Source: Candidatus Latescibacterota bacterium (GTDB taxonomy: Bacteria; Latescibacterota; UBA2968; UBA8231). From it: a DNA stretch of 64,000 nucleotides. The notes beneath the pieces are model-generated. The model saw only the letters and a program-made list of their open reading frames with translations. It was not told where the DNA came from and did no database searches. Below, one piece after another: positions 1 to 64,000 of this stretch. The position numbers and the translations under genes are program-made. Where the stretch lies: the NCBI GenBank assembly GCA_965217585.1, contig OZ244561.1, positions 3,808,001 to 3,872,000 of the forward strand, written 5' to 3'. Every line of letters starts with the position of its first letter. Positions within the stretch are counted from its first letter, which is position 1.

Positions 1-204
1 CGCAGCGGCCAGCAGGTCTGGGCTGATATTGCCCCCTAAATCGACGATGGCTTCAATGCCCGCCAGTTGAGGTGCGGCCGGCTGGGCGCGGTCGAAAATG
101 CGGAGATTGTGATGGGCACGTACGGCCTCGATCACGTCGGTCGTCCAAGGTGTGGCGATCGCGGCGACCGGGTGGGGCAGGAAGAGGACCTCAAGCCGAC
201 GCAT
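1..204 (-). CDS. Partial CDS (N-terminus, runs off the window); probable D-2-hydroxyacid dehydrogenase-family substrate-binding domain
   Basis: Hand translation from ATG at 204: MRRLEVLFLPHPVAAIATPWTTDVIEAVRAHHNLRIFDRAQPAAPQLAGIEAIVDLGGNISPDLLAAA... Open to the window edge and starts 3 bp after the upstream stop. Family call is by resemblance only. Confidence 0.45.
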   Translation of the reverse strand, partial: MRRLEVLFLPHPVAAIATPWTTDVIEAVRAHHNLRIFDRAQPAAPQLAGIEAIVDLGGNISPDLLAAA

Positions 205-207
205 ACG

Positions 208-984
208 CTAGTACCCCAAATCGGCGCGGACGCGCGCCATCTGTTGGCAGCCAGCCGCGAGAAACGGCTCGTCGCCGCCAGCGAGAATCAGCGAGAAGCC
301 GTCGTCCATGGCGCGTTGGATTGCTTGCGGGTCGCTGGCCGGGCGATAGACCCCGATGCCGGCGGGCTTGCCCGCGCGGCGAGCGGCTGCGGCGAGCTGG
401 GCCTGGGCGTCTTGGAAAACAGACCCCTCGTAGTCAAAGGGCACCCCCAGCGAAATGGACAGATCCACCGGGCCGATGACGAACGTATCGACACCATCGA
501 CAGCGAGAATCTCGTCGATATTGGCGACCGCCTCGGCCGTTTCGATCAGAGCGATGAATACCACTAAGTCGTTTATCTCCGCGAAGTACTCGTCGGTGCG
601 CAATCCGTACTGAGCGGCCCGATGCGGTCCAAAACCGCGAATGCCAACTGGAGGATAGCGGCAGGCGCGAGCGCCTTCTGCGGCTTGGGCGGCGGTGTTT
701 ACGAACGGGGCGAGGATGCCCAGCGCACCCATGTCGAGGTAGAGGCGGATCTGCTCCTCGTCGATGCGCGGCAGGCGGACGATGGGCGTGGCCGGGGTAT
801 TGCCGATGGCCTGCAATTGCGCCTGGATACCGGTGGGGGTTTGCGGCGCGTGTTCCGAATCGATGACGAGAAAATCAAAGCCCGAGTGGCCGAACAGTTC
901 GGCAATGGCCGGAGAGCCAAAGCGGAGCTGGGCACCGAAAGCGGGTTTGCCCGCGGCGAGTTGGTCCTTGATGCGGTTGTGCAT
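208..984 (-). CDS. HpcH/HpaI family class II aldolase
   Basis: Motifs GFDFLVIDSEH, LDMGALG, RYPPVGIRG, IETAEAVANIDEILAVDGVD, IGPVDL. ATG at 984 with GGAG RBS. Confidence 0.9.
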   Translation of the reverse strand: MHNRIKDQLAAGKPAFGAQLRFGSPAIAELFGHSGFDFLVIDSEHAPQTPTGIQAQLQAIGNTPATPIVRLPRIDEEQIRLYLDMGALGILAPFVNTAAQAAEGARACRYPPVGIRGFGPHRAAQYGLRTDEYFAEINDLVVFIALIETAEAVANIDEILAVDGVDTFVIGPVDLSISLGVPFDYEGSVFQDAQAQLAAAARRAGKPAGIGVYRPASDPQAIQRAMDDGFSLILAGGDEPFLAAGCQQMARVRADLGY

Positions 985-992
985 GTAGTCTC

Positions 993-2891
993 CTAACTCC
1001 ACGGCAGGGCGTACGAGGGTTTATTGACGAAACGCTCCATTCCCAAGTCGAGCCGAATCGCCGTGCCGGCTTGGAGACAGACGGTGAAATAGCGGTCCTG
1101 TACGGCGACCGTTTTGTCCTCCAGCTGCCCCTGCACGGTCTGCTGATATAGGGTGGCGTGTGTGTGCCCAACGCCGGCTTCTTCAGCCGAGATGGGCCGA
1201 CGCTGCTGGTAGGCAACGCGGGTGAAGCTGTGCTCGCCAAAAGCACCGGCCTGTAGCAAGACCTCGCGCTCTTGCGTCGGGTGCAGGTTGACCAAGTGTA
1301 GGACGGCCCGCTCGTCTGCGAGCGATTCCACCAAGGCGGCTACGTCTAGCGGCAAGCCCGACCGGCGGCGTTGCGGATCGAAGTAGCGCAGGCGGGCCAT
1401 GAGCAGGCCCCCGTTGTACATGAAGAGCGGGGCACCCATCGTCAGTTGCACCAAGCCCTCGGCGGTGATGGGGTTGCGCACCTGCAGGTACGCGTCGCTG
1501 TAGGTGGCAGGATCTTGCTGGTCGTCGCGCATGAAGGCCAAGCGCTGATATACCTGCGCGTGGTTGTGCCGCAGGATGTCCACCGGGTACTCTGGGTATC
1601 CGCCTTCGAGATACGCGGTCCAAGCGGCTTCGTGGCCGCCGCCGTGCTTGGAAAAGTGCGACCCTACCTGCCGCCAGTTATCGCTGTCGTGGTTGCGCTG
1701 CTGTTTGAGCCGCGCCATGTCCTCTTGCTGCATGCTCATGCACCAGAGGTGGGTCGTGGGATGGGCCTGCATGGGGCTGTAGCCATCCCAGCCTTTGTCG
1801 TGGTAGAAGTGCGGCGCGTGCAGCGTTTGTCCCCTCATTTCCCCCTGCTGCATCAGCACGTCGATTTGCGAGCGCGGAAAGTCCATGTAGTGCAAGTCGC
1901 CGGAGAGCAAGGCTGCGTTTTCCGCGGCCGCAATGCAGGCGTCGCTCAGGTGGTGCCAGCCGTGCGGCCAAGTCCAGCCGTAGTAGCCGCCGTACCACTT
2001 GCCGTCGATGTATTCGCCGATCTGCCCTGAAAGGCCGATGTTGTCGGGCAGGATGCCGTTGTTCTGCCGGGTGCGCTCGATCCAAGCGTTGGTGTATTCC
2101 TCGACCCAAGCTCGGTACTTGTCGTCGCCGCTGCACAGATAGGCGTTGGTCACCATGCTGGTCACCGCGAGGTTGCAGGCCACATCGCCGCGACTCATCC
2201 GCTCGACTAGGGCTTGGCCCATCTTCTCTTCCATGCCCGGCTTTTGCAAATCCTCGACCGTCTCAATGCCGGGAACGTCGTGAAAGGGCAAGGGCCAAGG
2301 TTTCCACCCGGCGTACTTATAGGCCGTGTAGTGCTTTTCAAAGTTGCGGTGCGCCGGCCCCATACTGCCGTTGTGGGCGCAGCGGATGAGCTTTTTCTCC
2401 GCGTCGTAATTGGGGGCCTCTGGGTCTTCGTTGAGATAGAAGCCCGCATAGCGCTTGGCGCGCTCGACATTCTTTTCGTGCGTTGGATCGGCGAGGCACA
2501 GCAAATAGAAAAATAAGTACCCCTCGCCTTGGTGCATCCAGTCGTAGCCTTGCTCGTATTCTTTGACGATCATGGGGTGGCCGTGGCCGCTGTCGTAGCG
2601 AGTGAACTGCCGGGTAATGCCCTCCCAAGTGCGGTGGGAATATTCGAGCATGTGATCGCCGCCGCCCATCAAGTAAAAGAGCGGCCAATTGTGGAAGCTC
2701 TCGTACGCGTCGTCCAGACCGTCGATGCTGCTAAAGTCATCTGTGGTCGGCCACAGCACCGAGCCATCTGGGCGCACGTAGCGCTCCATGAGCGGATGGA
2801 CGGAGGCGTCCATCAGGTCGATTAGGCTGCGCTCGAGAACGGCCCATTGGGGCGGCTCGACAAACGGTACGTTGCCTTCGATTCTTACCAT
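993..2891 (-). CDS. Conserved hypothetical cytoplasmic enzyme (632 aa), probable (alpha/alpha)-barrel fold
   Basis: ATG at 2891 with GGAGG RBS. Trp/Tyr/Asp-rich motifs DGLDDAYESFHNWP, YDWMHQGEG, GKWYGGYYGWTWPHGW. No signal peptide. Fold is inferred. Confidence 0.6.
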   Translation of the reverse strand: MVRIEGNVPFVEPPQWAVLERSLIDLMDASVHPLMERYVRPDGSVLWPTTDDFSSIDGLDDAYESFHNWPLFYLMGGGDHMLEYSHRTWEGITRQFTRYDSGHGHPMIVKEYEQGYDWMHQGEGYLFFYLLCLADPTHEKNVERAKRYAGFYLNEDPEAPNYDAEKKLIRCAHNGSMGPAHRNFEKHYTAYKYAGWKPWPLPFHDVPGIETVEDLQKPGMEEKMGQALVERMSRGDVACNLAVTSMVTNAYLCSGDDKYRAWVEEYTNAWIERTRQNNGILPDNIGLSGQIGEYIDGKWYGGYYGWTWPHGWHHLSDACIAAAENAALLSGDLHYMDFPRSQIDVLMQQGEMRGQTLHAPHFYHDKGWDGYSPMQAHPTTHLWCMSMQQEDMARLKQQRNHDSDNWRQVGSHFSKHGGGHEAAWTAYLEGGYPEYPVDILRHNHAQVYQRLAFMRDDQQDPATYSDAYLQVRNPITAEGLVQLTMGAPLFMYNGGLLMARLRYFDPQRRRSGLPLDVAALVESLADERAVLHLVNLHPTQEREVLLQAGAFGEHSFTRVAYQQRRPISAEEAGVGHTHATLYQQTVQGQLEDKTVAVQDRYFTVCLQAGTAIRLDLGMERFVNKPSYALPWS

Positions 2892-2901
2892 TTTAGCCTC
2901 C

Positions 2902-4581
2902 TCATGTGTTGCGCACGAGGGCCTCCACCTGCTCGCGGAAGACCTCAATTTGCGCTGCGTATTGGTGGCGCAATTGGATAATGAATTGCCCAAAGAGCCG
3001 CTCCTGCTTTTGGCGGCGCACCAGCGCCCGCGCTCGGCGCTCGGCCTGCGCGAAGGGCCTCGGTGCGGCGTTGATCGTCGAATCGAGCAACCGGAAAATG
3101 GCGTAGTACGGGCCGCTGACCGGCTCAGAGCTTAGCACCTCGGCGGCGGTGACCTCCACGGCGATGGGGCCGATGAGTGTGCCGATTTTTTGCCCTTGTG
3201 CCGCCTCAAAGAGTGGGACGAACTGTTGCTTTTCCCAAGGATGCAGATGGAACTCGCCCTGCTGGGCTTTGCCGCGCCGGCGCAGGGTGTGCTCGGCAGC
3301 CAGCGCGCCTAAGTCGCCGCCGCGCTCCACCTCCTCGCGCAGCGCGAGCGCCTCCTCCTCGGTGCGGAGCAAAATTTCCTGCACACCGATCGATTCGAGG
3401 GGGCGGAAAAGGTCTAAGTGGCGGTCGTAGAACGCGCGAGCTTCTTCGCGGCTGGCGAAGACGCCATCGACCACGTCCCGGCGCATGGCCACCAGTAGCT
3501 TTGATAGCTGCCGCTTTTGGAACCAAGCGACCACGCCCTCTTCGCGGTCAACGCCCGCCGTATACGCGCCAGCCAAGAGCAGGGCTCGCGGCTCGACGAT
3601 GTCCTCGACGAACCAATCGAACCGCTCGGGCGCGTCCTCTGGGAAGCCGACGCCTAGCTCGCGGGCAAAATCGAGCAGATTGCCGATGGTAAAGACGCCG
3701 CTCTCGTGCTCGTAGATAGGCTGCTCAAGCTCCTCCGCAGAAAACGCCTTGGCACCCTGCCCGATGCGCCCGCGTACGCGCTCCAAAGCTTGGGCGTGAA
3801 CCACAAAGTCGAGTTCCTGCCGCAAGCGGGCCGACAGCGCCTGCACGGCCGGCGGCAGCTTCTCCGCGAGCAGTTCGGCCTCGATTACCAACTGTACGAC
3901 CGAGAGCGCGACCGGCACTTCGGCTGTTACCTCGTACACGCCGAACTGGTCGTTGAAGAGCACTGGCTCCGAAAACTGGCCCGGTGCCAGCGGAAAGACC
4001 TCTTCCTGCAAGATGGATGGGTACAGCTCGTCCTTGAGCAGGTAGCGGCCTCCCTCTAGCTGAGTCGCGTTGAGCAGGTTGCGGCTGGCCCATGTATCGA
4101 AGTAGTCGCCGCCTTCCAAGGCCGCCTTGACTTCTCGCGCCTCTTGTATTGTGGCAACTACGATGCGCCGCACCTGCACGGCGCGGTCGCGGCCCGTCTC
4201 TCGTTGATGGGCCAGCAGTTCTTCTTGCGTGTGGACGATCTTGTCGTACACCTCTAGCTGCAAAAAGCGGCGCAAGACGCGGTCGCTATACAATTTGTCC
4301 ATCTTGCGGCGGAAGTCGGCGCGCTGGTCGAGGCCCCGCTTTTTGGCTTCTAGGACCATGAGCTCCTTGTCGATCATAGTTTGCAAGTAGTCGAAATAGG
4401 CGTCAGCACCCGTCTTTTTGCTCCGCAGATCGGGGTGTAGCCTTTCTTCAAATTCCAGCAATTGGGGGGCGTCGATTTCCACCTCGCCGACTCGGGCCAC
4501 CACCAAGTCCTCGGTTGGGGTGCCGCAGCCCCAGAAAACGAGGAGCCACAACCAATATACCGCGTATTTCGATCTAATCAC
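2902..4581 (-). CDS. Parvulin/PpiC-type peptidyl-prolyl isomerase lipoprotein (SurA/PrsA-like, two rotamase-like modules)
   Basis: Lipobox-like VFWGC; VVARVGEVEI; LQTMIDKELMVLEAKKRGLD; two modules VQVRRIVVATIQEA...FSEPV and VQEILLRTEEEA...LIGPI. Confidence 0.75.
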   Translation of the reverse strand: MIRSKYAVYWLWLLVFWGCGTPTEDLVVARVGEVEIDAPQLLEFEERLHPDLRSKKTGADAYFDYLQTMIDKELMVLEAKKRGLDQRADFRRKMDKLYSDRVLRRFLQLEVYDKIVHTQEELLAHQRETGRDRAVQVRRIVVATIQEAREVKAALEGGDYFDTWASRNLLNATQLEGGRYLLKDELYPSILQEEVFPLAPGQFSEPVLFNDQFGVYEVTAEVPVALSVVQLVIEAELLAEKLPPAVQALSARLRQELDFVVHAQALERVRGRIGQGAKAFSAEELEQPIYEHESGVFTIGNLLDFARELGVGFPEDAPERFDWFVEDIVEPRALLLAGAYTAGVDREEGVVAWFQKRQLSKLLVAMRRDVVDGVFASREEARAFYDRHLDLFRPLESIGVQEILLRTEEEALALREEVERGGDLGALAAEHTLRRRGKAQQGEFHLHPWEKQQFVPLFEAAQGQKIGTLIGPIAVEVTAAEVLSSEPVSGPYYAIFRLLDSTINAAPRPFAQAERRARALVRRQKQERLFGQFIIQLRHQYAAQIEVFREQVEALVRNT

Positions 4582-7432
4582 TAAGCCCTGCTTGTACTGT
4601 GACGAAAGTCAATCCACTGGTTTCGGTGCGGGCCTGCTGCGCCGCGCGCTCTATCTGCCGCTTGTCAATGCGCAGCCCCACTTGGGACATGAGCTTATAG
4701 CCCAAGTACGATGTCGTATTGGACAATTGCACGGCAAAGGACGTCTCGTCGTAGTCCCCAGTGGAGTCGCCCGGGTTGACGGTGGTTTCGTCCACGACCA
4801 TGTCGCGGAAGCGCAAGTGCTCCACGCCGAGTTGTACGACCGAGCGTTTCATAAAGGGCACCTTTACCAATACCGAGGCCATCGTGCTCCAGTCGCGGCG
4901 CTCGGCTGTGGGGGTGCCCAGCTGCCGCTCGATATTGAACGGGGTATCGTCCATGAACAGCTCTTGCTTGAGGCGCGGTAGCGCGGTTATGCGGCCCAAA
5001 TGCACCGGGTACTCGGCCTTGTTGATCAGCCCCAAGCGCCGCGCATTGCGTTGCAAGGGGCGGCCATCGCGGTCAACGGCATCTTCTCGCCGCTGCTGAA
5101 TGAATTCATACAGCAGCTTGTTCTCGCTTTGGAAGCCATCGCGGCCGCGGCGCTCAGCGCCTATCCACAGCTTGTTGACCAAGGCGTCGCCCATACCCAG
5201 CGGATCGCGGATGGCGGTCATGCTGCCCGGGGAGTTGCTCGGGCGACCGAGCACGGGGCGCAGTTGAATCCACTGCACCAAGTCTTCGGCGATCGCGTCG
5301 GCGACCCACTTGAACGAATTATACGCCGTCAGCGTGCCCAATCCGGCAAAGCTCTGTTCGTACGCGAGCAGGGCATAATACGTGCGGTTGCGTGCACCCG
5401 TCGTCGGCTTGCGCTCCCACACCTGTCCAGTCGTCAGCTTGAGCTCGGGCCGGAGCTCCGCGCTTAGATAGGCGTTGTACCCGCGCCGGTCGCGCTTGTA
5501 GGGGTAGTCGGGCTCTTCGTCGTTTTCAAAGCGGTCGCCCCAGCCGTTGTTGTTCAAGTCGAGAGCGAAGAGATATTCCGGCCGATCGACATTGTAGCGG
5601 AGAAAAGGCTCTTCGTAGTCGGGCAAGAAATTGGGACGCTGGCGCAGGTCGTTTTGATTGAAATCGGAAATAAAGTCGTTGTTCTCGTCGAGGCCCGGGA
5701 AGACCGCGTCGTCGGCAAAGCCCTCAAAGGTGCGCGCGCGGACGCCGCGCTGGTCGCCGGTGCGGCCGTCGTCAAAGCGGCGCTTCTGGTCGTTGATGCG
5801 GTCGTTGTCGTCATTGTCATCGACAAAGTCGTACACGTGCCGCGCCCGCGCTTCGTCGTCGTTTGACCAATCAACCCGGCCGCTGCTATCGACAAAGCGG
5901 GGGCTCGTGTCGTATTCGGCGTCTAGGCCAAATGCCTCGCCAAAAAAGAAAAACGGTGCGAAGCGGCGCGATACATTGAACATCCAGCCGAGGGCCGCGC
6001 GATCCCCGCCAATGCCCGAGGACGCTTTGTGCGTATCCCGCGTCCGCGTCGGGTACTGGGTGAATTGGTGATTGACGTTGAATTCGCCGTACGCGCGGAA
6101 GCCAGCCCAATCGTCGGCCTGTAGCGTCAGCCCGGCTACCTGCGTCGCCGTCGGCAGCCCGTAGTCGAAGACCACCGTCCGCTGGTTGGAGTTGTCCCAG
6201 ACGTTGCCCTCGGCCCGGGCGACCGTGCGAAACTGCGGCTGCTCGCCGCTGAAGTTGTTGTCGGTCTGGCGGTTGGACGTGACCTCTACCTTGTAGTCGT
6301 TGCCCAACGCCAAGTGGAAGCGCACCCGGCTGATTTGGTTGACCAAGTCCGCGCTCGGCACTACGGCCTCTAGGTCCGAGACCGCCGGATCGTCGTCGGA
6401 AAACACGTATTCGAGCAAGATCTGGCTCGCCTCGCCCCGGCCCTCGGCCGTCAGAAAACCACCCCGCTCGATCCCACCGATGATGCGCGGCGCGAAGCCA
6501 ATCTGACTGCCAATTAGCAGGGTATCCCGCTCGCCGATCCGCGTCTCAATCTCAATGTCGCTGCTAAAAAGCACGGCCCCGCCGCCCTCGTCTTCGGGCG
6601 AATCGTCGGTCAGCCGCACCACGATGCGGTCGATGCGTCCGTCTAGCTGGCCGCTCGTCAGCTTACCCTTGAGCGGGTGTCCCTCAAAGCGGTCGGAAGC
6701 CGTGCGGCCGTTGTGCGCGTTGAGAAAGGTGCCGCCGATCCGCGTCGTAGCACCCAGGTCCCAGACCACGCGCCCGCCGATGAGGTTGGTGAAATTGTCC
6801 TCTGTCACGGGAAAGGGGTCCGTGCGGAAAAGCGGCAGGTTGATCCGCGACATGAGCACGGTGGCCGTCAGGCGATCAGCCGCGTAGTTGAACATAACCC
6901 CATTGTACGCGGTCTTGCGAAAGGTCATGGGCGTCAGCATGGCGAAGATTTCGTCGCCGATGAGCACCGAGAAATAGTGCTGGCCCTTGGTGTCGCCGGC
7001 AAGGACCAAGTTGTTGAACCACGAGCCGTATTGGCCGGCCTGCAAAATGCCCGAGCCGCCCGAGCCGGTTGGCTGTATCTGACGCCAGTCGTAGATCAAC
7101 CAGCCCTTGTTCAAGAAGCGCCCGTAGAGGTCGTAGAAGTACCCGCCCTCCAAGGCGGGATTGAGGTAGCGCCGGTATGGGTCCCGCGCGTAGTTGGTGT
7201 AGGTCCACTGCCGGCGGTACTCGCCGGCGATTTCCTGCGGCAGATACCACTTCTGCAACGAGGGATAGACGGCCTCCATGCGCAGCCCCGTGCCGGACGA
7301 ATAGTAGATCGGCTGGCCCGCTTCGATGCGGCCCAAGCGGCTACCGTAATCCTCGCGCTGGGCCTTGAGCGGCGCGGCCCCAAGCAGCGCGACCCAGCAG
7401 AGAGCGCCGACGCGGCGCAAGCAGGCATTCAT
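4574..7432 (-). CDS. Large exported hypothetical protein (952 aa), putative outer-membrane beta-barrel with Asp-rich insert; paralogue of 7437-10193
   Basis: Signal peptide; Asp/Asn-rich block (DDNDDNDR...DENNDFISDFNQND...DLNNNGWGDRFEND); alternating-hydrophobic strands at the C-terminus ending FVTVQAGLSD. Confidence 0.65.
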   Translation of the reverse strand: MNACLRRVGALCWVALLGAAPLKAQREDYGSRLGRIEAGQPIYYSSGTGLRMEAVYPSLQKWYLPQEIAGEYRRQWTYTNYARDPYRRYLNPALEGGYFYDLYGRFLNKGWLIYDWRQIQPTGSGGSGILQAGQYGSWFNNLVLAGDTKGQHYFSVLIGDEIFAMLTPMTFRKTAYNGVMFNYAADRLTATVLMSRINLPLFRTDPFPVTEDNFTNLIGGRVVWDLGATTRIGGTFLNAHNGRTASDRFEGHPLKGKLTSGQLDGRIDRIVVRLTDDSPEDEGGGAVLFSSDIEIETRIGERDTLLIGSQIGFAPRIIGGIERGGFLTAEGRGEASQILLEYVFSDDDPAVSDLEAVVPSADLVNQISRVRFHLALGNDYKVEVTSNRQTDNNFSGEQPQFRTVARAEGNVWDNSNQRTVVFDYGLPTATQVAGLTLQADDWAGFRAYGEFNVNHQFTQYPTRTRDTHKASSGIGGDRAALGWMFNVSRRFAPFFFFGEAFGLDAEYDTSPRFVDSSGRVDWSNDDEARARHVYDFVDDNDDNDRINDQKRRFDDGRTGDQRGVRARTFEGFADDAVFPGLDENNDFISDFNQNDLRQRPNFLPDYEEPFLRYNVDRPEYLFALDLNNNGWGDRFENDEEPDYPYKRDRRGYNAYLSAELRPELKLTTGQVWERKPTTGARNRTYYALLAYEQSFAGLGTLTAYNSFKWVADAIAEDLVQWIQLRPVLGRPSNSPGSMTAIRDPLGMGDALVNKLWIGAERRGRDGFQSENKLLYEFIQQRREDAVDRDGRPLQRNARRLGLINKAEYPVHLGRITALPRLKQELFMDDTPFNIERQLGTPTAERRDWSTMASVLVKVPFMKRSVVQLGVEHLRFRDMVVDETTVNPGDSTGDYDETSFAVQLSNTTSYLGYKLMSQVGLRIDKRQIERAAQQARTETSGLTFVTVQAGLSD

Positions 7433-7436
7433 GCCG

Positions 7437-10193
7437 CTACTCCAGCCCCGCGTACACGGTTATGAAGCTGGTGCTAAAGGCGCTGATTTCATTCACCTGC
7501 TCCAAGCCTTCGCTGCCGATAATCACCCGCTCCTCCCACAGGCGCGTATAACTAAAGCCAAACTGCGTCGTGAGCTGGTAGCCCAAGTAGGAGCCGGCGC
7601 TGGACCATTGCAGGGCCAGCACCAAGTTGCGGAAGTCGCCCGTAGGCCCGGCCGGGCCGTTGGTGAGCTGCTCGTCCTCGTCGAGAGCCAAGTCCCGGAA
7701 CAGGGAAAACTCGACGCCCCCTTCCACCAGCGACTGGCTCAACAGCGGGTGGCTCAGCAGCACGATGCCCGTGCCGACCCATTCCTCGCGGTCCTCGGCG
7801 CGCGCTTCGAGCGCGGTCTGGTTGAGATACTCGCTCTTGACCTTGGGCTGCAACCGGAAGCCAGCCAAGCCGAAGGTGTAATCCGCTTTGTTGATCAACC
7901 CAATCAAGTGGCTGCCTTGGTTGAGCACCGGGCCTTTGACGCGGCTTTTGAACGCGCTACCCTGCTGCCAAAAGCGCTCGTACTTGAACTTGTTGCTCGC
8001 GTTTAGATTGTCGAGCGGTTGGTAATCGAGCTGTAAATAGGTCGTGTTGATCCACGTGTCCCGCGCCGGCAGAATGTCGCGCACCAGCGCGAGCGAGTTG
8101 ACTTCGAGGTGCGGCGTCATCTCGCGCCGGTCATCGGCGATATCGTCTTCGACGCGCCGCAGCATCTCAAAGGCCCGCAGCCGGCCCCAAGTAAAGTCGC
8201 GGTCGTAGGTCAGCAGGCCGTACGCAGCGCGGTTGCGCCCGTCGGAGGCCATGCTCTCTTCGCTCAGCCTTCCCAACGTCAGCCGGGTGTGCGGGTCGAG
8301 GAAGACGCCGGCGTACAGGTTGTAGCCTCGGCGATCGACCTTGTAGGGATAGTCGGGCAAGTCGTCGTTTTCAAAGCGGTCGATCCAACCATTGTTGTTT
8401 AGGTCGATGCCAAACAAAAACTCCGGGCGATCGGCCGCATAGCGGAAGAAAGGCTCTTCGTAATCCGGGATGCGGTTGTTGAGAATGCGATTGTCGTTTT
8501 GGTTGAAGTCGGAGACAAAGTCGTTGTTTTCGTCCCACCCCGGGAAGACGGCCACATCGCCGCCGCCCTGCGAGAAGCGGAACCAATCGGCCGAGCGGTC
8601 TTGATCGTCGTTGTCGTCAACCAACTCGTACAGGGACGTGCGCGGATTGTCGTAGGTAATGTCCCCGTTGTCGTCCACGATAAACGAACTCGTCGAGTAA
8701 TCCGGGTCCATGCTGTACGCCTCGCCAAAAAAGTAAAACGGGGCGGCCACTTTTGCGGCGTTGACCATCCAAGCCTCGGCGTCGCGGGCGTGCGTGGCTA
8801 GCGAGCGATCGGCCGCTTGGTGCGCCGGGTTGGGGTACTGGCTGTACGCGCGGCTGACATCGAATTCCGCGTACAGGTCCACGCCCTTGATATCCGTGGC
8901 GTCCAAGGTGAAGCCGTAGATAAAGCGGGACGACGGCAATCCGTAGTCGAAGACGACCCGCTGCTGGTTGGAATTGTCCTGCACATTGCCCTCGGCGCTG
9001 AGGATGTCGAACAACGCCGGAGACTGATCCTCAATGTCTTGGCCCGTCAGCGGCAATACCGGCAGAGCGCGGCTGCCCGTTTGCCGGTCGGACCAAACCT
9101 GCACCTTGTAGTCGTTGGCCAAGACTAAGTCGAACTGCACGGCGACGATCTCCGAGGACCGCGGGCCGGTATAGGCGATATCCGCGAAGTCGTAGTTGAT
9201 GACGATCTTCTCGTCGCCGTCGGCCGCTAAGGCCCCTTCCTTGGGTGCCCCGCCCGAGACCACGGGCCACCGCGCCGGATCGGAGACCACGTCGCGGAGC
9301 CTAAATTGCTCGCGCTCCCCCGTATCTGGATCCTCGCTCGTCAAGAGGATGTCGTGCGAAAACAGGGTGGCCCCGCCCCGACCATCCTCGGGCGAGTCGT
9401 CGCTGAGGATCAGGGCAATGCCCGAGACCGGCAGGCTGCCCTGATTGGCAGCGAGGGTGCCGACGAAGGGGTTGCGCTCAAACGCATCGGCCACTGTGGT
9501 GGAGTTGCGCGCATTGACTAAATTGGCCCCCACGGCCACGAAATCGCCGATCTGCACCACGGCGCGGCCCGCCATCAGGTTGGTGGCATTGGAGACGCCA
9601 CTGGGGGCGCTGGGCGTGCTGCCGATGACCGGGCGGCTCACCCGCGAAAAGAGGAGGGTGCCCTCGTACTTGTCCGCGGCAAAGTCCATCTGCACGCCGC
9701 TGAAGGCCGGCTTGGAAAAGGTGAGCGGGGTCAGGGTCGTGCGGATTCGATCGCCCACCGTGATGGCATAGTAGAACTGGCCTTGCGAGTCCGAGCTAAT
9801 GGTAACCGCGTTGAACCAGTTGTTAAAGCGCCGATCCTTGAAGATGGACGAACCAAATTGCACGGGCTGGTTCTGGCTCCAGTCGTAGATGAGCCAGCCG
9901 CGCGTCAAGTAGTTGCCGTACAGGTCGTAAAACGGAGAGCCTTCAATCGTGGTGCTGACGTAGCGCTCGTACGCGTCGCGCGCGTAGTTGGTGTACTGCC
10001 ACTGCTGCCAGCCGTAGTCGGCAAACAGCTCCTGCGGCACGTACCAGCGCTTGACCGTTGGATCCAAGGCGTCGAAGAGCACGCCCGGCCCCCGCGGTTC
10101 ATAGGTGATTTCCGCGCCCCAGCGCCGGCCTTGGGCATGGGCACTTATCGCCGCGACGAGCAAGGCGGCGAGTACCCACCGTAGGTCTCTCAT
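7437..10193 (-). CDS. Large exported hypothetical protein (918 aa), putative outer-membrane beta-barrel; paralogue of 4574-7432
   Basis: Signal peptide (AHA|Q). Shares motifs along its full length with the neighbour: WY.PQE, YTNYARD, YDLYG...GWLIYDW, DDSPED, AEGNV.DNSNQ, PDYEEPF.RY, GLINKA.Y, YLGY.L, F.TV.AGL. Confidence 0.65.
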   Translation of the reverse strand: MRDLRWVLAALLVAAISAHAQGRRWGAEITYEPRGPGVLFDALDPTVKRWYVPQELFADYGWQQWQYTNYARDAYERYVSTTIEGSPFYDLYGNYLTRGWLIYDWSQNQPVQFGSSIFKDRRFNNWFNAVTISSDSQGQFYYAITVGDRIRTTLTPLTFSKPAFSGVQMDFAADKYEGTLLFSRVSRPVIGSTPSAPSGVSNATNLMAGRAVVQIGDFVAVGANLVNARNSTTVADAFERNPFVGTLAANQGSLPVSGIALILSDDSPEDGRGGATLFSHDILLTSEDPDTGEREQFRLRDVVSDPARWPVVSGGAPKEGALAADGDEKIVINYDFADIAYTGPRSSEIVAVQFDLVLANDYKVQVWSDRQTGSRALPVLPLTGQDIEDQSPALFDILSAEGNVQDNSNQQRVVFDYGLPSSRFIYGFTLDATDIKGVDLYAEFDVSRAYSQYPNPAHQAADRSLATHARDAEAWMVNAAKVAAPFYFFGEAYSMDPDYSTSSFIVDDNGDITYDNPRTSLYELVDDNDDQDRSADWFRFSQGGGDVAVFPGWDENNDFVSDFNQNDNRILNNRIPDYEEPFFRYAADRPEFLFGIDLNNNGWIDRFENDDLPDYPYKVDRRGYNLYAGVFLDPHTRLTLGRLSEESMASDGRNRAAYGLLTYDRDFTWGRLRAFEMLRRVEDDIADDRREMTPHLEVNSLALVRDILPARDTWINTTYLQLDYQPLDNLNASNKFKYERFWQQGSAFKSRVKGPVLNQGSHLIGLINKADYTFGLAGFRLQPKVKSEYLNQTALEARAEDREEWVGTGIVLLSHPLLSQSLVEGGVEFSLFRDLALDEDEQLTNGPAGPTGDFRNLVLALQWSSAGSYLGYQLTTQFGFSYTRLWEERVIIGSEGLEQVNEISAFSTSFITVYAGLE

Positions 10194-10206
10194 TAGACTC
10201 TCCTAA

Positions 10207-12366
10207 TCAGTACACCAATTCGACAACTCTAACCGCTCTTTCGCCGCCCGCATCGCTGGCCAGCGTTACGCGCACTAAGTAAATGCCCGGCGGCAGCGCG
10301 GCCCCGCTCCCATCCGCGCCGTCCCAAGGCATGGCGTATGAACCGCCGCCCTGGAAGCCGGAGAACAGCCGGCGCACCCGGCGTCCGGCCAAATCGACGA
10401 TTTCCACATCGACCGGTGCCGGGCTGACCAAACGGCTCAGATCGTAGTACACCTGCGTCGCATCGTTGATTCCATCGCCGTTGGGGCTGAAGGGCCGAGG
10501 GTCGGCGCGCACGTTGATCAGCAGGGCGCTGCCGCCAGCTAGCGGCACATCCACTGAAAGGCCCCGGTTCGTCTCCGTGCCAACAGCCACAATATCGTCG
10601 TCGCCGGGAGCCAACGCGGCCACGTTGCCGGCGACGACCTCCTGCCCCACATCCCCCCTATTGAAGGCAAAACCGGCGAACTTGGTGCCGTAGCGCAACA
10701 CGCGGCTGCGAAAGCGAATTTTGAGCTGGGCCGTCCGCCCGCTCGCCAGCTCGCTTTCGGCAATGAGGGGAAAGCGCACGCGAAAGCGGCGCGCATCGAC
10801 CGACTCAATGGCAAAGCGTCCGGTCTCGTCGGTAGCCGGCAGCGCGGAAAGATCGGCCGTTGAAAAGTCCGCTACCTCAACCTGCCCATCGGCATCGACG
10901 ACTTCAATGGACTCAATGACCTCTACTCGCACCGGCGTGGCGATTTCAAAACCGTCAAAGCCCGTATCTACGCCTATCCGAATGGAAGTCGGCATCACCG
11001 CATAGACGAAATCCACCGGCTTGCCCAAATCGACCTGACGCGGAAAGATCTCTCCGAGAATCTGCGCAGCCGGCGGCGGCGTAGCCACGGTAAAGGCCAG
11101 CGGGCCGATGCCTGTGGCCGCCTCCAAGTCCTCGCTGAGAAAGTCGATGCGGAACTGGATGTACCGCCTCGGCCCGGGCGAGACAATCGGCACGCCCAAT
11201 TGGCTATCCTCGATCTCTGCCTCAGTCAACAGGGTCCCTAATTCGTAGGGCGAGGACCACGGGCTCCAAGCGTCTAGGTCGGCCACCACATTGCCCCGCT
11301 CGGCACCCAAGCCCTTGTAATCGTCCAGCGACAGCGAGATGGCGTTGCGCTCCTCCAGCGGCAGCGCGCCAAAGAGTGCGCGCGCCCTCTCCAGATCGAC
11401 TTGGTCGAGATTGACCTCGCCGCCCTCGGTCTCAAGCGTGGCATTCTTTTTCCACGGCACCTCGACTTGGACCCCCTCAAAGAAGAAGCGCCGAGTATAA
11501 ACTAAAGGGGTGTCGTCCAAGCCGGTGCGGGTGCGCACGCGCGCGTTGGCGAAACCAGCCGGACCGACGCTTTCCTCCACCCAGCGAATGGTCCCCCACA
11601 AGCCCAAATCTGGGCTGAGATCGAATATGTTGGATACGTATTCGGCCGTGGGCACGAAGCCGGTGCCAAAGACGCGGAACTCGGCGATCTCAAAACCGTT
11701 GCTGGTGCGCGACTGCAAGCGGATGAAGCGCACAAATTGCGGGGGAATGCTCAGATCGACCAGCGCGTCCTGGTTGGCAGCATTCAACCGAAACGAGCGC
11801 CATTCCGGGCCGCCCGCGCCTTGCGTCTCCTCGCTGCCGTCGTTGAAAAACAGCTCGTAGCCGCGGATGAAGTCCTCTTGGAAAGGCGCGGCGGGAAAAT
11901 CCGGGTGGCCATTGCGCGGGAAGAACTGGACGCGATTGACTCCAAAGCGAGCGCCTAGGTCGAAGTCCATGGCCATGCCGCGAATGACGGCCACGTTCTT
12001 GCGCTCCAATGCCGTTTTGCCGTCGCCGTCGATCATCGTCTCTAGCTGCGACTCAATGCCCGCTTCGAGGACCGTCGGCGAGATAACCGAGCCGCCGCGC
12101 CCAAGTATGCCGAGCGCTAGATTGGTGCCCTCGACGACGTTCTGCGGAAAAATCCACCCCACCCGACCCTCGGGATCGAAATCGATCACACCGCCCGGGG
12201 TGTTGCCGCTCTCAACAGCTCTGGCCCCGGTCGGGAAAATCGCCTGTATCTGGCCCCCGCCGTCTTGCCAAGACGATCCGCTCGCGCCGCCGATGGCAAT
12301 GCTCCGCGTCTCGGCGGTGCCTTGCAATGCCGCTAGCAACAGCAGCGCGATCGGCAACCAGTACAT
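10207..12366 (-). CDS. Exported protein with discoidin (F5/8C, CBM32)-like domain and C-terminal FlgD-Ig/CHU_C-like domain
   Basis: ATG at 12366 (MYWLPIALLLLAA) with GGAGG RBS. MIDGDGKT...FDLGARFGVNRVQF...FEIAEFRVFG; tail FSPNGDGIND...IVDLAGRRVR...WDGADGSG...PGIY. Confidence 0.75.
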   Translation of the reverse strand: MYWLPIALLLLAALQGTAETRSIAIGGASGSSWQDGGGQIQAIFPTGARAVESGNTPGGVIDFDPEGRVGWIFPQNVVEGTNLALGILGRGGSVISPTVLEAGIESQLETMIDGDGKTALERKNVAVIRGMAMDFDLGARFGVNRVQFFPRNGHPDFPAAPFQEDFIRGYELFFNDGSEETQGAGGPEWRSFRLNAANQDALVDLSIPPQFVRFIRLQSRTSNGFEIAEFRVFGTGFVPTAEYVSNIFDLSPDLGLWGTIRWVEESVGPAGFANARVRTRTGLDDTPLVYTRRFFFEGVQVEVPWKKNATLETEGGEVNLDQVDLERARALFGALPLEERNAISLSLDDYKGLGAERGNVVADLDAWSPWSSPYELGTLLTEAEIEDSQLGVPIVSPGPRRYIQFRIDFLSEDLEAATGIGPLAFTVATPPPAAQILGEIFPRQVDLGKPVDFVYAVMPTSIRIGVDTGFDGFEIATPVRVEVIESIEVVDADGQVEVADFSTADLSALPATDETGRFAIESVDARRFRVRFPLIAESELASGRTAQLKIRFRSRVLRYGTKFAGFAFNRGDVGQEVVAGNVAALAPGDDDIVAVGTETNRGLSVDVPLAGGSALLINVRADPRPFSPNGDGINDATQVYYDLSRLVSPAPVDVEIVDLAGRRVRRLFSGFQGGGSYAMPWDGADGSGAALPPGIYLVRVTLASDAGGERAVRVVELVY

Positions 12367-12377
12367 CGCAACCTCCC

Positions 12378-14870
12378 TCAATACACCACGTGAACGAGGT
12401 GGTGCCGCGCGGTGCGCTCCACGCGCGAGTCGTCGTTGGGCACCACTTCTACCTCTAGCAGATATAGTCCAGGGAGGACCAGTGCGCCGGATTGATCTTC
12501 GCACGACCAGCGCAGGGCGTACTCGCCGCTGACCAAGGGCCGCGTCTCCTGCCAGTGCCGCACCAGCCGGCCGGCTAGGTCGTAAATCCGCACGTGGAGC
12601 GGCTGGGTGCCGGTCAGCTTAGTGACCGCGAATGAGAACGCCAACTCGTCGTTGATCCCATCCCCATTCGGCGTCGCGACCCCACTGCCAATGTTCAGGT
12701 CGCCCAGCACGTGGCGGCCGCCTTCTGGACCTACCAACAGCATCCCCTGCCCGGTCGCCAACTCCGTTGCATCCGCTGGATCAACCCGCTGCCAGGAGTT
12801 CTCAAGGGCCGAATGCCCCAACGACGCCTTGAACACAGCACCGGGCAAGTAGAGGGCGGTGGCGAATTGTACCTCAATCAGATCGGCTGCGGACGGGGCG
12901 ACGACCTCGCTTAACCGCACCCACAAAGAGTCTGGGGCGGTCGCCACCACTTCTGCTGAGGCCGCTAGTTCCGCGCTGTCCCATTGGGCCTCGCGCCCCA
13001 GCCGCAGTCCGCGGAACTCCAGTACCATGTTGTCCGGTGCCCTTATCTGCACCTCGTCAAACCCCGCGCTCTGGGAAGCAAAGCTCGGTTTGATGAAAAG
13101 CGAAAGCTCCTGCTCCTTGCCCAACGCGCCCACGACGCTGGGTTCGATCTCGCCCAAAAGCTGGCTGGCCAACGGCTCGACGAAGTTGAGCCGAATGGAG
13201 CGCAGTTCGGCCGCGCGGTGCGGGTCGTCCGAGAGCAAGCGGGCCTTGAGCTCCAGAAATTGGCGCGGGCTTGGCGAAGTGATCGCCGCGCCCGAGGCCT
13301 CGTAGGGCAAGCTCCACGCGCTCCAGTCGGCTCCAGGGGCTTCCGTCGTGTCGATCCGCCCCTTGCTGAAAAAGCCCAAGCCGGCGTATGCCTCGGCCGA
13401 AACTTCGGCACCGCCGCTGTTGAAGTAGCTATACTCTTCGACCAACTCGCTGCCCGTGCGCGTCTGAATTTCGACAAAGGTCCCCAAATCGGCGTCTCCA
13501 TCCCATTCAATCGAGACCAAGTTTTTCGAGCCGCCCAAGCGGATGAGCGGCGAAACCAACTCGACCTCCGGCTGGAAACCCTCTCCGTAGAACTGCACCT
13601 CGCGCGGCTTGAACTGACCGCCTCCCCAGAACAAAATTCGCGCAAAGCGCGTTCGCGCCGGCGCGAACGTATCCACGTCGTACACATCTTCGGTCGTGTG
13701 GGCGGAAGTGGCGCGATTGCGATGCGAGGCCTGCGTCGTCCACACCAGCGAGCCGTCCGCAGCCAGCGAGCCGTCTGAAGTCTGCAAGTCGTAATTGGGA
13801 AAGCGGCTGCGCTGGCGGTCGTAGTAAATCTGGTGCCGGTCGATCCAGAAGAAAGAGCCTAAGTCGAAGAATAATTCCCGTATCTCGTCGGTGCTGGTAA
13901 AGGCCAAGGACGTCTCAAAGATGCCGTCGAAGAAGGCCGTCGCGGGCGCGTTGTCCAAGAAAGTGAGCAACGCGACGCCTCTGCGCTCCACCAAGCCCAG
14001 CGAGATGTTTTCCCCGAGCGTCTGGACCTCCAGCTCGGCCAGCCGCGGCCGCTCGCGGCGGTAGCGGCGGATCTCACCGCGCAACGCGGAGTCAACCACC
14101 TCGTACGTGGCCTCGCTCACCTGCACTTGGCCCGCACCGGCCTTTTTGTAAAAATCCACCGCGCCCCGATCCGCAGCCGCTAGCTGGTCGTATTGTTCAG
14201 CCGACACCTCGGCGGCTCGCGTGCTATCCGTGTCGGTGATCGTCATGCGCACGAAGCGGATGTAGTCGCTCGCCATGCGCCCGTCTATGTCAAAGCGCGT
14301 GGGGCCCAGCTCGATTGCAAATTCTCGTTGATCCTTGTTCGACTGCAAAGTGCGGAAGACTTGGTTGAATTTGCGCTGGCCTTTCGTCACCTCGTCTCCG
14401 TCCGAGGTCAAGACCACGAATTGCAGGAAGGGATCGCCTAGCTCCCCGCCGACGAATTTGAGCCGGATGTGGGTGGCCGCCACCAGCCGCCCCAAATCGA
14501 CCTCGAACCACCATTGGCGCAGCGGGCTTGCCGGATCGGGTTCCCAATAGGTGCTCAAGTCTCCGTCGAAAAGGTGAACCAGATCTGCGGCCCGAGTGCC
14601 CGCGTTGAGGGCGTCGCGCAGGGTCGCGTCCTCCGAGTCCTTGCCGCGCTTGATAAACGCCGCGATGTCTGACGTTGCCAGTATGTTCTTGGGCACGAAG
14701 TGAGGACGCACGGCCCCGGTTTCGTCGATGTCGAGCGTGCCGGCGGGAAAAGTCCACTGCTGCCAGTGCGTCTGCCGATCGACGACGACCTTATTCCCGG
14801 CGATGGTATGGCCCTGTCCCCAGGCGGCGACAACGCCCAATATGCTCAGCAGCAACGCAGCATTCAACAT
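12378..14870 (-). CDS. Exported protein with two discoidin-like domains and C-terminal FlgD-Ig/CHU_C-like domain
   Basis: Signal peptide; LFDGDLSTYWE...VDLGRLV; FFDGIFETS...FDLGSFFWID; tail TPNGDGIND...IYDLAGRLVR...PGLY. Confidence 0.75.
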   Translation of the reverse strand: MLNAALLLSILGVVAAWGQGHTIAGNKVVVDRQTHWQQWTFPAGTLDIDETGAVRPHFVPKNILATSDIAAFIKRGKDSEDATLRDALNAGTRAADLVHLFDGDLSTYWEPDPASPLRQWWFEVDLGRLVAATHIRLKFVGGELGDPFLQFVVLTSDGDEVTKGQRKFNQVFRTLQSNKDQREFAIELGPTRFDIDGRMASDYIRFVRMTITDTDSTRAAEVSAEQYDQLAAADRGAVDFYKKAGAGQVQVSEATYEVVDSALRGEIRRYRRERPRLAELEVQTLGENISLGLVERRGVALLTFLDNAPATAFFDGIFETSLAFTSTDEIRELFFDLGSFFWIDRHQIYYDRQRSRFPNYDLQTSDGSLAADGSLVWTTQASHRNRATSAHTTEDVYDVDTFAPARTRFARILFWGGGQFKPREVQFYGEGFQPEVELVSPLIRLGGSKNLVSIEWDGDADLGTFVEIQTRTGSELVEEYSYFNSGGAEVSAEAYAGLGFFSKGRIDTTEAPGADWSAWSLPYEASGAAITSPSPRQFLELKARLLSDDPHRAAELRSIRLNFVEPLASQLLGEIEPSVVGALGKEQELSLFIKPSFASQSAGFDEVQIRAPDNMVLEFRGLRLGREAQWDSAELAASAEVVATAPDSLWVRLSEVVAPSAADLIEVQFATALYLPGAVFKASLGHSALENSWQRVDPADATELATGQGMLLVGPEGGRHVLGDLNIGSGVATPNGDGINDELAFSFAVTKLTGTQPLHVRIYDLAGRLVRHWQETRPLVSGEYALRWSCEDQSGALVLPGLYLLEVEVVPNDDSRVERTARHHLVHVVY

Positions 14871-14882
14871 GGCCCCTGCTCC

Positions 14883-16829
14883 TCAATAGGCGACGGCAAT
14901 GGGCCGCATTTGCACTTGGCGCTCCCCACCGCTCTCGACCTCGACTTGGCAGATGTACAGACCGGGGGCGACCTGCTGGCCGGCCTCGTCGCGCCCGTCC
15001 CATTGACGCGGATGTCGTCCCGCGCCATCGACGTCTGAGTACACGCGCCGCACCAAGCGGCCGCTCAAATCCCGCACCAGCACCTCCACCGGCACCGGCT
15101 CGGTCACTTTGAGCAGCTCGTAGGCAATCTCCACTTGGTCGTTGATCTGGTCGCCGTTGGGCGTAAACGCCTCGGTGCTCAGCGACACGGCCCCTAAGAC
15201 CTTATCGTCTAGGGTCATCGCCTGCACCAAAAGTTGATTGCCGTCCACTAGCTCGCTGGCCTCGCCGGCGGCCACGAGCTGCCCGATCTCCCCCGGCGCT
15301 GTGCTGTCGATCACCCGACCTTCAAAAATTGCGCCAAAGCGGAAAATTTCGGCGCGCACATCCACTTCGAGCAGCTCGCCGCTGCGCGCGACATCCAGCC
15401 GCGGGAAACCCAACATTACGCCGGCCACCTCGGCCACGGCACTGAAATCCGCCACGGGTGCGCCGCTGAGGCGCACGGCCTCCACGCCGACGATCCGGCC
15501 ACCGACCAAGCTCAGGTCCAACCCGTCAAATCCTTGGTCGCCGGGTTCAATCGTCGGGCGCAATGCATAGGTGAACGTGCGTTCCTCAGCCACTGCCGCT
15601 TGCCAAGGATCGACCTCGCCGACTAAGGCGGTCACCAAGCGCGGGGAAACGGCGAATTCGAGATAGTCGAGCTGGCCGCCAGCTTGGCCGAAGGATTTGA
15701 ATGCTATCCCAAACTGCACGTAGCGGTGGGAGCGCGTCGCCCGCAGGGCTACGCCCGCGCTGTCGGCGAATTCGTACGGCGACGACCACAGCTCCCATTG
15801 GGCGGTGTCGTCGGTGATGGCCCCGCGCACGATCGGCCCCAAGCGGCTATAGCTTTTGCGGGTCAGCAGCTTGCCGTCCTCGCCAAAGGGTACCTGCTCG
15901 TCGCCGCGGAAGGTCTTGCGCCAGTACACGAGCGGTGTCTCGTCACCACCGGCGCGAGAGCGGATCTCCACTTGCGCCCCTTCGTCCCGCCGCCCTCCCC
16001 AGCGCACCCAGCCCAAATTGGCGAATTCGCCTAGGTCGAGAACGTTGGACTGGTGCGAGGCCGAGCCTTGGAAACCGCCGCCGTACACCTCCAGCTCAGC
16101 CAAGTCCCATATCTCATTTTGGGGCATCACGTGAATCATCAAATAGCGGATGGGCGTCCCGTCTAGCTCAATGTCGAGCTGCGGATCTTTGTTTTCCAGG
16201 ATTTCCGCGACCACCTTTAGCTCAATGCCCTTTTGTTGCTTGGGATCCAGCGACCTACCGAGCGCACTCGTTCCGACGAATTCAATCTCATCAACGCCAC
16301 CCCCGGCCTCGGTCTGCGCGGCGACGATGACGTGGGCGACCGAGCGCTCGCTGCCTGCCTGCGGGATAAAGCGGACCAACCGCGTCGCAAAGTCGCCGCC
16401 GAGGTCAAAGAACAAAGCCGTGCCGTGGAAGTTATGAGCGTGTTCCCTAGGACGAGTCTCTAAGAAAAACGTCGTCGGGTCCCCGTCGATCACCAACCGC
16501 AACTCGTCGCCGACATCTTCAAAACCATTGTACGCGCCGTGCTGAAAATTGCCGCTGACCCCGCTCAAGGTCGTCGCCATATTATCGCCCTCGTTGTAGA
16601 AAAACGGCGTGATCTGCTCACTGAGCGCGAGCCCAAAGCTCTGGCCGCCGAGATTCTTGTCTAAGTCGGCCCAGCTCAACTGGCGAAACTCAGCACCGGC
16701 CTCCACCTCGGCCGGAGGCGGCAGGCCCTCGCCGCCGATGCGATAGACGACCAAGGCCGCGCTTGGCTGGACGCCGATCAAAGCCAACAGGGCCGCGATG
16801 AGCCACGTCGTGCGCTGCAATTCTTTCAC
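14883..16829 (-). CDS. Exported protein with discoidin-like domain and C-terminal FlgD-Ig/CHU_C-like domain
   Basis: GTG start with GGAGG RBS; signal peptide; VIDGDPTTFF...FDLGG...LAELEVYG; tail FTPNGDQIND...DLSGRLVR...WDGRDEAG...PGLY. Confidence 0.75.
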   Translation of the reverse strand: MKELQRTTWLIAALLALIGVQPSAALVVYRIGGEGLPPPAEVEAGAEFRQLSWADLDKNLGGQSFGLALSEQITPFFYNEGDNMATTLSGVSGNFQHGAYNGFEDVGDELRLVIDGDPTTFFLETRPREHAHNFHGTALFFDLGGDFATRLVRFIPQAGSERSVAHVIVAAQTEAGGGVDEIEFVGTSALGRSLDPKQQKGIELKVVAEILENKDPQLDIELDGTPIRYLMIHVMPQNEIWDLAELEVYGGGFQGSASHQSNVLDLGEFANLGWVRWGGRRDEGAQVEIRSRAGGDETPLVYWRKTFRGDEQVPFGEDGKLLTRKSYSRLGPIVRGAITDDTAQWELWSSPYEFADSAGVALRATRSHRYVQFGIAFKSFGQAGGQLDYLEFAVSPRLVTALVGEVDPWQAAVAEERTFTYALRPTIEPGDQGFDGLDLSLVGGRIVGVEAVRLSGAPVADFSAVAEVAGVMLGFPRLDVARSGELLEVDVRAEIFRFGAIFEGRVIDSTAPGEIGQLVAAGEASELVDGNQLLVQAMTLDDKVLGAVSLSTEAFTPNGDQINDQVEIAYELLKVTEPVPVEVLVRDLSGRLVRRVYSDVDGAGRHPRQWDGRDEAGQQVAPGLYICQVEVESGGERQVQMRPIAVAY

Positions 16830-16847
16830 AATGGCACCTCCAAGAAG

Positions 16848-16878
16848 AAGGGGGGATGGAACTAGCCCATCCCCCCTT
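16848..16878. terminator. Intra-operon stem-loop (partial terminator or mRNA-stabilising hairpin)
   Basis: Perfect 12-bp inverted repeat AAGGGGGGATGG-N7-CCATCCCCCCTT between the first and second operon genes; no long U-tract. Confidence 0.6.
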
Positions 16879-16904
16879 GTCCTTCCATCCTAGACACTGC
16901 CCGC

Positions 16905-17855
16905 TTACTGGACGTAGGCAGACTTGATGCGACCCCAGCTATTCTCCTCGACCGCGCTCTCGATCGCGCTGAAATCGACGCGCGGATCAACGGGTGCCAG
17001 CAGGAAATCCGTAGCCGAAGCCGTGGTTTTCCACACGTCGCTGGCTCCCGAAAGGGACCACTGGCCAGAGTGCTCGGTATCTTGGCCAACGCCGCCATCG
17101 GCACCGGCTACATCGCTGTCGAAGACCGCCCAGCCCAAGCCGGTGATCTCGCCTTCGTTGTAGTCGTGGATGACGCTGCCGTCTGGGTCGTTGAAGAGAA
17201 AGTCATCCCAGGATTGGCGCCGCACCTCGATAAAGGCCGTGGCCTCGCCACCGCCAATTTGGCCGTCCAAGCGGAAGCCGTGGTCGGCGTAGGGCAGCTC
17301 GTCGTGCCACTGCGCTTGGGTCATCCAAAACCACGACCAACTCTCTTGGCCATCGGGACCGAGGTTCGGGAAGCGGGTGTGGTAGGACTGCGCCCAGCGG
17401 CCTTGGGCCAAGGTGCGCTCTTCCTCGTCTTCTATGTCGCCGGTGCCGAAGCGCATCTGCTCGCCTCCGTGGTCGCCATCGACGTGCATTTCCCAGCTAT
17501 CGTCGCCGCCGGCCACGCCGCCTTGGGCGTCGCGATCGTAGAAGTCGTCAAAGCGCTCCATCATGAGGTAGATGCTATTGGTCGACTCGCTCCAGCCAAC
17601 GATGGTGCGGAAGTTCAAGTCGCCGAAATCGGCCGGCTTTTCGCCGTTGAACTCGGTGTGCTCGGCAAAGGCAATCGAGTAGTCCTCGGGCACGATCGAC
17701 CATTCGGACAGATCGCCGTCCAGCGTTGGCTCAAGGCCCGCCGGCCACTGGAAAGCCGTGCGCACAGCGCCCTCGGGCACGTGCGCCGTAGCCGGAGCAA
17801 CGACGCCCACGCACAGGGCCAGTGCGAGCAAAACAGTGATTTTTTTCAAAATCAT
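16905..17855 (-). CDS. Exported CBM9/DOMON-like sugar-binding protein with C-terminal 'AVEENSWGRIK' motif
   Basis: Signal peptide; PTLDGDLSEW, VGWS...IYL, DSWEMHVDGDH, GWAVFDSD. AAGGAGG spacing suggests the true start is TTG at 17849 (MKKITV). Confidence 0.65.
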   Translation of the reverse strand: MILKKITVLLALALCVGVVAPATAHVPEGAVRTAFQWPAGLEPTLDGDLSEWSIVPEDYSIAFAEHTEFNGEKPADFGDLNFRTIVGWSESTNSIYLMMERFDDFYDRDAQGGVAGGDDSWEMHVDGDHGGEQMRFGTGDIEDEEERTLAQGRWAQSYHTRFPNLGPDGQESWSWFWMTQAQWHDELPYADHGFRLDGQIGGGEATAFIEVRRQSWDDFLFNDPDGSVIHDYNEGEITGLGWAVFDSDVAGADGGVGQDTEHSGQWSLSGASDVWKTTASATDFLLAPVDPRVDFSAIESAVEENSWGRIKSAYVQ

Positions 17856-17897
17856 CCTCCTTGGTTTTAGTTAAAACGCCCGCTACAGTGGGGCATA

Positions 17898-17926
17898 GTA
17901 TTATAATGAAAATGCTTTCGTTGCAC
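17898..17926 (-). promoter_or_regulatory. Putative sigma70-type promoter of the envelope operon
   Basis: AT-rich intergenic stretch; the minus strand reads GTGCAA...TATAATAC about 45 bp upstream of the first gene. Confidence 0.35.
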
Positions 17927-17972
17927 TGCACTTACTTTGGTAACGACCTCCTTTCTCTTGTGAGGTTGTAAT

Positions 17973-19496
17973 CTACTGAAGTGTTCGCAAATGCTCAATG
18001 CGGCTCTGAGCTGCCGCCAGTACCTTCTCGTCGCCGCGCCAGTGCCGGACAAAGGCCCCGTAAGCGAGGCGCGCCGCCGCGGCTTCACCCTGTTGCTCGT
18101 AGGCTTGGCCCAGCGCGTAGTGGGAGCGCGCATGAGTGGAATCGCGCCGCACTACCTCCTCGAACTGGGCAATGGCCTCCGCCAAGGACTCGCGCCGGGC
18201 CAAGGCCATGCCCAATCCGTAGTACGCGTCGCGCAGCTCGGCGTCGCAGGCGAGGGCGGCCCGATAGGCGCTGATAGCTTTTTCCAAATCGCCCTGCAGG
18301 GCATACACATTGCCCAAGGCATTGTGTGCCTTGGCGTAGCAGGCGTCGATGTCCAAGGCGCGGGAAAACGCGGCCTCGGCCTCGGCCCAACGCTGCTTTT
18401 GCGCGTGGGCAAAGCCCATGGTAAAGTGCGCTTCAGGCGCGCGCCGACCACGCGGCTCGTGCGCCGCGATTTTGCCGGCCAAGTGCGCGGCGCGCTCGAC
18501 ATCGCCCTGCCGCAGGTGGATTTGGACCACCGCAGCCAGCGCGTCAACGTGCTCGGGCTCGCGGCTGAGCACCTCCTTGTACGTGCTCAGCGCGTCTGCG
18601 TATTGCCCCAAGCGCGTCTGCGCTCGGCCCAGCGCCAAGCGCGCCTCCACATTGTCGGGCTCTCTCTCTAGCACCTTTTCCAAGGTCTCTTCCCGATCCG
18701 CCAAGTCGAGTAGCCCCTCTAGGCGTGCGAGCATGGCTTCGGCTTCGTCGTAGCGGCCCTGGGCCGAATACAAATTCGCCAAATCGTGGTACGCCTCGCC
18801 GTAGTTGGCGTCGAGCGCCACGGCCCGGTTGAGCGCCTGCGCTGCTTCGTCGTACCGCTTCTCGTTCAGGTAGAGCCGTCCTATGTCTCGCCAGATTTCT
18901 TTGCGCTCCGGTGCCAACTCGGCCGCTTCCACCAAAACCTCTTCCGCGCGCTCATTGCGGCCCTGCTGGCTGTAGAGCAAGGCTAGGGCCTGCCGCGCTT
19001 CTACGTCTTTTGGGGCGATGTAAAGCGCTTTCAGCAGGGCCTCTTCGGCGCGCTCGTATTGCCCCTGCTCTTTGTGCAAGAAGGCCAACAAGCGATACGA
19101 GCTAGGCGATTGAGGATCGAAGCGCAGCGCGGTTTCCGCCGCCTCTACGGCCTGTGGGTAGCGGCCTGCTTCGAGGTGGGCGATGGCCAAGTTGTGATAG
19201 GAGGGAATGTACGTCGAATCCAGCGCAATGGCCCGTGCAAAGTGCGCGGCCGCAGCCGTGCTCTTGCGCTGCAAATGCGCCAAGCCTAAGTAAAAGTGCG
19301 CGTCACGGGACAGCGAATCACGGCGGACGGCCTCTTGGTACACGGCCGCGGCTTGGTCGTACTGGCCCTGATCCAAATAGGCCCTCCCCACCGCGAGCAG
19401 TGGGTCGCCCGTGGGCGAATCTTGCCGCACTTCGCCGCATCCTCCGATTGAGAGGAGGGCGAGTAGGGCGATGCGATCCACGGGCGAGAAGGGCAT
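17973..19496 (-). CDS. Tetratricopeptide-repeat (lipo)protein
   Basis: More than 10 TPR units (e.g. AHNALGNVYALQGDLEKAISAYRAAL); lipobox-like SIGGC. Confidence 0.85.
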   Translation of the reverse strand: MPFSPVDRIALLALLSIGGCGEVRQDSPTGDPLLAVGRAYLDQGQYDQAAAVYQEAVRRDSLSRDAHFYLGLAHLQRKSTAAAAHFARAIALDSTYIPSYHNLAIAHLEAGRYPQAVEAAETALRFDPQSPSSYRLLAFLHKEQGQYERAEEALLKALYIAPKDVEARQALALLYSQQGRNERAEEVLVEAAELAPERKEIWRDIGRLYLNEKRYDEAAQALNRAVALDANYGEAYHDLANLYSAQGRYDEAEAMLARLEGLLDLADREETLEKVLEREPDNVEARLALGRAQTRLGQYADALSTYKEVLSREPEHVDALAAVVQIHLRQGDVERAAHLAGKIAAHEPRGRRAPEAHFTMGFAHAQKQRWAEAEAAFSRALDIDACYAKAHNALGNVYALQGDLEKAISAYRAALACDAELRDAYYGLGMALARRESLAEAIAQFEEVVRRDSTHARSHYALGQAYEQQGEAAAARLAYGAFVRHWRGDEKVLAAAQSRIEHLRTLQ

Positions 19497-19613
19497 GTCG
19501 CAGATTCTCTCCGGAACCAGAGTGGCGATTATAAACGTTGCAAGTGCTTGTCGTACAAGTAGTATATATGTACATAGCCAAAAACTAAGTCAAGAAAGAA
19601 AGAGCCTAGCAAT

Positions 19614-20777
19614 TTGGCGTTTTTCGACCGGGCGGCGGCCTGTTTTTTCGCGCTCTGCCTCCTCTCCGCAGGCTGCGATCCTCCGCCCTCGCAACCCCAA
19701 GCGGACGCCGCGTATCACGTCTATCCAGGCGACGACATCCAAGCGGCCCTTGAAGCGGCAGCCCGCGACCCAACCCACAAGACCGTCAAGGTTCACGCGG
19801 GGACCTATCGGCCGCAGCGAGCCGGCCAAGCGATGCTCTTCTTCGCGGCCCGCCACGATGGCATCGTGCTCGAAGCGGTGGGGCGCGTGGTGCTGACGGC
19901 CGCCCATGCCGAGCGAGCCGACCCCAACGCGGAAAGTTACCCAGCCATCGTCAACCACGTGGTCTTTTTTGGCGATGGCATCTCCCGGCGCACCGTCTTG
20001 CGCGGTTTCACCATCACCGGCGCCAACAACTTTGCCAGCCGCAGCGAAGGCCCTGAACCAATTCAGCCGGACTCCTCCAATGGCGTGCGCTGGGAAAAGG
20101 GGTTGTTCTTTTACGCCGACGGCGGCGGCATCAAGGTATTTGGCCGTTCTTATCCAACCCTCGAAGGACTAGTGATCCACGACAACTACGCCAGCCCCTG
20201 CGGCGGCGGCGTCTCCATCGAGCATCGGGGGTTCGACGCCGAGGCCGTGCTGATCAAAAACTCCATCTTCCGCAACAATAGCTGCCAAATCACTGGCGCG
20301 GCCGTCGATGTGCTGCCCGGCAGCGCGACCGTACTCGACAACTGCCTCTTCGTCGGCAATGTCGCCAATCTCGGCCCCGACTACGTGGGTCGCCGCGGCG
20401 GCGTCGAATACAACAAGGCGCACGGCTCGGGTGCCTTGACGGTCTTTCCCGGAGCGCGCGTCGAGGTACGCGACTGCACCTTTACGGACAACTGGAACGG
20501 CGTTGACGACAAGGGCCGTGGCAGCGCGTACAGCAATACTATTTTCTGGATGAACGTACGCGATGGTGGCATCGCCCCCGGCAGCCGCTACGAGGTCGAT
20601 CTGCTCGACAGCCGCCGCTTTAGCGGCTGCTATATCCGCGGTCAGATCGACGACCTGCGCGGCACCTTGGACCCGAGGCGCAATATGCTCCAAGCACCGG
20701 ACCCGCAATTCGACGAGCACTACCGGCCCCAAGCTCCTACTTACGCCGGAGCGGGCTACCGGCCGGCGGTGGAATAG
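19614..20777 (+). CDS. Right-handed parallel beta-helix (pectate-lyase-like) lipoprotein
   Basis: LSAGC lipobox; IQAALEAA...VHAGTY; LRGFTITG; GGGI...PTL...NYA..GGG; LIKNSIFRNN repeats. Confidence 0.7.
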   Translation: MAFFDRAAACFFALCLLSAGCDPPPSQPQADAAYHVYPGDDIQAALEAAARDPTHKTVKVHAGTYRPQRAGQAMLFFAARHDGIVLEAVGRVVLTAAHAERADPNAESYPAIVNHVVFFGDGISRRTVLRGFTITGANNFASRSEGPEPIQPDSSNGVRWEKGLFFYADGGGIKVFGRSYPTLEGLVIHDNYASPCGGGVSIEHRGFDAEAVLIKNSIFRNNSCQITGAAVDVLPGSATVLDNCLFVGNVANLGPDYVGRRGGVEYNKAHGSGALTVFPGARVEVRDCTFTDNWNGVDDKGRGSAYSNTIFWMNVRDGGIAPGSRYEVDLLDSRRFSGCYIRGQIDDLRGTLDPRRNMLQAPDPQFDEHYRPQAPTYAGAGYRPAVE

Positions 20778-20900
20778 ACCCATGGCTGCTTGGACTCGGG
20801 CGACAAGCGCTCGCTTTGAAAAAAAACCGGCGATGCCTATACTGTCTGCCTATCCGGTGTCGGCCTTTCTTCACCATATCCTCCATGATCGTTCCACATT

Positions 20901-23108
20901 ATGCTGAAACTGCTCTCGACACTCGCCGTCTTTTCTCTGGCGGCACCGCACCACACCGGGGCACAGGGTGCCGCTGCTATCCGTCAACAGCGGCTCGAAC
21001 TGGACCGCACGGTCTGGTCCGACGAGCGTCGCGCCCAGCAGTACGAGGCTGTCTTCGTCGCCTTATGGGATCGACTGCGCACTGCCCAAGAGGCGCGGCC
21101 GGTGCTGGCCGCCTTCCCCTTTGACCAACTGCTGCTCGGCACCCGGCAGGATAGCGTTGGGCACGACTGGGACATCGTCGAAACGCACTATGGCAACCCG
21201 CCGCGCACGCTCGACCAAGGGCAGTGGTCGGCCCTGCTCGAACAATGGGAAGATGAGGGCCTCGTTCTCGAACAATCCGAATGGCACCACAAGCAGTTCA
21301 CCCCGGCCAAGGACGGACCGGCCCGCTCTTTAATTGACCTGAAACTGCACGTCAAAAACCGCGCTAGGCGTCTAATCGTCAGCGGCGACCTATCCGTCAC
21401 CTGGAGCGAGCGGCAAGACGAGGCCGGGCACTATATCCCCGCCACCATCGACGCCTCGAATCTGACGCTGACCGAACGCCGTGGCGCACCCGCTTTTGCC
21501 TCTTCAGCCGTCTTGGCGGACGATGCCGCGATCTCGCCCCTCATCGCCGCCGATCTCGACGGCGACGGTCTCGACGACTTGCTCGCGCTGGGTGCCAACT
21601 TGCTCTACCGCAACCAAGGTGGACGCTTTGCGCCTGAGCCGCTTTTGGCGTATCCGCCTCCGGGCGGTCGCATCGAAGTGGCACTCTTGGCCGATTTTAC
21701 CGGCGATGGCGTGCCCGATCTAATCGTCGGCGGCCCCGGTCAGTTGCTGGGTCTCTACGAGGGCGGCAAGAGCTTCGACCAACCCGGCTTGGCCATTGCG
21801 ACTCGTCCCCTGCAATACCCCGAAGCCATGAGCGCGGGCGACATAGACGGCGACGGCGACCTCGACCTGTGGGTTGGCCAGTACCGGCCGCCCTATCGCA
21901 AGGGGCAGATGCCCACGCCCTACTACGACGCCAACGACGGCTATCCCGCGTACCTGCTGAGCAACAACGGGCGCGGGCGCTTCACCGACATCACGAGCCG
22001 CGCGGGCCTCGAAACCAAGCGCAAGCGGCGCACGTATAGCGGCTCCTTGGCCGATCTCGACGGCGACGACGACCTCGACCTGCTGGTCGTCAGCGACTTC
22101 GCCGGCATTGACCTGTACTACAATGACGGCACCGGCACCTTTGCCGATGTCACCCCCCAAGCTGTCAGCGAGGCATCGACCTTTGGCATGTCCCACGTCT
22201 TTGGCGACTACAATGCCGACGGCCGCCTCGACATGTACGTAGTGGGCATGAGTTCGACCACGGCGCGCCGCCTCGACTACCTCGGTCTCGGACGCGAGGA
22301 GTACCCCGAGCATCACCAGCAGCGCCGGGCCATGGGCTTTGGCAATCGACTTTACCTCGGGCGCGAGGACGCCCGGTTTAGCATCGCCCCAGGAACGGAG
22401 CAAGTGGCGCGCACCGGGTGGTCTTGGGGCGTGGCCTCCGCGGACTTCGACAACGACGGCGACGACGAAATCTACGTGGCCAACGGCCACCTCAGCGGTG
22501 AGACCGCCCAAGACTACTGCACCACCTTCTGGACGCACGACATCTACACCGGCGGCTCCGAACCCGACCCGCAGATAGCCGAATTTTTCAACGAGATGAT
22601 TGCGGACTGGAACAGCGCGGGTATCTCGTGGAACGGCTTTGAGCACAACAAGCTCTACCTGAGCGGAGGGGGCCGTTCCTTTGTCGAGATCGGCTATCTG
22701 ATGGGCGTGGCTTTTGAATTCGATGCGCGCACCGTGCTCGACATGGACATCGATGCCGACGGCCGCGTGGACCTATTGGTCAGCGAGTGGTCCGGCACTC
22801 CGCGCCGCGAGCGGGTCCACGTCTTGCGCAATGTCTGGCCCGGCGACAACAACTGGCTCGGCGTGCGCCTCCAAGGCGCGGCCGGCATCTCTCCCATCGG
22901 CGCGAATATCACCCTGCGTTCGTCCCAAGGCACCAAGACGCAGTGGGTTTATACCGGCGAATCCTTTGACGCCCAGCGCTCACCCACCCGCCATTTCGGC
23001 TTGGGCCGCGGCGAGCAGGTCGAAGCGGTCGAAGTGCGGTGGCCTGGTGGGAAGGTCACCACTCTATCCAATCCACAGATCAACCGCTATCACGAACTGA
23101 CGCCCTAG
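20901..23108 (+). CDS. FG-GAP/VCBS repeat protein with C-terminal ASPIC/UnbV domain (CRTAC1 family)
   Basis: Repeated DLDGDGxxDL and DFDNDGDDEIYVANG motifs; C-terminal IGANITL...HFGLG...VEVRWPGG. Confidence 0.85.
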   Translation: MLKLLSTLAVFSLAAPHHTGAQGAAAIRQQRLELDRTVWSDERRAQQYEAVFVALWDRLRTAQEARPVLAAFPFDQLLLGTRQDSVGHDWDIVETHYGNPPRTLDQGQWSALLEQWEDEGLVLEQSEWHHKQFTPAKDGPARSLIDLKLHVKNRARRLIVSGDLSVTWSERQDEAGHYIPATIDASNLTLTERRGAPAFASSAVLADDAAISPLIAADLDGDGLDDLLALGANLLYRNQGGRFAPEPLLAYPPPGGRIEVALLADFTGDGVPDLIVGGPGQLLGLYEGGKSFDQPGLAIATRPLQYPEAMSAGDIDGDGDLDLWVGQYRPPYRKGQMPTPYYDANDGYPAYLLSNNGRGRFTDITSRAGLETKRKRRTYSGSLADLDGDDDLDLLVVSDFAGIDLYYNDGTGTFADVTPQAVSEASTFGMSHVFGDYNADGRLDMYVVGMSSTTARRLDYLGLGREEYPEHHQQRRAMGFGNRLYLGREDARFSIAPGTEQVARTGWSWGVASADFDNDGDDEIYVANGHLSGETAQDYCTTFWTHDIYTGGSEPDPQIAEFFNEMIADWNSAGISWNGFEHNKLYLSGGGRSFVEIGYLMGVAFEFDARTVLDMDIDADGRVDLLVSEWSGTPRRERVHVLRNVWPGDNNWLGVRLQGAAGISPIGANITLRSSQGTKTQWVYTGESFDAQRSPTRHFGLGRGEQVEAVEVRWPGGKVTTLSNPQINRYHELTP

Positions 23109-23253
23109 CAAAGGGTAGAGGATGATCGTACACAACAGTGCCTTGCTCTTTATCAAGACACGGCTCACCGCCTAGGCGATAGTCGCCTGTAGTGAGGCCC
23201 TATCGAGTGCGACCTATGTGTGTAGCCTCATCAGCGACTAACTACACATTATG

Positions 23254-24078
23254 CTATTGGATGTTCTGGAGAGGAGAGGATCTCCCACTAAGCTGGTTCA
23301 TATGTTCCGCTAAATCTGAGATATGACCGTGCAATGTGCGTAATTCATCGACCGAGCCGACCATAGATTCAAACTCAGAACCATCGCTGTACGTAACCTG
23401 ATACAAATAACTTTCTGTGGGATCATCCATCGAAAAATCAGGATTCTCTAGAAACTCCGTCGCCGCCATAATTACCTCAAAAACGACAGGTGCGGAGTCC
23501 TGTCTCAAAACGAGGCAGATTTGCTGAGGAAGGGCACTGAGTTTAGAGCGGACTCGATCTATATATGAATCCACAGTCGCTCTGCCTAGTAATCCAACGA
23601 GAGAGCGAGCTATATCGCCCTTTTTCTTTTCTGAAAAGTTTGCTTCAACTTCGAGAACTATTTGCTCTTTATGCCTTTCTTCTATTTGGTCTGGATAGTC
23701 GATGTCCAGCCCATTTTCAGCAAAGGCAGAAACGACTTTGTCTTTAGGCACATAGAACAAGTCTATTCCCTGACTCAAGACTAGTTCTCTCGCCGGTTGT
23801 GTAAAATCCCCTGCCGCTAAGATGCCTAAAAAACGCGCCGTGGGATATGTAGCGCGCATTGGCCTCAGTTTTCCACTGTCGTCGCGGGCTTTGTCTTTGG
23901 AGTGTCGCGCACCGCGCCGCCAGAAACATTCGACAAAAGCCACGGGAACCCCCCGCTTTTCATCACTCCCACCTAATTCGAGGACAAAATCATAATCTAC
24001 CGTGTTGCCGTCTATGTCTTGCCAGATGATTTTTTCCTTACCACGCAGAGGGCGTGATACGAACCGGTTGTCTAAGTA
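23254..24078 (-). pseudogene. Type II restriction endonuclease-like gene, 3' part (split by IS)
   Basis: The frame continues upstream of the listed ORF (...DNRFVSRPLRGKEKIIWQDIDGNTVDYDFVLELGG...VAFVECFWRRGARHSKDKA). Removing the IS and one target copy rejoins it in frame with 25378-25495 to give a 311-aa ORF. Confidence 0.75.
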
Positions 24079-25377
24079 CTTGAATTCGACAGGTAGGTTG
24101 ATATTTAGGCTCGAACAGGCATCGGAGTCTCCCTATTTTGGGATAGCTTGATTCACCGCCATGGATCATCTACCCCAGGGAAACTCCGATGCTGAACCTG
24201 ACTCGCTTGCCTGTGAACCTTCGTTATTTTTTGCGTGGGACTCAACATTTTTTTCGTCATCGCCATCATCTGGTGTTCTGTTGGAGTATGACGCTGTTGT
24301 TAATCTATCAAGATAAAGCGACGCTGTGTGGTTTAGCCCGCTTGGGGCCTAACCATATAGCGGAATGGCACTTACGTCGCTTGCTGAGTGCGACCTACTG
24401 GAGTTGGCGGTTGCTGTTGGGGTACTTGGTTGATGCGGTGATCGCCGGGCTGCCACCGGCGGAAGACGGTCGGGTGTTGGTGATCGTCGACGGGACCTAC
24501 AAAGCCAAGGTGGCCAAGAAACATCCGTTGGTGCGCAAAGCCCGCGCCGATGGCTATAGTCCCTTTCTGTGGGGGTTTGAAGTGATCCTGGTCATGCTGC
24601 AGTGGGGCAATTATCGAATCCCTATCGATTTCGAGTTGGTTCGGCGTAAAGAAGACCCGGCCTATCAGAAGCCCAATGTGTTGTTTCGTCAGATGCTGAC
24701 CGCCTTGGTACCACCGGCTTGGGCCCAGCAAGTGATCGTGGTCGCCGATGCCGGGTTTCCCGCTAAAGAAACGCTGCACTTGATCCAGCAACGAGGCTTC
24801 TTTTTCGTCATGAGTCTGCCCCGCACCTGGAAGTTTGAAGACGGCCATACGCTCAAAGATTGGGTCCATCATACGCGCCATACCTGTTATCGAAAAATCT
24901 GGTTTCGTCCGCACGGCTCCCGTCGGCGGGTCTATTGGGTCTACCGCGGTCGTAAACGCCTGCGACACATCGGAGATGTCACGTTGGTCTTGAGCAAGAA
25001 ACGGCGCAACGATTCGCCGAAACAAACCAAAATCCTGGTGACCAATCTACCGGACGTGACCGCAGGCCAACTCGTCGTGTTGTATACCCGCCGCTGGCAC
25101 GTGGAACTGCTCATCAAAGAATTGAAAGGGGCCACCGGATTAGGACAAGCCCAGGTGACCAAGCAGACCCAACGAGTCGAACGCTCCGTCGCGTTGTCCG
25201 TTATGGCCTACTTGGTTTTGATCCATTTTCGGCAGCGGGATATTCCCCACCAAGGACCGTGGAGTGCGTTTACCCTCAAGCGAAATTTTGCTTGGGAGTG
25301 TGCGCGAAAACAGATTGAACATAACCAAAAACGAACCTACACAAAGGCCGCCTAAGACAACTACCTGTCGAATTCAA
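24079..25377 (+). mobile_element. Insertion sequence (IS4/IS701-like DDE), about 1.3 kb
   Basis: Perfect 17-bp terminal inverted repeats TTGAATTCGACAGGTAG (24080-24096) and CTACCTGTCGAATTCAA (25361-25377); direct repeat CTAAGTA at 24072-24078 and 25378-25384. Confidence 0.92.
24189..25355 (+). CDS. DDE transposase (IS4/IS701-like superfamily)
   Basis: VIVDGT, VVADAGF, LVTNL, YTRRWHVELLIKELK (Y-x2-R-W-x2-E signature). Confidence 0.9.
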   Translation: MLNLTRLPVNLRYFLRGTQHFFRHRHHLVFCWSMTLLLIYQDKATLCGLARLGPNHIAEWHLRRLLSATYWSWRLLLGYLVDAVIAGLPPAEDGRVLVIVDGTYKAKVAKKHPLVRKARADGYSPFLWGFEVILVMLQWGNYRIPIDFELVRRKEDPAYQKPNVLFRQMLTALVPPAWAQQVIVVADAGFPAKETLHLIQQRGFFFVMSLPRTWKFEDGHTLKDWVHHTRHTCYRKIWFRPHGSRRRVYWVYRGRKRLRHIGDVTLVLSKKRRNDSPKQTKILVTNLPDVTAGQLVVLYTRRWHVELLIKELKGATGLGQAQVTKQTQRVERSVALSVMAYLVLIHFRQRDIPHQGPWSAFTLKRNFAWECARKQIEHNQKRTYTKAA

Positions 25378-25495
25378 CTAAGTAGAGTTCCAGCGCATCC
25401 GCTACTTGGCTAAGTAGAGGCAACGAGAAATACTGTTCGAACCAGTCTCCGACCAACTGACCGAGTTTGTGTCCGGATGAAGCTAGTCCCGCCAT
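25378..25495 (-). pseudogene. Restriction endonuclease-like gene, 5' part (split by IS)
   Basis: ATG at 25495 with GGAG RBS, 12 bp after the MTase stop: MAGLASSGHKLGQLVGDWFEQYFSLPLLSQVADALELYL, then the IS. Confidence 0.75.
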
Positions 25496-25507
25496 AGTTT
25501 ACTCCAC

Positions 25508-26797
25508 TCACCCACCCACCCACAGTCGCCCTTCGTGCAAGGGCACTCTATGCTTTCTGTTTTTCCATTTCACATTTCGATCCCGCAACTTTTCAAAGTG
25601 GAAGTATTTGAAACCGACTGCGACCGCCAGTCGACCAAGCCATTGATCAATGGGCACATATACTCCGTATGGTGCCGAATCTCCGATGACAAAACACGCC
25701 GTTGCCCCTTCTCGACAAATCCGCCTCAACTCGCGCCAAACCTTGGCCATATCGACAAAATAGGCGGCTATCATAGTATGATAGTGTTTTTTCCCACCGT
25801 GCAGCAGGCGCTCTTCTGACAATTTGTTGCACACTTTCGCCAACTCGGTGCCAATAGGCGCGATAACTTCTTCGCTCAATAAATCACTCAGTTCCAGCTT
25901 TTCTTTTGACGCGTGCTGGGAAGACGACCTTATCAGGTACTTCCTCACTGACTCATGAAGGTCTCCCCAAGAAGAAATTTCCTCCCAAAAAGACATTTCA
26001 AATCGAGTCGCATCCGCGTAGTCGTAATTGTTGGCATAAGGAGGCGAGGTGATGACCAAGTCCACACTCCTGTCTTGCACCTGGGGAAAATCCCTCGCGT
26101 CTCCGCGTAGCAAGTTAGCTTGGGAACAGTCTGCCTTTCGCTGATATTCCTCCATATCGGCACTCATAAGGGCGATTTGGTTTGCGAAAGCGACAAAGGG
26201 TTCGGTAGTGGCTTTTTTTGTTTTATTGGGAAGGATATACTGCCATTGCGCCGTACCAGCCGAAGAAGATGGACGCAGGATTGCCGTAAGAGCCAACCAA
26301 ACCAGTTTAGCAGCGGAACTTCCATCGTCGATAGCTTGCCAACTGCTCTTCAATTTGTCTAAACTATTGAGCGTATTTTCGTCGAAGCACTTATAAATTA
26401 GCTGCGGATATTTGGTCGAAGACTTCTTCCCTTTGCGTGCTCTCTCCATCATTTCGTTACCTTTGTCGCGTAGTTGGGTGGCGGAAGTATGCCATAGCAA
26501 TTTGCCAGCGGCGATCCGTGCGACAAAAGGATGAGCTTCCACTCCCCAACTAGGTATCCCCATGCCATCAGCTACCAATAAAGTAGTACCTGAGCCGGCA
26601 AAAGGATCACATATAGTCACTTCGCCCTTCTCAGCTATGTGGTCAGTTAGTACACTTTCTACCCACTGCGCGGAAAAACCGGCTGAATACTTGAACCAGC
26701 GGTGGATGGGCAGTTTCATATTATCTACAAACGTGCCAGATCGTTCGTTTTTTTTTGCGGTAGACCGCAAATCGGGAAAAAGGGGTAGTGTAGTCAT
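25508..26797 (-). CDS. DNA amino-methyltransferase, alpha-class, probably N4-cytosine (type II R-M)
   Basis: Motif I DPFAGSGTT lies N-terminal of motif IV TSPPYANNYDY; IHRWFKYSAGFS; FVIGDS. Confidence 0.88.
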   Translation of the reverse strand: MTTLPLFPDLRSTAKKNERSGTFVDNMKLPIHRWFKYSAGFSAQWVESVLTDHIAEKGEVTICDPFAGSGTTLLVADGMGIPSWGVEAHPFVARIAAGKLLWHTSATQLRDKGNEMMERARKGKKSSTKYPQLIYKCFDENTLNSLDKLKSSWQAIDDGSSAAKLVWLALTAILRPSSSAGTAQWQYILPNKTKKATTEPFVAFANQIALMSADMEEYQRKADCSQANLLRGDARDFPQVQDRSVDLVITSPPYANNYDYADATRFEMSFWEEISSWGDLHESVRKYLIRSSSQHASKEKLELSDLLSEEVIAPIGTELAKVCNKLSEERLLHGGKKHYHTMIAAYFVDMAKVWRELRRICREGATACFVIGDSAPYGVYVPIDQWLGRLAVAVGFKYFHFEKLRDRNVKWKNRKHRVPLHEGRLWVGG

Positions 26798-27111
26798 TTA
26801 TTCTTATTCTATGTGGAAGCAAATTTTATGCCCACACACCACTGCCGAGTGGTCTAGCTTGAGGTATGAATGGTATTTATGCTATCGCTTCTAAAAGTTG
26901 GGATGTTACCTATACTACACAGGAGTACTTCCCAGAGAGTAACTCGCAAACAAAGCCTAGTCGCGCAGTACTTGCAAGTAGGCTACATTAAACGAAAGTA
27001 GGCGCTATCGCTTTGCAAATCAAGAACACGACACCTCAACCTGCCCTCCACCTCGGCTAACTAGGCTAGGCTTCTGGCAATTGCTGAAAGAAATGCGAGA
27101 TAGAGACCTCT

Positions 27112-29007
27112 ATGCGCTACGCTACCCGCTTCAACGGCATCCCCTTGTCCGTCACTCTCGCGGCGGACCCGGCGTTGGAGGATCGGCTCCTCGACGCCCC
27201 CGGCACCTATGCGGATGACCGCTACGAGTACTCCTGCATCGAAACGCCCCTTGGTCCCAAAAGTCTGCTGCTGACATGGCGATTGCGCCGGGTGGATGGC
27301 AGCCCATTTAAGATCGCCTCATTCAAAGCGGAAGCCGCAGTACCTGGCCTAGACCTGCACCGCGTCTTCGTGCCCGTGCTACACGAGGCCATCGGCAAGC
27401 GCGACCTGATCAGCCTGCCCTGGGGCGTTGAGGAGCGCACCTTCACCTCTTGGTCCTTCCCCTTCGTCGCCGCGCTAAACCGCTTTGACCAGAACCGCTT
27501 CTGCATGGGCTTTATGGACCACGTCCATGCGGCGGAGACCCGTCATAGCTGCTACGACGAAGACGCCAACATGTCCTTGCAGCGCCTCTTCGATCCCGCT
27601 CCCCGCGAGACTAGCGTCTGGGAAGAGACGCTCTACCTGTCCTGCGAGGACCACCCCGTCTTCGACGAGGTACGCGCCTTCTCGCGCACCTACGACGAGC
27701 TGCACCAGGTCGCTCTGCCGCCAACGCCGGCCTCGGTGTGGGAACCGGTCTGGTGCTCCTGGTACGGCATCAAAAACGATGTCGATGCCGACTATATCCG
27801 CACTATGACACCCCTGCTCAAAGAATGGGGCATTGGCAATATCATCGTCGATGCGGGCTGGTTCAAAGGCGACGGCTTCGACCCCGACACCGGCCACTAC
27901 ATTCCCGACGTAAGCAAATTTCCCGACCTCAAGGGCCTCGTCGAAGAGGTTCAGTCCCAAGGCTTGACCATCCTGCTGTGGTGCGCGCCGCTGTTCAATA
28001 TCAGCGGTCTGGCCGACGTTCCCTTCATACAAAAGCACCGCTTCCGCGCCGCAGACTCCGACGAAGCGAACAACTTCCTCTGTCCCCGCTGCCCTGCGGT
28101 GCGCCAATACGCCTGGCGCACAGTCAAACACCTGATGCAGACCTACGGCTGCAACGGCCTCAAGATCGACTTCATTGATCCACTGCAAGACCGCGCCAGC
28201 CTGCCCTGCACCACCGACCACGAGCACGATATCGCCGACTACGGTGAGGCCGTGTACGACCTGCTCCAAGGCATCTACCGGGCCGCCACGCAAGTGCGCG
28301 CCGACGCCCTACTCGAATACCGCATGAACTACTCGACCCTCGCCACCCGGCCCTTTGCCACCAGCCACCGCGCCCAAGACGCACCCTTCGATCCCGACCA
28401 CATCCGCCGCATGTGTACTCGGCTCAAAAGCTATATTCTCAACCCGGAAGCTGGCCGCTCAGGCAACGTGGCGGTACACACCGACCCGGCCTACTGGCTA
28501 CCCGAGGAAAGTCCCGCAAACGTCGGCCGCTTTATGGCCAGCCTCGTCGCAAGTGCCGTGCCCATGCTCTCGATGGACCTGCGCGCTTTGCCCGCCGAGC
28601 ACCAGCGCATCACCCGCGCTTGGCTCGCCTTTTATCGCCAGCACCGCGACCTGTTGCTCTTCGGCCACCAACAGCTCCTCAGCGCCGATCCTCACCACTC
28701 GCTCTTTTCCTTGCACCTTGGCGACGAAGTACTCTGGGGAGCCTTCACTCCCACCTTCCCCGGCCTGCTCGCAGTGCCCTCGACGAACATTCGCCGGATG
28801 TGGATCCTCAACGGCGGTGCCCAAGAGCGCCTCTATACTCGTATAGAAGGCGTCGAAGGCGAGTGCCTCCAAGCCCAAGTTTACGACCGGGGGCTAGAAA
28901 AAACCGCGGCCATCAAATTGCTGGTGGAAGACCGTGCCGTTATCCTAGACCTCGCGGTGGAAATCGGCGGGGTCCTCGAACTACAGTCAGGTAGTGAATG
29001 TCTTTAA
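27112..29007 (+). CDS. Glycoside hydrolase, clan GH-D (GH36-like alpha-galactosidase)
   Basis: WCSWY, IVDAGWF, SKFPDLKGL...LLWCAP, nucleophile GLKIDF, acid/base RAQD. Confidence 0.8.
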   Translation: MRYATRFNGIPLSVTLAADPALEDRLLDAPGTYADDRYEYSCIETPLGPKSLLLTWRLRRVDGSPFKIASFKAEAAVPGLDLHRVFVPVLHEAIGKRDLISLPWGVEERTFTSWSFPFVAALNRFDQNRFCMGFMDHVHAAETRHSCYDEDANMSLQRLFDPAPRETSVWEETLYLSCEDHPVFDEVRAFSRTYDELHQVALPPTPASVWEPVWCSWYGIKNDVDADYIRTMTPLLKEWGIGNIIVDAGWFKGDGFDPDTGHYIPDVSKFPDLKGLVEEVQSQGLTILLWCAPLFNISGLADVPFIQKHRFRAADSDEANNFLCPRCPAVRQYAWRTVKHLMQTYGCNGLKIDFIDPLQDRASLPCTTDHEHDIADYGEAVYDLLQGIYRAATQVRADALLEYRMNYSTLATRPFATSHRAQDAPFDPDHIRRMCTRLKSYILNPEAGRSGNVAVHTDPAYWLPEESPANVGRFMASLVASAVPMLSMDLRALPAEHQRITRAWLAFYRQHRDLLLFGHQQLLSADPHHSLFSLHLGDEVLWGAFTPTFPGLLAVPSTNIRRMWILNGGAQERLYTRIEGVEGECLQAQVYDRGLEKTAAIKLLVEDRAVILDLAVEIGGVLELQSGSECL

Positions 29008-30917
29008 CTCTAATTCTCTTGTCTTTGTCGGCGGCGATCCGAGTCGGAGCAGCCGATTCGCCCGTTGCTGTCGGCGTCCCCCCGGAAGTGCTAGATCCCC
29101 CTTGGCTGGAGAGCCGCCGTCAGGCCCAAGTGGCCGCAGCCGCAGGCTATGCGGTCTTCTGTGATTTCAGCTTCACCGACCGCCAGCCCGCAAGCGGCAT
29201 TGCCTTCCACCACCACATCGTCGATGACTCGGGGCGGCACTACCGGCCCAATCACTACGACCACGGCAATGGGATTGCCCTGGCGGACGTCGATGGCGAC
29301 GGGCGCACGGACCTCTACTTCGTCAATCAAGCCGGGCCGAACGGGCTGTGGCGCAACGTGGGCGGCGGCCAATTCGCCGACATCACCGAGCGGGGCGGCG
29401 TGGCGCTCGCCGACCGCATCGGCGTGACCGCTTCCTTCGCCGACCTAGACAACGACGGAGCACCCGACCTGTACGTCACTAACGTGCGCGTGGGCAATGT
29501 TCTCTTTCGCAACCAAGGCGACGGGCGCTTTGCGGATATTTCACAAGAGTCTGGCCTCGATCACCAGGGACATTCTTCGGCGGCCCTCTTCTTCGACTAC
29601 GACCGCGACGGACAGCTCGACCTCTTTTTGACCAATGTTGGGCGGTACACCGAGCGCGGCGATCCGGTCGCGGTTATTGGCTTTGCGCCCGAGGAGCGAC
29701 CGGATCAGTACCACTACTATGTCGGCTTCAAGGACGCCTTTGCCGGGCACCTCAAGCCCGAGCGCACCGAGCCGAGCCTGCTCTTCCGCAATGCAGGCGA
29801 AAACCGCTTTGTCGATGTGACCGAGGATGTTGGGATCAAGGCCGATGGTTGGTCTGGCGACGCGGTGCCGCTAGACGCCAACGAAGACGGCTGGCCAGAC
29901 CTATACGTACTGAACATGCAGGGGCACGACCAATACTACGAAAACGACCAAGGCCAGCGCTTTATCGACAAGAGCCTAGCGATCTTCCCGCGCACGCCGT
30001 GGGGGGCCATGTCGGCCCAGATCCTCGACTTTGACAACGACGGCCACCAAGACCTCTACATCACCGACATGCACTCGGACATGAGCGAGGACATTGGGCC
30101 GGAGCGCGAAAAGCTCAAGTCGCGCATGCAGTGGACCGAGAGCTTTCTCCGCTCGGGCGGGCGCAGCATCTACGGCAACGCCTTTTACCACCGCCAAACC
30201 GACGGCACTTACGCCGAGATTTCCGACTCCGTCGGCGCGGAAAACTACTGGCCTTGGGGGCTGAGCGCGGGCGACCTCAACGCCGACGGGTACGAAGATG
30301 TCTTTATCGCCGCCAGCATGAACTACGCCTTCCGCTACGCGGTCAACTCCTTATTGCTCAACGACCACGGCAAGGGCTTCCTCGATGCTGAATTTGCTCT
30401 TGAGGTCGAGCCGCGACGCGAGGGGCGTACGGCCATGCCGTGGTTTGTCTTAGATTGCAGTGGGGAGTACGCAGCCCATCCCGACTGCGAGGGGCGCAGC
30501 GGCCCCCACGTCTTCTGGGGGGCATTAGGATCGCGCGCGTCGGCCCTCGCCGATCTAGACGACGATGGGGACTTAGACATTGTCACTAACGAGTTCAATG
30601 CACCGCCGCTGCTGTTAATCAGCGATTTGAGCGACCAAAAAGCGGATCTCAACTTTCTCAAGATCCGCCTGATAGGCACCCGCTCCAACCGCGACGGTCT
30701 CGGCGCAGTAGTCAGCGTCCACACCCGTACCCAAACCTACACCCGAGTACACGACGGCAAGTCCGGCTACCTCTCGCAGAGCCTCTTGCCGCTCTACTTC
30801 GGACTCGGGCCGACCAGCACCGTCGAGCGCATCGAGGTGCAGTGGCCCTCTGGCACCGCGCAGACCGTCGCCGGTCCCATCGAGAGCAACCAACTCGTCG
30901 AAATCAGGGAGCCGTAG
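28998..30917 (+). CDS. FG-GAP repeat protein with ASPIC/UnbV domain (CRTAC1 family)
   Basis: Signal peptide; DVDGDGRTDLYF, DYDRDGQLDLFL, DFDNDGHQDLYI; SNRDGLGAVV...GYLSQS...YFGLG...EVQWPSG. Confidence 0.88.
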   Translation: MSLTLILLSLSAAIRVGAADSPVAVGVPPEVLDPPWLESRRQAQVAAAAGYAVFCDFSFTDRQPASGIAFHHHIVDDSGRHYRPNHYDHGNGIALADVDGDGRTDLYFVNQAGPNGLWRNVGGGQFADITERGGVALADRIGVTASFADLDNDGAPDLYVTNVRVGNVLFRNQGDGRFADISQESGLDHQGHSSAALFFDYDRDGQLDLFLTNVGRYTERGDPVAVIGFAPEERPDQYHYYVGFKDAFAGHLKPERTEPSLLFRNAGENRFVDVTEDVGIKADGWSGDAVPLDANEDGWPDLYVLNMQGHDQYYENDQGQRFIDKSLAIFPRTPWGAMSAQILDFDNDGHQDLYITDMHSDMSEDIGPEREKLKSRMQWTESFLRSGGRSIYGNAFYHRQTDGTYAEISDSVGAENYWPWGLSAGDLNADGYEDVFIAASMNYAFRYAVNSLLLNDHGKGFLDAEFALEVEPRREGRTAMPWFVLDCSGEYAAHPDCEGRSGPHVFWGALGSRASALADLDDDGDLDIVTNEFNAPPLLLISDLSDQKADLNFLKIRLIGTRSNRDGLGAVVSVHTRTQTYTRVHDGKSGYLSQSLLPLYFGLGPTSTVERIEVQWPSGTAQTVAGPIESNQLVEIREP

Positions 30918-33417
30918 CACGTCCGCGCAGTTGTTTGAATCCGCGTAGCGCTCCGCGCTCTCCGGGGTCTATTTCCCGCGCCCGCGCAAAGGCCGCCGCC
31001 GCTCGCTCCTCATCTTTTTCTAGCAAGGCAATCGTCCCGAGCACGGTGTGCCGCCGGGCAGCAAAGCGCCGTTCGAGTGCTTCGACCACCTCCGTGGGCG
31101 TGTCTACCGGTAGGTACGGTTGGGGGTTGGTAACTAGGTGTTCGGCCAAGCTCCTAAGTACGGGCAAGCCACCGCTGGTGCCACGGCGACGGCGGTCGGT
31201 AAAGCTGATGTAGGGGCGGTCGTCCGTATTGATCGGCCCGCTGCCCGCGTAGGCCGCTAGCTCCTTTTCGCCCAAGACTAAGGCGCTCAAAAAAGAGGGC
31301 GGATCGCCCAGATCCACCGAGCGCAAATTCGCCCGCACCGCTGGCTGCCCTAGCTTGCGCTCGAGCGCAGCGTAGTCTATGCGCAGTGCGCCCGGCGTGC
31401 CCAGCAGGATCGAGTACTGATGGGTCAGCCACAGCGAAGCGTGCGGATACACGGCCCGGAAGGTCCGCAGGATCATCTTGTAGTCCTCCACCGACAGCCC
31501 GTGCAGCGGTAGCCACTGCGCTACCAGTCCGTCCGGGCCGACGCGGCGGCGGCAGAGCCGGTAGAACTCCTCCGTATAGAGCACCCAGCTATCAGCCGTG
31601 CCCGGATGCGTGGCATCGCAGATGATGGCGTCGTATTGCCGCCGCGTGCGCAGCACATGATTGCGGCCATCTTCGGCGACCAGTTCGAGGGGTGCTTGGT
31701 CGAGGCGGGTGGCGATCTGGCGATTGTGGCGGGCAAAATAGGGCGCAGCTCGCGGGACGCCCGGCACCAGTTCGGCACAGTCGAGGCGCTCTGGCCGGTG
31801 CAACTCGGCTGCGGACAGGGTGATGCCACCGCCAAAAGCAATGACCAGCACCTCGGCTGGGTCGGGGTGCAAAACCAGCGGTAAGTGCCCCAGCAGGCGA
31901 AAGGTCTGCAGCGACGCGTAGTCAGTGGGGACCTCGCCTCCGCCGTTGACCTTGAGGATCCGCACGCCGTCCTGTTTCTGGTGGACCGAGACCGTGGCAC
32001 CAGCACCCTCGTCCCAGTAGAGCAAGCGGCTGTTTGGCTCGGACCAGTGGAACAACTCGACGAAAAGGCCCGCCGGCAAGAGCAGCATCAGGACCAACCC
32101 CAACGCCAAGCCGCCGACCGTGCGCACGGCCTTTCTACGCGGCTGCGCCGCCGGATCCAGCGCCAAGATCACCGCGCCGATGGCGATATTGACCCACGCC
32201 AACACCTGAATGCTCCGATAGGTCCCCAGCAGAGGCAGCAGCACAAACCCGGCGACCAGTGCGCCGGCAATGGCCCCCAGCGTATTGGCGGCGTACACAG
32301 TGCCGACGCCACGCCCTAGCTGCTCAATGCGCGGAATGCACACTTTGGCCGCAATGGGAAAGAGTAGCCCCATCAGCAGCGTCGCCGGGAGCATTACGAC
32401 GAAGGCGGCGACGAACAGCTTGGACAGATGGCCCTCCCACGAGAGCGCGCCGCCCCACGCCTCGACGATATAGGGTATGCTGCCAAAGGCGGCAATCGAG
32501 CTTAGGCCGCACAGCCCGATGAGCAGTTCCGCCGCGCCAAAGGCAGCAAGCGGCGTGCTCCAGCGATCGATCAAGCGCGCCCCGAGCGCGGCCCCACCGG
32601 CCAACCCCAGTAGGAAGGCGACGAGGATCGTGCTCAGGCTTTGGGCGGTGGCACTTTGCAGGAGCATCGCCAAAAGCCGCGTCCACAGCACCTCGTAGCC
32701 GAGGGCCACAAACCCCGAAAGCGCAAATCCCCCCAGGACCAGCCGGCCCTCTAAGGTGGTGGGTGCTGCATCCCGCTCTACGTCCGTCTGCTCCTGCTGG
32801 CCATCGCGGCTCCAGCAATAGGCGACCAAGGCGATGAGCAGGTTGCCAGCCGCCGCCGCGTAGGTGGTGCCGCTGACGCCCAGATATTCGAGCGCGAAAA
32901 AGGCCGCCACCGCGCATCCTGTGGCCGCGCCTAGGGTATTGGCCGCATACAGGCGTCCCATGTCCCCGCCGACCCGCTCTAGGCGGTGCGCCACCGCCTT
33001 GCTCAGCGTCGGCAGGGTGGCCCCCATGAGGGTGGTCGGCACCAGCAGCAGCGCAAAGGCGAGCACCAAGCGGACGAGCACAAAGGCTCCGTCTATACCT
33101 TGCAAAGAGCCGTATAGCGCCGTGTACACCTCGTCTAAGCCTGCAAGCAAAAGCGGAAATATCAGAGCGAAGACGCCGATGCCCAGTTCCAACAGCGCGT
33201 AGAGCCGCAGGCCGTTGCCCCGGCGGTCGGCCACCCGTCCGCACCAATAGCTGCCCAAGGCAAGACCGGCCATAAAGGCGGCTAGGACAATACTGACGGC
33301 AAAGGTGCTGACGCCGAACACGGGCATCAACATGCGCACCCAGACGACCTGATAGACGAGGGAGCAGGCTCCGGAAAAAAAGAACAAGATCAGCAGGGCC
33401 AAGGGGGTTTTGCTCAC
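30904..33417 (-). CDS. Fused multi-TM (MFS-like)/spermidine-synthase-like protein
   Basis: FFSGACSLVYQVVW, LYALLELGIG, LYAANTLGA (twice); C-terminal VLVIAFGGGIT, EDGRNHV, YDAIICD, LYTEEFY, AQWLP. Start is GTG 33417 or TTG 33438. Confidence 0.85.
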   Translation of the reverse strand: MSKTPLALLILFFFSGACSLVYQVVWVRMLMPVFGVSTFAVSIVLAAFMAGLALGSYWCGRVADRRGNGLRLYALLELGIGVFALIFPLLLAGLDEVYTALYGSLQGIDGAFVLVRLVLAFALLLVPTTLMGATLPTLSKAVAHRLERVGGDMGRLYAANTLGAATGCAVAAFFALEYLGVSGTTYAAAAGNLLIALVAYCWSRDGQQEQTDVERDAAPTTLEGRLVLGGFALSGFVALGYEVLWTRLLAMLLQSATAQSLSTILVAFLLGLAGGAALGARLIDRWSTPLAAFGAAELLIGLCGLSSIAAFGSIPYIVEAWGGALSWEGHLSKLFVAAFVVMLPATLLMGLLFPIAAKVCIPRIEQLGRGVGTVYAANTLGAIAGALVAGFVLLPLLGTYRSIQVLAWVNIAIGAVILALDPAAQPRRKAVRTVGGLALGLVLMLLLPAGLFVELFHWSEPNSRLLYWDEGAGATVSVHQKQDGVRILKVNGGGEVPTDYASLQTFRLLGHLPLVLHPDPAEVLVIAFGGGITLSAAELHRPERLDCAELVPGVPRAAPYFARHNRQIATRLDQAPLELVAEDGRNHVLRTRRQYDAIICDATHPGTADSWVLYTEEFYRLCRRRVGPDGLVAQWLPLHGLSVEDYKMILRTFRAVYPHASLWLTHQYSILLGTPGALRIDYAALERKLGQPAVRANLRSVDLGDPPSFLSALVLGEKELAAYAGSGPINTDDRPYISFTDRRRRGTSGGLPVLRSLAEHLVTNPQPYLPVDTPTEVVEALERRFAARRHTVLGTIALLEKDEERAAAAFARAREIDPGERGALRGFKQLRGRATAP

Positions 33418-33494
33418 GGCCGGCCCTTTGTATAACAATCCGCAGCCATTATATAAATGATAAGCATGGGTTGATTCCCCAACACTTTCAAAAA

Positions 33495-33521
33495 GTCATT
33501 CCGGCGAAAGCCGGAATCCAG
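33495..33521 (+). repeat. REP-like palindromic element GTCATTCCGGCGAAAGCCGGAATCCAG
   Basis: Hairpin ATTCCGGC-GAAA-GCCGGAAT with GTC leader and CCAG tail, matching the widespread GTCATTCC...GGAATCCAG repeat type. Confidence 0.65.
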
Positions 33522-33577
33522 AGGGGCGGTCTGAGTTGCGGTTTTCGATCCAAATTCGCACCGACAGGTCTGTCTCT

Positions 33578-33615
33578 AATTACGCTATTGAGTAAAATTA
33601 CTCAGTAGCGTAATT
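33578..33615. promoter_or_regulatory. 38-bp palindrome, candidate operator
   Basis: AATTACGCTATTGAGTAA-AA-TTACTCAGTAGCGTAATT: 18-bp arms, one mismatch, ending 8 bp before ATG 33624. Confidence 0.6.
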
Positions 33616-33623
33616 TCATCTGT

Positions 33624-34874
33624 ATGGCATCCTTCCAACGTCCTCAAGTCGCCACGCTCTATCGTCGGCTCGCCGAGCCGCCCCGGCAGCTCAGCGCCCT
33701 GTTCGGGCCGCGCCAAACCGGCAAAACCACGATTGTACGCCAAGCACTGCGGCAGATTGACCTCGCAAGCCGCTACTTGGCTGTTGACGAACCCGACTCT
33801 ACCGAATTTCGCGTCCCATCCGCTGCGACGGAGGCGACCTTCCTTGCGCCGCAGGAGCGAGACGCGGAATGGCTGGTGCGCCACTGGGAAGAAGCCCGGC
33901 GTGAGGCGGAACAATTGGGGGGATTCGTGCTGGTGTTTGACGAGATTCAGGAGATTCCTCAGTGGTCGGAGACCATAAAGGGGCTGTGGGACGCCGACCG
34001 TGCCAGAGGTTGTCCCTTACACGTGGTCATCCTCGGCTCAGCCCCGCTGCTCATGCAGTCGGGATTGAGCGAGAGCCTCGCCGGCCGCTTTGAGCCTATC
34101 CGCGTCACGCACTGGTCGTTCGACGAAATGTCCGCGGCCTTCGACTTCGACCTGCTGCACTACCTCTACTTCGGCGGCTACCCAGGCGCGGTTCCATTCG
34201 TTCGAGATCCGGATCGGTGGCGCGACTATGTCCTCGGCGCACTCGTCGAGCCGAATATCGAACGCGACCTCCTCGCCATGACTCGGGTGGACAAACCGGC
34301 GCTGCTGAAGCGGCTCTTTGAATTAGGTGCCGTCTATTCCGGGCAGATCCTGTCGTACACCAAGATGCTGGGGCAGCTCCAAGACGCCGGCAACACGACC
34401 ACCCTAGCGCGCTACCTCGATTTGCTCGCGAGCGCCGGATTGCTTGCCGGGGTGCCGAAATACGCGGGCCGAGTGCATCGGGTTCGCGCTTCAAGTCCCA
34501 AGCTCAATGTGCTCAACACGGCCCTGATGACCGCAGATTCGGGGTATTCCTTCGCTGAGGCGCAGGCAGACCGCAGCTTCTGGGGGCGCATCGTCGAGAG
34601 CGCAGTCGGCGCGCACCTGTTCAACACCGCAGCATCCGACATCCGCCTTCACTACTGGCGAGACGGGTCACACGAGGTGGACTTCGTCCTGCAACGGGGC
34701 GCTCGAATTGTCGCCATCGAAGTGAAGAGTGGCGCGAAGCGGATGCCCTTGGGAGGCATGGACGAGTTTGAGCAGCGCTTTAGTCCGCGCAGTTCTCTGC
34801 TCGTCGGGGAAGGCGGCATCCCGCTGAATGAGTTTCTCACGGTGCCCGCCCATTACTGGTTCGAGGAAGCATGA
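33624..34874 (+). CDS. AAA_14 ATPase with C-terminal DUF4143 (PD-(D/E)xK-like) domain
   Basis: Walker A GPRQTGKTT, Walker B VFDEIQ, LGSA, SLAGRF, FGGYP, WRDGSHEVDFV...IEVKSG. Confidence 0.9.
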   Translation: MASFQRPQVATLYRRLAEPPRQLSALFGPRQTGKTTIVRQALRQIDLASRYLAVDEPDSTEFRVPSAATEATFLAPQERDAEWLVRHWEEARREAEQLGGFVLVFDEIQEIPQWSETIKGLWDADRARGCPLHVVILGSAPLLMQSGLSESLAGRFEPIRVTHWSFDEMSAAFDFDLLHYLYFGGYPGAVPFVRDPDRWRDYVLGALVEPNIERDLLAMTRVDKPALLKRLFELGAVYSGQILSYTKMLGQLQDAGNTTTLARYLDLLASAGLLAGVPKYAGRVHRVRASSPKLNVLNTALMTADSGYSFAEAQADRSFWGRIVESAVGAHLFNTAASDIRLHYWRDGSHEVDFVLQRGARIVAIEVKSGAKRMPLGGMDEFEQRFSPRSSLLVGEGGIPLNEFLTVPAHYWFEEA

Positions 34875-37800
34875 GCATGATCGTCCCCCGCACCTGCACT
34901 GAGATGGATCAGCAGAAGGAGTCTCGGCCTCTCGAATCATTCCGGGATACGCCGGCCTATGTGTTGCTCGGCGATCCTGGGGCAGGCAAGACGACTGCAT
35001 TTGAGAGCGAGTGCGAGGCCCTTGAGGAGAGAGCCTACCTGATTACAGCCCGCGACTTCTTGACCTTCGACCCGCAGAGCCATCCCGAATGGCGCGACAA
35101 GACTCTCTTCATCGACGGACTCGATGAAACCCGCGTCGGTGCGAACGACGCTCGCACACCTTTCGACCAAATCCGCGGACGTCTCGATGCACTCGGAAAG
35201 CCGCGCTTTCGCCTCTCGTGTCGGGAAGCGGACTGGCTGGGAGCAAATGATCGGAGGCATCTAGAATCTGTCTCGCCGGACTCCAAAGTGACGATCCTGC
35301 GGCTCAATCCCCTGACGGATTCGGACATCGCCGACATCCTGAATGACCGACCGGACATCGGCGATGATCAGGCATTTATCGCGGCAGCCGAGGAGCGGAG
35401 AGTTTATGAACTGCTGAAGAATCCACAGACCCTCGAAATGTTGGCTGATGTTGTGGCCCAAGGCGGCGGGTGGCCGAATAGTCGCAAAGAAACTTTCGAG
35501 ATGGCCTGCGGTCAGATGGTTCGCGAGCCTAACGAGGAACATCAAGCGGCGCAGGAATCCAACAGTCCACCCGCACTTGACCAACTCATCGATGCCGCCG
35601 GACGTCTCTGTGCCGTTCAATTGATTTCGGGTACGGCCGGGTACACGTTGCACGGTCAGGAGGACGAAGATTATCTCACTCTGGACCAGTGCAACTACGA
35701 TAGCCCCGAAGCGCTCCGGTCTGCACTCGCCACGAAGTTGTTCAAGGGCGCATCCAATAACCGCTTCATCCCGGTTCATCGCCACATCGCCGAATTCCTA
35801 GGCGCTCGGCACCTCGCCCAAGTCATTGACAGGGACCCCCTCCCGGCTCGGCGCGTAATCTCCCTGATTGAGGGAAAGGATGGAGCCGTGGTTACGGAGA
35901 TGAGGGGATTATCCGCTTGGCTTGCGGCCCTTTACGAAGACGCCCGGGCGGACCTCATCGAACGCGATCCCATTGGCGTCGGGCTATACGGCGACATCCG
36001 CGAGTTCTCCATCGACGAGAAACATGCGCTGCTGGAATCCTTGAACAACGAGGGGGTTCGGCTCGATTCCGTGTGGAATATGACTGCGGCTTTTAGTGCG
36101 CTTGCCACGCCCGATATGGAACCCGTGCTCGAGTCGATCCTGAGCGACAGTAATCGCGACCGGGACCACCAGATGTTTACCGATTTCGTACTACGCGTTC
36201 TGAGGGAAGGCGGACCCCTGCCGGATCTTTCAGAGCTTCTGCTCGAAATCGTCCGCGACGACACGTGGTGGCCGCGCGTCAACTATGCCGCCCTTGATGC
36301 CTTCATCCACAACTGCTCGAACATCAAAGACAAAACGAGCAAGCTCAGAGCACTGCTAGCCGATATTCACACTGGAAGCCTTTCCGATACTGACAACGAG
36401 CTTCTCGGGACCCTGCTGACCCAACTTTACCCCCAAGAGCTGCCGCCGTCGGAAGTGTGGGACTACTTTACCGATCAAGGAAATCCCAATCTTACCGGAA
36501 GGTACAGCCTGTTCTGGGCGATTGACCTTCTCAAAGAGTCCTCGGACAAGCAGGTGGCCGAACTTCTCGACCATCTGCACGAACGCTTTTCCGGCTTGCA
36601 GCCTGTTCTGGATGTCCGACATTTAAACGATGATCTTCCTCTCAAACTTCTAGCTCGCGGCCTGAAAGCACATGGAGACCAACTGGACACGGAACATCTG
36701 TACAATTGGCTCAGCGTGCGATCTGAGAGAATAAAAAACAGCTTCAATGACCAAACCATTCGGGAGATATGCTTGTGGCTGGAGCAACGCCCCGAGGTCC
36801 AGAAGGCCGTCTTCCTAGAGGGACTGTCCCGTTGTCCCGAATCCGACGAATTCAGGCGGCATGCATTCAAAGTCCAAAACTGTCTGTACGATGCCAGCCC
36901 ACCAGCCAATTTCGGCCTCTGGTGTCTGAAACAAGCCGACGCCTTGGTGGACACCAAACCGCTAGTTGCCGAATACCTGCTCGGTCGGGCTTTCAACGAA
37001 GGTCTGTCACGCGAAGTCCTACAAGAATGCACGCAGAGAAACGAGACGTTGAAGGTGTACCTGAATCGACTGCTTGATTCTATCGCCGAGGCAACTGAAT
37101 TCGAGGAACGGCAGCAGCAAGAGGAACGGCAAGAGGAGCAGGAACGGCAGCAGCAAAAGGAGCAATGGCTTGCCTATATCCGCTCCAACAAGGACGCACT
37201 GTGCGAAAACCGAGCCGAGCCCGCTCTACTTTACAAATTGGCACGGGTGTACTTTGGACACTTCTATGATTTTAGCGGCGCTGATGGACCAGAGATCGTT
37301 GCGAAAATGCTTCGAGGCGACCGTGATTTGATCGATGCCACGCTTCGGAGCTTCCGTGGTGCGGTTGACCGGGAGGACGTTCCGGACGTCAAGGAGATTC
37401 TCAGTCTTAGAAAAAAAAGATATAGGCACAATCTTGGTCTGCCGTTTCTAGCAGGTTTAGCGGAACTCGAAAGGATAGCTCCAGAAGAAGACTCATCCCG
37501 CTGGAGCGACGATCGGATTCGTAGGGCAATTGCGTTCTATTACTGTTACTGTACGTCCCACGCGGATTATCGACCCGAATGGTATCGACGACTAATTACG
37601 GCGCGTCCTAAGATCGTTGCCGAGGTGCAGGAACAATTCGCCATTTGTGAGTTTCGCAGTGGTCGTGAGCATATCTACAAGCTCGCGGAACTCGCGCACG
37701 ACACGGACCACGCTCAAGTAGCCAAATACGCAAGCCTACCCCTGCTCCGAGCCTTTCCAATTCGCTGCAAACAAAAACAGATCGAAGACTTGGATCATCT

Positions 37801-38887
37801 GCTCCGGGCCGCAATTCAGCATGCAGACAGAGCATCGCTTGAGGAACTGATCGACAGAAAGCTATCTCGGCCGAACATGAATGTCGCCCAACGTGTGCAT
37901 TGGTTGGCGGCGGGCATCATCGTTTCGCCCGAGACGTACAATGCCCCCCTAAACCAGTTCGTACAGGTTCGAGAAAGCCGGATTCGGCACTTAGTGGCGT
38001 TCTTTGATAGCCGCGTGCAGTCCTCGTTTGATGTGTTGGAGACTCTGGGATTGGAACTCCTCATCCACCTCGTCGGAAGCCATGTCGGACCCAATAAGTG
38101 GGACAGGCAGGTTACGCCTGCAATGCAAGCCTCTCGCCTTGTCAACGACCTGATACAACGTCTCGCCGCTTCTCCCACCAAGGACGCGAGTGACGCCTTG
38201 GATCGCCTCCTTGCCGAGCCTGCGCTATCCCGCTGGCGCGACGTACTCTCCCAAGCGCGAGATGCCCAACGGGTGACTTGGCGCGACGCCAGCTATCGCC
38301 ACTTCACTATCGAGCAGGTCTGCCAGACGTTGAATGACGGTACGCCCGCCAACGCCGCCGACCTCGCAGCTCTTTTGATGGATCGCTTCGATGAGATCTC
38401 GGATCGAATCAGTACGAACAATGCCAATTATTGGCGTCCGTACTGGAACGAAGACAAAGACCAGAACCCTACAAATCCGAAACACGAGAATTCCTGTCGA
38501 GATGCGCTGCTCCGTGATCTACGTCTGTACTTCCCCACTGCCGAACCCGAGGTACAGCATATAGGCAACACACGAACCGATATATGTGTTGTCTATCCAG
38601 ATTTTCGAGTACCGGTGGAAATCAAGAAGAACTCGCATCAAAAATTCTGGAGTTCCCTGCGAAACCAGTTGATCGCCCAGTACACGATTGACCCGGACAC
38701 GGACGGCTACGGGATTTACTTGGTGTTTTGGTTTGGCGAAATCGACGGATGCCGCACGAAGTCACCTCCCTCCGGCACCCGCCCCACTAACGCCGAAGAA
38801 CTGAAAAAACGACTAGAAGCAACCCTATCGCCCAACGAAGCGCGCAAAATCTCGGTCTGCGTGATCGACGTAAGCCGACCAGACTAA
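34871..38887 (+). CDS. STAND/NACHT-like NTPase (1338 aa) with C-terminal PD-(D/E)xK nuclease-like domain
   Basis: GDPGAGKTT, FIDGLDE, LSCR, NPQTL, HRHIAEFLGA; long helical middle; C-terminal PEVQH...RTDI...PVEIKK...QL..QY...GIYLVFWFG. ATGA overlap with the upstream gene. Confidence 0.75.
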   Translation: MSMIVPRTCTEMDQQKESRPLESFRDTPAYVLLGDPGAGKTTAFESECEALEERAYLITARDFLTFDPQSHPEWRDKTLFIDGLDETRVGANDARTPFDQIRGRLDALGKPRFRLSCREADWLGANDRRHLESVSPDSKVTILRLNPLTDSDIADILNDRPDIGDDQAFIAAAEERRVYELLKNPQTLEMLADVVAQGGGWPNSRKETFEMACGQMVREPNEEHQAAQESNSPPALDQLIDAAGRLCAVQLISGTAGYTLHGQEDEDYLTLDQCNYDSPEALRSALATKLFKGASNNRFIPVHRHIAEFLGARHLAQVIDRDPLPARRVISLIEGKDGAVVTEMRGLSAWLAALYEDARADLIERDPIGVGLYGDIREFSIDEKHALLESLNNEGVRLDSVWNMTAAFSALATPDMEPVLESILSDSNRDRDHQMFTDFVLRVLREGGPLPDLSELLLEIVRDDTWWPRVNYAALDAFIHNCSNIKDKTSKLRALLADIHTGSLSDTDNELLGTLLTQLYPQELPPSEVWDYFTDQGNPNLTGRYSLFWAIDLLKESSDKQVAELLDHLHERFSGLQPVLDVRHLNDDLPLKLLARGLKAHGDQLDTEHLYNWLSVRSERIKNSFNDQTIREICLWLEQRPEVQKAVFLEGLSRCPESDEFRRHAFKVQNCLYDASPPANFGLWCLKQADALVDTKPLVAEYLLGRAFNEGLSREVLQECTQRNETLKVYLNRLLDSIAEATEFEERQQQEERQEEQERQQQKEQWLAYIRSNKDALCENRAEPALLYKLARVYFGHFYDFSGADGPEIVAKMLRGDRDLIDATLRSFRGAVDREDVPDVKEILSLRKKRYRHNLGLPFLAGLAELERIAPEEDSSRWSDDRIRRAIAFYYCYCTSHADYRPEWYRRLITARPKIVAEVQEQFAICEFRSGREHIYKLAELAHDTDHAQVAKYASLPLLRAFPIRCKQKQIEDLDHLLRAAIQHADRASLEELIDRKLSRPNMNVAQRVHWLAAGIIVSPETYNAPLNQFVQVRESRIRHLVAFFDSRVQSSFDVLETLGLELLIHLVGSHVGPNKWDRQVTPAMQASRLVNDLIQRLAASPTKDASDALDRLLAEPALSRWRDVLSQARDAQRVTWRDASYRHFTIEQVCQTLNDGTPANAADLAALLMDRFDEISDRISTNNANYWRPYWNEDKDQNPTNPKHENSCRDALLRDLRLYFPTAEPEVQHIGNTRTDICVVYPDFRVPVEIKKNSHQKFWSSLRNQLIAQYTIDPDTDGYGIYLVFWFGEIDGCRTKSPPSGTRPTNAEELKKRLEATLSPNEARKISVCVIDVSRPD

Positions 38888-38899
38888 TCGCAACAATCG

Positions 38900-39295
38900 C
38901 TATCCGGCGTTTTCAATCGGCTGGTGGAAGTAGTAGCAAAGCCCGTCGGGAGCGATTACGAAGAAAACCTGGTATCTCTTTCCATCGCGCTCGTCCACGC
39001 GCCAATTGCCCGTCTCGACGCCTTTCGCCTCTAGCTCGTCGCGGGCCTTGTGGATGTCATTCACCAAAATAGCCGCGCCTTCTTGGCTGGCGTCGCCGCC
39101 GTTGACCGCAAACCCGATCTGCACATCGTCGCGTTCGAGAATGACCGTCGGCACGGGATCGTCGCGCCTTTCGACCTCGACGAGTCCAAAGGCTGCGCCG
39201 TACCACTTCGCGGTTTGGTCGAGATCTTCCACCGGCAAGGCGAGGATGTCCTCGGCATACGGAAAAGCGGCTTCGTATAGTTTCTCTGAAATCAT
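38900..39295 (-). CDS. VOC/glyoxalase family protein
   Basis: LPVEDLDQTAKWY...FG; VNDIHKARDELEAKGV; FFVIAPDG. Confidence 0.8.
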   Translation of the reverse strand: MISEKLYEAAFPYAEDILALPVEDLDQTAKWYGAAFGLVEVERRDDPVPTVILERDDVQIGFAVNGGDASQEGAAILVNDIHKARDELEAKGVETGNWRVDERDGKRYQVFFVIAPDGLCYYFHQPIENAG

Positions 39296-39516
39296 GTCTT
39301 GTTCCTCCGACTGCTGATGCGATATAGATAATCCGTGGTCTGCCGTATAGTTATTGGCATGGATAAAAGCGGATTATCATAGCCTAGTCAACCGAGACCA
39401 TCAGCACTCGACGAGAGCCAGCCGACTATCGGGAAAACGCTTGACAGAAGAGTGGGAGGTCGAGATTGTTGACTATCTAATGGCACAGTCGTCGGCCCCG
39501 TGAGAAGGAAAAAAGA

Positions 39517-40266
39517 ATGACGCAGGAAGAAGCCTGGTACTTCCGCCACAACGGCTTCCACCGAGTAGCTCGGCCCCTGCCGAGAAAGTTGGTGGCTCGC
39601 CTGAACGCGGTCACGGACGAACAGATCGCAACCCTAGCGGAGCCCGTCGAGTGGGAGACCGGCACCAACTCGCGCACGCCCGAGGACGTGCGTCGCCTGT
39701 CGAAAATCCTAGCGCGGGATCCAGTGTATCTCGAAGCAGCGACCCACCCGATCGTGCTCGATGCCCTCGCGGGCGTGCTCGGCGACAACATCGAATTGCT
39801 GACCAACAAACACAACCACATCATGGTGCGGCCGCCTAGCTCGGCCCCGGTGCCGTGGCATTCCGGCGAGGAGTTGTACGAGCCGACCTTAATCACGGCG
39901 CTCATCTATCTGGAGGAATCGACCATCGACAACGGCTGTGTGTACCTGGTCCCGGGCAGTCACTTGCGGCCCTTTGCAAAGCCGCGTCGCCCCAGCGGCG
40001 ACTTCCGGCGCAATCCACTATACCGGCGCTCGCTGCCCGTGCCTATGTCAGCGGGTGGCGTGCTGCTGTTCAACGACTGCTGCTTCCACGGCTCCGATGT
40101 CAACCGCAGCAATGGTTCGCGGCGCAGCATGACCCTTGGATACAGCGCGCACGACTCGCACGATGTATTGAAGGACGATCCAGAGAAGATCCTAGTGCGC
40201 GGCGAGCGGGCCTACACCGGCCATCCCCATCCGTTCCCCAATCCAGAGAAAGGGAAGAAGACGTGA
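39517..40266 (+). CDS. PhyH-family Fe(II)/2-oxoglutarate oxygenase with HxG motif (candidate halogenase)
   Basis: PWHSG in place of WHxD; NGCVYLVPGSH; GGVLLF...FHGS..NRS...RR. Confidence 0.8.
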   Translation: MTQEEAWYFRHNGFHRVARPLPRKLVARLNAVTDEQIATLAEPVEWETGTNSRTPEDVRRLSKILARDPVYLEAATHPIVLDALAGVLGDNIELLTNKHNHIMVRPPSSAPVPWHSGEELYEPTLITALIYLEESTIDNGCVYLVPGSHLRPFAKPRRPSGDFRRNPLYRRSLPVPMSAGGVLLFNDCCFHGSDVNRSNGSRRSMTLGYSAHDSHDVLKDDPEKILVRGERAYTGHPHPFPNPEKGKKT

Positions 40267-41492
40267 CTCCTTGGGAAGAGAATATCCAGCAAGCGAGGGC
40301 CGTGGCGCTCGAAATCCTGCAACCGTCCGCATCGCAGTTGGAGCACGGGCTGGCCTTGCACCGCGACGCCATCGTGTGCGAGTCGTACAGCCTCGGGCTG
40401 CTAGCACCAATCGACGGCGAGGCCATGGCGCAGGCCGTGGAGGCGCGGGCCTCGGAGGTTGAGTTGCAGTACCTGTCGGAGCAGATGCGAATGACGCGCT
40501 GGGCCTATGACGACGAGCTAAAGGCCGAGTACTTGGGGGCCTGGGAGGCGTCCGGGGTGACTTGCGCCTTTCAAAACGCCGGCGAGGAGGGCAACAACCC
40601 CATGCGCATGTTGGGGCGACTAGCGCACTATACGCATCTGACGGATCGCCTGCGCGACCACGTGGCGCGGGCCGCCTTCCCCGACGACATCGTCGCCGCC
40701 AAAGCCGCTGGACGGCACTGCATCTATCAGACGTGCAACGGCGTGCCCCTCCCAGGAGAGCAGGCCACGGTCGAGCAGGAACTGCGTTTCATCAGCCAGT
40801 TCTTTGAGCTCGGCTGCCGCATGATGCACCTGACCTACAACCGCCGCAACCCCATTGGCGACGGCTGTGCCGAGCCAGCCAACGCCGGTTTGAGCGACTT
40901 TGGCCGTGCTGTGATCGCCGAGATGAACAAGGTCGGCGTGATTGCCGACGTGGCCCACTCCGGCTGGCAGACCTGTCTAGACGCGGCCGAAGTGTCGCAA
41001 AAGCCGATCGTCGCCAGCCATTCGGCCTGCGCGGCCCTGAACCACCACCATCGCTGCAAGCCGGACGACGTGATGCGGGCAATCGCCGACAAGGGCGGAA
41101 CCGTGGGCATCACCAATGTGCCGGCCTTTGTCGGCGGCAGCGGCTGTATCGACGCCATGCTCGACCACATCGACCACGCGGTGCAGGTCATCGGCGTCGA
41201 TCACGTGACGATTGGCACGGATCGATCCTACATTAGCTGCCGCGCCAAGGAAGAGAGCGCCAAGGTGCCGGCGCGACCGGGCAGCCGCCCGCGCTGGGAG
41301 GCCCTGTGGGAGGTCAACGACCCCGTGCAACGCTCCGAGTGGCGTCAAGAGCGCATGTTCCAGAGCACGGCGTGGACGAACTTCCCGCTGTTCACGGTCG
41401 GCATGGTGCAACGCGGTTATGCCGATGACGACATCCGCAAAATCCTCGGCGGCAACATCCTCAGAGTTGCCCGGGAAGTGTTAGGAGAGTAG
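40263..41492 (+). CDS. Membrane dipeptidase (peptidase M19)-like amidohydrolase
   Basis: GTG 40263 overlaps the upstream TGA. LTYNRRNPIGDG, GLSDFGRAVIAEMNKVG, DVAHSG, ASHS, IGTD, KILGGN. Confidence 0.82.
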   Translation: MTPWEENIQQARAVALEILQPSASQLEHGLALHRDAIVCESYSLGLLAPIDGEAMAQAVEARASEVELQYLSEQMRMTRWAYDDELKAEYLGAWEASGVTCAFQNAGEEGNNPMRMLGRLAHYTHLTDRLRDHVARAAFPDDIVAAKAAGRHCIYQTCNGVPLPGEQATVEQELRFISQFFELGCRMMHLTYNRRNPIGDGCAEPANAGLSDFGRAVIAEMNKVGVIADVAHSGWQTCLDAAEVSQKPIVASHSACAALNHHHRCKPDDVMRAIADKGGTVGITNVPAFVGGSGCIDAMLDHIDHAVQVIGVDHVTIGTDRSYISCRAKEESAKVPARPGSRPRWEALWEVNDPVQRSEWRQERMFQSTAWTNFPLFTVGMVQRGYADDDIRKILGGNILRVAREVLGE

Positions 41493-41521
41493 GGAGCCAA
41501 CACTCAATCCCGGCAAACGAA

Positions 41522-42337
41522 TCAGTCCCACTCAACCTTCTGATAACGGCTTAGTAGCTGTTGGCCTTTGGCCGACAGAGCTTCATACGCAGCCTGCGGC
41601 ATTTCGACGTTCCGCGCGATGGCATACCAGTCGCGGCAGTAGCAGACAACGAGTTCGGGGCGCGGGTCTGAGGTGCAGTTGGGAGTGCCGCGGTGAAGGG
41701 TGCGCACGTCTTGGATCCACATCGAGCCTTTTTTGAGGTTGAGGCGGTGAGCCGAGGGGAAGTGGCCTTTGCGGAGGATTTCGTCGTAGTGGCCTTCGAG
41801 TTCCGGGTCGGCTAGGTACTGGGTCGAGGGGAGGACTTCAAAGCTGCCGTTTTCCTCCGAGGTTTCGACCAAGGGAAACTTGACACCTACTACGGGGACG
41901 GTTTCGAGGCCGACGTGGGGGATCTCGCGGGCGATACCGGTGTCGCGGTGCCAGTGTTGGAAGGCGCTCCCTTCGCAGGGGGTATTGGAGTGGTAGCAGG
42001 TGATGACGTAGCTGTCGGGACGCCAGCAGCGGTCGAGAAATTCTAAGATAACGGGATGTTCGTAGATATCCGGGTCCGCGAAGGGTTCGACCCACGGGAT
42101 GGTCAGGGTGTAGCGACAGGTCGTCTGCAAACGCCCCTGGCCGATGCGCGGGTCACCCAGCTCGACGTTGGAAACCTCGGTTTCGCGTTCCTGGATATGC
42201 GTCAGCAGCGGCAGGAATGCCTCGCGGATCTGGTCGATCTTTTCCCCGGGAATCATGTTCTCAAAGACGGTGTAGCCGTTGATTTTGAATTCGGCGAGCT
42301 TCAGGTCGAAATCTACATCGGCGCAAGTGAGGGTCAT
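41522..42337 (-). CDS. PhyH-family Fe(II)/2OG dioxygenase
   Basis: QHWHRD, ENGSFEVLPST, TLHRGTPN...RP. Confidence 0.85.
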   Translation of the reverse strand: MTLTCADVDFDLKLAEFKINGYTVFENMIPGEKIDQIREAFLPLLTHIQERETEVSNVELGDPRIGQGRLQTTCRYTLTIPWVEPFADPDIYEHPVILEFLDRCWRPDSYVITCYHSNTPCEGSAFQHWHRDTGIAREIPHVGLETVPVVGVKFPLVETSEENGSFEVLPSTQYLADPELEGHYDEILRKGHFPSAHRLNLKKGSMWIQDVRTLHRGTPNCTSDPRPELVVCYCRDWYAIARNVEMPQAAYEALSAKGQQLLSRYQKVEWD

Positions 42338-42371
42338 GGCAATCTCCGTTCGTTTGGCCTTTGTGCTACAC

Positions 42372-43103
42372 TCAGTCCCCGGTGCTTCCCTTGAGACAGC
42401 TCAATAGTTGAGTGCCTCGGTCCATTAGCAGGTCGAGGTCCGACTTGAAGGTGAGGGCCTGGAAGCCTGCGGCTTTTTTGGCTGCGAAGTCTTCGGGAGA
42501 ATACGTGTTGCAGCAGGGTTTTTTGCCGGCTGCTAGGGCTGTGGAGACAATCCGCTCCATCGACGCCTGATAGGCGGGGTCCTGTTCATAGACGGGACGA
42601 TGGCGCGACAGGCCCATCGACAGCGCTAGATCAACCGGCCCGACAAAGCAGCCATCGACGCCGGGCAGAGCCATGATTTCTTCGGCTCGCTCAACGGCAT
42701 CGATGTGTTCCATTTGCACCAGCAGCAGGGTCTCGTCGTTGGCCTTTTCAAAATAGTCATCGCCGTAGTGGAGATAGTGGTCGCCGCCCAGCGAGCGCGC
42801 TCCTGTGGGCGGGTATTTGGCGGCGCGGGCGACTGCCTGGGCCGCGGCGAGCGAGTTGACCATCGGCACTACGACGCCGCCCGCTCCTAGATCAAGGGCT
42901 TTTTCCACTTCGCCGGGGTTGCCGATGGAGGTGCGGATCAGGGGGCGAGCACCGGTCGGGCGGGCGGCGTAGATGCACTCATAGGCGGTCTCCCAAGTCA
43001 TCGGGCCGTGTTGGAGGTCGAGGACGATCCAGTCCCAGCCCATCAGCCCTAAGTAGCGGGAAATCGCCGGTTGGGGAATAGTCTGCCAGATGCCAACATT
43101 CAT
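42372..43103 (-). CDS. HpcH/HpaI family aldolase
   Basis: DWIVLDLQHG, ALDLGAGGVVVPMV, YPPTGARS, FVGPVDL. Confidence 0.88.
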   Translation of the reverse strand: MNVGIWQTIPQPAISRYLGLMGWDWIVLDLQHGPMTWETAYECIYAARPTGARPLIRTSIGNPGEVEKALDLGAGGVVVPMVNSLAAAQAVARAAKYPPTGARSLGGDHYLHYGDDYFEKANDETLLLVQMEHIDAVERAEEIMALPGVDGCFVGPVDLALSMGLSRHRPVYEQDPAYQASMERIVSTALAAGKKPCCNTYSPEDFAAKKAAGFQALTFKSDLDLLMDRGTQLLSCLKGSTGD

Positions 43104-43106
43104 CGC

Positions 43107-43937
43107 CTAGAGGCCAATCTGCTCGGCGGGCGCGTTGGGCATACCCGGATGCGAGCCGCCGGCGTTCTTGGAGAGGTTGCCGCCGTCTAGGGGCAGCATC
43201 ACGCCAGTGATCCAAGCCGAGGCGTCCGAGGCGAGGAAAATTGCCGCGCCCTTGATGTCGTTGGAGTCGCCGAGACGACCCATGGGGAGGCCGCGCAAAT
43301 AGGTTTCGCCCAGCGCGGGATCCGCGGCGATGCGCTCCTTGAGGTCGGCGTTCATTAGCTGGGCGCAGACAATGGCGTTGACGCGCACGCCCTTGGCAGC
43401 CCACTCCGTGCTCAGCTCGCGGGTCATCTGCGCGGCGGCACCCATGCCCATGCTGTACGAGAGGTGGCTGCGTCCCATGGCATTGATGCCAGCGATCGAC
43501 ACGAGGTTGATGATGCTGCCGCCGTGGCCCGAGGCCATCATGCGCCGGCCGGCCTCTTGGCAACAGACTAGGCGACCGACCACGAGGTTTCGCAGGGTAA
43601 ACTCGACCTCCTCGGGTGTCAGGTCGAGCGGGGTATTGCGCCGTGCATTGCCGGCCACATTGCCCACGATGTCGATGCGGCCGTATTCTGCATCTACTAA
43701 TTCAAACATGATGCGGATCTGATCGGGTTGGGACATGTCGCACGTCACCGGGAGGACGCGGCGGCCCAAGGCACCCAGTTCTCGGGCCGTCGTGGCCAAA
43801 CCGTCGGCGTTAATGTCGGCCAAGACGAGGTCGGCCCCTGCTTCGGCAAAGCCGGTGGCCATGGCTTTGCCGAGGCCGCTGGCCGCACCAGAGACCAAGG
43901 CGACGCGGTTGGATAGGTCGAAGAGCGGATGGGACAT
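43107..43937 (-). CDS. SDR family NAD(P)-dependent oxidoreductase (atypical YxxxM active site)
   Basis: SGAASGLG, GSIINLVS, YSMGM, GVRVNAI, PMGRLG, ITG..LPLDGG. Confidence 0.88.
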   Translation of the reverse strand: MSHPLFDLSNRVALVSGAASGLGKAMATGFAEAGADLVLADINADGLATTARELGALGRRVLPVTCDMSQPDQIRIMFELVDAEYGRIDIVGNVAGNARRNTPLDLTPEEVEFTLRNLVVGRLVCCQEAGRRMMASGHGGSIINLVSIAGINAMGRSHLSYSMGMGAAAQMTRELSTEWAAKGVRVNAIVCAQLMNADLKERIAADPALGETYLRGLPMGRLGDSNDIKGAAIFLASDASAWITGVMLPLDGGNLSKNAGGSHPGMPNAPAEQIGL

Positions 43938-44068
43938 GACAGCCTCCTGATTTTGTTTGGCTCAGAACATAGGGGCACCGATAGCAGCGGCCAAGCCCTG
44001 CCGCGCTTGCGGCGAGTTGTTCGCACGCTCTATATTTGCTGCCGCAAATTGAACCTACCGGAGCCGAC

Positions 44069-44470
44069 ATGACCACTGCCATAGACGGCTGGATACGCCA
44101 GTCGCAAGAGAAAATTTTAAGCGGTGCGGGCGTCACCTTGCAGGACTTAGACGCCCTGCGCGACCTACAGAGCGGCGAGCAGCAGCACCTCCTCTACATC
44201 TGGGCCGACCAAGACCGCATCGACGCGGGCGTCATCGCGTGGAACTACTTCGGCCCTTTTGATAGCGAGTTCCGCTTCGACCCCAAAAACGAATGTCCTT
44301 ATGCCAACGCGGCCGCGGCCATGGCCGACGGGTGGCGGGTGGTGTCTTTTCCTGGCGTGGAGTACCCGCAGGAAAATGCCCACAACCAACTCGGTTTTGA
44401 ATTTATCCTAGAGCGCTACTTCCGGCCCGGCGAGGGGCTGGATTACACGCCGCACGGCCAGCGTCAATAA
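44069..44470 (+). CDS. Hypothetical protein (133 aa)
   Basis: ATG 44069 with GGAG RBS; first gene of a co-directional run; motif AMADGWRVVSFP...EFILE. Confidence 0.6.
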   Translation: MTTAIDGWIRQSQEKILSGAGVTLQDLDALRDLQSGEQQHLLYIWADQDRIDAGVIAWNYFGPFDSEFRFDPKNECPYANAAAAMADGWRVVSFPGVEYPQENAHNQLGFEFILERYFRPGEGLDYTPHGQRQ

Positions 44471-44482
44471 ACGGAGGGGACC

Positions 44483-45280
44483 ATGGAAGCCAACTGGAAA
44501 GAGCTCAAAAAAGAATTCTTCGACACCGGCTACGTCGTACTCGACGGCTGGATTGAGCCCGAGCTGGCGGAACGGACCAATCAGGACGCCCATGAGTACG
44601 GTGCCATCGACGTCTTTGAGTGCGAGAGCATCGGCGATTTGCTCTGCCACGCCAAGATCGTCGCATTTATCTCGTTCCTGCTGGAGACGCCCGAGGTCGC
44701 CATCAGCCCTTTCCGCTTCTGGAACCACCTTACGCAAGGCGGCCAAAGCGACGGCGGCGGCTGGCACGTGGACGACACCTATATGGCCGACCGGCCGCTG
44801 ACCGAGATCTTGTGCATGTACTACCCGCAGGACGTGGAGGAAGACATGGGGCCGACCATGCTGTTGCCCGGCAGTCACCGGCGGCTCTACACGCCGCCGC
44901 AGACCGCCAAGCTCGGCTGGATCCGCGGGCAGCAAAAAGTGGTCGCCAAGGCCGGTGCCCTCGCCGTGACCTTTGCCTCGATTCTCCACGCCCGCGCCGC
45001 GCATTTGTCCGCCAAGCCGCGCTCCATGATCAAATACGGCTACGAGGTGGCCGACCCCCAATACGGCTACTACCTGACCGAGCAAGCCTACCGCAACTTT
45101 CGCCGCACCGAACTGGGCCGTTCGCTGACGCGGCTAGCCGAGGTCAAGGACAAGGACGACGCGCTGTGGAATTCCTACTGGAAATCGCATCAGAGCTATA
45201 CTTTTCAAGACTTCAAACACCAAATCGGCGTGGTCGGGCGACGGCTGCGCAAGCACCTCGACCACGAACAGGTTAGCTAA
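44483..45280 (+). CDS. PhyH-family Fe(II)/2OG dioxygenase
   Basis: GWHVD, YYPQDV..MGPTMLLPGSH, ILHAR...PRSMIK. Confidence 0.85.
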   Translation: MEANWKELKKEFFDTGYVVLDGWIEPELAERTNQDAHEYGAIDVFECESIGDLLCHAKIVAFISFLLETPEVAISPFRFWNHLTQGGQSDGGGWHVDDTYMADRPLTEILCMYYPQDVEEDMGPTMLLPGSHRRLYTPPQTAKLGWIRGQQKVVAKAGALAVTFASILHARAAHLSAKPRSMIKYGYEVADPQYGYYLTEQAYRNFRRTELGRSLTRLAEVKDKDDALWNSYWKSHQSYTFQDFKHQIGVVGRRLRKHLDHEQVS

Positions 45281-45297
45281 CGAAGAGGAGAAATTCG

Positions 45298-45669
45298 ATG
45301 GTACACAAAATTCACAAGATCGCGGTCGTAACCGACGATGTTGAAGGAGCAGTGGCGTTTTACACGCAGAAACTAGGGCTTACTGTGGTGGAGCGCTTTG
45401 CCAACGAGGAGGACGACGACTATGTCTTCCTCGACGCCGGCGGTATCCTGTTGGAGCTCATGCCGCAAAAGACCGAGGGGCACGACCCTGGTTTCCACCA
45501 CATCTCCTTTGAGGTCGATAGCGTGGAAGACAGCGCGCAGGAGTTGAAGGACAAGGAGGTCACCATCACCAAAGAGCCTTTTGACGTCGGTGGGGGGACC
45601 GGTATCACCTTGGGATTTTTCGAGGGGCCAAACCAACTGCACCTTCAGCTCTTCCACCGCGAGAAATGA
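45298..45669 (+). CDS. VOC family protein (methylmalonyl-CoA epimerase/glyoxalase-like)
   Basis: IAVVTDDVEGAVAFYTQKLGL, LELM, GFHHISFEVD. Confidence 0.85.
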   Translation: MVHKIHKIAVVTDDVEGAVAFYTQKLGLTVVERFANEEDDDYVFLDAGGILLELMPQKTEGHDPGFHHISFEVDSVEDSAQELKDKEVTITKEPFDVGGGTGITLGFFEGPNQLHLQLFHREK

Positions 45670-45676
45670 GGCCATC

Positions 45677-46495
45677 ATGCGCATAGCGAGAGCCGACCGT
45701 GCAGATATGAAGGAGCTGAGCGACGTCCACGGCGGTGCCGGGACGATCCTCTTCAACCGCCTGTGGGAACGCGACGATTTCGAGTCGCCCTTCGCCTTTG
45801 TCCACTGTGCGATCCTCCTACCCGGCGGCGGAATTGGCTACCACCGCCACGACGACAGCGAGGAGATTTTTATCGCCATTGACAACGCCTCGCAGTTCAC
45901 CCACAACGGGCGCACCGCCGTAGTTGAGGGTGGGGCCGCAGTGCCGTTGCGCTCGGGCGAGATCCACGCCATCTACAACCACACCGACCGCGAGACGCGC
46001 TGGTTCAACGTCCACTGCGTGGTTCCCGGAGGCGAACCCAAATCGACCGATCTGGGCGACGACCGGGTCGGTGCTGAACTGGAGTCCACCGATCGCCTGC
46101 CGGTGGGGCGTCTAGACCGCGGTGCGCTGAAATACGGCCAAGCGCACGGCGGCAAGGGCGCAGTCGGCGGTCGGCTCATCTGGGGACCGGAGGATTTCCG
46201 CAGCAATTTCTACTGTTTGGCCCACTGTCTGTTGCCGCCGGACACTTCGCTCGGCTACCACCGCCACGAAGGCGTCGAGGAGGTCTATATCATCATCGAG
46301 GGCAGCGGGCGGATGACGGTGGACGATGAGACGCAAGAGGTCGCGCAGTGGGACGCGATTCCCAGTGGGCTGGGGAGCAGCCACGGCCTCTATAACCACA
46401 CGCAAGAAAATCTCGAATTGTTGGTCGTCGCCGTCTGCGCCGAGAAGGGGCAGTTCGACTCAACGGACCTCGGCGACGATCTAAGCCAACGCTAA
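45677..46495 (+). CDS. Bicupin domain protein
   Basis: ATG 45677; two cupin units GYHRHDDSEEIF...HAIYN and GYHRHEGVEEVY...HGLYN. Confidence 0.85.
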   Translation: MRIARADRADMKELSDVHGGAGTILFNRLWERDDFESPFAFVHCAILLPGGGIGYHRHDDSEEIFIAIDNASQFTHNGRTAVVEGGAAVPLRSGEIHAIYNHTDRETRWFNVHCVVPGGEPKSTDLGDDRVGAELESTDRLPVGRLDRGALKYGQAHGGKGAVGGRLIWGPEDFRSNFYCLAHCLLPPDTSLGYHRHEGVEEVYIIIEGSGRMTVDDETQEVAQWDAIPSGLGSSHGLYNHTQENLELLVVAVCAEKGQFDSTDLGDDLSQR

Positions 46496-46512
46496 CAGAA
46501 AGGACCATTCCT

Positions 46513-47322
46513 ATGGCATCCGTGAAGATCACCTTTATCGGCCACGCTTCTTTCCGCTTCGAGTCCGACAAAGGCTCGGTCACTTACTTCGACGCTTGGC
46601 TCGACGACAATCCCACCGCCAAGATGAAGCTCAGCCAGGTTAAAGAAGCTGATATCGTCATCGCCAGCCACGGCCACAGCGATCACATCGGCGACTCCTA
46701 CGAGATCTGCAAGCGCACCAAGGCCAAGTTCGTCGGCAACTACGAGCTTTGCTCAGTCGCCGAGGCGGTGCATGGGCTCAAAATGGGCTCGCGGGCGCTG
46801 TCGATGAATCCCGGCGGCACTGTCAAGGTCAAAGACGCCACGATCACTATGGTACAGGCCCATCACTCGCAGTCGCTATCGCCGCACGTCATCGGCGGCG
46901 AACTGCCAGCGGGGCTGCTCTTCCACCCCGACAGCGCGGTCAACGGTTTCATCGTTGCCTACAACAACGGCATCTCCATATACGACACCTCCGACACCTG
47001 CCTGTTCAGCGATATGCAGCTCATCGGCCAGATGTACGGACCGCAGATCGCGATTATGCCGGTGGGCGGGCAGTACACAATGGGGATCCGCGAGGCGGCG
47101 CGGGCGGCAAGCTTGATCCGCCCCGACATCGTCATTCCCTGCCACTACGGGCCGATTATGAACCAGCCAGCAGACATCGGCGCGTTGAGCGAAGCGGTAA
47201 AATTTCTCTCGCCGAATACACAGGTGGTGGAGATGCAGCCTGGGCAGACGTTGACCTATACGGCGAGTAGCTATCGGGTCGGTCGCCAAGGTGCTCGGCG
47301 CAAGCAGCAGGTCGATGCCTAG
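46513..47322 (+). CDS. Metallo-beta-lactamase-fold hydrolase (UPF0173-like)
   Basis: FIGHASF, SHGHSDHIGD, SDTCLFSDM, PVGGQYTMG, IPCHY. Confidence 0.88.
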   Translation: MASVKITFIGHASFRFESDKGSVTYFDAWLDDNPTAKMKLSQVKEADIVIASHGHSDHIGDSYEICKRTKAKFVGNYELCSVAEAVHGLKMGSRALSMNPGGTVKVKDATITMVQAHHSQSLSPHVIGGELPAGLLFHPDSAVNGFIVAYNNGISIYDTSDTCLFSDMQLIGQMYGPQIAIMPVGGQYTMGIREAARAASLIRPDIVIPCHYGPIMNQPADIGALSEAVKFLSPNTQVVEMQPGQTLTYTASSYRVGRQGARRKQQVDA

Positions 47323-47405
47323 CGACTTTCAGGCCAACGACCTCAATACGAGGTACCTACGAGTAAAGGTGCTGCTGCCCAGTTAATCGACACCAAGAGG
47401 CCAAA

Positions 47406-48419
47406 ATGACATCTACAAACATGCTGAAAGCCGTCCACTATCAGGACGTGGATCCCGGAACTCAGTGGATCAAGGACGCCGCCGTCGCCATCGATTCCAA
47501 CGGACCGCTCGATTCGGACCGAACTCTCACTCCGAACGTGGTCAGAATGGCAGGCGGATACCGCATGTACTATCACGGCCTCGGGCCGCAGCGTCCAAAC
47601 GCGGCTTCAAAGGGTTACATCCTCAGTGCCTTCTCCACCGATGCCGAGCACTGGGAGAAGGAGCCGGGTGTCAGAATGGATGCGGGCGGGGACGGCGCCG
47701 AGCACTACATCTGGAGCCCAGACGTCATTCCCCTAGCGGATGGCCGCTACCGCATGTACTACGAGGGGAAGACAGAGAGGGAGGACGGCCAAGTCAAGGC
47801 CGCAATTGTGAGTGCTGTTTCCGACGACGGTCTGGTCTGGGAACGAGAGCCGGGCCTGCGCCTAGTCGGAGCAAGCGTCTCCTATCTGGCACCTCGCTGT
47901 CTTCACCTCGACCCGGCCGCAGAGCAGGGCGGCCCCCGCTTTCGCCTCTACGCCAGTGCCTATCCCTATCCGGATGTTTCGCTGCCAAGCGCTTGCAGCA
48001 ACAGAAACATCGTCAGCGCAGTGTCAGAAGATGGTCTAGTGTTCGAGTTGGAGCCCGGCGTTCGCATACCCCAGGACCGAGCTTTCGAAAGCTCGGCCGT
48101 CTATGCCCCGGAGGTTTTGCGCCTAGGCGAGGGCGGCTTCCGCATGTTCTACGCAGGCTGGACGTCGGCTCCGGAGGTCCCCCGTGGATCAAAGTATCAC
48201 GGCAGAATCTTCAGCGCATTTTCCAAGGACGGTCTGCTGTGGGTCAAGGATCCGGGAATCTGCATTGACAATGGAGGACCATGGGACGCAGCCAAGGCCT
48301 CAGAGCCATGTGTGATTGACCTTGCCGACGGCCGCTTCCGCATGTTCTACGAAGCCTGTGATCTCGACGGACGCTGGCGCATTGCCAGCGCGACTTCGGT
48401 TGCATCTACGGCACCGTAA
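47406..48419 (+). CDS. Five-bladed beta-propeller glycoside-hydrolase-like protein
   Basis: Repeated blades P.V....G.YRMYY.G...I.SA.S.DG..W.KEPG. Confidence 0.7.
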   Translation: MTSTNMLKAVHYQDVDPGTQWIKDAAVAIDSNGPLDSDRTLTPNVVRMAGGYRMYYHGLGPQRPNAASKGYILSAFSTDAEHWEKEPGVRMDAGGDGAEHYIWSPDVIPLADGRYRMYYEGKTEREDGQVKAAIVSAVSDDGLVWEREPGLRLVGASVSYLAPRCLHLDPAAEQGGPRFRLYASAYPYPDVSLPSACSNRNIVSAVSEDGLVFELEPGVRIPQDRAFESSAVYAPEVLRLGEGGFRMFYAGWTSAPEVPRGSKYHGRIFSAFSKDGLLWVKDPGICIDNGGPWDAAKASEPCVIDLADGRFRMFYEACDLDGRWRIASATSVASTAP

Positions 48420-48466
48420 GGACATCCATACAACAAGCGATCACCCATAGCCAAAGGAGTACCGCC

Positions 48467-49591
48467 ATGTCGGGCACTGAAGCCCCTATCGGGCCCAACG
48501 ATGCGATTAAAGTTACCAAGATCGAGACGTTCGTTCTCAAAAACTCTTGGGTCTTCGTCAAGATCTCGACGGACGCGGGTATCACCGGTTGGGGCGAAAT
48601 GCTCAAGGACGACGCCAAGGCCTGTGCCGCCGGTGCGCTCGAAGTCGCCGGCTACCTAGTGGGCAAGGATCCCCGCCCAGTCACCCACCACTGGCAGGCC
48701 ATCCACCGCGGTGCCTTCTATCGCGGCGGCCCGATCAAAACCGCGATTTCCTCCGGCATTGATATGGCCCTTTGGGACATCACCGGCAAATGCTATGGCG
48801 TGCCCGTGTACAAGCTGCTCGGCGGCCCCACGCGCGAGCGGATTCGGGTTTACGGCGAAGTAAGTGAGCAGACCGGGGTCAACGCCATGAAGGTGGGGCC
48901 GGGCACGTCGCGTTCCCCCTTCAAATACATCGAGGGCCAAAAGTTCGTCGATGAGATCGTCGAGCGTTTCAAGGCGCTGCGCGAACAACACGGCTCCAGC
49001 GTCGATATTGCCGTTGACTTTCACGGCGCAGTGCAGCCCCCTACCGCCCTGCTGCTCGTCAAGGCGCTCGAACCGTATCACCCTTGGTTCTACGAGGAAA
49101 TTGTCCAGGCCCTCAACATCGATGTCATGGCCGAAATCGCCGCAAAGACCCACATCCCCATTGCCACGGGCGAGCGCATCTTTACCAAGTGGGGATTCAA
49201 GGAAATTCTCGAAAAACGCGCCGCCCACATCCTCCAGCCGGACGTTTGCTATGCCGGCGGCATCACCGAATTGAAGATCATCGCCGGCATGGCCGAGGCC
49301 TACTACTCGCCGCTGGCCCCACACAATCCCCAAGGTCCCTGTTCGCTCGCCGCGAGTCTGCAGGTCGCCGCTGCCATTCCCAACTTTCTCATCCAAGAGC
49401 GCGGCGACAACGAATACGCAGACCTACTCGCCAAACCCTTGCCACCGGTCGCCAACGGCCACCGACCCCTGCCCCCGGATCCCGGCCTCGGCATCACCAT
49501 CGACGAAGACAAGCTCATGGCCCAAGTCGGCGAACCGAATCCCTATCGAACTCGCTTTGATCCCGACGACGGGTCGGTTGTGGATTGGTAA
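48467..49591 (+). CDS. dgoD: Galactonate dehydratase-like enolase-superfamily (mandelate racemase subgroup) enzyme
   Basis: FYRGGP, SGIDMALWDI, DFHG, YEE, ATGER, QPDVCYAGGITE, APHNPQGP, DGSVVDW terminus. Confidence 0.75.
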   Translation: MSGTEAPIGPNDAIKVTKIETFVLKNSWVFVKISTDAGITGWGEMLKDDAKACAAGALEVAGYLVGKDPRPVTHHWQAIHRGAFYRGGPIKTAISSGIDMALWDITGKCYGVPVYKLLGGPTRERIRVYGEVSEQTGVNAMKVGPGTSRSPFKYIEGQKFVDEIVERFKALREQHGSSVDIAVDFHGAVQPPTALLLVKALEPYHPWFYEEIVQALNIDVMAEIAAKTHIPIATGERIFTKWGFKEILEKRAAHILQPDVCYAGGITELKIIAGMAEAYYSPLAPHNPQGPCSLAASLQVAAAIPNFLIQERGDNEYADLLAKPLPPVANGHRPLPPDPGLGITIDEDKLMAQVGEPNPYRTRFDPDDGSVVDW

Positions 49592-49645
49592 GCCGGGGAG
49601 AAGAGGAGTACCAACCGGAGGAGCACTCAAAAAAGGAGAACTGCA

Positions 49646-49915
49646 ATGGAGCTTCACGAACTCGTCCTTGAGATGAAGCAGCTTGAACGGCGGCTCACGC
49701 CCTACGAAGAAAAATACGGCATTCTCAGCCAAGATTTTTACAACATCTTAAGAGCGGGCAAGCTATCGCACTACGACGATTTTGACGAAACCCGAACGGA
49801 TTTCAGCCGATGGAAAGGCATTTACGAAAATTGGCAACGCCGCAAGACAGCCTATAACGAACAAATCCAACAAAGTGATCCAGCCGACGCATTGCGTGTA
49901 CAACCTGCTTATTGA
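49646..49915 (+). CDS. Small hypothetical protein, antitoxin-like
   Basis: 89 aa, AGGAG RBS; YEEKYGILSQDFY...DFSRWKGIY pattern resembles small TA-associated proteins (inference). Confidence 0.5.
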   Translation: MELHELVLEMKQLERRLTPYEEKYGILSQDFYNILRAGKLSHYDDFDETRTDFSRWKGIYENWQRRKTAYNEQIQQSDPADALRVQPAY

Positions 49916-49951
49916 TATGGCGAAAAATCCTCTTTCCCTAGGAGGAGCACT

Positions 49952-50212
49952 ATGACACAAACAACCGAAAACGCAATACTCACAATTGAGAACGGCGTGT
50001 TTCACAGCAAAGAGGACTTTGTGAGCGGCACGCCCGTTTTTGTGGGGACCCGCGTACCAATAAAGAACCTGTTTGATTATCTGGCGGGCGGGCACAGTCT
50101 GGACGAATTTCTGGACGACTTCCCGAGCGTAAGCCGCGAGCAGGCAATCAGGACGATTGATATGGCGAGGGAAGTCTTGGAGAGTATTGCTTATGAGACT
50201 GCTGCTCGATGA
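49952..50212 (+). CDS. DUF433 family antitoxin
   Basis: SGTPVFVGTRVPIKNLFDYLAGGHSLDEFLDDFPSVSREQA. Confidence 0.9.
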   Translation: MTQTTENAILTIENGVFHSKEDFVSGTPVFVGTRVPIKNLFDYLAGGHSLDEFLDDFPSVSREQAIRTIDMAREVLESIAYETAAR

Positions 50213-50261
50213 GTCAGTGCCAATGCAGCTAAGAAGCTCTTTTCTAAATTGCGCCGCTTAG
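50193..50261 (+). pseudogene. Truncated DUF5615/PIN-like toxin
   Basis: MRLLLDESVPMQLRSSFLNCAA*: a typical DUF5615 N-terminus overlapping the DUF433 stop, ending after 22 codons. Confidence 0.7.
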
Positions 50262-50272
50262 CCCAAGAAATC

Positions 50273-51598
50273 ATGAAATATCTTTTTTCGATCTTCCAGA
50301 TCGTTCTTATCGTCCTGCTCATCCTCTTGGTGGTAATTTTTGTAGTCGTCATGTCCTCTGAAAATCCCGAGTGGATTTTCGATCTTTTAGGGGTAGCTGA
50401 AAAAGGGGAATCAAAAAACGAGGCTTTGAAATTTCTGGGCATCGGCATGGGTGGTATCTTGATCGCCCTGCAAGCCCTGATGTCCTATAAGCGCGCCAAG
50501 GCGATGGAGGATACCGCACAAGCGCAGGCCGATGCTGTACTGAAAACCGAGCAGGGACAGCAGCAGGAGCGATTTAGAAACGCTATCGAGCATCTCGGAC
50601 ACGAAAAGGACTCCGTGCGCCTAGGCGGAGCCTACGAACTCTTCCACCTAGCGCAAGACACTGAAGATTTGCGCCAGACAGTGCTGGATGTTCTCTGCGC
50701 TCATATCCGCCAGACGACGGGCGAATACGAGTATCAGAATCAGAAAAAGTATAAGGTCCCGGAAGACGCGTCATACGTGTCAGAACCCTCGGAAGAAGTC
50801 CAGAGTCTGTTGAATCTGTTGTTTGTTCAAGAGCATGATGTTTTCAAAGGACTAAGTGCCGACTTGAGGGGAAGCAGGATGATGGGTGCCGATCTCAGGA
50901 TAGCGCGTCTAGAAAGTGCTGTCTTGGTCGGAGTGGATCTACAAGAGGCGGACCTCACAAGAGCGAATCTACAAGGGGCGAACCTCACGGAGGCTCAACT
51001 GCAAGGAGCAAACCTCGATGCGGCAAATCTACAAGGGGCGAACCTCACAAGAGCGAACCTACAAGGGGTGGACCTAAAGGGAGCGAACCTGCAAGGGGTG
51101 GACCTAAAGGGAGCGAACCTGCAAAGGGCGAACCTGCAAAGGGCGAAGCTACAAGGAGTCGTGCTTTGGGCGGCAGAACTGCAAGGGGTGGACCTCATGG
51201 AGGCTCAACTACAAGCGGCTAATCTTTCGGAAGCTAAACTGCAAGAGGCAAATCTCACGCAGGCTCAACTGCAAGGAGTTATTAGCAAAAAGAACTGTTT
51301 AATTTCATTTGAAAAACGCATTAGAACTCAAACTGGCAAAGAAAGCGATCTGAGCGGAATTACCTTTGAGGGCGGATTGGGGCAAGATACTCTGGATTGC
51401 ATTGTCGGGGATCTCCCCGTTGAAGCAGATAAGAAGTTACGAGAAAAGCTGACACGGCACCTCGACAAACCGAAAAGTAATAAACTGCCGAAAAACAGCG
51501 GTGCCATCACTGGCACCTATACCAGAGAAGACGCCGAAAAATGGATCGCCGAATACAACGAAGCCATGCCATCCGTCCCCAAAGAGGACACTGACTAA
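50273..51598 (+). CDS. Membrane-anchored pentapeptide-repeat protein
   Basis: Two N-terminal TM helices; ERFRNAIEHLG...RLGGAYEL...LCAHIR; A(N/D/Q)LQG repeats, including a perfect 30-bp tandem at 51062-51121. Confidence 0.85.
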   Translation: MKYLFSIFQIVLIVLLILLVVIFVVVMSSENPEWIFDLLGVAEKGESKNEALKFLGIGMGGILIALQALMSYKRAKAMEDTAQAQADAVLKTEQGQQQERFRNAIEHLGHEKDSVRLGGAYELFHLAQDTEDLRQTVLDVLCAHIRQTTGEYEYQNQKKYKVPEDASYVSEPSEEVQSLLNLLFVQEHDVFKGLSADLRGSRMMGADLRIARLESAVLVGVDLQEADLTRANLQGANLTEAQLQGANLDAANLQGANLTRANLQGVDLKGANLQGVDLKGANLQRANLQRAKLQGVVLWAAELQGVDLMEAQLQAANLSEAKLQEANLTQAQLQGVISKKNCLISFEKRIRTQTGKESDLSGITFEGGLGQDTLDCIVGDLPVEADKKLREKLTRHLDKPKSNKLPKNSGAITGTYTREDAEKWIAEYNEAMPSVPKEDTD

Positions 51599-51768
51599 TG
51601 CCCACTCTCCACTAGCTAAAGAGACGAAGACACTACCGCCGCCTCATCAGTCCCCTATCGTTTCCTCGGAAACCTTTGCGTATGTTGGCTACAGTGGCGA
51701 GCCGGTGGTCACTCCGCCTCAGCCGCTTCAAGAATCTCAGCTACATCAATTTCGGGCGTCAGCACCGG

Positions 51769-54576
51769 CTACGGCGCGATAGAAGAAAGCCGCCATAGGA
51801 GGATCGCGCCAGCCCTTTCGCCAGATGCCAAAAGCGAGCCGTCCGGAGAAAACGACACGGAAAAAACCTCAGACGTATGTGGCAGGGTGGCGACCTGACT
51901 ACGACCCGATACATCCCAAAGAATTACGTCGCCTGCCCCTCCCCCAGATGCCAAAAGCGAACCATCCGGAGAAAACGACACGGAATAGACCTCATCCGTA
52001 TGCGGCAGGGTGGCGACCTGACTCTGACCCGATACATTCCAAAGAATTACGTCGCCTGCCCCTCCCCCAGACGCCAGAAGTAAGCCATCCGGAGAAAACG
52101 ACATAGAACCGATCCAACCCGTATGCGGCAGGGTGGCGACCTGACTACCACTCGATACATCCCAAACGATTACGCCATCCTCTCCCCCAGATGCCAAAAG
52201 CGAACCATCCGGAGAAAACGACACGGAATAGACCTCATCCGTATGCGGCAGGGTGGCGACCTGACTCTGACCCGATACATTCCAAAGAATTACGTCGCCT
52301 GCCCCTCCCCCAGACGCCAGAAATAAGCCGTCCGGAGAAAACGACACGGAATAGACCCCACCCCTATGCCCTTGTAGGGTGACGACCTGACTCCGACTCA
52401 ATACATCCCAAACGATTACGTCGCCATCCTTTCCCCCAGACGCCAAAAGCGAACCATCTGGAGAAAACGATATAGATCTGACCCTGCTTGTGTGTCCTTG
52501 TAGAATGGCTAGCTGACTCCGACTCGATACATCCCAAAGAATTACGTCGCCATCCTCATTCCAAGGATTCCCTCCCCAAGGGTCCCTTTCCCCGGACGCC
52601 AAAAGCGAGCCGTCCGGAGAAAACGATACAGAACCGACGCCATCCGTATCCGTATGCGGCAGGGTGGCTAGCTGTGTCCAACTCGATACATCCCAAACGA
52701 TTACGCTATCCTCTCGTCTGGACGCCAAAAGCGAGCCGTCCGAAGAAAAAGACACGGAATTGACCCCCTCCGTATGCGGCAAGGCGGCTAGCTGTGTCCG
52801 ACTCGATATATCCCAAACGATTACGTCGCGACCGATTACGTCGCGACCTTCATCCCAAAAGCCAAAATCGAAAGCCAGCACCGAGCCGTCCGAAGAAAAA
52901 GACACGGAATTGACCCCATAATACGGCAGCGTGGCGACCCGAGTCCGACTCGATATATCCCAAAAGATTACGCCATCCCCTCCCCCAGACGCCAAAAGCA
53001 AACCATCCGAAGAAAACAATACAGACCTGACCCTATCCGTATGAGGCAGTTGGGTGGCTAGCGGTGTCTGACTCGATATATCCCAAAAGATTACGCCATC
53101 CCCTCCCCCAGACGCCAAAAGCGAGCCGTCCGGGGAAAAAGACACGGAATTGACCCCCTCCGTATGCGGCAGGGGGACTATCTGTGTCCGACTCGATACA
53201 TGCCAAAGGATTACGTTGCCATCCTCTCCCCCAGATGCCAAAAGCGAGCCATCCGGAGAAAAAGACACGGAATTGACCTCCTCCGTATGCCCTTGTAAGG
53301 TGGCTAGCGGTGTCTGACTCGATATATCCCAAAAGATTACCTTGCCATCCCCGTCCCCAGACACCAAAAGCGAGCCGTCCGGGGAAAACGATATAGAACC
53401 GACCCCATCCGTATGCCCGAGTCCGGCGAGCAGTGCCAGTTCACGAGAGGTCGCCACATCGTACAGCCATATACCAAGGCTTCCTGCCACCGCCAGAACC
53501 TGCCCATCGGGCGAGAACGCCACCGCCTCAGCCGTTCCTTTTCCCAAGCGAGCGACAGCACCCTCCGGTAAATTCCACGTTGAGTAATCGGCGGCATCTA
53601 GGTCGGTTGAACGATCGGCGACGTTTGGGGCGTCTGTAATGGATTGGCCAAGCCCCGCCGGCAGCGACGGATCGGACGGATTGGCACTGTATGTCGCAAT
53701 TAGCAGCACGTCGGCGGTCGTAAACTGGCCATCAGCATTGACATCGCCGAGAGCTATATCGCCGTTGTTCGGCGGCGTTATAGACGAATCAATGATGTAC
53801 AATGCCACCGCTAGCGCGTCGGCTAAATCAACTTGGCCATCGCCGTTGACATCCCCCAAAATACCGCCAGTCAACACCTTGCCCCGCGGCCGTGGCTCCA
53901 TCGCTTCAACCACTAGTTCCATCGGCACCATCCCCGCCCAAAAGTCTACATCTATGTATGTCGCCACCCCCGCACCCGCAACAGCGAGACCATACTTCCG
54001 ATCCGCCGCGTCCGTTGAGGACGTCGCCGCCGCTGGAGCCGCCCCTGCCACCACTCCCGCCTGCCCATCCACCAGCACCATCCGCCGCGTCAACACCCCA
54101 CCATCCGCTGTCAGCCGGTAGATATACACCCCGGCGGCCACCGCCTGCCCGGCCGCATCCGCCGCGTCCCAAGCCGCCGTGTGAAGGCCGGCCGGCCGCT
54201 CCTCATCCACCAGCGTTGCCATCCGCTGCCCCAACACATTGAACACTTCCAGCCGCACCCGTGCCGCCATCGGTAGCTGATACGGAATCACCGTCGAAGG
54301 ATTGAACGGATTGGGATAGTTCTGCCCTAGCGCAAAGTCAGTCGGCAAGGCCGTCCCTTTTTCCATAGAGAAAGCTCGCAACGGCAGCGCAAAATGCCCG
54401 GCCTCGTCCGTCGTCGTGCCGACGAACCGGCGTAGATCGGTTAGATCAAACAACCGCACCTGCGCGCCCGCCGCTGGTTGCCCAGACGACAGCCGCACTC
54501 GTCCCTTAAGCAGCGGCTCCGCATCGACGCTGACGCTCAACATCAGCGCGATGAGACCGCCGATAAACAACTTCAT
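51769..54576 (-). CDS. Exported modular protein: FlgD-Ig/T9SS-CTD-like domain, dockerin-like pair, about 14 WD40 repeats
   Basis: Signal peptide; LGQNYPNPFNPST...GVYIYRL; GDVNGDGQVDLAD and GDVNADGQFTTAD; repeats HT..V.SVSFSPDGSLLASGG.DG.VI.WDVS. Confidence 0.85.
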   Translation of the reverse strand: MKLFIGGLIALMLSVSVDAEPLLKGRVRLSSGQPAAGAQVRLFDLTDLRRFVGTTTDEAGHFALPLRAFSMEKGTALPTDFALGQNYPNPFNPSTVIPYQLPMAARVRLEVFNVLGQRMATLVDEERPAGLHTAAWDAADAAGQAVAAGVYIYRLTADGGVLTRRMVLVDGQAGVVAGAAPAAATSSTDAADRKYGLAVAGAGVATYIDVDFWAGMVPMELVVEAMEPRPRGKVLTGGILGDVNGDGQVDLADALAVALYIIDSSITPPNNGDIALGDVNADGQFTTADVLLIATYSANPSDPSLPAGLGQSITDAPNVADRSTDLDAADYSTWNLPEGAVARLGKGTAEAVAFSPDGQVLAVAGSLGIWLYDVATSRELALLAGLGHTDGVGSISFSPDGSLLVSGDGDGKVIFWDISSQTPLATLQGHTEEVNSVSFSPDGSLLASGGEDGNVILWHVSSRTQIVPLPHTEGVNSVSFSPDGSLLASGGGDGVIFWDISSQTPLATQLPHTDRVRSVLFSSDGLLLASGGGDGVIFWDISSRTRVATLPYYGVNSVSFSSDGSVLAFDFGFWDEGRDVIGRDVIVWDISSRTQLAALPHTEGVNSVSFSSDGSLLASRREDSVIVWDVSSWTQLATLPHTDTDGVGSVSFSPDGSLLASGERDPWGGNPWNEDGDVILWDVSSRSQLAILQGHTSRVRSISFSPDGSLLASGGKDGDVIVWDVLSRSQVVTLQGHRGGVYSVSFSPDGLFLASGGGAGDVILWNVSGQSQVATLPHTDEVYSVSFSPDGSLLASGGEDGVIVWDVSSGSQVATLPHTGWIGSMSFSPDGLLLASGGGAGDVILWNVSGQSQVATLPHTDEVYSVSFSPDGSLLASGGGAGDVILWDVSGRSQVATLPHTSEVFSVSFSPDGSLLASGERAGAILLWRLSSIAP
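51939..52322. repeat. Identical 141-bp direct repeat within the WD40 array
   Basis: 51939-52079 is identical to 52182-52322 (offset 243 bp, two WD units). Confidence 0.85.
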
Positions 54577-54608
54577 ACGGTCAATTCCTTTACCGAATTT
54601 TAATGATA

Positions 54609-54635
54609 TAGGGCGTCCACAAGGGAACGCCCTAC
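54609..54635. repeat. GTAG-type REP-like palindrome
   Basis: TAGGGCGTCCACAAGGGAACGCCCTAC hairpin ending CCTAC (GTAG on the minus strand). Confidence 0.5.
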
Positions 54636-54746
54636 GCAGTGAGCAGCATTTATGAGGCAGTTTCTACCCGATTATCGTCCGAGTAGCTTGGTCGAGGCAC
54701 GCGGACGGCGGCGTGAGCGGTCATCTTTCCTCTGGAGCGATCAGGC

Positions 54747-55031
54747 TCATGCAGCGAATTGGAGCCGAACCCCGCAAGCTCTGACAATTTTGTGAACGGT
54801 GTCAATCTTCGGGGTATTCTGCGCCGAGAGCGCACGAGACAGACCCGATGGGTTCAGGCCGGTTCGGCGCGCCAGTTCCGATACGCCACCGATGGCGTCA
54901 GCGACGTTGCGAAGCGCAATCATCAAGTCCTCGTGGTCAGTATCGGAGTCTTCGAACACGACATTCAGATAGGCCGCGATGTCCTCGGGCGTTTTCAGGT
55001 AATCGCTGGCCTTATGTTCTCTTACGGGCAT
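54747..55031 (-). CDS. Addiction-module antidote, HI1420-family HTH antitoxin
   Basis: ATG 55031 with AGGAG; ASDYLKTPEDIAAYL...ALRNVADAIGGVSELARRTGL...RALS...PKIDTV. Confidence 0.85.
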   Translation of the reverse strand: MPVREHKASDYLKTPEDIAAYLNVVFEDSDTDHEDLMIALRNVADAIGGVSELARRTGLNPSGLSRALSAQNTPKIDTVHKIVRACGVRLQFAA

Positions 55032-55155
55032 TTCGTTTCTCCTGTTTGTACGCTTTCCAGTGGATTCGGGCTTGCTCAATATCGCAGTCTTGACTCTTCT
55101 TCGTTCCGCCCGCAAGCAGGATCACGATGTTGTGTCCATCCCGGCCGTAGTCGAT
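55012..55155 (-). pseudogene. C-terminal remnant of HI1419-family (RelE/ParE-like) killer toxin
   Basis: IDYGRDGHNIVILLAGGTKKSQDCDIEQARIHWKAYK...*; no start codon; begins immediately after the upstream gene's TAG. Confidence 0.75.
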
Positions 55156-56163
55156 CTACCCAATCTTCACCGTCCGCTGTCCCTTCCCAGCCCTCAACAC
55201 AGCCGTCGCAATCTCCAAGGCGGCGATCCCGTCTTCTCCAGTCACTAAGGGCTGTTCGCCATTGGCAAAGCACTTGACCACGTGTTTGTCCTGCTCGGCG
55301 AACATGTCCTTGAGCGGATAGGAGTACACCCGCTCGCGGCCCTCGCCCATCTTGAGCGTAAAAGCACCGCTTTTTTGCGAATTGAAGCGCGCCGGGGCCT
55401 TCTGCGCAGTCATGCCAAATTGCAGGGAGCCGGCCGGGCCAATCACATCGTTGAGGCTCGCCACGGGCGCACCAGCGGCCACGCCCCAAGACCAGATCAA
55501 GGAGTGCTGGTCGCCGCTGGCGAAGTTGACGATGACGCTAGCGGTGTCAGCGCCGACGCTGGTGGGGTCGAATTGCAGGGAAGAGGCTTGCGCCGAAGCG
55601 GCTGGGCCAAAAATCTGCAAGGCGAAATCGTAGTTGTGCACGGCACCGTCCATCAGCGGACCGCCACCTTTGTTCTCATCGCGGAACCACGGACGGCCCG
55701 GGCGGCCCCCTCCAGCAAAGCGCCAGATGACCGGCTCGCCGACGGCACCGGATTGGATGATCTCCTTGAGCTTGCCCCACTGAGCGTCAAAGCGGCGCAC
55801 AAAGCCGATGGTCAGCCGCACGTCAGCTTGGCTGCAAGCACGCGCCATGCGCCGCGCATCAGCCACCTTCAGCGCCATGGGCTTTTCGCAGAACACGTGC
55901 TTGCCGGCTTTGGCCGCGGCGATGACCGGCGCGGGATGCTGGAAAGTGGGGGTACAGACCCACACCGCGTCAATCTCGGGCAGATCGAGCACCGCTCGGA
56001 AGTCCGCGAAGTGGTGTTCGGCCCCGAAGTCGCGGGCGAACGCTGCGGCCGCGTCGGCGACGACATCCGCGGCCGCGAGAATGCGCGCACCCCGGATCTG
56101 GGATAAGCAACTAGCGTGATGGCGGGCAATGCCGCCGCAGCCGATAAAACCGATATTCAGCAT
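55156..56163 (-). CDS. Gfo/Idh/MocA family oxidoreductase
   Basis: IGFIGCGGIA, VCTPTFQH, KHVFCEKPMA, GGGPLMDGAVHNYD. Confidence 0.92.
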   Translation of the reverse strand: MLNIGFIGCGGIARHHASCLSQIRGARILAAADVVADAAAAFARDFGAEHHFADFRAVLDLPEIDAVWVCTPTFQHPAPVIAAAKAGKHVFCEKPMALKVADARRMARACSQADVRLTIGFVRRFDAQWGKLKEIIQSGAVGEPVIWRFAGGGRPGRPWFRDENKGGGPLMDGAVHNYDFALQIFGPAASAQASSLQFDPTSVGADTASVIVNFASGDQHSLIWSWGVAAGAPVASLNDVIGPAGSLQFGMTAQKAPARFNSQKSGAFTLKMGEGRERVYSYPLKDMFAEQDKHVVKCFANGEQPLVTGEDGIAALEIATAVLRAGKGQRTVKIG

Positions 56164-56308
56164 GATCTTCTCCTATTGTCACGTAGGTGGTTGCGGGAAC
56201 AAAGTAATGGCGTCTGGCGTGACGTTTGTCAAGGGATTGCCCGAAATCCAAAAGAGGCAACTTATTGTCAAACAAAATGTTACAACGCCTATAACCGCTC
56301 GGCTTACC

Positions 56309-56337
56309 TTGACTTTTCCCTAGCCCAAGTATAGCTT
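56309..56337 (+). promoter_or_regulatory. Putative sigma70 promoter for the S55-propeller-rib operon
   Basis: TTGACT-N17-TAGCTT, 40 bp upstream of GTG 56378. Confidence 0.45.
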
Positions 56338-56377
56338 TTCTAATTCTTTTCTCTCTGGGAAAGGCAAGCAAAAGGTC

Positions 56378-58120
56378 GTGCAGACCTCATTTCGCATACT
56401 AGTCGCGCTGGCGTCGTTGCTCTTAGCCACTCCCGCGCTCCGCGCACAACCTCTCATGGAGCCAAGCGAGTTGCGCCGCGGCATGAGCGGCTTTGGGCTG
56501 ACGACCTTCCAAGGCACTGAGATCGACACCTTCCAAGTCGAAATTTTGGGGGTGCTAAAAGGGGCCTTGGGGCCGCGCATGGACATGATCCTCGCGCGGC
56601 TCTCTGGCGGCCCATTGGCGCACACGGGTCTCATAAGGGGCATGAGCGGCAGCCCGGTGTACATCGACGGGCGGCTCATCGGTGCCATTTCCTACGGCTG
56701 GTACTTTTCCAAGGACCCCATCGGCGGTATCACCCCCATCGCTCATATGCTCGAAGTCGCCACGCGCGAACATCCCACACCAAGCCAGTACGGAAAAGCT
56801 TTAAAACTAGACGAAGAAACCACTCGCCTGCTCGGCGGCGAGGGCGTCAGCACCCTAGCGCCGCTGGGGATGCCCATAGCCATTGCCGGCTTCAGTCCGC
56901 GGGGGCGGCAAGTGTTGCGCGACGCGCTCGACGCGCCGGGCATCCAGCTTTTGGATAGCCCGGCAGGGCAGGCACTGCCCGACCAAGAGGTGCCCTTCGC
57001 GCCTGGGGCCTCGCTGGCCGTGCAGCTAATCCGCGGTGATTACAGTGCCGCGGCGATTGGCACCCTTACTTGGGTCGGCGACGGGCGTTTCGTCGGCTTT
57101 GGGCATCCGATGTTTTTGCTGGGGGCCACCAACCTGCCCGCCACCGGGGCCTATATCCACCAAGTCATTCCCATTCAGACCGCCTCCTTCAAACTGGGGA
57201 CGCCGACCGGCGCAATGGGGGCGGTGCGCCAAGACCGCCTGCCCGCGATCGCCGGGACGCTGGGCGCGACGCCGGACATGCTGCCGGTGCAGGTTGCCCT
57301 GCGGTCGGCGGCTGGCGATCACGCCTTCCGCTGCGAGGTGCTGCGCCACCCCGATCTTAGCGCGTCCTTGGTCCGCTCGGTTTTGTTCAACTCTCTCGAA
57401 ACGGCTGAAAAGCTCTTTGGCGACGCCACGCTGCGGATGCGCAGCCACATCGCGCTGGCCGATGGCCGCACGGTGGAGCGCGAGCAAGTGTACAGCAGTG
57501 GGATCGCGCTACTTCGCGCCGTGATAGACGCAGTGCAGCCGGTCGGCGTGCTGCTCAACAACCCCTTCGCCGGGCTGACTTTAGACTCGCTGCACTTTGA
57601 GTTGGAAATCGGCGAAACCCTAGCGCAAGCCCGCATCACGGGTCTGCGGCTGTCGCCGCCCGATCCCAAGGCTGGGCAGCGGGTTTCGCTGCAAGCGACG
57701 TTGCAACCGTATCGCGCCGAGCCGGTTACAGAGCGCATGGAGTTGGATTTGCCCGCTCATCTCGAACCCGGCCCCTTCGTCGTGCGCGTCGGCAGCGGTG
57801 TGGCGAGTACGGGTTGGGAAGCGGCACGCCGGCCCGATGCGTTTATACCGCGCAATACCTCCGACTTGCTCGCCTTGCTCGAGCGCACAGGCGCCGCCGA
57901 CGAGTTGGTCGTCGAGGTCTTTCGCGCCAGCCCTGGCTTCACGGTGGACGGACGCGAGTTGCCCGGGCTGCCTCCCTCGGCGTTGGCCGTGCTGAGCGCG
58001 GACCGCTCGGCGGGACATCTGGGGCCGGTGCAAGGCGAGGTCGTCCTCCGCCACACCCTGACCACTGACTACGTTCTCTTCGGCGAGCAAAGCCTCGACA
58101 TGACATTGAGAAAGCCCTGA
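56378..58120 (+). CDS. SpoIVB/peptidase S55 domain protein, exported
   Basis: Signal peptide; GMSGFGLTTFQG, GMSGSPVYIDGRLIGA, GTLT...GFGHP, SFKLG. Confidence 0.85.
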   Translation: MQTSFRILVALASLLLATPALRAQPLMEPSELRRGMSGFGLTTFQGTEIDTFQVEILGVLKGALGPRMDMILARLSGGPLAHTGLIRGMSGSPVYIDGRLIGAISYGWYFSKDPIGGITPIAHMLEVATREHPTPSQYGKALKLDEETTRLLGGEGVSTLAPLGMPIAIAGFSPRGRQVLRDALDAPGIQLLDSPAGQALPDQEVPFAPGASLAVQLIRGDYSAAAIGTLTWVGDGRFVGFGHPMFLLGATNLPATGAYIHQVIPIQTASFKLGTPTGAMGAVRQDRLPAIAGTLGATPDMLPVQVALRSAAGDHAFRCEVLRHPDLSASLVRSVLFNSLETAEKLFGDATLRMRSHIALADGRTVEREQVYSSGIALLRAVIDAVQPVGVLLNNPFAGLTLDSLHFELEIGETLAQARITGLRLSPPDPKAGQRVSLQATLQPYRAEPVTERMELDLPAHLEPGPFVVRVGSGVASTGWEAARRPDAFIPRNTSDLLALLERTGAADELVVEVFRASPGFTVDGRELPGLPPSALAVLSADRSAGHLGPVQGEVVLRHTLTTDYVLFGEQSLDMTLRKP

Positions 58121-58124
58121 TATA

Positions 58125-60155
58125 ATGATACGGACTACAACCCGAGCCCTGTTTTCGTGTCTTTTGGTACTGTCGGCGGCCAGCGCGACCGAAGCGGGGC
58201 GCGCCAAGGCTTGGCAGCAGCACGCGTACGACGACTTCGCCAAAGGCGAGAGCGAAGGCATCTCCATTGCCGCGGATGGCGCGCTAGAGCTAGCGCCCGC
58301 GCTCGTAGAGTTGGCCTCGTTAGAGGCCGAGCGCGTCTGGTCTATGACACCCAACCCCAAGGGGGGTCTCTACGTGGGCACCGGCGACTCGGGCCGGCTC
58401 TTTGCCGTCGATGACAAGGGGCAAGCCGAGTTGCTGTTCGATTCGCCCGAACTCGTCCTCCACGCCCTGATCGCCGGCCCCGACGGTCGGCTCTACGCTG
58501 GCTCGGCCCCCGACGGCCTAATCTACGCGCTCGACGCCAAGGGGCAGGCGGAAACCCTGCTCCAGACCGGCAGCCACTACGTGTGGGACTTCGCCTTAGT
58601 CGACGGACAACTCTACGCAGCCACGGGCGAACCCGGCCAAGTGCTCAAAATCGCCAAAGACGGGTCTCACGAAGTCTTCTTTGCTCCAGAAGATCGCCAC
58701 GTTATAACCTTGCTCGCCCACGGAGACCGCCTGTACGCCGGCACGGCGGGCAAGGGCCGCATCTACGAGATCGACGGCGAGGGCCGCGGGCGGCTGCTCT
58801 TTGAAAGCGCGCAAGAAGAAATTCACAACCTAGTGGCAGGCATCAACGGAGAAATTTTCGCCAGTGCGATTCCCGCGCCGAGCAAGGGCGAAAATTCCCA
58901 CAAGGTCCCGGCGGCCGTGTACCGCGTCGGAGCGGAGGGGGCGGTCTATCCCATCTGGGAGGATACCGAAGCCCAATTCGTCAATCTCGTTGCAACCGGC
59001 GAGCACCTGCTGCTCAGCGCCTCCAACCCGGCGCGGCTTTTGCGCCTCAGCGCCGATGGCCGCCGGGCGTTGGTCGTGCAGTTTGAAAGCCTCGTCCCCA
59101 GCCGCCTCTTGTTCGGGCCAGGCGGCGCGCTCCACTTGGGCGGGGCGCAAAGCGCCGCCGTTTCTACCCTGCCTGGGAAGGGCCGTCACAAGGGGCACTT
59201 TGAATCAGCGGTCGAGGACTTTGCCATCCACGCGCGGTGGGGCGTGCTCGAATGGCGCGGTACCCAACCTGCAGATACCCGTATAACCGTGCAGACGCGC
59301 ACCGGCAACAGCGAAGAGCCGGACAAAACCTGGAGCGCGTGGTCCGAGCCGCTGACCGAGAGCGGCCAAACCATCGCCAGCCCCCCCGCTCGCTTTATCC
59401 AGTACCGGGTCGAGATGGAATCCACGCGCGACGGAGCCACGCCCCGGCTCAACTCGATCGAAATCCGCGGCGTCCAAGTCAACCTCAAACCCCGCATCAC
59501 CGAGTTACAAACCTTTCCCTTCCGGCCGCAACAATCCGGCAACGGCGGCCAACCCCAAGGCGCACCTCAAGCTGGCCAAGGGCGGCGCAACAATCGGCCC
59601 CCTCATGCGAAAAGCCTGCGCCTAGTGCGCTGGCAGGCCCAAGATCCCAACGAGGACGGGCTGGTGTACGACCTCTATCTCAAGGGCGAGGATCAGCAAG
59701 CGTGGAAGCTGGTCGAAGAGAACATCGCGCACACCTCGATCGTCTGGGACACCGAATCCATGCCCGAAGGCCAGACCCAGCTCAAACTGGTGGCCTCCGA
59801 TCGCATGGACAACCCCGCGGCCGAACGCCTGCGCGACGAGCGCGAAAGCGCGCCCTTCGCCATCGACAACAGCCCGCCCACCGTTGCGCTCGACGCGCAG
59901 ACCAGCGCCGATGGTGCAGTCGTCGAAGTGGCGATTAGCGACCGCATCTCAGCGGTGCAAAAAGCCTATTACACCGTTGACTACGACGATCAACAGCATC
60001 CCATCGCGCCGTTGGACGGCGTCTTTGACAGCCGCGGCGAAAAGGCGCGCTTTGCCGTCGCAGGGCTGGCCGCGGGCGAGCACGTCATTGTCGTGCGGGC
60101 CATTGACGCCCTCGACAACATCGGCGTGCGGCAAATCGTCGTCCAAGTCAAGTGA
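58125..60155 (+). CDS. Exported beta-propeller protein with C-terminal beta-sandwich domains
   Basis: Repeated LYVGTG/LYAGSA/LYAATG/LYAGTA blades; QTRTGNS...WSAWS...SPPARFIQYR; IDNSPP. Confidence 0.7.
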   Translation: MIRTTTRALFSCLLVLSAASATEAGRAKAWQQHAYDDFAKGESEGISIAADGALELAPALVELASLEAERVWSMTPNPKGGLYVGTGDSGRLFAVDDKGQAELLFDSPELVLHALIAGPDGRLYAGSAPDGLIYALDAKGQAETLLQTGSHYVWDFALVDGQLYAATGEPGQVLKIAKDGSHEVFFAPEDRHVITLLAHGDRLYAGTAGKGRIYEIDGEGRGRLLFESAQEEIHNLVAGINGEIFASAIPAPSKGENSHKVPAAVYRVGAEGAVYPIWEDTEAQFVNLVATGEHLLLSASNPARLLRLSADGRRALVVQFESLVPSRLLFGPGGALHLGGAQSAAVSTLPGKGRHKGHFESAVEDFAIHARWGVLEWRGTQPADTRITVQTRTGNSEEPDKTWSAWSEPLTESGQTIASPPARFIQYRVEMESTRDGATPRLNSIEIRGVQVNLKPRITELQTFPFRPQQSGNGGQPQGAPQAGQGRRNNRPPHAKSLRLVRWQAQDPNEDGLVYDLYLKGEDQQAWKLVEENIAHTSIVWDTESMPEGQTQLKLVASDRMDNPAAERLRDERESAPFAIDNSPPTVALDAQTSADGAVVEVAISDRISAVQKAYYTVDYDDQQHPIAPLDGVFDSRGEKARFAVAGLAAGEHVIVVRAIDALDNIGVRQIVVQVK

Positions 60156-61249
60156 ACCAGCCCGCGCAATACATGCGCCGCGCCCTGCGGTTAGCGCAGC
60201 GAGGGCGCGGCAAGGTCAGCCCCAATCCCATGGTTGGCGCGGTGGTGGTGCGCGGGGACTGCATCGTCGGCGAAGGGGCTCACCTGAAGGTCGGCGGCCC
60301 CCATGCCGAGGTCCACGCCCTGCGCCGAGCCGGCGACGAGGCGCGGGGGGCCGATCTCTATGTCACGCTGGAGCCCTGCTCCTTCCACGGCCGCACCCCG
60401 CCCTGTACCGAAGCGGTGCTTCGCGCTGGCATTAAAAGGCTCTACTGCGCTATAGAAGACCCCGACGAGCGCGTGGCTGGGCAGGGAATCGCCGCGCTGC
60501 GCGAAAAGGGCGTCGCCATCGACGTCGGGCTTTGCGCCGAAGAGGCGCGCGGCCTCAACGCGGCCTACATCAAACACCGCACCCAAAACCTGCCCCTGGT
60601 CCTGCTCAAGCTGGCGCAGACCCTCGATGGCCGCATTGCGGCGCGAAGTGGTGATGCGCGTTGGATCACCGGTGCCCAAGCGCGGCGACACGTCCATCGC
60701 TGGCGTTCTTGGGTCGATGCCGTGGCCGTGGGCGCGGGCACGGTGCAAGCCGACGATCCCCTCCTGACGGTGCGCCACGTGCCCGGGCGCGACCCGCGGC
60801 CCATCGTCATAGACGGGCGCTTGCGCACCTCGCCCGAGGCTCGCGTCTACCAGCGGCCCGGCGCCGTGCTCGTCACCGCAGAGGACACGCCAGCCGACAA
60901 GCGCCGCGCCTACGCGGCCAAAGGGGCCGAGGTTTGGACTTTTCCGGCGTCTGCCGGGCGCATCGACTTGCGTCTGCCCCTCGTGCGCATGGCACAAGAG
61001 GGCATGACCAGCCTCCTCATCGAAGGCGGCGGCCAGTTGGCCGCTGCCGCACTCGGCGACCGCGTCGTTGACCAAGTCCTGCTCTACCTCGCACCGCGGC
61101 TGATGGGCGAGGGGGTCGCTGCCATTGGCGACTTGGGAATCGAGCGCGCGGCCGAGGCCATTCGCCTTACGTCCAGCCGCACCCAGCGGCTAGGCCCTGA
61201 CCTGCTCTACATGGCTGAGGTACAATACACTTGTTTACCGGACTCATAG
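60152..61249 (+). CDS. ribD: Diaminohydroxyphosphoribosylaminopyrimidine deaminase/reductase
   Basis: PNPMVG, HAE, TLEPC..HGRTPPC, KLAQTLDG, WITG, DDPLLT, IEGGG. Confidence 0.95.
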   Translation: MNQPAQYMRRALRLAQRGRGKVSPNPMVGAVVVRGDCIVGEGAHLKVGGPHAEVHALRRAGDEARGADLYVTLEPCSFHGRTPPCTEAVLRAGIKRLYCAIEDPDERVAGQGIAALREKGVAIDVGLCAEEARGLNAAYIKHRTQNLPLVLLKLAQTLDGRIAARSGDARWITGAQARRHVHRWRSWVDAVAVGAGTVQADDPLLTVRHVPGRDPRPIVIDGRLRTSPEARVYQRPGAVLVTAEDTPADKRRAYAAKGAEVWTFPASAGRIDLRLPLVRMAQEGMTSLLIEGGGQLAAAALGDRVVDQVLLYLAPRLMGEGVAAIGDLGIERAAEAIRLTSSRTQRLGPDLLYMAEVQYTCLPDS

Positions 61250-61860
61250 AAGAACTCGGGAGCGTGCGCGGTCGCGTGCGCCGAGGCGCGTTCCAGCAGT
61301 TGGAGATCGAGGCCGAGCGCGTTCTCGCCGGCTTGCAGGTGGGGGATAGCGTCAATATCGATGGGGTTTGCCAGACTGCGGTGGCCATAGGAGAGAGCGG
61401 CTTTGCGGTCGAGACGATCGCCGAAACGCTCGCCCGCACGACCTTGGGCACCCTCGGCATTGGGCAAGCGGTCAACCTAGAGCGCGCCCTCCGCGCCGAC
61501 CAGCGGCTCGGCGGCCACCTCGTCTTGGGACACGTCGATGGCGTCGCCCACATTCGCCGGCGCACTGAGCGCGACGGGGAGCATCGCTTCGAGATTGAGC
61601 CGCCGCCCGCGCTCGCCCGCTATATCGCCGCCAAAGGCTCGGTGGCCCTCGACGGCATCAGCCTGACGGTGGCCGAGGTCGGCGGCGATGCCTTTACGAT
61701 TGCGGTCATACCGCATACATTTGACAATACGACGCTTAGCCAGCGACGCGCCGGTGATTCTGTCAACCTCGAAGTCGATGTGATCGCCCGTTATGTCGAG
61801 CGTTTGCTCGGCGGACAACCCCAGCTCAGCTTCGAAGATTTGCGCGATATGGGATACTGA
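61231..61860 (+). CDS. ribE: Riboflavin synthase (alpha chain)
   Basis: MFTGLIEE, GDSVNIDGVC, VNLERA, GGHLVLGHVDG, KGSVALDGISLTV, VNLEVD. Confidence 0.95.
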   Translation: MFTGLIEELGSVRGRVRRGAFQQLEIEAERVLAGLQVGDSVNIDGVCQTAVAIGESGFAVETIAETLARTTLGTLGIGQAVNLERALRADQRLGGHLVLGHVDGVAHIRRRTERDGEHRFEIEPPPALARYIAAKGSVALDGISLTVAEVGGDAFTIAVIPHTFDNTTLSQRRAGDSVNLEVDVIARYVERLLGGQPQLSFEDLRDMGY

Positions 61861-61863
61861 GTA

Positions 61864-63114
61864 ATGCTCGATTTTAACACCATTGAAGAAGTCGTCGAGG
61901 ACCTGCAAAGCGGCCGCATGGTCGTGCTCGTCGACGAGTGCGAAGCCGTGGGTGAGGGCGTGTTGGTGATGCTCGCCGAGCGGGCCACCGCCGCCTCGGT
62001 CAACTTCATGACGCGCTGCGCCAGCAGTCCGCCTGTGGTCGCTGCCGCTAGGAAGCACCTCAAAGCCCTCGAACTGCATCTACAGGTCTCCAAGGCCCAC
62101 GAGCCGATGGACGCCTCGATCATGGTCTCGGTCAATGCCCGCGCCATCGAGGGCACTGGCGTCTCGGCTCAGGACCGCGCCGCGACTATCCGCAAACTAG
62201 CCGACCCCGACAGTGCGCCCGAAGACTTCGTCCAGCCTGGGCACGTCACGCCGCTCCAAGCCCAACCGGGCGGGGTGTTGCGCCGCGCCGGCCACACCGA
62301 AGCCTCGGTCGATCTAGCGCAGATGGCCGATTGCCAGCCCGTGGCCATGATCGCCGCCATCCTCGACGAAGCGGGCGCGTTGGCCGACGCATCCTACTTG
62401 CTCAACTTCGCGCGCGAACACGGCTTCAAGATTACCACCATCCACGACCTGATTGCCCATCGCCGACGCACCGAGAAACTAATTCATCTAGAGGCTCAGT
62501 CGCCCATGCCAACTCGCTACGGCGAATTCACGGCCTATGCGTACCGCAGCTTGGTTGACGACAACCCGTACCTCGCCCTCGTGTACGGCGAGGTCTCCGA
62601 CGGCCGCGACACCTTGGTGCGCATGCACTCGGGTTGCCTGACCGGCGACGCGCTCGGCTCGCTGCTGTGCGACTGCGGCGAACAGCTAGCGCAATCCATG
62701 CAGCTCATTGCCGCAGAGGGGCGCGGCGTTATCGTCTATATTCAGCATCACGAAGGGCGCGGCATCGGCATTTTGCACAAGCTCAAGGCATACGAGTTGC
62801 AACAACAGCAGGGCCTCGACACCATTGAGGCCAATCACGCCCTCGGCCACCCCATGGACTCGCGCGACTACGGCATCGGTGCCCAAGTACTCTATGACTT
62901 GGGCTTGCGCCGAGTGCGCTTTTTGACCAACAATCCCAAGAAGCGGGTCGGCTTGGAGGCCTACGGCCTAACCGTCGTCGAGCAAGTGCCCATTGAGGCC
63001 GCTCCCAATCCGCACAATATCCGCTATCTAACAACCAAGCGCGACAAGATGGGCCACGCCCTCTTGCTCAAACGCGCCGCCGCCGAGGACGAAAACCATG
63101 CCCAAAGTGCATGA
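61864..63114 (+). CDS. ribBA: RibBA: GTP cyclohydrolase II fused to a degenerate DHBP-synthase domain
   Basis: C-terminal [10 protein letters not shown]...[28 protein letters not shown]. The N-terminal RibB fold keeps [11 protein letters not shown] and RAGHTE but lacks the RENEGD loop. Confidence 0.9.
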
Positions 63115-63565
63115 AGGACAACTCGACGCTCGAGGCCGCAAGTTTGGCATTGCGGTCAGCCGCTTCAACGACTTGGTGACCACCCGGCTCCTCGACGGCG
63201 CGTTGGACTGCATCCAGCGACACGGTGGCGACGGCAGCGACATAGAAATTACCTGGGTCCCCGGTGCCTTTGAACTACCTATTGCCGCCAAGAAGCTAGC
63301 GAGTACGGGTCGCTTTGACGTCGTTATTTGCTTGGGGGCTATCGTCCGCAGCGATACCCCTCACTTCGACTATGTGGCCAGCGAGTCGGCCAAGGGCATT
63401 GCCCGCGTCGGCCTCGACAGCGGCATCCCGGTGATCTTTGGCGTCATCACGGCCGATACGGTCGAGCAGGCCGTGCAGCGCGCAGGCGTCAAGGCCGGCA
63501 ATCGCGGCTGGGACGCCGCCCTCAACGCGGTTGAAATGGCCAGCCTGATGGCCGAGTTAGGATGA
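63098..63565 (+). CDS. ribH: 6,7-dimethyl-8-ribityllumazine synthase
   Basis: [33 protein letters not shown]. Confidence 0.95.
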
Positions 63566-64000
63566 GCGGCGAAGACGATTTTTTTGGCGATGGGACCTCT
63601 GCCGACGAGGCACCTCCCAGCAACCGCCACGGTGCCCGCCAAGTGGCCCTACAGGCCCTGTACTGGGAGCAGAGCGCGGCGACCGACTCACTCGGCGCAC
63701 TGGATCAGCTCTGTGCGCGCTTTGGCTTGGCGCAAGAGGTGCAATCCTTTGCGGCCGAACTCTTGCATCGCGCAGGTGAGCATGCGGACGAGCTGGATGC
63801 GCTGGCAGCGGCCCGGGTCCAGAACTGGCGCTGGGAGCGCATCGCCCGCATCGACCGCTTAATCCTGCGCTTGGCTTTGGCCGAAATGCTCTTTATCGAG
63901 GAAGTTCCAATCCGGGTCTCCATCTTTGAAGCCGTCGAACTGGCCAAGTCCTACAGCACTGACAAGTCCTATGCCTTTGTCAATGGCGTCCTCGACGGCG
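63562..64000 (+). CDS. nusB: Transcription antitermination factor NusB (3' end runs off the window)
   Basis: ATG 63562 overlaps the ribH stop. Hand translation: [13 protein letters not shown]...[18 protein letters not shown]...[14 protein letters not shown]...FVNGVLD. Confidence 0.92.

Follow-up and report, generated by a model that had tools for sequence, protein, structure and literature searches.

A highly multiplied, lineage-specific outer-membrane module with large predicted beta-barrels in a Latescibacterota genome

The operon T-A-B1-B2-B3-C1-C2-D, which spans positions 2902-19496 on the minus strand of the analyzed window, is a single instance of an outer-membrane module that is specific to its lineage and present in many copies. 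Two of its proteins, C1 and C2, are predicted to be very large outer-membrane beta-barrels of an undescribed family. The window is the whole stretch of 64,000 nt under analysis (contig OZ244561.1 of assembly GCA_965217585.1, positions 3,808,001-3,872,000, forward strand), and the genome to which it belongs, referred to here as the own genome, has 7.3 Mb. We infer the function of the cassette from its genomic context: the chances are about even that the cassettes are substrate-specific capture-and-import modules, analogous, not homologous, to Sus, in which case they would probably serve Latescibacterota as nutrient-capture loci serve Bacteroidota.

Results

Organization of the locus

The features are as follows (window positions):
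19614..23108, plus strand: right-handed beta-helix protein and FG-GAP/ASPIC-UnbV protein, divergent neighbors
17973..19496, minus strand: T, TPR lipoprotein, 507 aa, first cassette gene, upstream of A
16905..17855, minus strand: A, secreted protein of an uncharacterized family, 316 aa, signal-peptide-like N-terminus
16830..16904, minus strand: hairpin between A and B1 (stem core ~16849-16877) with a U-rich run
14883..16829, minus strand: B1, secreted, 648 aa, FlgD-Ig / T9SS-CTD-like tail
12378..14870, minus strand: B2, secreted, 830 aa, discoidin (F5/8 type C) domain and FlgD-Ig-like tail
10207..12366, minus strand: B3, secreted, 719 aa, CBM32-like and Ig-like domains and FlgD-Ig tail, directly upstream of C1
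7437..10193, minus strand: C1, predicted outer-membrane beta-barrel of an undescribed family, 918 aa, first of the pair
4574..7432, minus strand: C2, barrel paralogue, 952 aa, second of the pair, 41% identical to C1
2902..4581, minus strand: D, lipoprotein, 559 aa, two SurA/PEB4/PrsA-type parvulin modules
993..2894, minus strand: E, 633 aa, without signal peptide, no known family, 7-bp gap after D
208..1002, minus strand: HpcH/HpaI-type aldolase (PF03328, 119.7 bits), directly downstream

An earlier note on this DNA, made from the sequence alone, had described A to D as seven co-directional genes, all with signal peptides, and this description is borne out: the ORFs lie at these places on the minus strand, and signal-peptide-like N-termini were found in 7/7. 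The B3 ORF extends to 12504, and its signal peptide begins at ATG 12366. The near-zero spacing with one wide gap is likewise seen in the coordinates, i.e., the gaps from A to D are 75, 12, 11, 13 and 4 bp, followed by an 8-bp overlap, and computed folding gives the expected hairpin, with a 12-bp G+C stem and a U-rich run, inside the 75-bp gap between A and B1. As the same note had stated, the Pfam and NCBIfam searches of the seven genes matched no family of TonB receptors, SusC/D, ABC or secretion systems.

Copy number and recurrence

Matches in the own genome comprise 81 C, ~200 B, 38 A and 41 D ORFs. The 81 C ORFs sit in 51 clusters, the spans of which sum to ~0.70 Mb (9.5% of the genome); counted from the listing, A, B, C and D occur together in 24/51 clusters, and at least one B in 46/51. 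Among the fully flanked loci of other genomes (n = 58), B is present in 58, D in 52, A in 51 and T in 43, with all of A-D together in 45; because the TPR gene recurs with the cassette in those 43 loci, T belongs to the set as an eighth member. C was detected in 71 of the 121 sampled genomes of the phylum, and in the own family in 40/40. The proposal of a self-contained, recurring envelope module is thus supported by the 51 clusters and by synteny across the 58 loci. Its supposed 1:3:2:1 composition did not hold as a rule: 45 of the 77 full-length barrels are single, and the exact order A-B-B-B-C-C-D is rare, being found in 2/51 clusters.

The most conserved feature of the cassette is the B-then-C gene adjacency, which holds for 49/59 of the first barrels of the own genome and 75/89 of those in related loci. 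In these related loci, the gene immediately upstream of the first barrel is of B3 type in 74/89 cases, a B1-type gene follows A for 45/64 A genes, and a TPR gene is located directly upstream of A for 31/64. In the two-barrel cassettes of the own genome, the first barrel belongs to one clade and the second to its sister clade (7/7); the paired barrels are ancient, position-specific paralogues, and C also occurs as position-specific triplets.

The barrel proteins

AF2 models were made of C1 and B3. The C1 model is confident (pLDDT 82.4, pTM 0.80), and its structural matches are all or nearly all membrane barrels, which agrees with the earlier reading of the 930-aa proteins as outer-membrane barrels: the first 15 listed Foldseek matches are all membrane beta-barrels, and the VIA matches are all or nearly all of this kind. 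They include SlpA, LptD, MtrB, FimD, TonB receptors, SprA and the Omp85 family, with TM of at most 0.27 and Z of at most 13.4. The best Foldseek match is the SlpA barrel 8ae1_A (E 2.4e-8, TM 0.27), and the widest structural overlap is with LptD, MtrB and SlpA (348-416 aligned residues); the ushers FimD and PapC (3rfz_B, E 5.8e-6) are also in the Foldseek list, and the likeness to SprA (E 1.3e-5, TMq 0.25) is generic. By sequence, C1 and C2 matched 0 Pfam families at E<=10, 0 NCBIfam families and no PDB entry.

Strand number and topology were read from the DSSP string, i.e., the count of ~26-28 strands for C1 comes from the DSSP strand list of the model and not from coordinates. According to the model, C1 would have long extracellular loops, one of them Asp-rich and 125 residues in length, and a conserved, aromatic-rich periplasmic N-terminal extension of ~80-100 residues. 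In profile searches of C, neither a plug domain nor a TonB box nor any other element for energy coupling was recognized; therefore, the import reading is left without an account of the gating of so wide a barrel.

The B proteins and the T9SS

The tails of all three B paralogues match FlgD_ig, as had been noted (39.2, 21.7 and 38.7 bits for B1, B2 and B3; cut-off 27), that of B2 below the cut-off. An F5/8 type C fold is present in B2 according to Pfam (F5_F8_type_C_2, 29.7 bits, cut-off 27.8; F5_F8_type_C, 27.4 bits, cut-off 28.2) and in B3 according to the model (pLDDT 85.7), in which a Foldseek search likens one domain to the CBM32 modules 4a44 (TMt 0.75) and 4zz5 (TMt 0.79). The same search matched Ig/MG/Fn3-type domains and gave whole-chain matches of low TM (galactose oxidase, E 3.7e-10, TMq 0.15-0.18; a GH92, TMq 0.18), with no domain-level match to a catalytic domain.

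The B tails start with a PNGDG-type motif and align with the last ~80 positions of the PorU model. The suggestion that they are type-B C-terminal domains (CTDs) with a PorP/SprF partner was not sustained: CHU_C stayed below its cut-off of 27 for all three tails (23.0 bits for B1, then 17.9 and 19.1), TIGR04131 was absent from the NCBIfam matches of the B proteins at E<=0.01, and the PorP/SprF family TIGR03519 was matched neither in C nor, in a search without a positive control, in the own genome. The type-A CTD family TIGR04183 (cut-off 23) gave 21.1 bits, for B3 only. The tail domain ends 225 ORFs of the own genome, 143 of them inside clusters. The check for core T9SS genes that the note had called for found SprA elsewhere in the genome, with 604.8 bits for its frame, and PorU, with 627.5 bits, each exceeding its cut-off; the PorV-like gene that adjoins PorU falls short of its cut-off of 250, at 153.8 bits. 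GldM, GldL and GldN had no match in the genome and GldK had only partial, sub-cut-off matches, in searches in which no control genome came above the cut-off; with GldK/L/M/N undetected and no positive control, T9SS export of the B proteins is not secured.

D and T

The sequence of D points to a tandem SurA/PEB4-type parvulin chaperone lipoprotein, consistent with the PPIase lipoprotein described earlier: Rotamase_2 gave 51.6 bits (cut-off 27), a second parvulin domain lies at 377-514, and the lipobox Cys19 is invariant in 17 sequences. Residues 33-269 of the D profile align to nearly all of PEB4/Cbf2 (3rfw, E 2.4e-24), and the profile also matches HP0175, PrsA and SurA. The proposed link to the SprA-bound PPIase fared less well, D being of the SurA/PEB4/PrsA class; among the 60 PDB matches listed (of 70), not one has a T9SS molecule name, and this link therefore remains an analogy. 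T matched at least 25 TPR-type Pfam families (25 listed of 31; TPR_2, 189.5 bits), and its N-terminus reads as lipobox-like.

Protein A, its hairpin and RNA libraries

A has no Pfam (E<=10), NCBIfam or PDB match. Its earlier description as CBM9-like was not supported: CBM9_1 (PF06452) matched 0/19 members of the A family at E<=0.1, and A itself not at E<=10. The sole lead in that direction comes from a language model, in the form of Atlas clusters neighboring A in which CBM9_1 is found in 13%, 37% and 100% of members. His25 is present in 116/121 homologues, the remaining 5 being gapped there, and directly follows the signal-peptidase site (A/G/S at -1 in 116/116; median of 22 preceding residues), and His129 is present in 121/121. 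A is thus predicted to carry an N-terminal His once the signal peptide is cleaved, and a second invariant His. A first-residue His with a second conserved His is the pattern of histidine-brace copper proteins (LPMO, CopC-like); no Pfam family was matched that would assign A to the LPMO or CopC families. A ends in the tag TAVE..WGxIK, with the tail motif in 32/38 paralogues. Three or more unrelated families of secreted proteins, away from barrels, bear the same tag, which speaks for a sorting signal of general use and not for a donor strand.

The hairpin between A and B1 has a dG of -38.5 kcal/mol (z -2.98), and 0/200 shuffles were as stable. Within 90 nt downstream of the stop codon, hairpins of <= -35 kcal/mol were found for 17/31 A genes, and for 7/64 B1, 3/59 B2, 3/48 B3, 10/63 C1 and 5/37 D genes. 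The hairpin after A is a candidate for an attenuator- or terminator-like element, or a 3' stabilizer.

The operon is covered by contigs from four metatranscriptome libraries of two studies, 90-99% alike, in 30/30 bins in two runs and 24/30 in the other two. It should be noted that these contigs are from relatives and that DNA contamination of such libraries is possible; the deepest contigs lie over A, and contig depth cannot rank genes. Two of the four RNA runs (X12, X19) carry a sponge-metagenome label.

Genomic neighborhood

The Pfam scan of cassette flanks covered 218 of 430 flanking ORFs. Among these 218 were 18 DUF6785/6784, 18 FG-GAP/ASPIC-type proteins, 11 ABC or solute-binding components, 5 GFO/IDH/MocA, 5 PhyH, 3 sulfatases, 3 Amidohydro_2, 2 HpcH aldolases, 1 PL4-like and 1 enolase-superfamily protein, and, unlike in typical PULs, 0 Glyco_hydro families; many cassette neighbors have no Pfam family. 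DUF6785-family ORFs have 12 hydrophobic segments in a Kyte-Doolittle scan, and 39/78 lie within 7 kb of a cluster, versus ~15 expected (19.2% of the genome is so covered); they touch 28/51 clusters, and 15/78 directly adjoin a cassette gene on the same strand. ASPIC-type genes are also enriched near cassettes, with 30/58 within 7 kb and 19/58 directly adjoining a cassette gene, mostly the TPR gene.

Two observations on DUF6785 count against the import reading. No DUF6785 gene lies within 64 kb of the cassette in the window, and DUF6785 and C are not co-distributed across families: in families f2 (29/29) and f3 (13/13), DUF6785 is present and C absent, and family f10 has C in 13/13 and DUF6785 in 0/13. 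For a replacement argument, we compared the sister genome G039 (9 of 54 DUF6785 loci, one genome), which has no C match. There, SusC-like receptors are found at 4/9 sampled DUF6785 loci, in five triads, with CarboxypepD_reg in five and Plug at E<=1e-6 in four; in the own genome, 5/25 Plug genes are within 7 kb of DUF6785. The SusC-like receptors of G039 hold the genomic position of the cassette beside DUF6785. The earlier idea of a Sus/PUL analogue is backed circumstantially, by the permease-like and catabolic neighbors and by these receptors.

Discussion

In the import reading, C1 and C2 would act as a hetero-pair forming a conduit through the outer membrane. B1-B3 would be non-catalytic lectin-like proteins, in which the model and Pfam suggest a CBM32/discoidin-like domain with Ig-like spacers, and they may be exported by the SprA/PorU machinery of the genome and displayed at the surface beside the adjacently encoded barrel. 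A may be the most abundant component, given a weak RNA hint and the conserved hairpin after its gene, and could bind substrate or metal, possibly at a histidine-brace redox site. D and T would be periplasmic, serving as dedicated chaperone and scaffold for barrel or cargo. Imported material would pass to inner-membrane proteins, often the DUF6785/DUF6784 polytopic protein or ABC systems nearby, after which neighboring oxidoreductases, aldolases, dehydratases and sulfatases would presumably take over.

The cassettes resemble the Sus PULs of Bacteroidota in having many diverged paralogous loci per genome (51 clusters here), and in that each combines a large barrel with surface binding proteins that are not enzymes, close to genes for transport and catabolism. 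The differences are substantial: C has no Plug or CarboxypepD_reg, and the genome has its 25 Plug matches in other places; the nine proteins scanned include no SusD-type Pfam family; the binding proteins have a T9SS-like C-terminal domain, whereas those of Sus have a lipid anchor; the SurA-type chaperone, the TPR lipoprotein and A are without Sus counterparts; and the 218 ORFs flanking cassettes include 0 glycoside hydrolase families. In line with the candidate undescribed module of the note, C does not match the families that define the Sus, type-B/PorP or chaperone-usher systems.

In chaperone-usher pilus operons, the first gene encodes an abundant subunit and precedes a hairpin, and a large barrel and a periplasmic chaperone are also encoded. 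The cassette has a similar layout, with a presumably abundant A followed by a strong hairpin, lectin-tipped multi-Ig proteins, a large barrel with FimD and PapC in its Foldseek list, and a periplasmic chaperone, and both the conserved, strand-like C-terminal tag of A and the lack of a recognized plug or TonB element in C would suit an export pore. C would then pass A, and perhaps B, to the surface as a fiber, coat or cellulosome-like display, with D as the periplasmic chaperone, and the locus would serve adhesion or extracellular capture and not import. We regard this as unlikely. No usher or PapD-like family was matched, LptD, MtrB, SlpA or TonB receptors match C at least as well as FimD/PapC do, and the barrel seems larger (~26-28 strands by the DSSP reading) than the 24-strand usher. 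SurA-type chaperones act in outer-membrane-protein biogenesis rather than subunit polymerization, and D belongs to this different class. In addition, the tag of A also occurs, away from barrels, in unrelated secreted proteins of at least three families, B proteins already bear a T9SS-like export signal, and the enrichment of permease-like genes would be left unaccounted for. A slightly less probable alternative is that the B proteins are T9SS cargo held through their CTD on the adjacently encoded C, which would be an anchor and not a channel. The B-then-C adjacency, the PNGDG-type tail starts with sub-threshold CHU_C matches, and the presence of SprA and PorU are in its favor, and there is a precedent in type-B CTD cargo, which binds PorP-like proteins (PMC9143113). 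The tails, however, are below the cut-offs of both the type-B and type-A families (TIGR04131 being unmatched at E<=0.01), and PorP/SprF was matched neither in C nor in the genome, the genome search being without a positive control. C, about three times as long as the PorP model (292 positions), occurs in pairs or triplets that are position-specific; the sortase present, PorU, is of type A, and the B tails resemble its own C-terminal domain. A, T, D and the transporter context would also remain unaccounted for.

Like the cassette, the T9SS Extended Translocon, SprA-PorV-PPI-SkpA-SprE (PDB 8gl8; PMC10994853), combines a giant barrel that extends into the periplasm at its N-terminus with a periplasmic partner chaperone, a TPR protein and CTD-bearing cargo. 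It differs in that C is not SprA, which is encoded elsewhere, in that the cassette chaperone is SurA/PEB4-type and not Skp, and in copy number (~50 versus one). LptD, MtrB and SlpA are similar to C in overall fold class and size, with no sequence relationship, and the Pfam and NCBIfam scans of nine proteins matched no LptE, cytochrome partner or SLH feature. The SlpA barrel being the best Foldseek match of C, a surface layer or tethering lattice like Deinococcus SlpA-type barrels can be considered, or a non-nutritional role such as sponge host interaction, given the sponge-metagenome label on two of the four RNA runs and discoidin and Ig-like domains, which are also typical of adhesins. We consider such roles very improbable: the TM to SlpA is low (0.27), and a layer needs no ~50 diverged loci with their own lectin-like sets and catabolic and transport neighbors.

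Downstream of the cassette, E has no Pfam or PDB match. It has 13 paralogues in the own genome, is present in 8/58 fully flanked loci, is specific to orthologous cassettes and is probably co-transcribed with the cassette.

Organization of the operon

The earlier note described seven close-packed, co-directional genes between positions 2902 and 17855 of the window. This description proved accurate; the seven ORFs are on the minus strand. The genes, which together form what we call a cassette, are the following:

Genes of the cassette in the window
16905-17855, minus strand: A, secreted protein, 316 aa
14883-16829, minus strand: B1, lectin-like protein with FlgD-Ig tail, 648 aa
12378-14870, minus strand: B2, lectin-like protein with FlgD-Ig tail, 830 aa
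10207-12366, minus strand: B3, lectin-like protein with FlgD-Ig tail, 719 aa
7437-10193, minus strand: C1, outer-membrane barrel, 918 aa
4574-7432, minus strand: C2, outer-membrane barrel, 952 aa
2902-4581, minus strand: D, parvulin lipoprotein, 559 aa

The start of B3 was placed at the ATG preceding its signal peptide (12366); the mechanically called ORF reaches 12504. The distances between consecutive genes from A to D are, as noted before, 75, 12, 11, 13, 4 and -8 bp, and the 75-bp gap does contain a hairpin, which has a 12-bp G+C stem and is U-rich on its 3' side (dG -38.5 kcal/mol, z -2.98). The gene for a TPR lipoprotein, T (17973-19496), upstream of A, is a further member of the set. 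On the 3' side of D, after a gap of 7 bp, there is a gene, E (993-2894), that belongs to no family, followed by an HpcH aldolase gene. A scan for consensus promoters and terminators over positions 800-20000 was uninformative, with fewer sites than in shuffled sequences.

Copy number and distribution

Latescibacterota are a widespread, uncultured phylum of the FCB superphylum. Using a six-frame search, we found approximately 70 full-length relatives of C1 in the 7.32-Mb single-contig genome from which the window comes. When ORFs of at least 90 aa were called in this genome and searched with phmmer at E<=1e-5, the family counts were 81 for C, 38 for A, 41 for D, 13 for E and about 200 for B. Chaining neighbours within 3 kb produced 51 barrel-bearing clusters, of which, by count from the cluster listing, 24 contain all four of A, B, C and D, whereas at least one B is present in 46. 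Recurrence of the set, which the earlier note proposed to check, was borne out by the 51 clusters, but that of its order was not: the order is variable, and the exact arrangement A-B-B-B-C-C-D is found in 2 clusters only. The summed cluster spans amount to about 0.70 Mb, or 9.5% of the genome, a figure derived from the 19.2% that the clusters cover when taken together with 7-kb flanks.

More than 1000 database relatives of C1 were found, with 718 representative clusters at E<=1e-3, and the named ones are all "hypothetical protein" from Latescibacteria or Gemmatimonadetes MAGs. We fetched 79 loci from species-representative genomes, nearly all of them titled Latescibacterota, with some Gemmatimonadetes/Gemmatimonadota and one Planctomycetota, and counted gene presence in the 58 loci that have full 10-kb flanks.

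Presence of cassette genes in 58 fully flanked loci
B: 58/58
D: 52/58
At least two barrels: 52/58
A: 51/58
A, B, C and D all present: 45/58
T: 43/58
E: 8/58

Within the phylum, a C match (E<=1e-20) was detected in 71 of 121 sampled genomes: 40 of 40 in the family of the present genome and 13 of 13 in a second family (f10), compared with 0 of 29 and 0 of 13 in two others (f2 and f3). The most conserved adjacency is that of a B gene directly 5' of the first barrel (49/59 in the own genome, 75/89 in related loci); in related loci, a B1-type gene comes next after A in 45 of 64 cases and T precedes A in 31 of 64. The cassette is thus no artefact: it is conserved, present in many copies and undescribed. 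Literature searches brought up no description of the cassette, and it is absent from the passages on secretion and outer-membrane terms in two Latescibacteria genome papers (PMC12993501, PMC4454575). With 81 paralogous barrel ORFs and cassettes that occupy about 9.5% of one genome, it represents a major, so far unnamed part of Latescibacterota biology.

The barrel proteins

Neither C1 nor C2 has a match in Pfam (to E<=10) or NCBIfam. The earlier proposal that these proteins of about 930 aa are barrels agrees with an AlphaFold2 model of C (pLDDT 82.4, pTM 0.80; input, a 60-sequence alignment), whose DSSP strand list gives a count of approximately 26-28 strands. Outer-membrane barrels (SlpA, LptD, MtrB, FimD, TonB receptors and SprA) make up all of the first 15 Foldseek matches listed, at TM <= 0.27, and in an exhaustive VIA search the matches are all or nearly all membrane barrels (Z <= 13.4). 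By sequence, a single chance-level match of C to a solved structure was obtained (E 0.0092, a restriction-enzyme subunit), and the Atlas gave weak leads only, the best named family being DUF6029 (0.89), recognised less well than is usual. Because the structural matches are all or nearly all barrels, and no sequence relative has been solved, C is, judging from the model, a large barrel outside the described families. If the termini are periplasmic, as is usual, the model would place a 61-residue beta-rich insert (288-348) and a 125-residue Asp-rich segment (496-620) in extracellular loops; there would also be a 42-residue loop, and residues from about 22 to 100 would form a periplasmic extension that is poorly modelled, yet has conserved aromatic positions.

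In a tree of 77 full-length C paralogues, 45 of them single barrels, the first and second barrels fall into separate sister clades in all 7 two-barrel cassettes, and the clades of the divergent three-barrel cassettes are likewise position-specific. This separation by position argues that C1 and C2 of the window are, by their phylogeny, an old, differentiated pair and not a recent duplicate. The deeply divergent triplet clade is found at five positions of the genome (242200-252079, 1314032-1344916, 3752202-3760726, 4386437-4397201 and 7032218-7042853), and ExbD or MotA/ExbB genes flank two of these five clusters, which hints that the triplet clusters are a different, possibly energised subtype.

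Proteins D and E, the B proteins and type IX secretion

Pfam assigns parvulin domains to D. In a family profile, residues 33-269 align with nearly the whole of PEB4/Cbf2 (3rfw, E 2.4e-24), and also with HP0175, PrsA and SurA; a single-sequence phmmer search against solved structures gave no match, but the profile did. The second parvulin domain comprises residues 377-514, and Cys19 is invariant. For E, the sequence search against solved structures gave nothing usable.

B1-B3 carry FlgD_ig (in B2 below the cut-off), a sub-threshold CHU_C and a match to the PorU C-terminal domain; B2 contains, in addition, a discoidin domain (Pfam). The only match of the B sequences to solved structures is a FlgD Ig domain. 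The B3 model (pLDDT 85.7) is a chain of beta-sandwich domains, which match, at the domain level, CBM32 modules (4a44, TMt 0.75; 4zz5, TMt 0.79) and Ig/MG/Fn3-type domains, with no catalytic domain among the domain-level matches; over the whole chain, galactose oxidase (E 3.7e-10) and a GH92 were matched, but at a TMq no higher than 0.15-0.18.

It had been suggested that the B tails resemble type-B C-terminal domains (CTDs) of the T9SS, or type IX secretion system, with a PorP/SprF-like barrel partner. This parallel failed as a statement of membership, which we reject: the tails are under the type-B cut-off, as they are under the type-A cut-off, and there is no PorP family match. The check for core T9SS genes had a divided outcome. 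SprA (604.8 bits for the frame at genome positions 3679708-3685083) and PorU (627.5 bits, 579260-582436) are present, and a PorV-like gene lies beside PorU (578110-579030; 153.8 bits, below cut-off); NCBIfam models of PorP, GldM, GldL and GldN, in searches run without positive controls, found no match in the genome, and that of GldK, searched in the same way, found partial sub-threshold matches only. A tail HMM built from 125 B tails showed that 225 genome ORFs end in a FlgD-Ig tail, 143 of them inside barrel clusters. Taken with these tailed ORFs, SprA, PorU and the PorV-like gene may represent a reduced or divergent T9SS outside Bacteroidota.

Protein A

Protein A had been described as CBM9-like. 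It has no match in Pfam (E<=10), NCBIfam or among solved structures, and the best 120 of its 273 homologues are all unnamed or "hypothetical", without a Pfam domain. Its Atlas neighbours carry CBM9_1 in part; none of 19 family members matches the CBM9_1 HMM, by which CBM9 membership is rejected. His25 (window positions 17781-17783), directly after the signal-peptidase site, is present in 116 of 121 aligned sequences, the remaining 5 being gapped, and the position before this predicted mature residue is A, G or S in 116 of 116. His129, in a DxDHSGG-type motif, is found in all 121; a number of Asp and Glu positions also hardly vary. The predicted mature N-terminal His and the second His make up a histidine-brace-like sequence signature, of the type known from LPMO and CopC; the family has no match to an LPMO family.

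The C-terminus of A (window positions 16905-16960) carries a tag, TAVE..(S/T)WGx(I/L/V)K followed by a few residues, which 32 of the 38 paralogues have. With 2-9 residues after it and no transmembrane segment, the tag ends 67 genome ORFs, namely 31 of the A family and 36 others. Among the latter are a more distant A-like group, also with a His at the N-terminus, some 10 PD40/TolB-like beta-propeller proteins arranged in tandem, and a third family, with 5 members (further loci are, for example, at genome positions 6837388-6852960 and 2433255-2435435). The tag looks like an undescribed sorting signal. As other secreted families elsewhere in the genome bear it, the tail of A is unlikely to be a donor strand specific to C.

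Hairpins of <= -35 kcal/mol within 90 nt of the stop codon follow 17 of 31 A genes, compared with 7/64 for B1, 3/59 for B2, 3/48 for B3, 10/63 for C1, 4/18 for C2 and 5/37 for D. The operon is spanned by metatranscriptome contigs that are 90-99% alike to it, from four libraries of two studies. For A together with the 3' end of T, contig depth is 228 and 126.9 in two libraries (X17 and X18), against 8.7-17.3 for B, C and D; in the other two (X12 and X19), where some bins show no depth, the values are 14.5-38.3 and about 2.6-5.6. Since contig depth cannot rank genes and DNA is possibly present in the libraries, we count the higher depth over A only as a hint, one that agrees with the enrichment of hairpins after A genes.

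Genomic neighbourhood and possible function

We took the 51 clusters with 7-kb flanks and ran Pfam on 218 of the 430 non-family ORFs of at least 150 aa.

Pfam families among 218 flanking ORFs
DUF6785+DUF6784 proteins: 18
FG-GAP/ASPIC-type proteins: 18
ABC or solute-binding components: 11
GFO/IDH/MocA oxidoreductases: 5
PhyH dioxygenases: 5
GDSL: 4
Sulfatases: 3
Amidohydro_2: 3
HpcH aldolases: 2
PL4-like: 1
Enolase-superfamily: 1
Glyco_hydro families: 0

DUF6785+DUF6784 proteins are probably an uncharacterised inner-membrane permease family, with 78 ORFs of about 650-730 aa in the genome (for example, L124:4985-6973 and L130:3814-5799) and 12 hydrophobic segments in the one member examined; a literature search found no paper mentioning this DUF. 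Of the 78, 39 are located within 7 kb of a cluster, where about 15 are expected, touching 28 of the 51 clusters, and 15 adjoin a cassette gene directly on the same strand. The family matches in 107 of 121 phylum genomes, many with tens of first-look candidates. As it is present in f2 and f3, which are without C, and absent from f10, which has C, it is not co-distributed with C, and we reject it as the obligate inner-membrane partner of the barrels.

The sister genome G039, which lacks C, has 54 DUF6785 genes, and four of its nine sampled DUF6785 loci (L196, L197, L200 and L204) hold five triads, each consisting of an OMP_b-brl protein of about 250 aa, a SusC-like receptor of about 1007-1036 aa (all five with CarboxypepD_reg, four with Plug at E<=1e-6) and a protein of about 760-796 aa without a Pfam family, possibly a counterpart of SusD that has not been described. 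Just 5 of the 25 Plug genes in the own genome have a DUF6785 gene within 7 kb. Because some of the sampled DUF6785 loci of G039 have SusC triads and the Plug genes of the own genome are mostly elsewhere, the C cassettes hold the genomic position that belongs to SusC-like receptors in the sister lineage. This shared position is, by analogy, the main argument that the cassettes would serve outer-membrane nutrient acquisition. For the uptake of complex organic matter, a 2015 Latescibacteria genome study assumed non-specific porins (PMC4454575).

There is good support for reading the cassette as an envelope module with new barrels at its core. For its function, we give about even weight to capture and import and to all other roles combined. 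The earlier note saw a possible Sus/PUL analogue; the cassette fails the defining tests of a Sus locus, as it does those of type-B CTD/PorP pairs. Usher-like export or display of A and B appears unlikely; FimD is among the listed structural matches of C, and the cassette fails the defining tests of chaperone-usher systems. Somewhat less probable still is the anchoring of T9SS cargo, for which the FlgD-Ig tails and the SprA and PorU genes can be cited. The T9SS Extended Translocon is like the cassette in the kinds of its parts, since it too has a giant, N-terminally extended barrel along with a chaperone and a TPR protein; unlike it, the cassette is present in about 50 copies and C is not SprA. 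A structural or other role seems quite improbable.

Returning to capture and import, one joint reading, which we regard as possible but doubtful as a whole, is that TonB-dependent SusC-like uptake has been replaced or supplemented in this lineage by an unrelated machine. A new family of 26-28-strand barrels in position-specific pairs would be supplied by lectin-like proteins that the T9SS delivers, and by an abundant histidine-brace (copper) protein, secreted by the cell, which binds the substrate or attacks it oxidatively. The barrels would have a dedicated SurA-type chaperone and the TPR lipoprotein at their service; some 50 versions, each specific for a substrate, would take up about a tenth of the genome; and the new TAVE..WGxIK tag would send A, along with other proteins, to this envelope system. 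Should the cassettes serve import, the PUL principle would have been invented a second time, independently, and one would have to ask how so large a barrel is gated without a plug; should they serve export or display, they would constitute a new pathway of surface assembly, linked to the T9SS outside Bacteroidota. In both cases, they contain three protein families not studied so far (C, A and E), together with candidates for a histidine-brace protein and for a new sorting tag.

Other genes near the cassettes

FG-GAP/ASPIC-UnbV (CRTAC1-like) proteins, enriched at cassettes, number 58 ORFs in the genome, including two in the window (20901-23108 and 28998-30917); 30 are within 7 kb of cassettes, and 19 directly adjoin a cassette gene, in most cases that for the TPR protein. 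In or beside some cassettes there are also proteins of about 700 aa that end in a Redoxin/AhpC-TSA thioredoxin-like domain (L098:17250-19337, L144:8636-10810 and L144:15263-17506); the genome has 30 such ORFs, 7 of them near clusters. Positions 22000-28000 of the window are low in G+C (0.52-0.57 versus about 0.62), contain a DDE transposase gene (24189-25355) and a DNA methylase gene (25508-26797), and are probably a mobile insertion. A second stretch of lower G+C (33624-38887) holds an AAA/DUF4143 ATPase gene followed by a 1338-aa ORF without a Pfam family. Finally, positions 41522-49591 encode a second catabolic set of sugar-acid type, comprising PhyH, HpcH aldolase, SDR, cupin, metallo-beta-lactamase-fold and enolase-superfamily proteins; it is similar in kind to what is found in the flanks of other cassettes.
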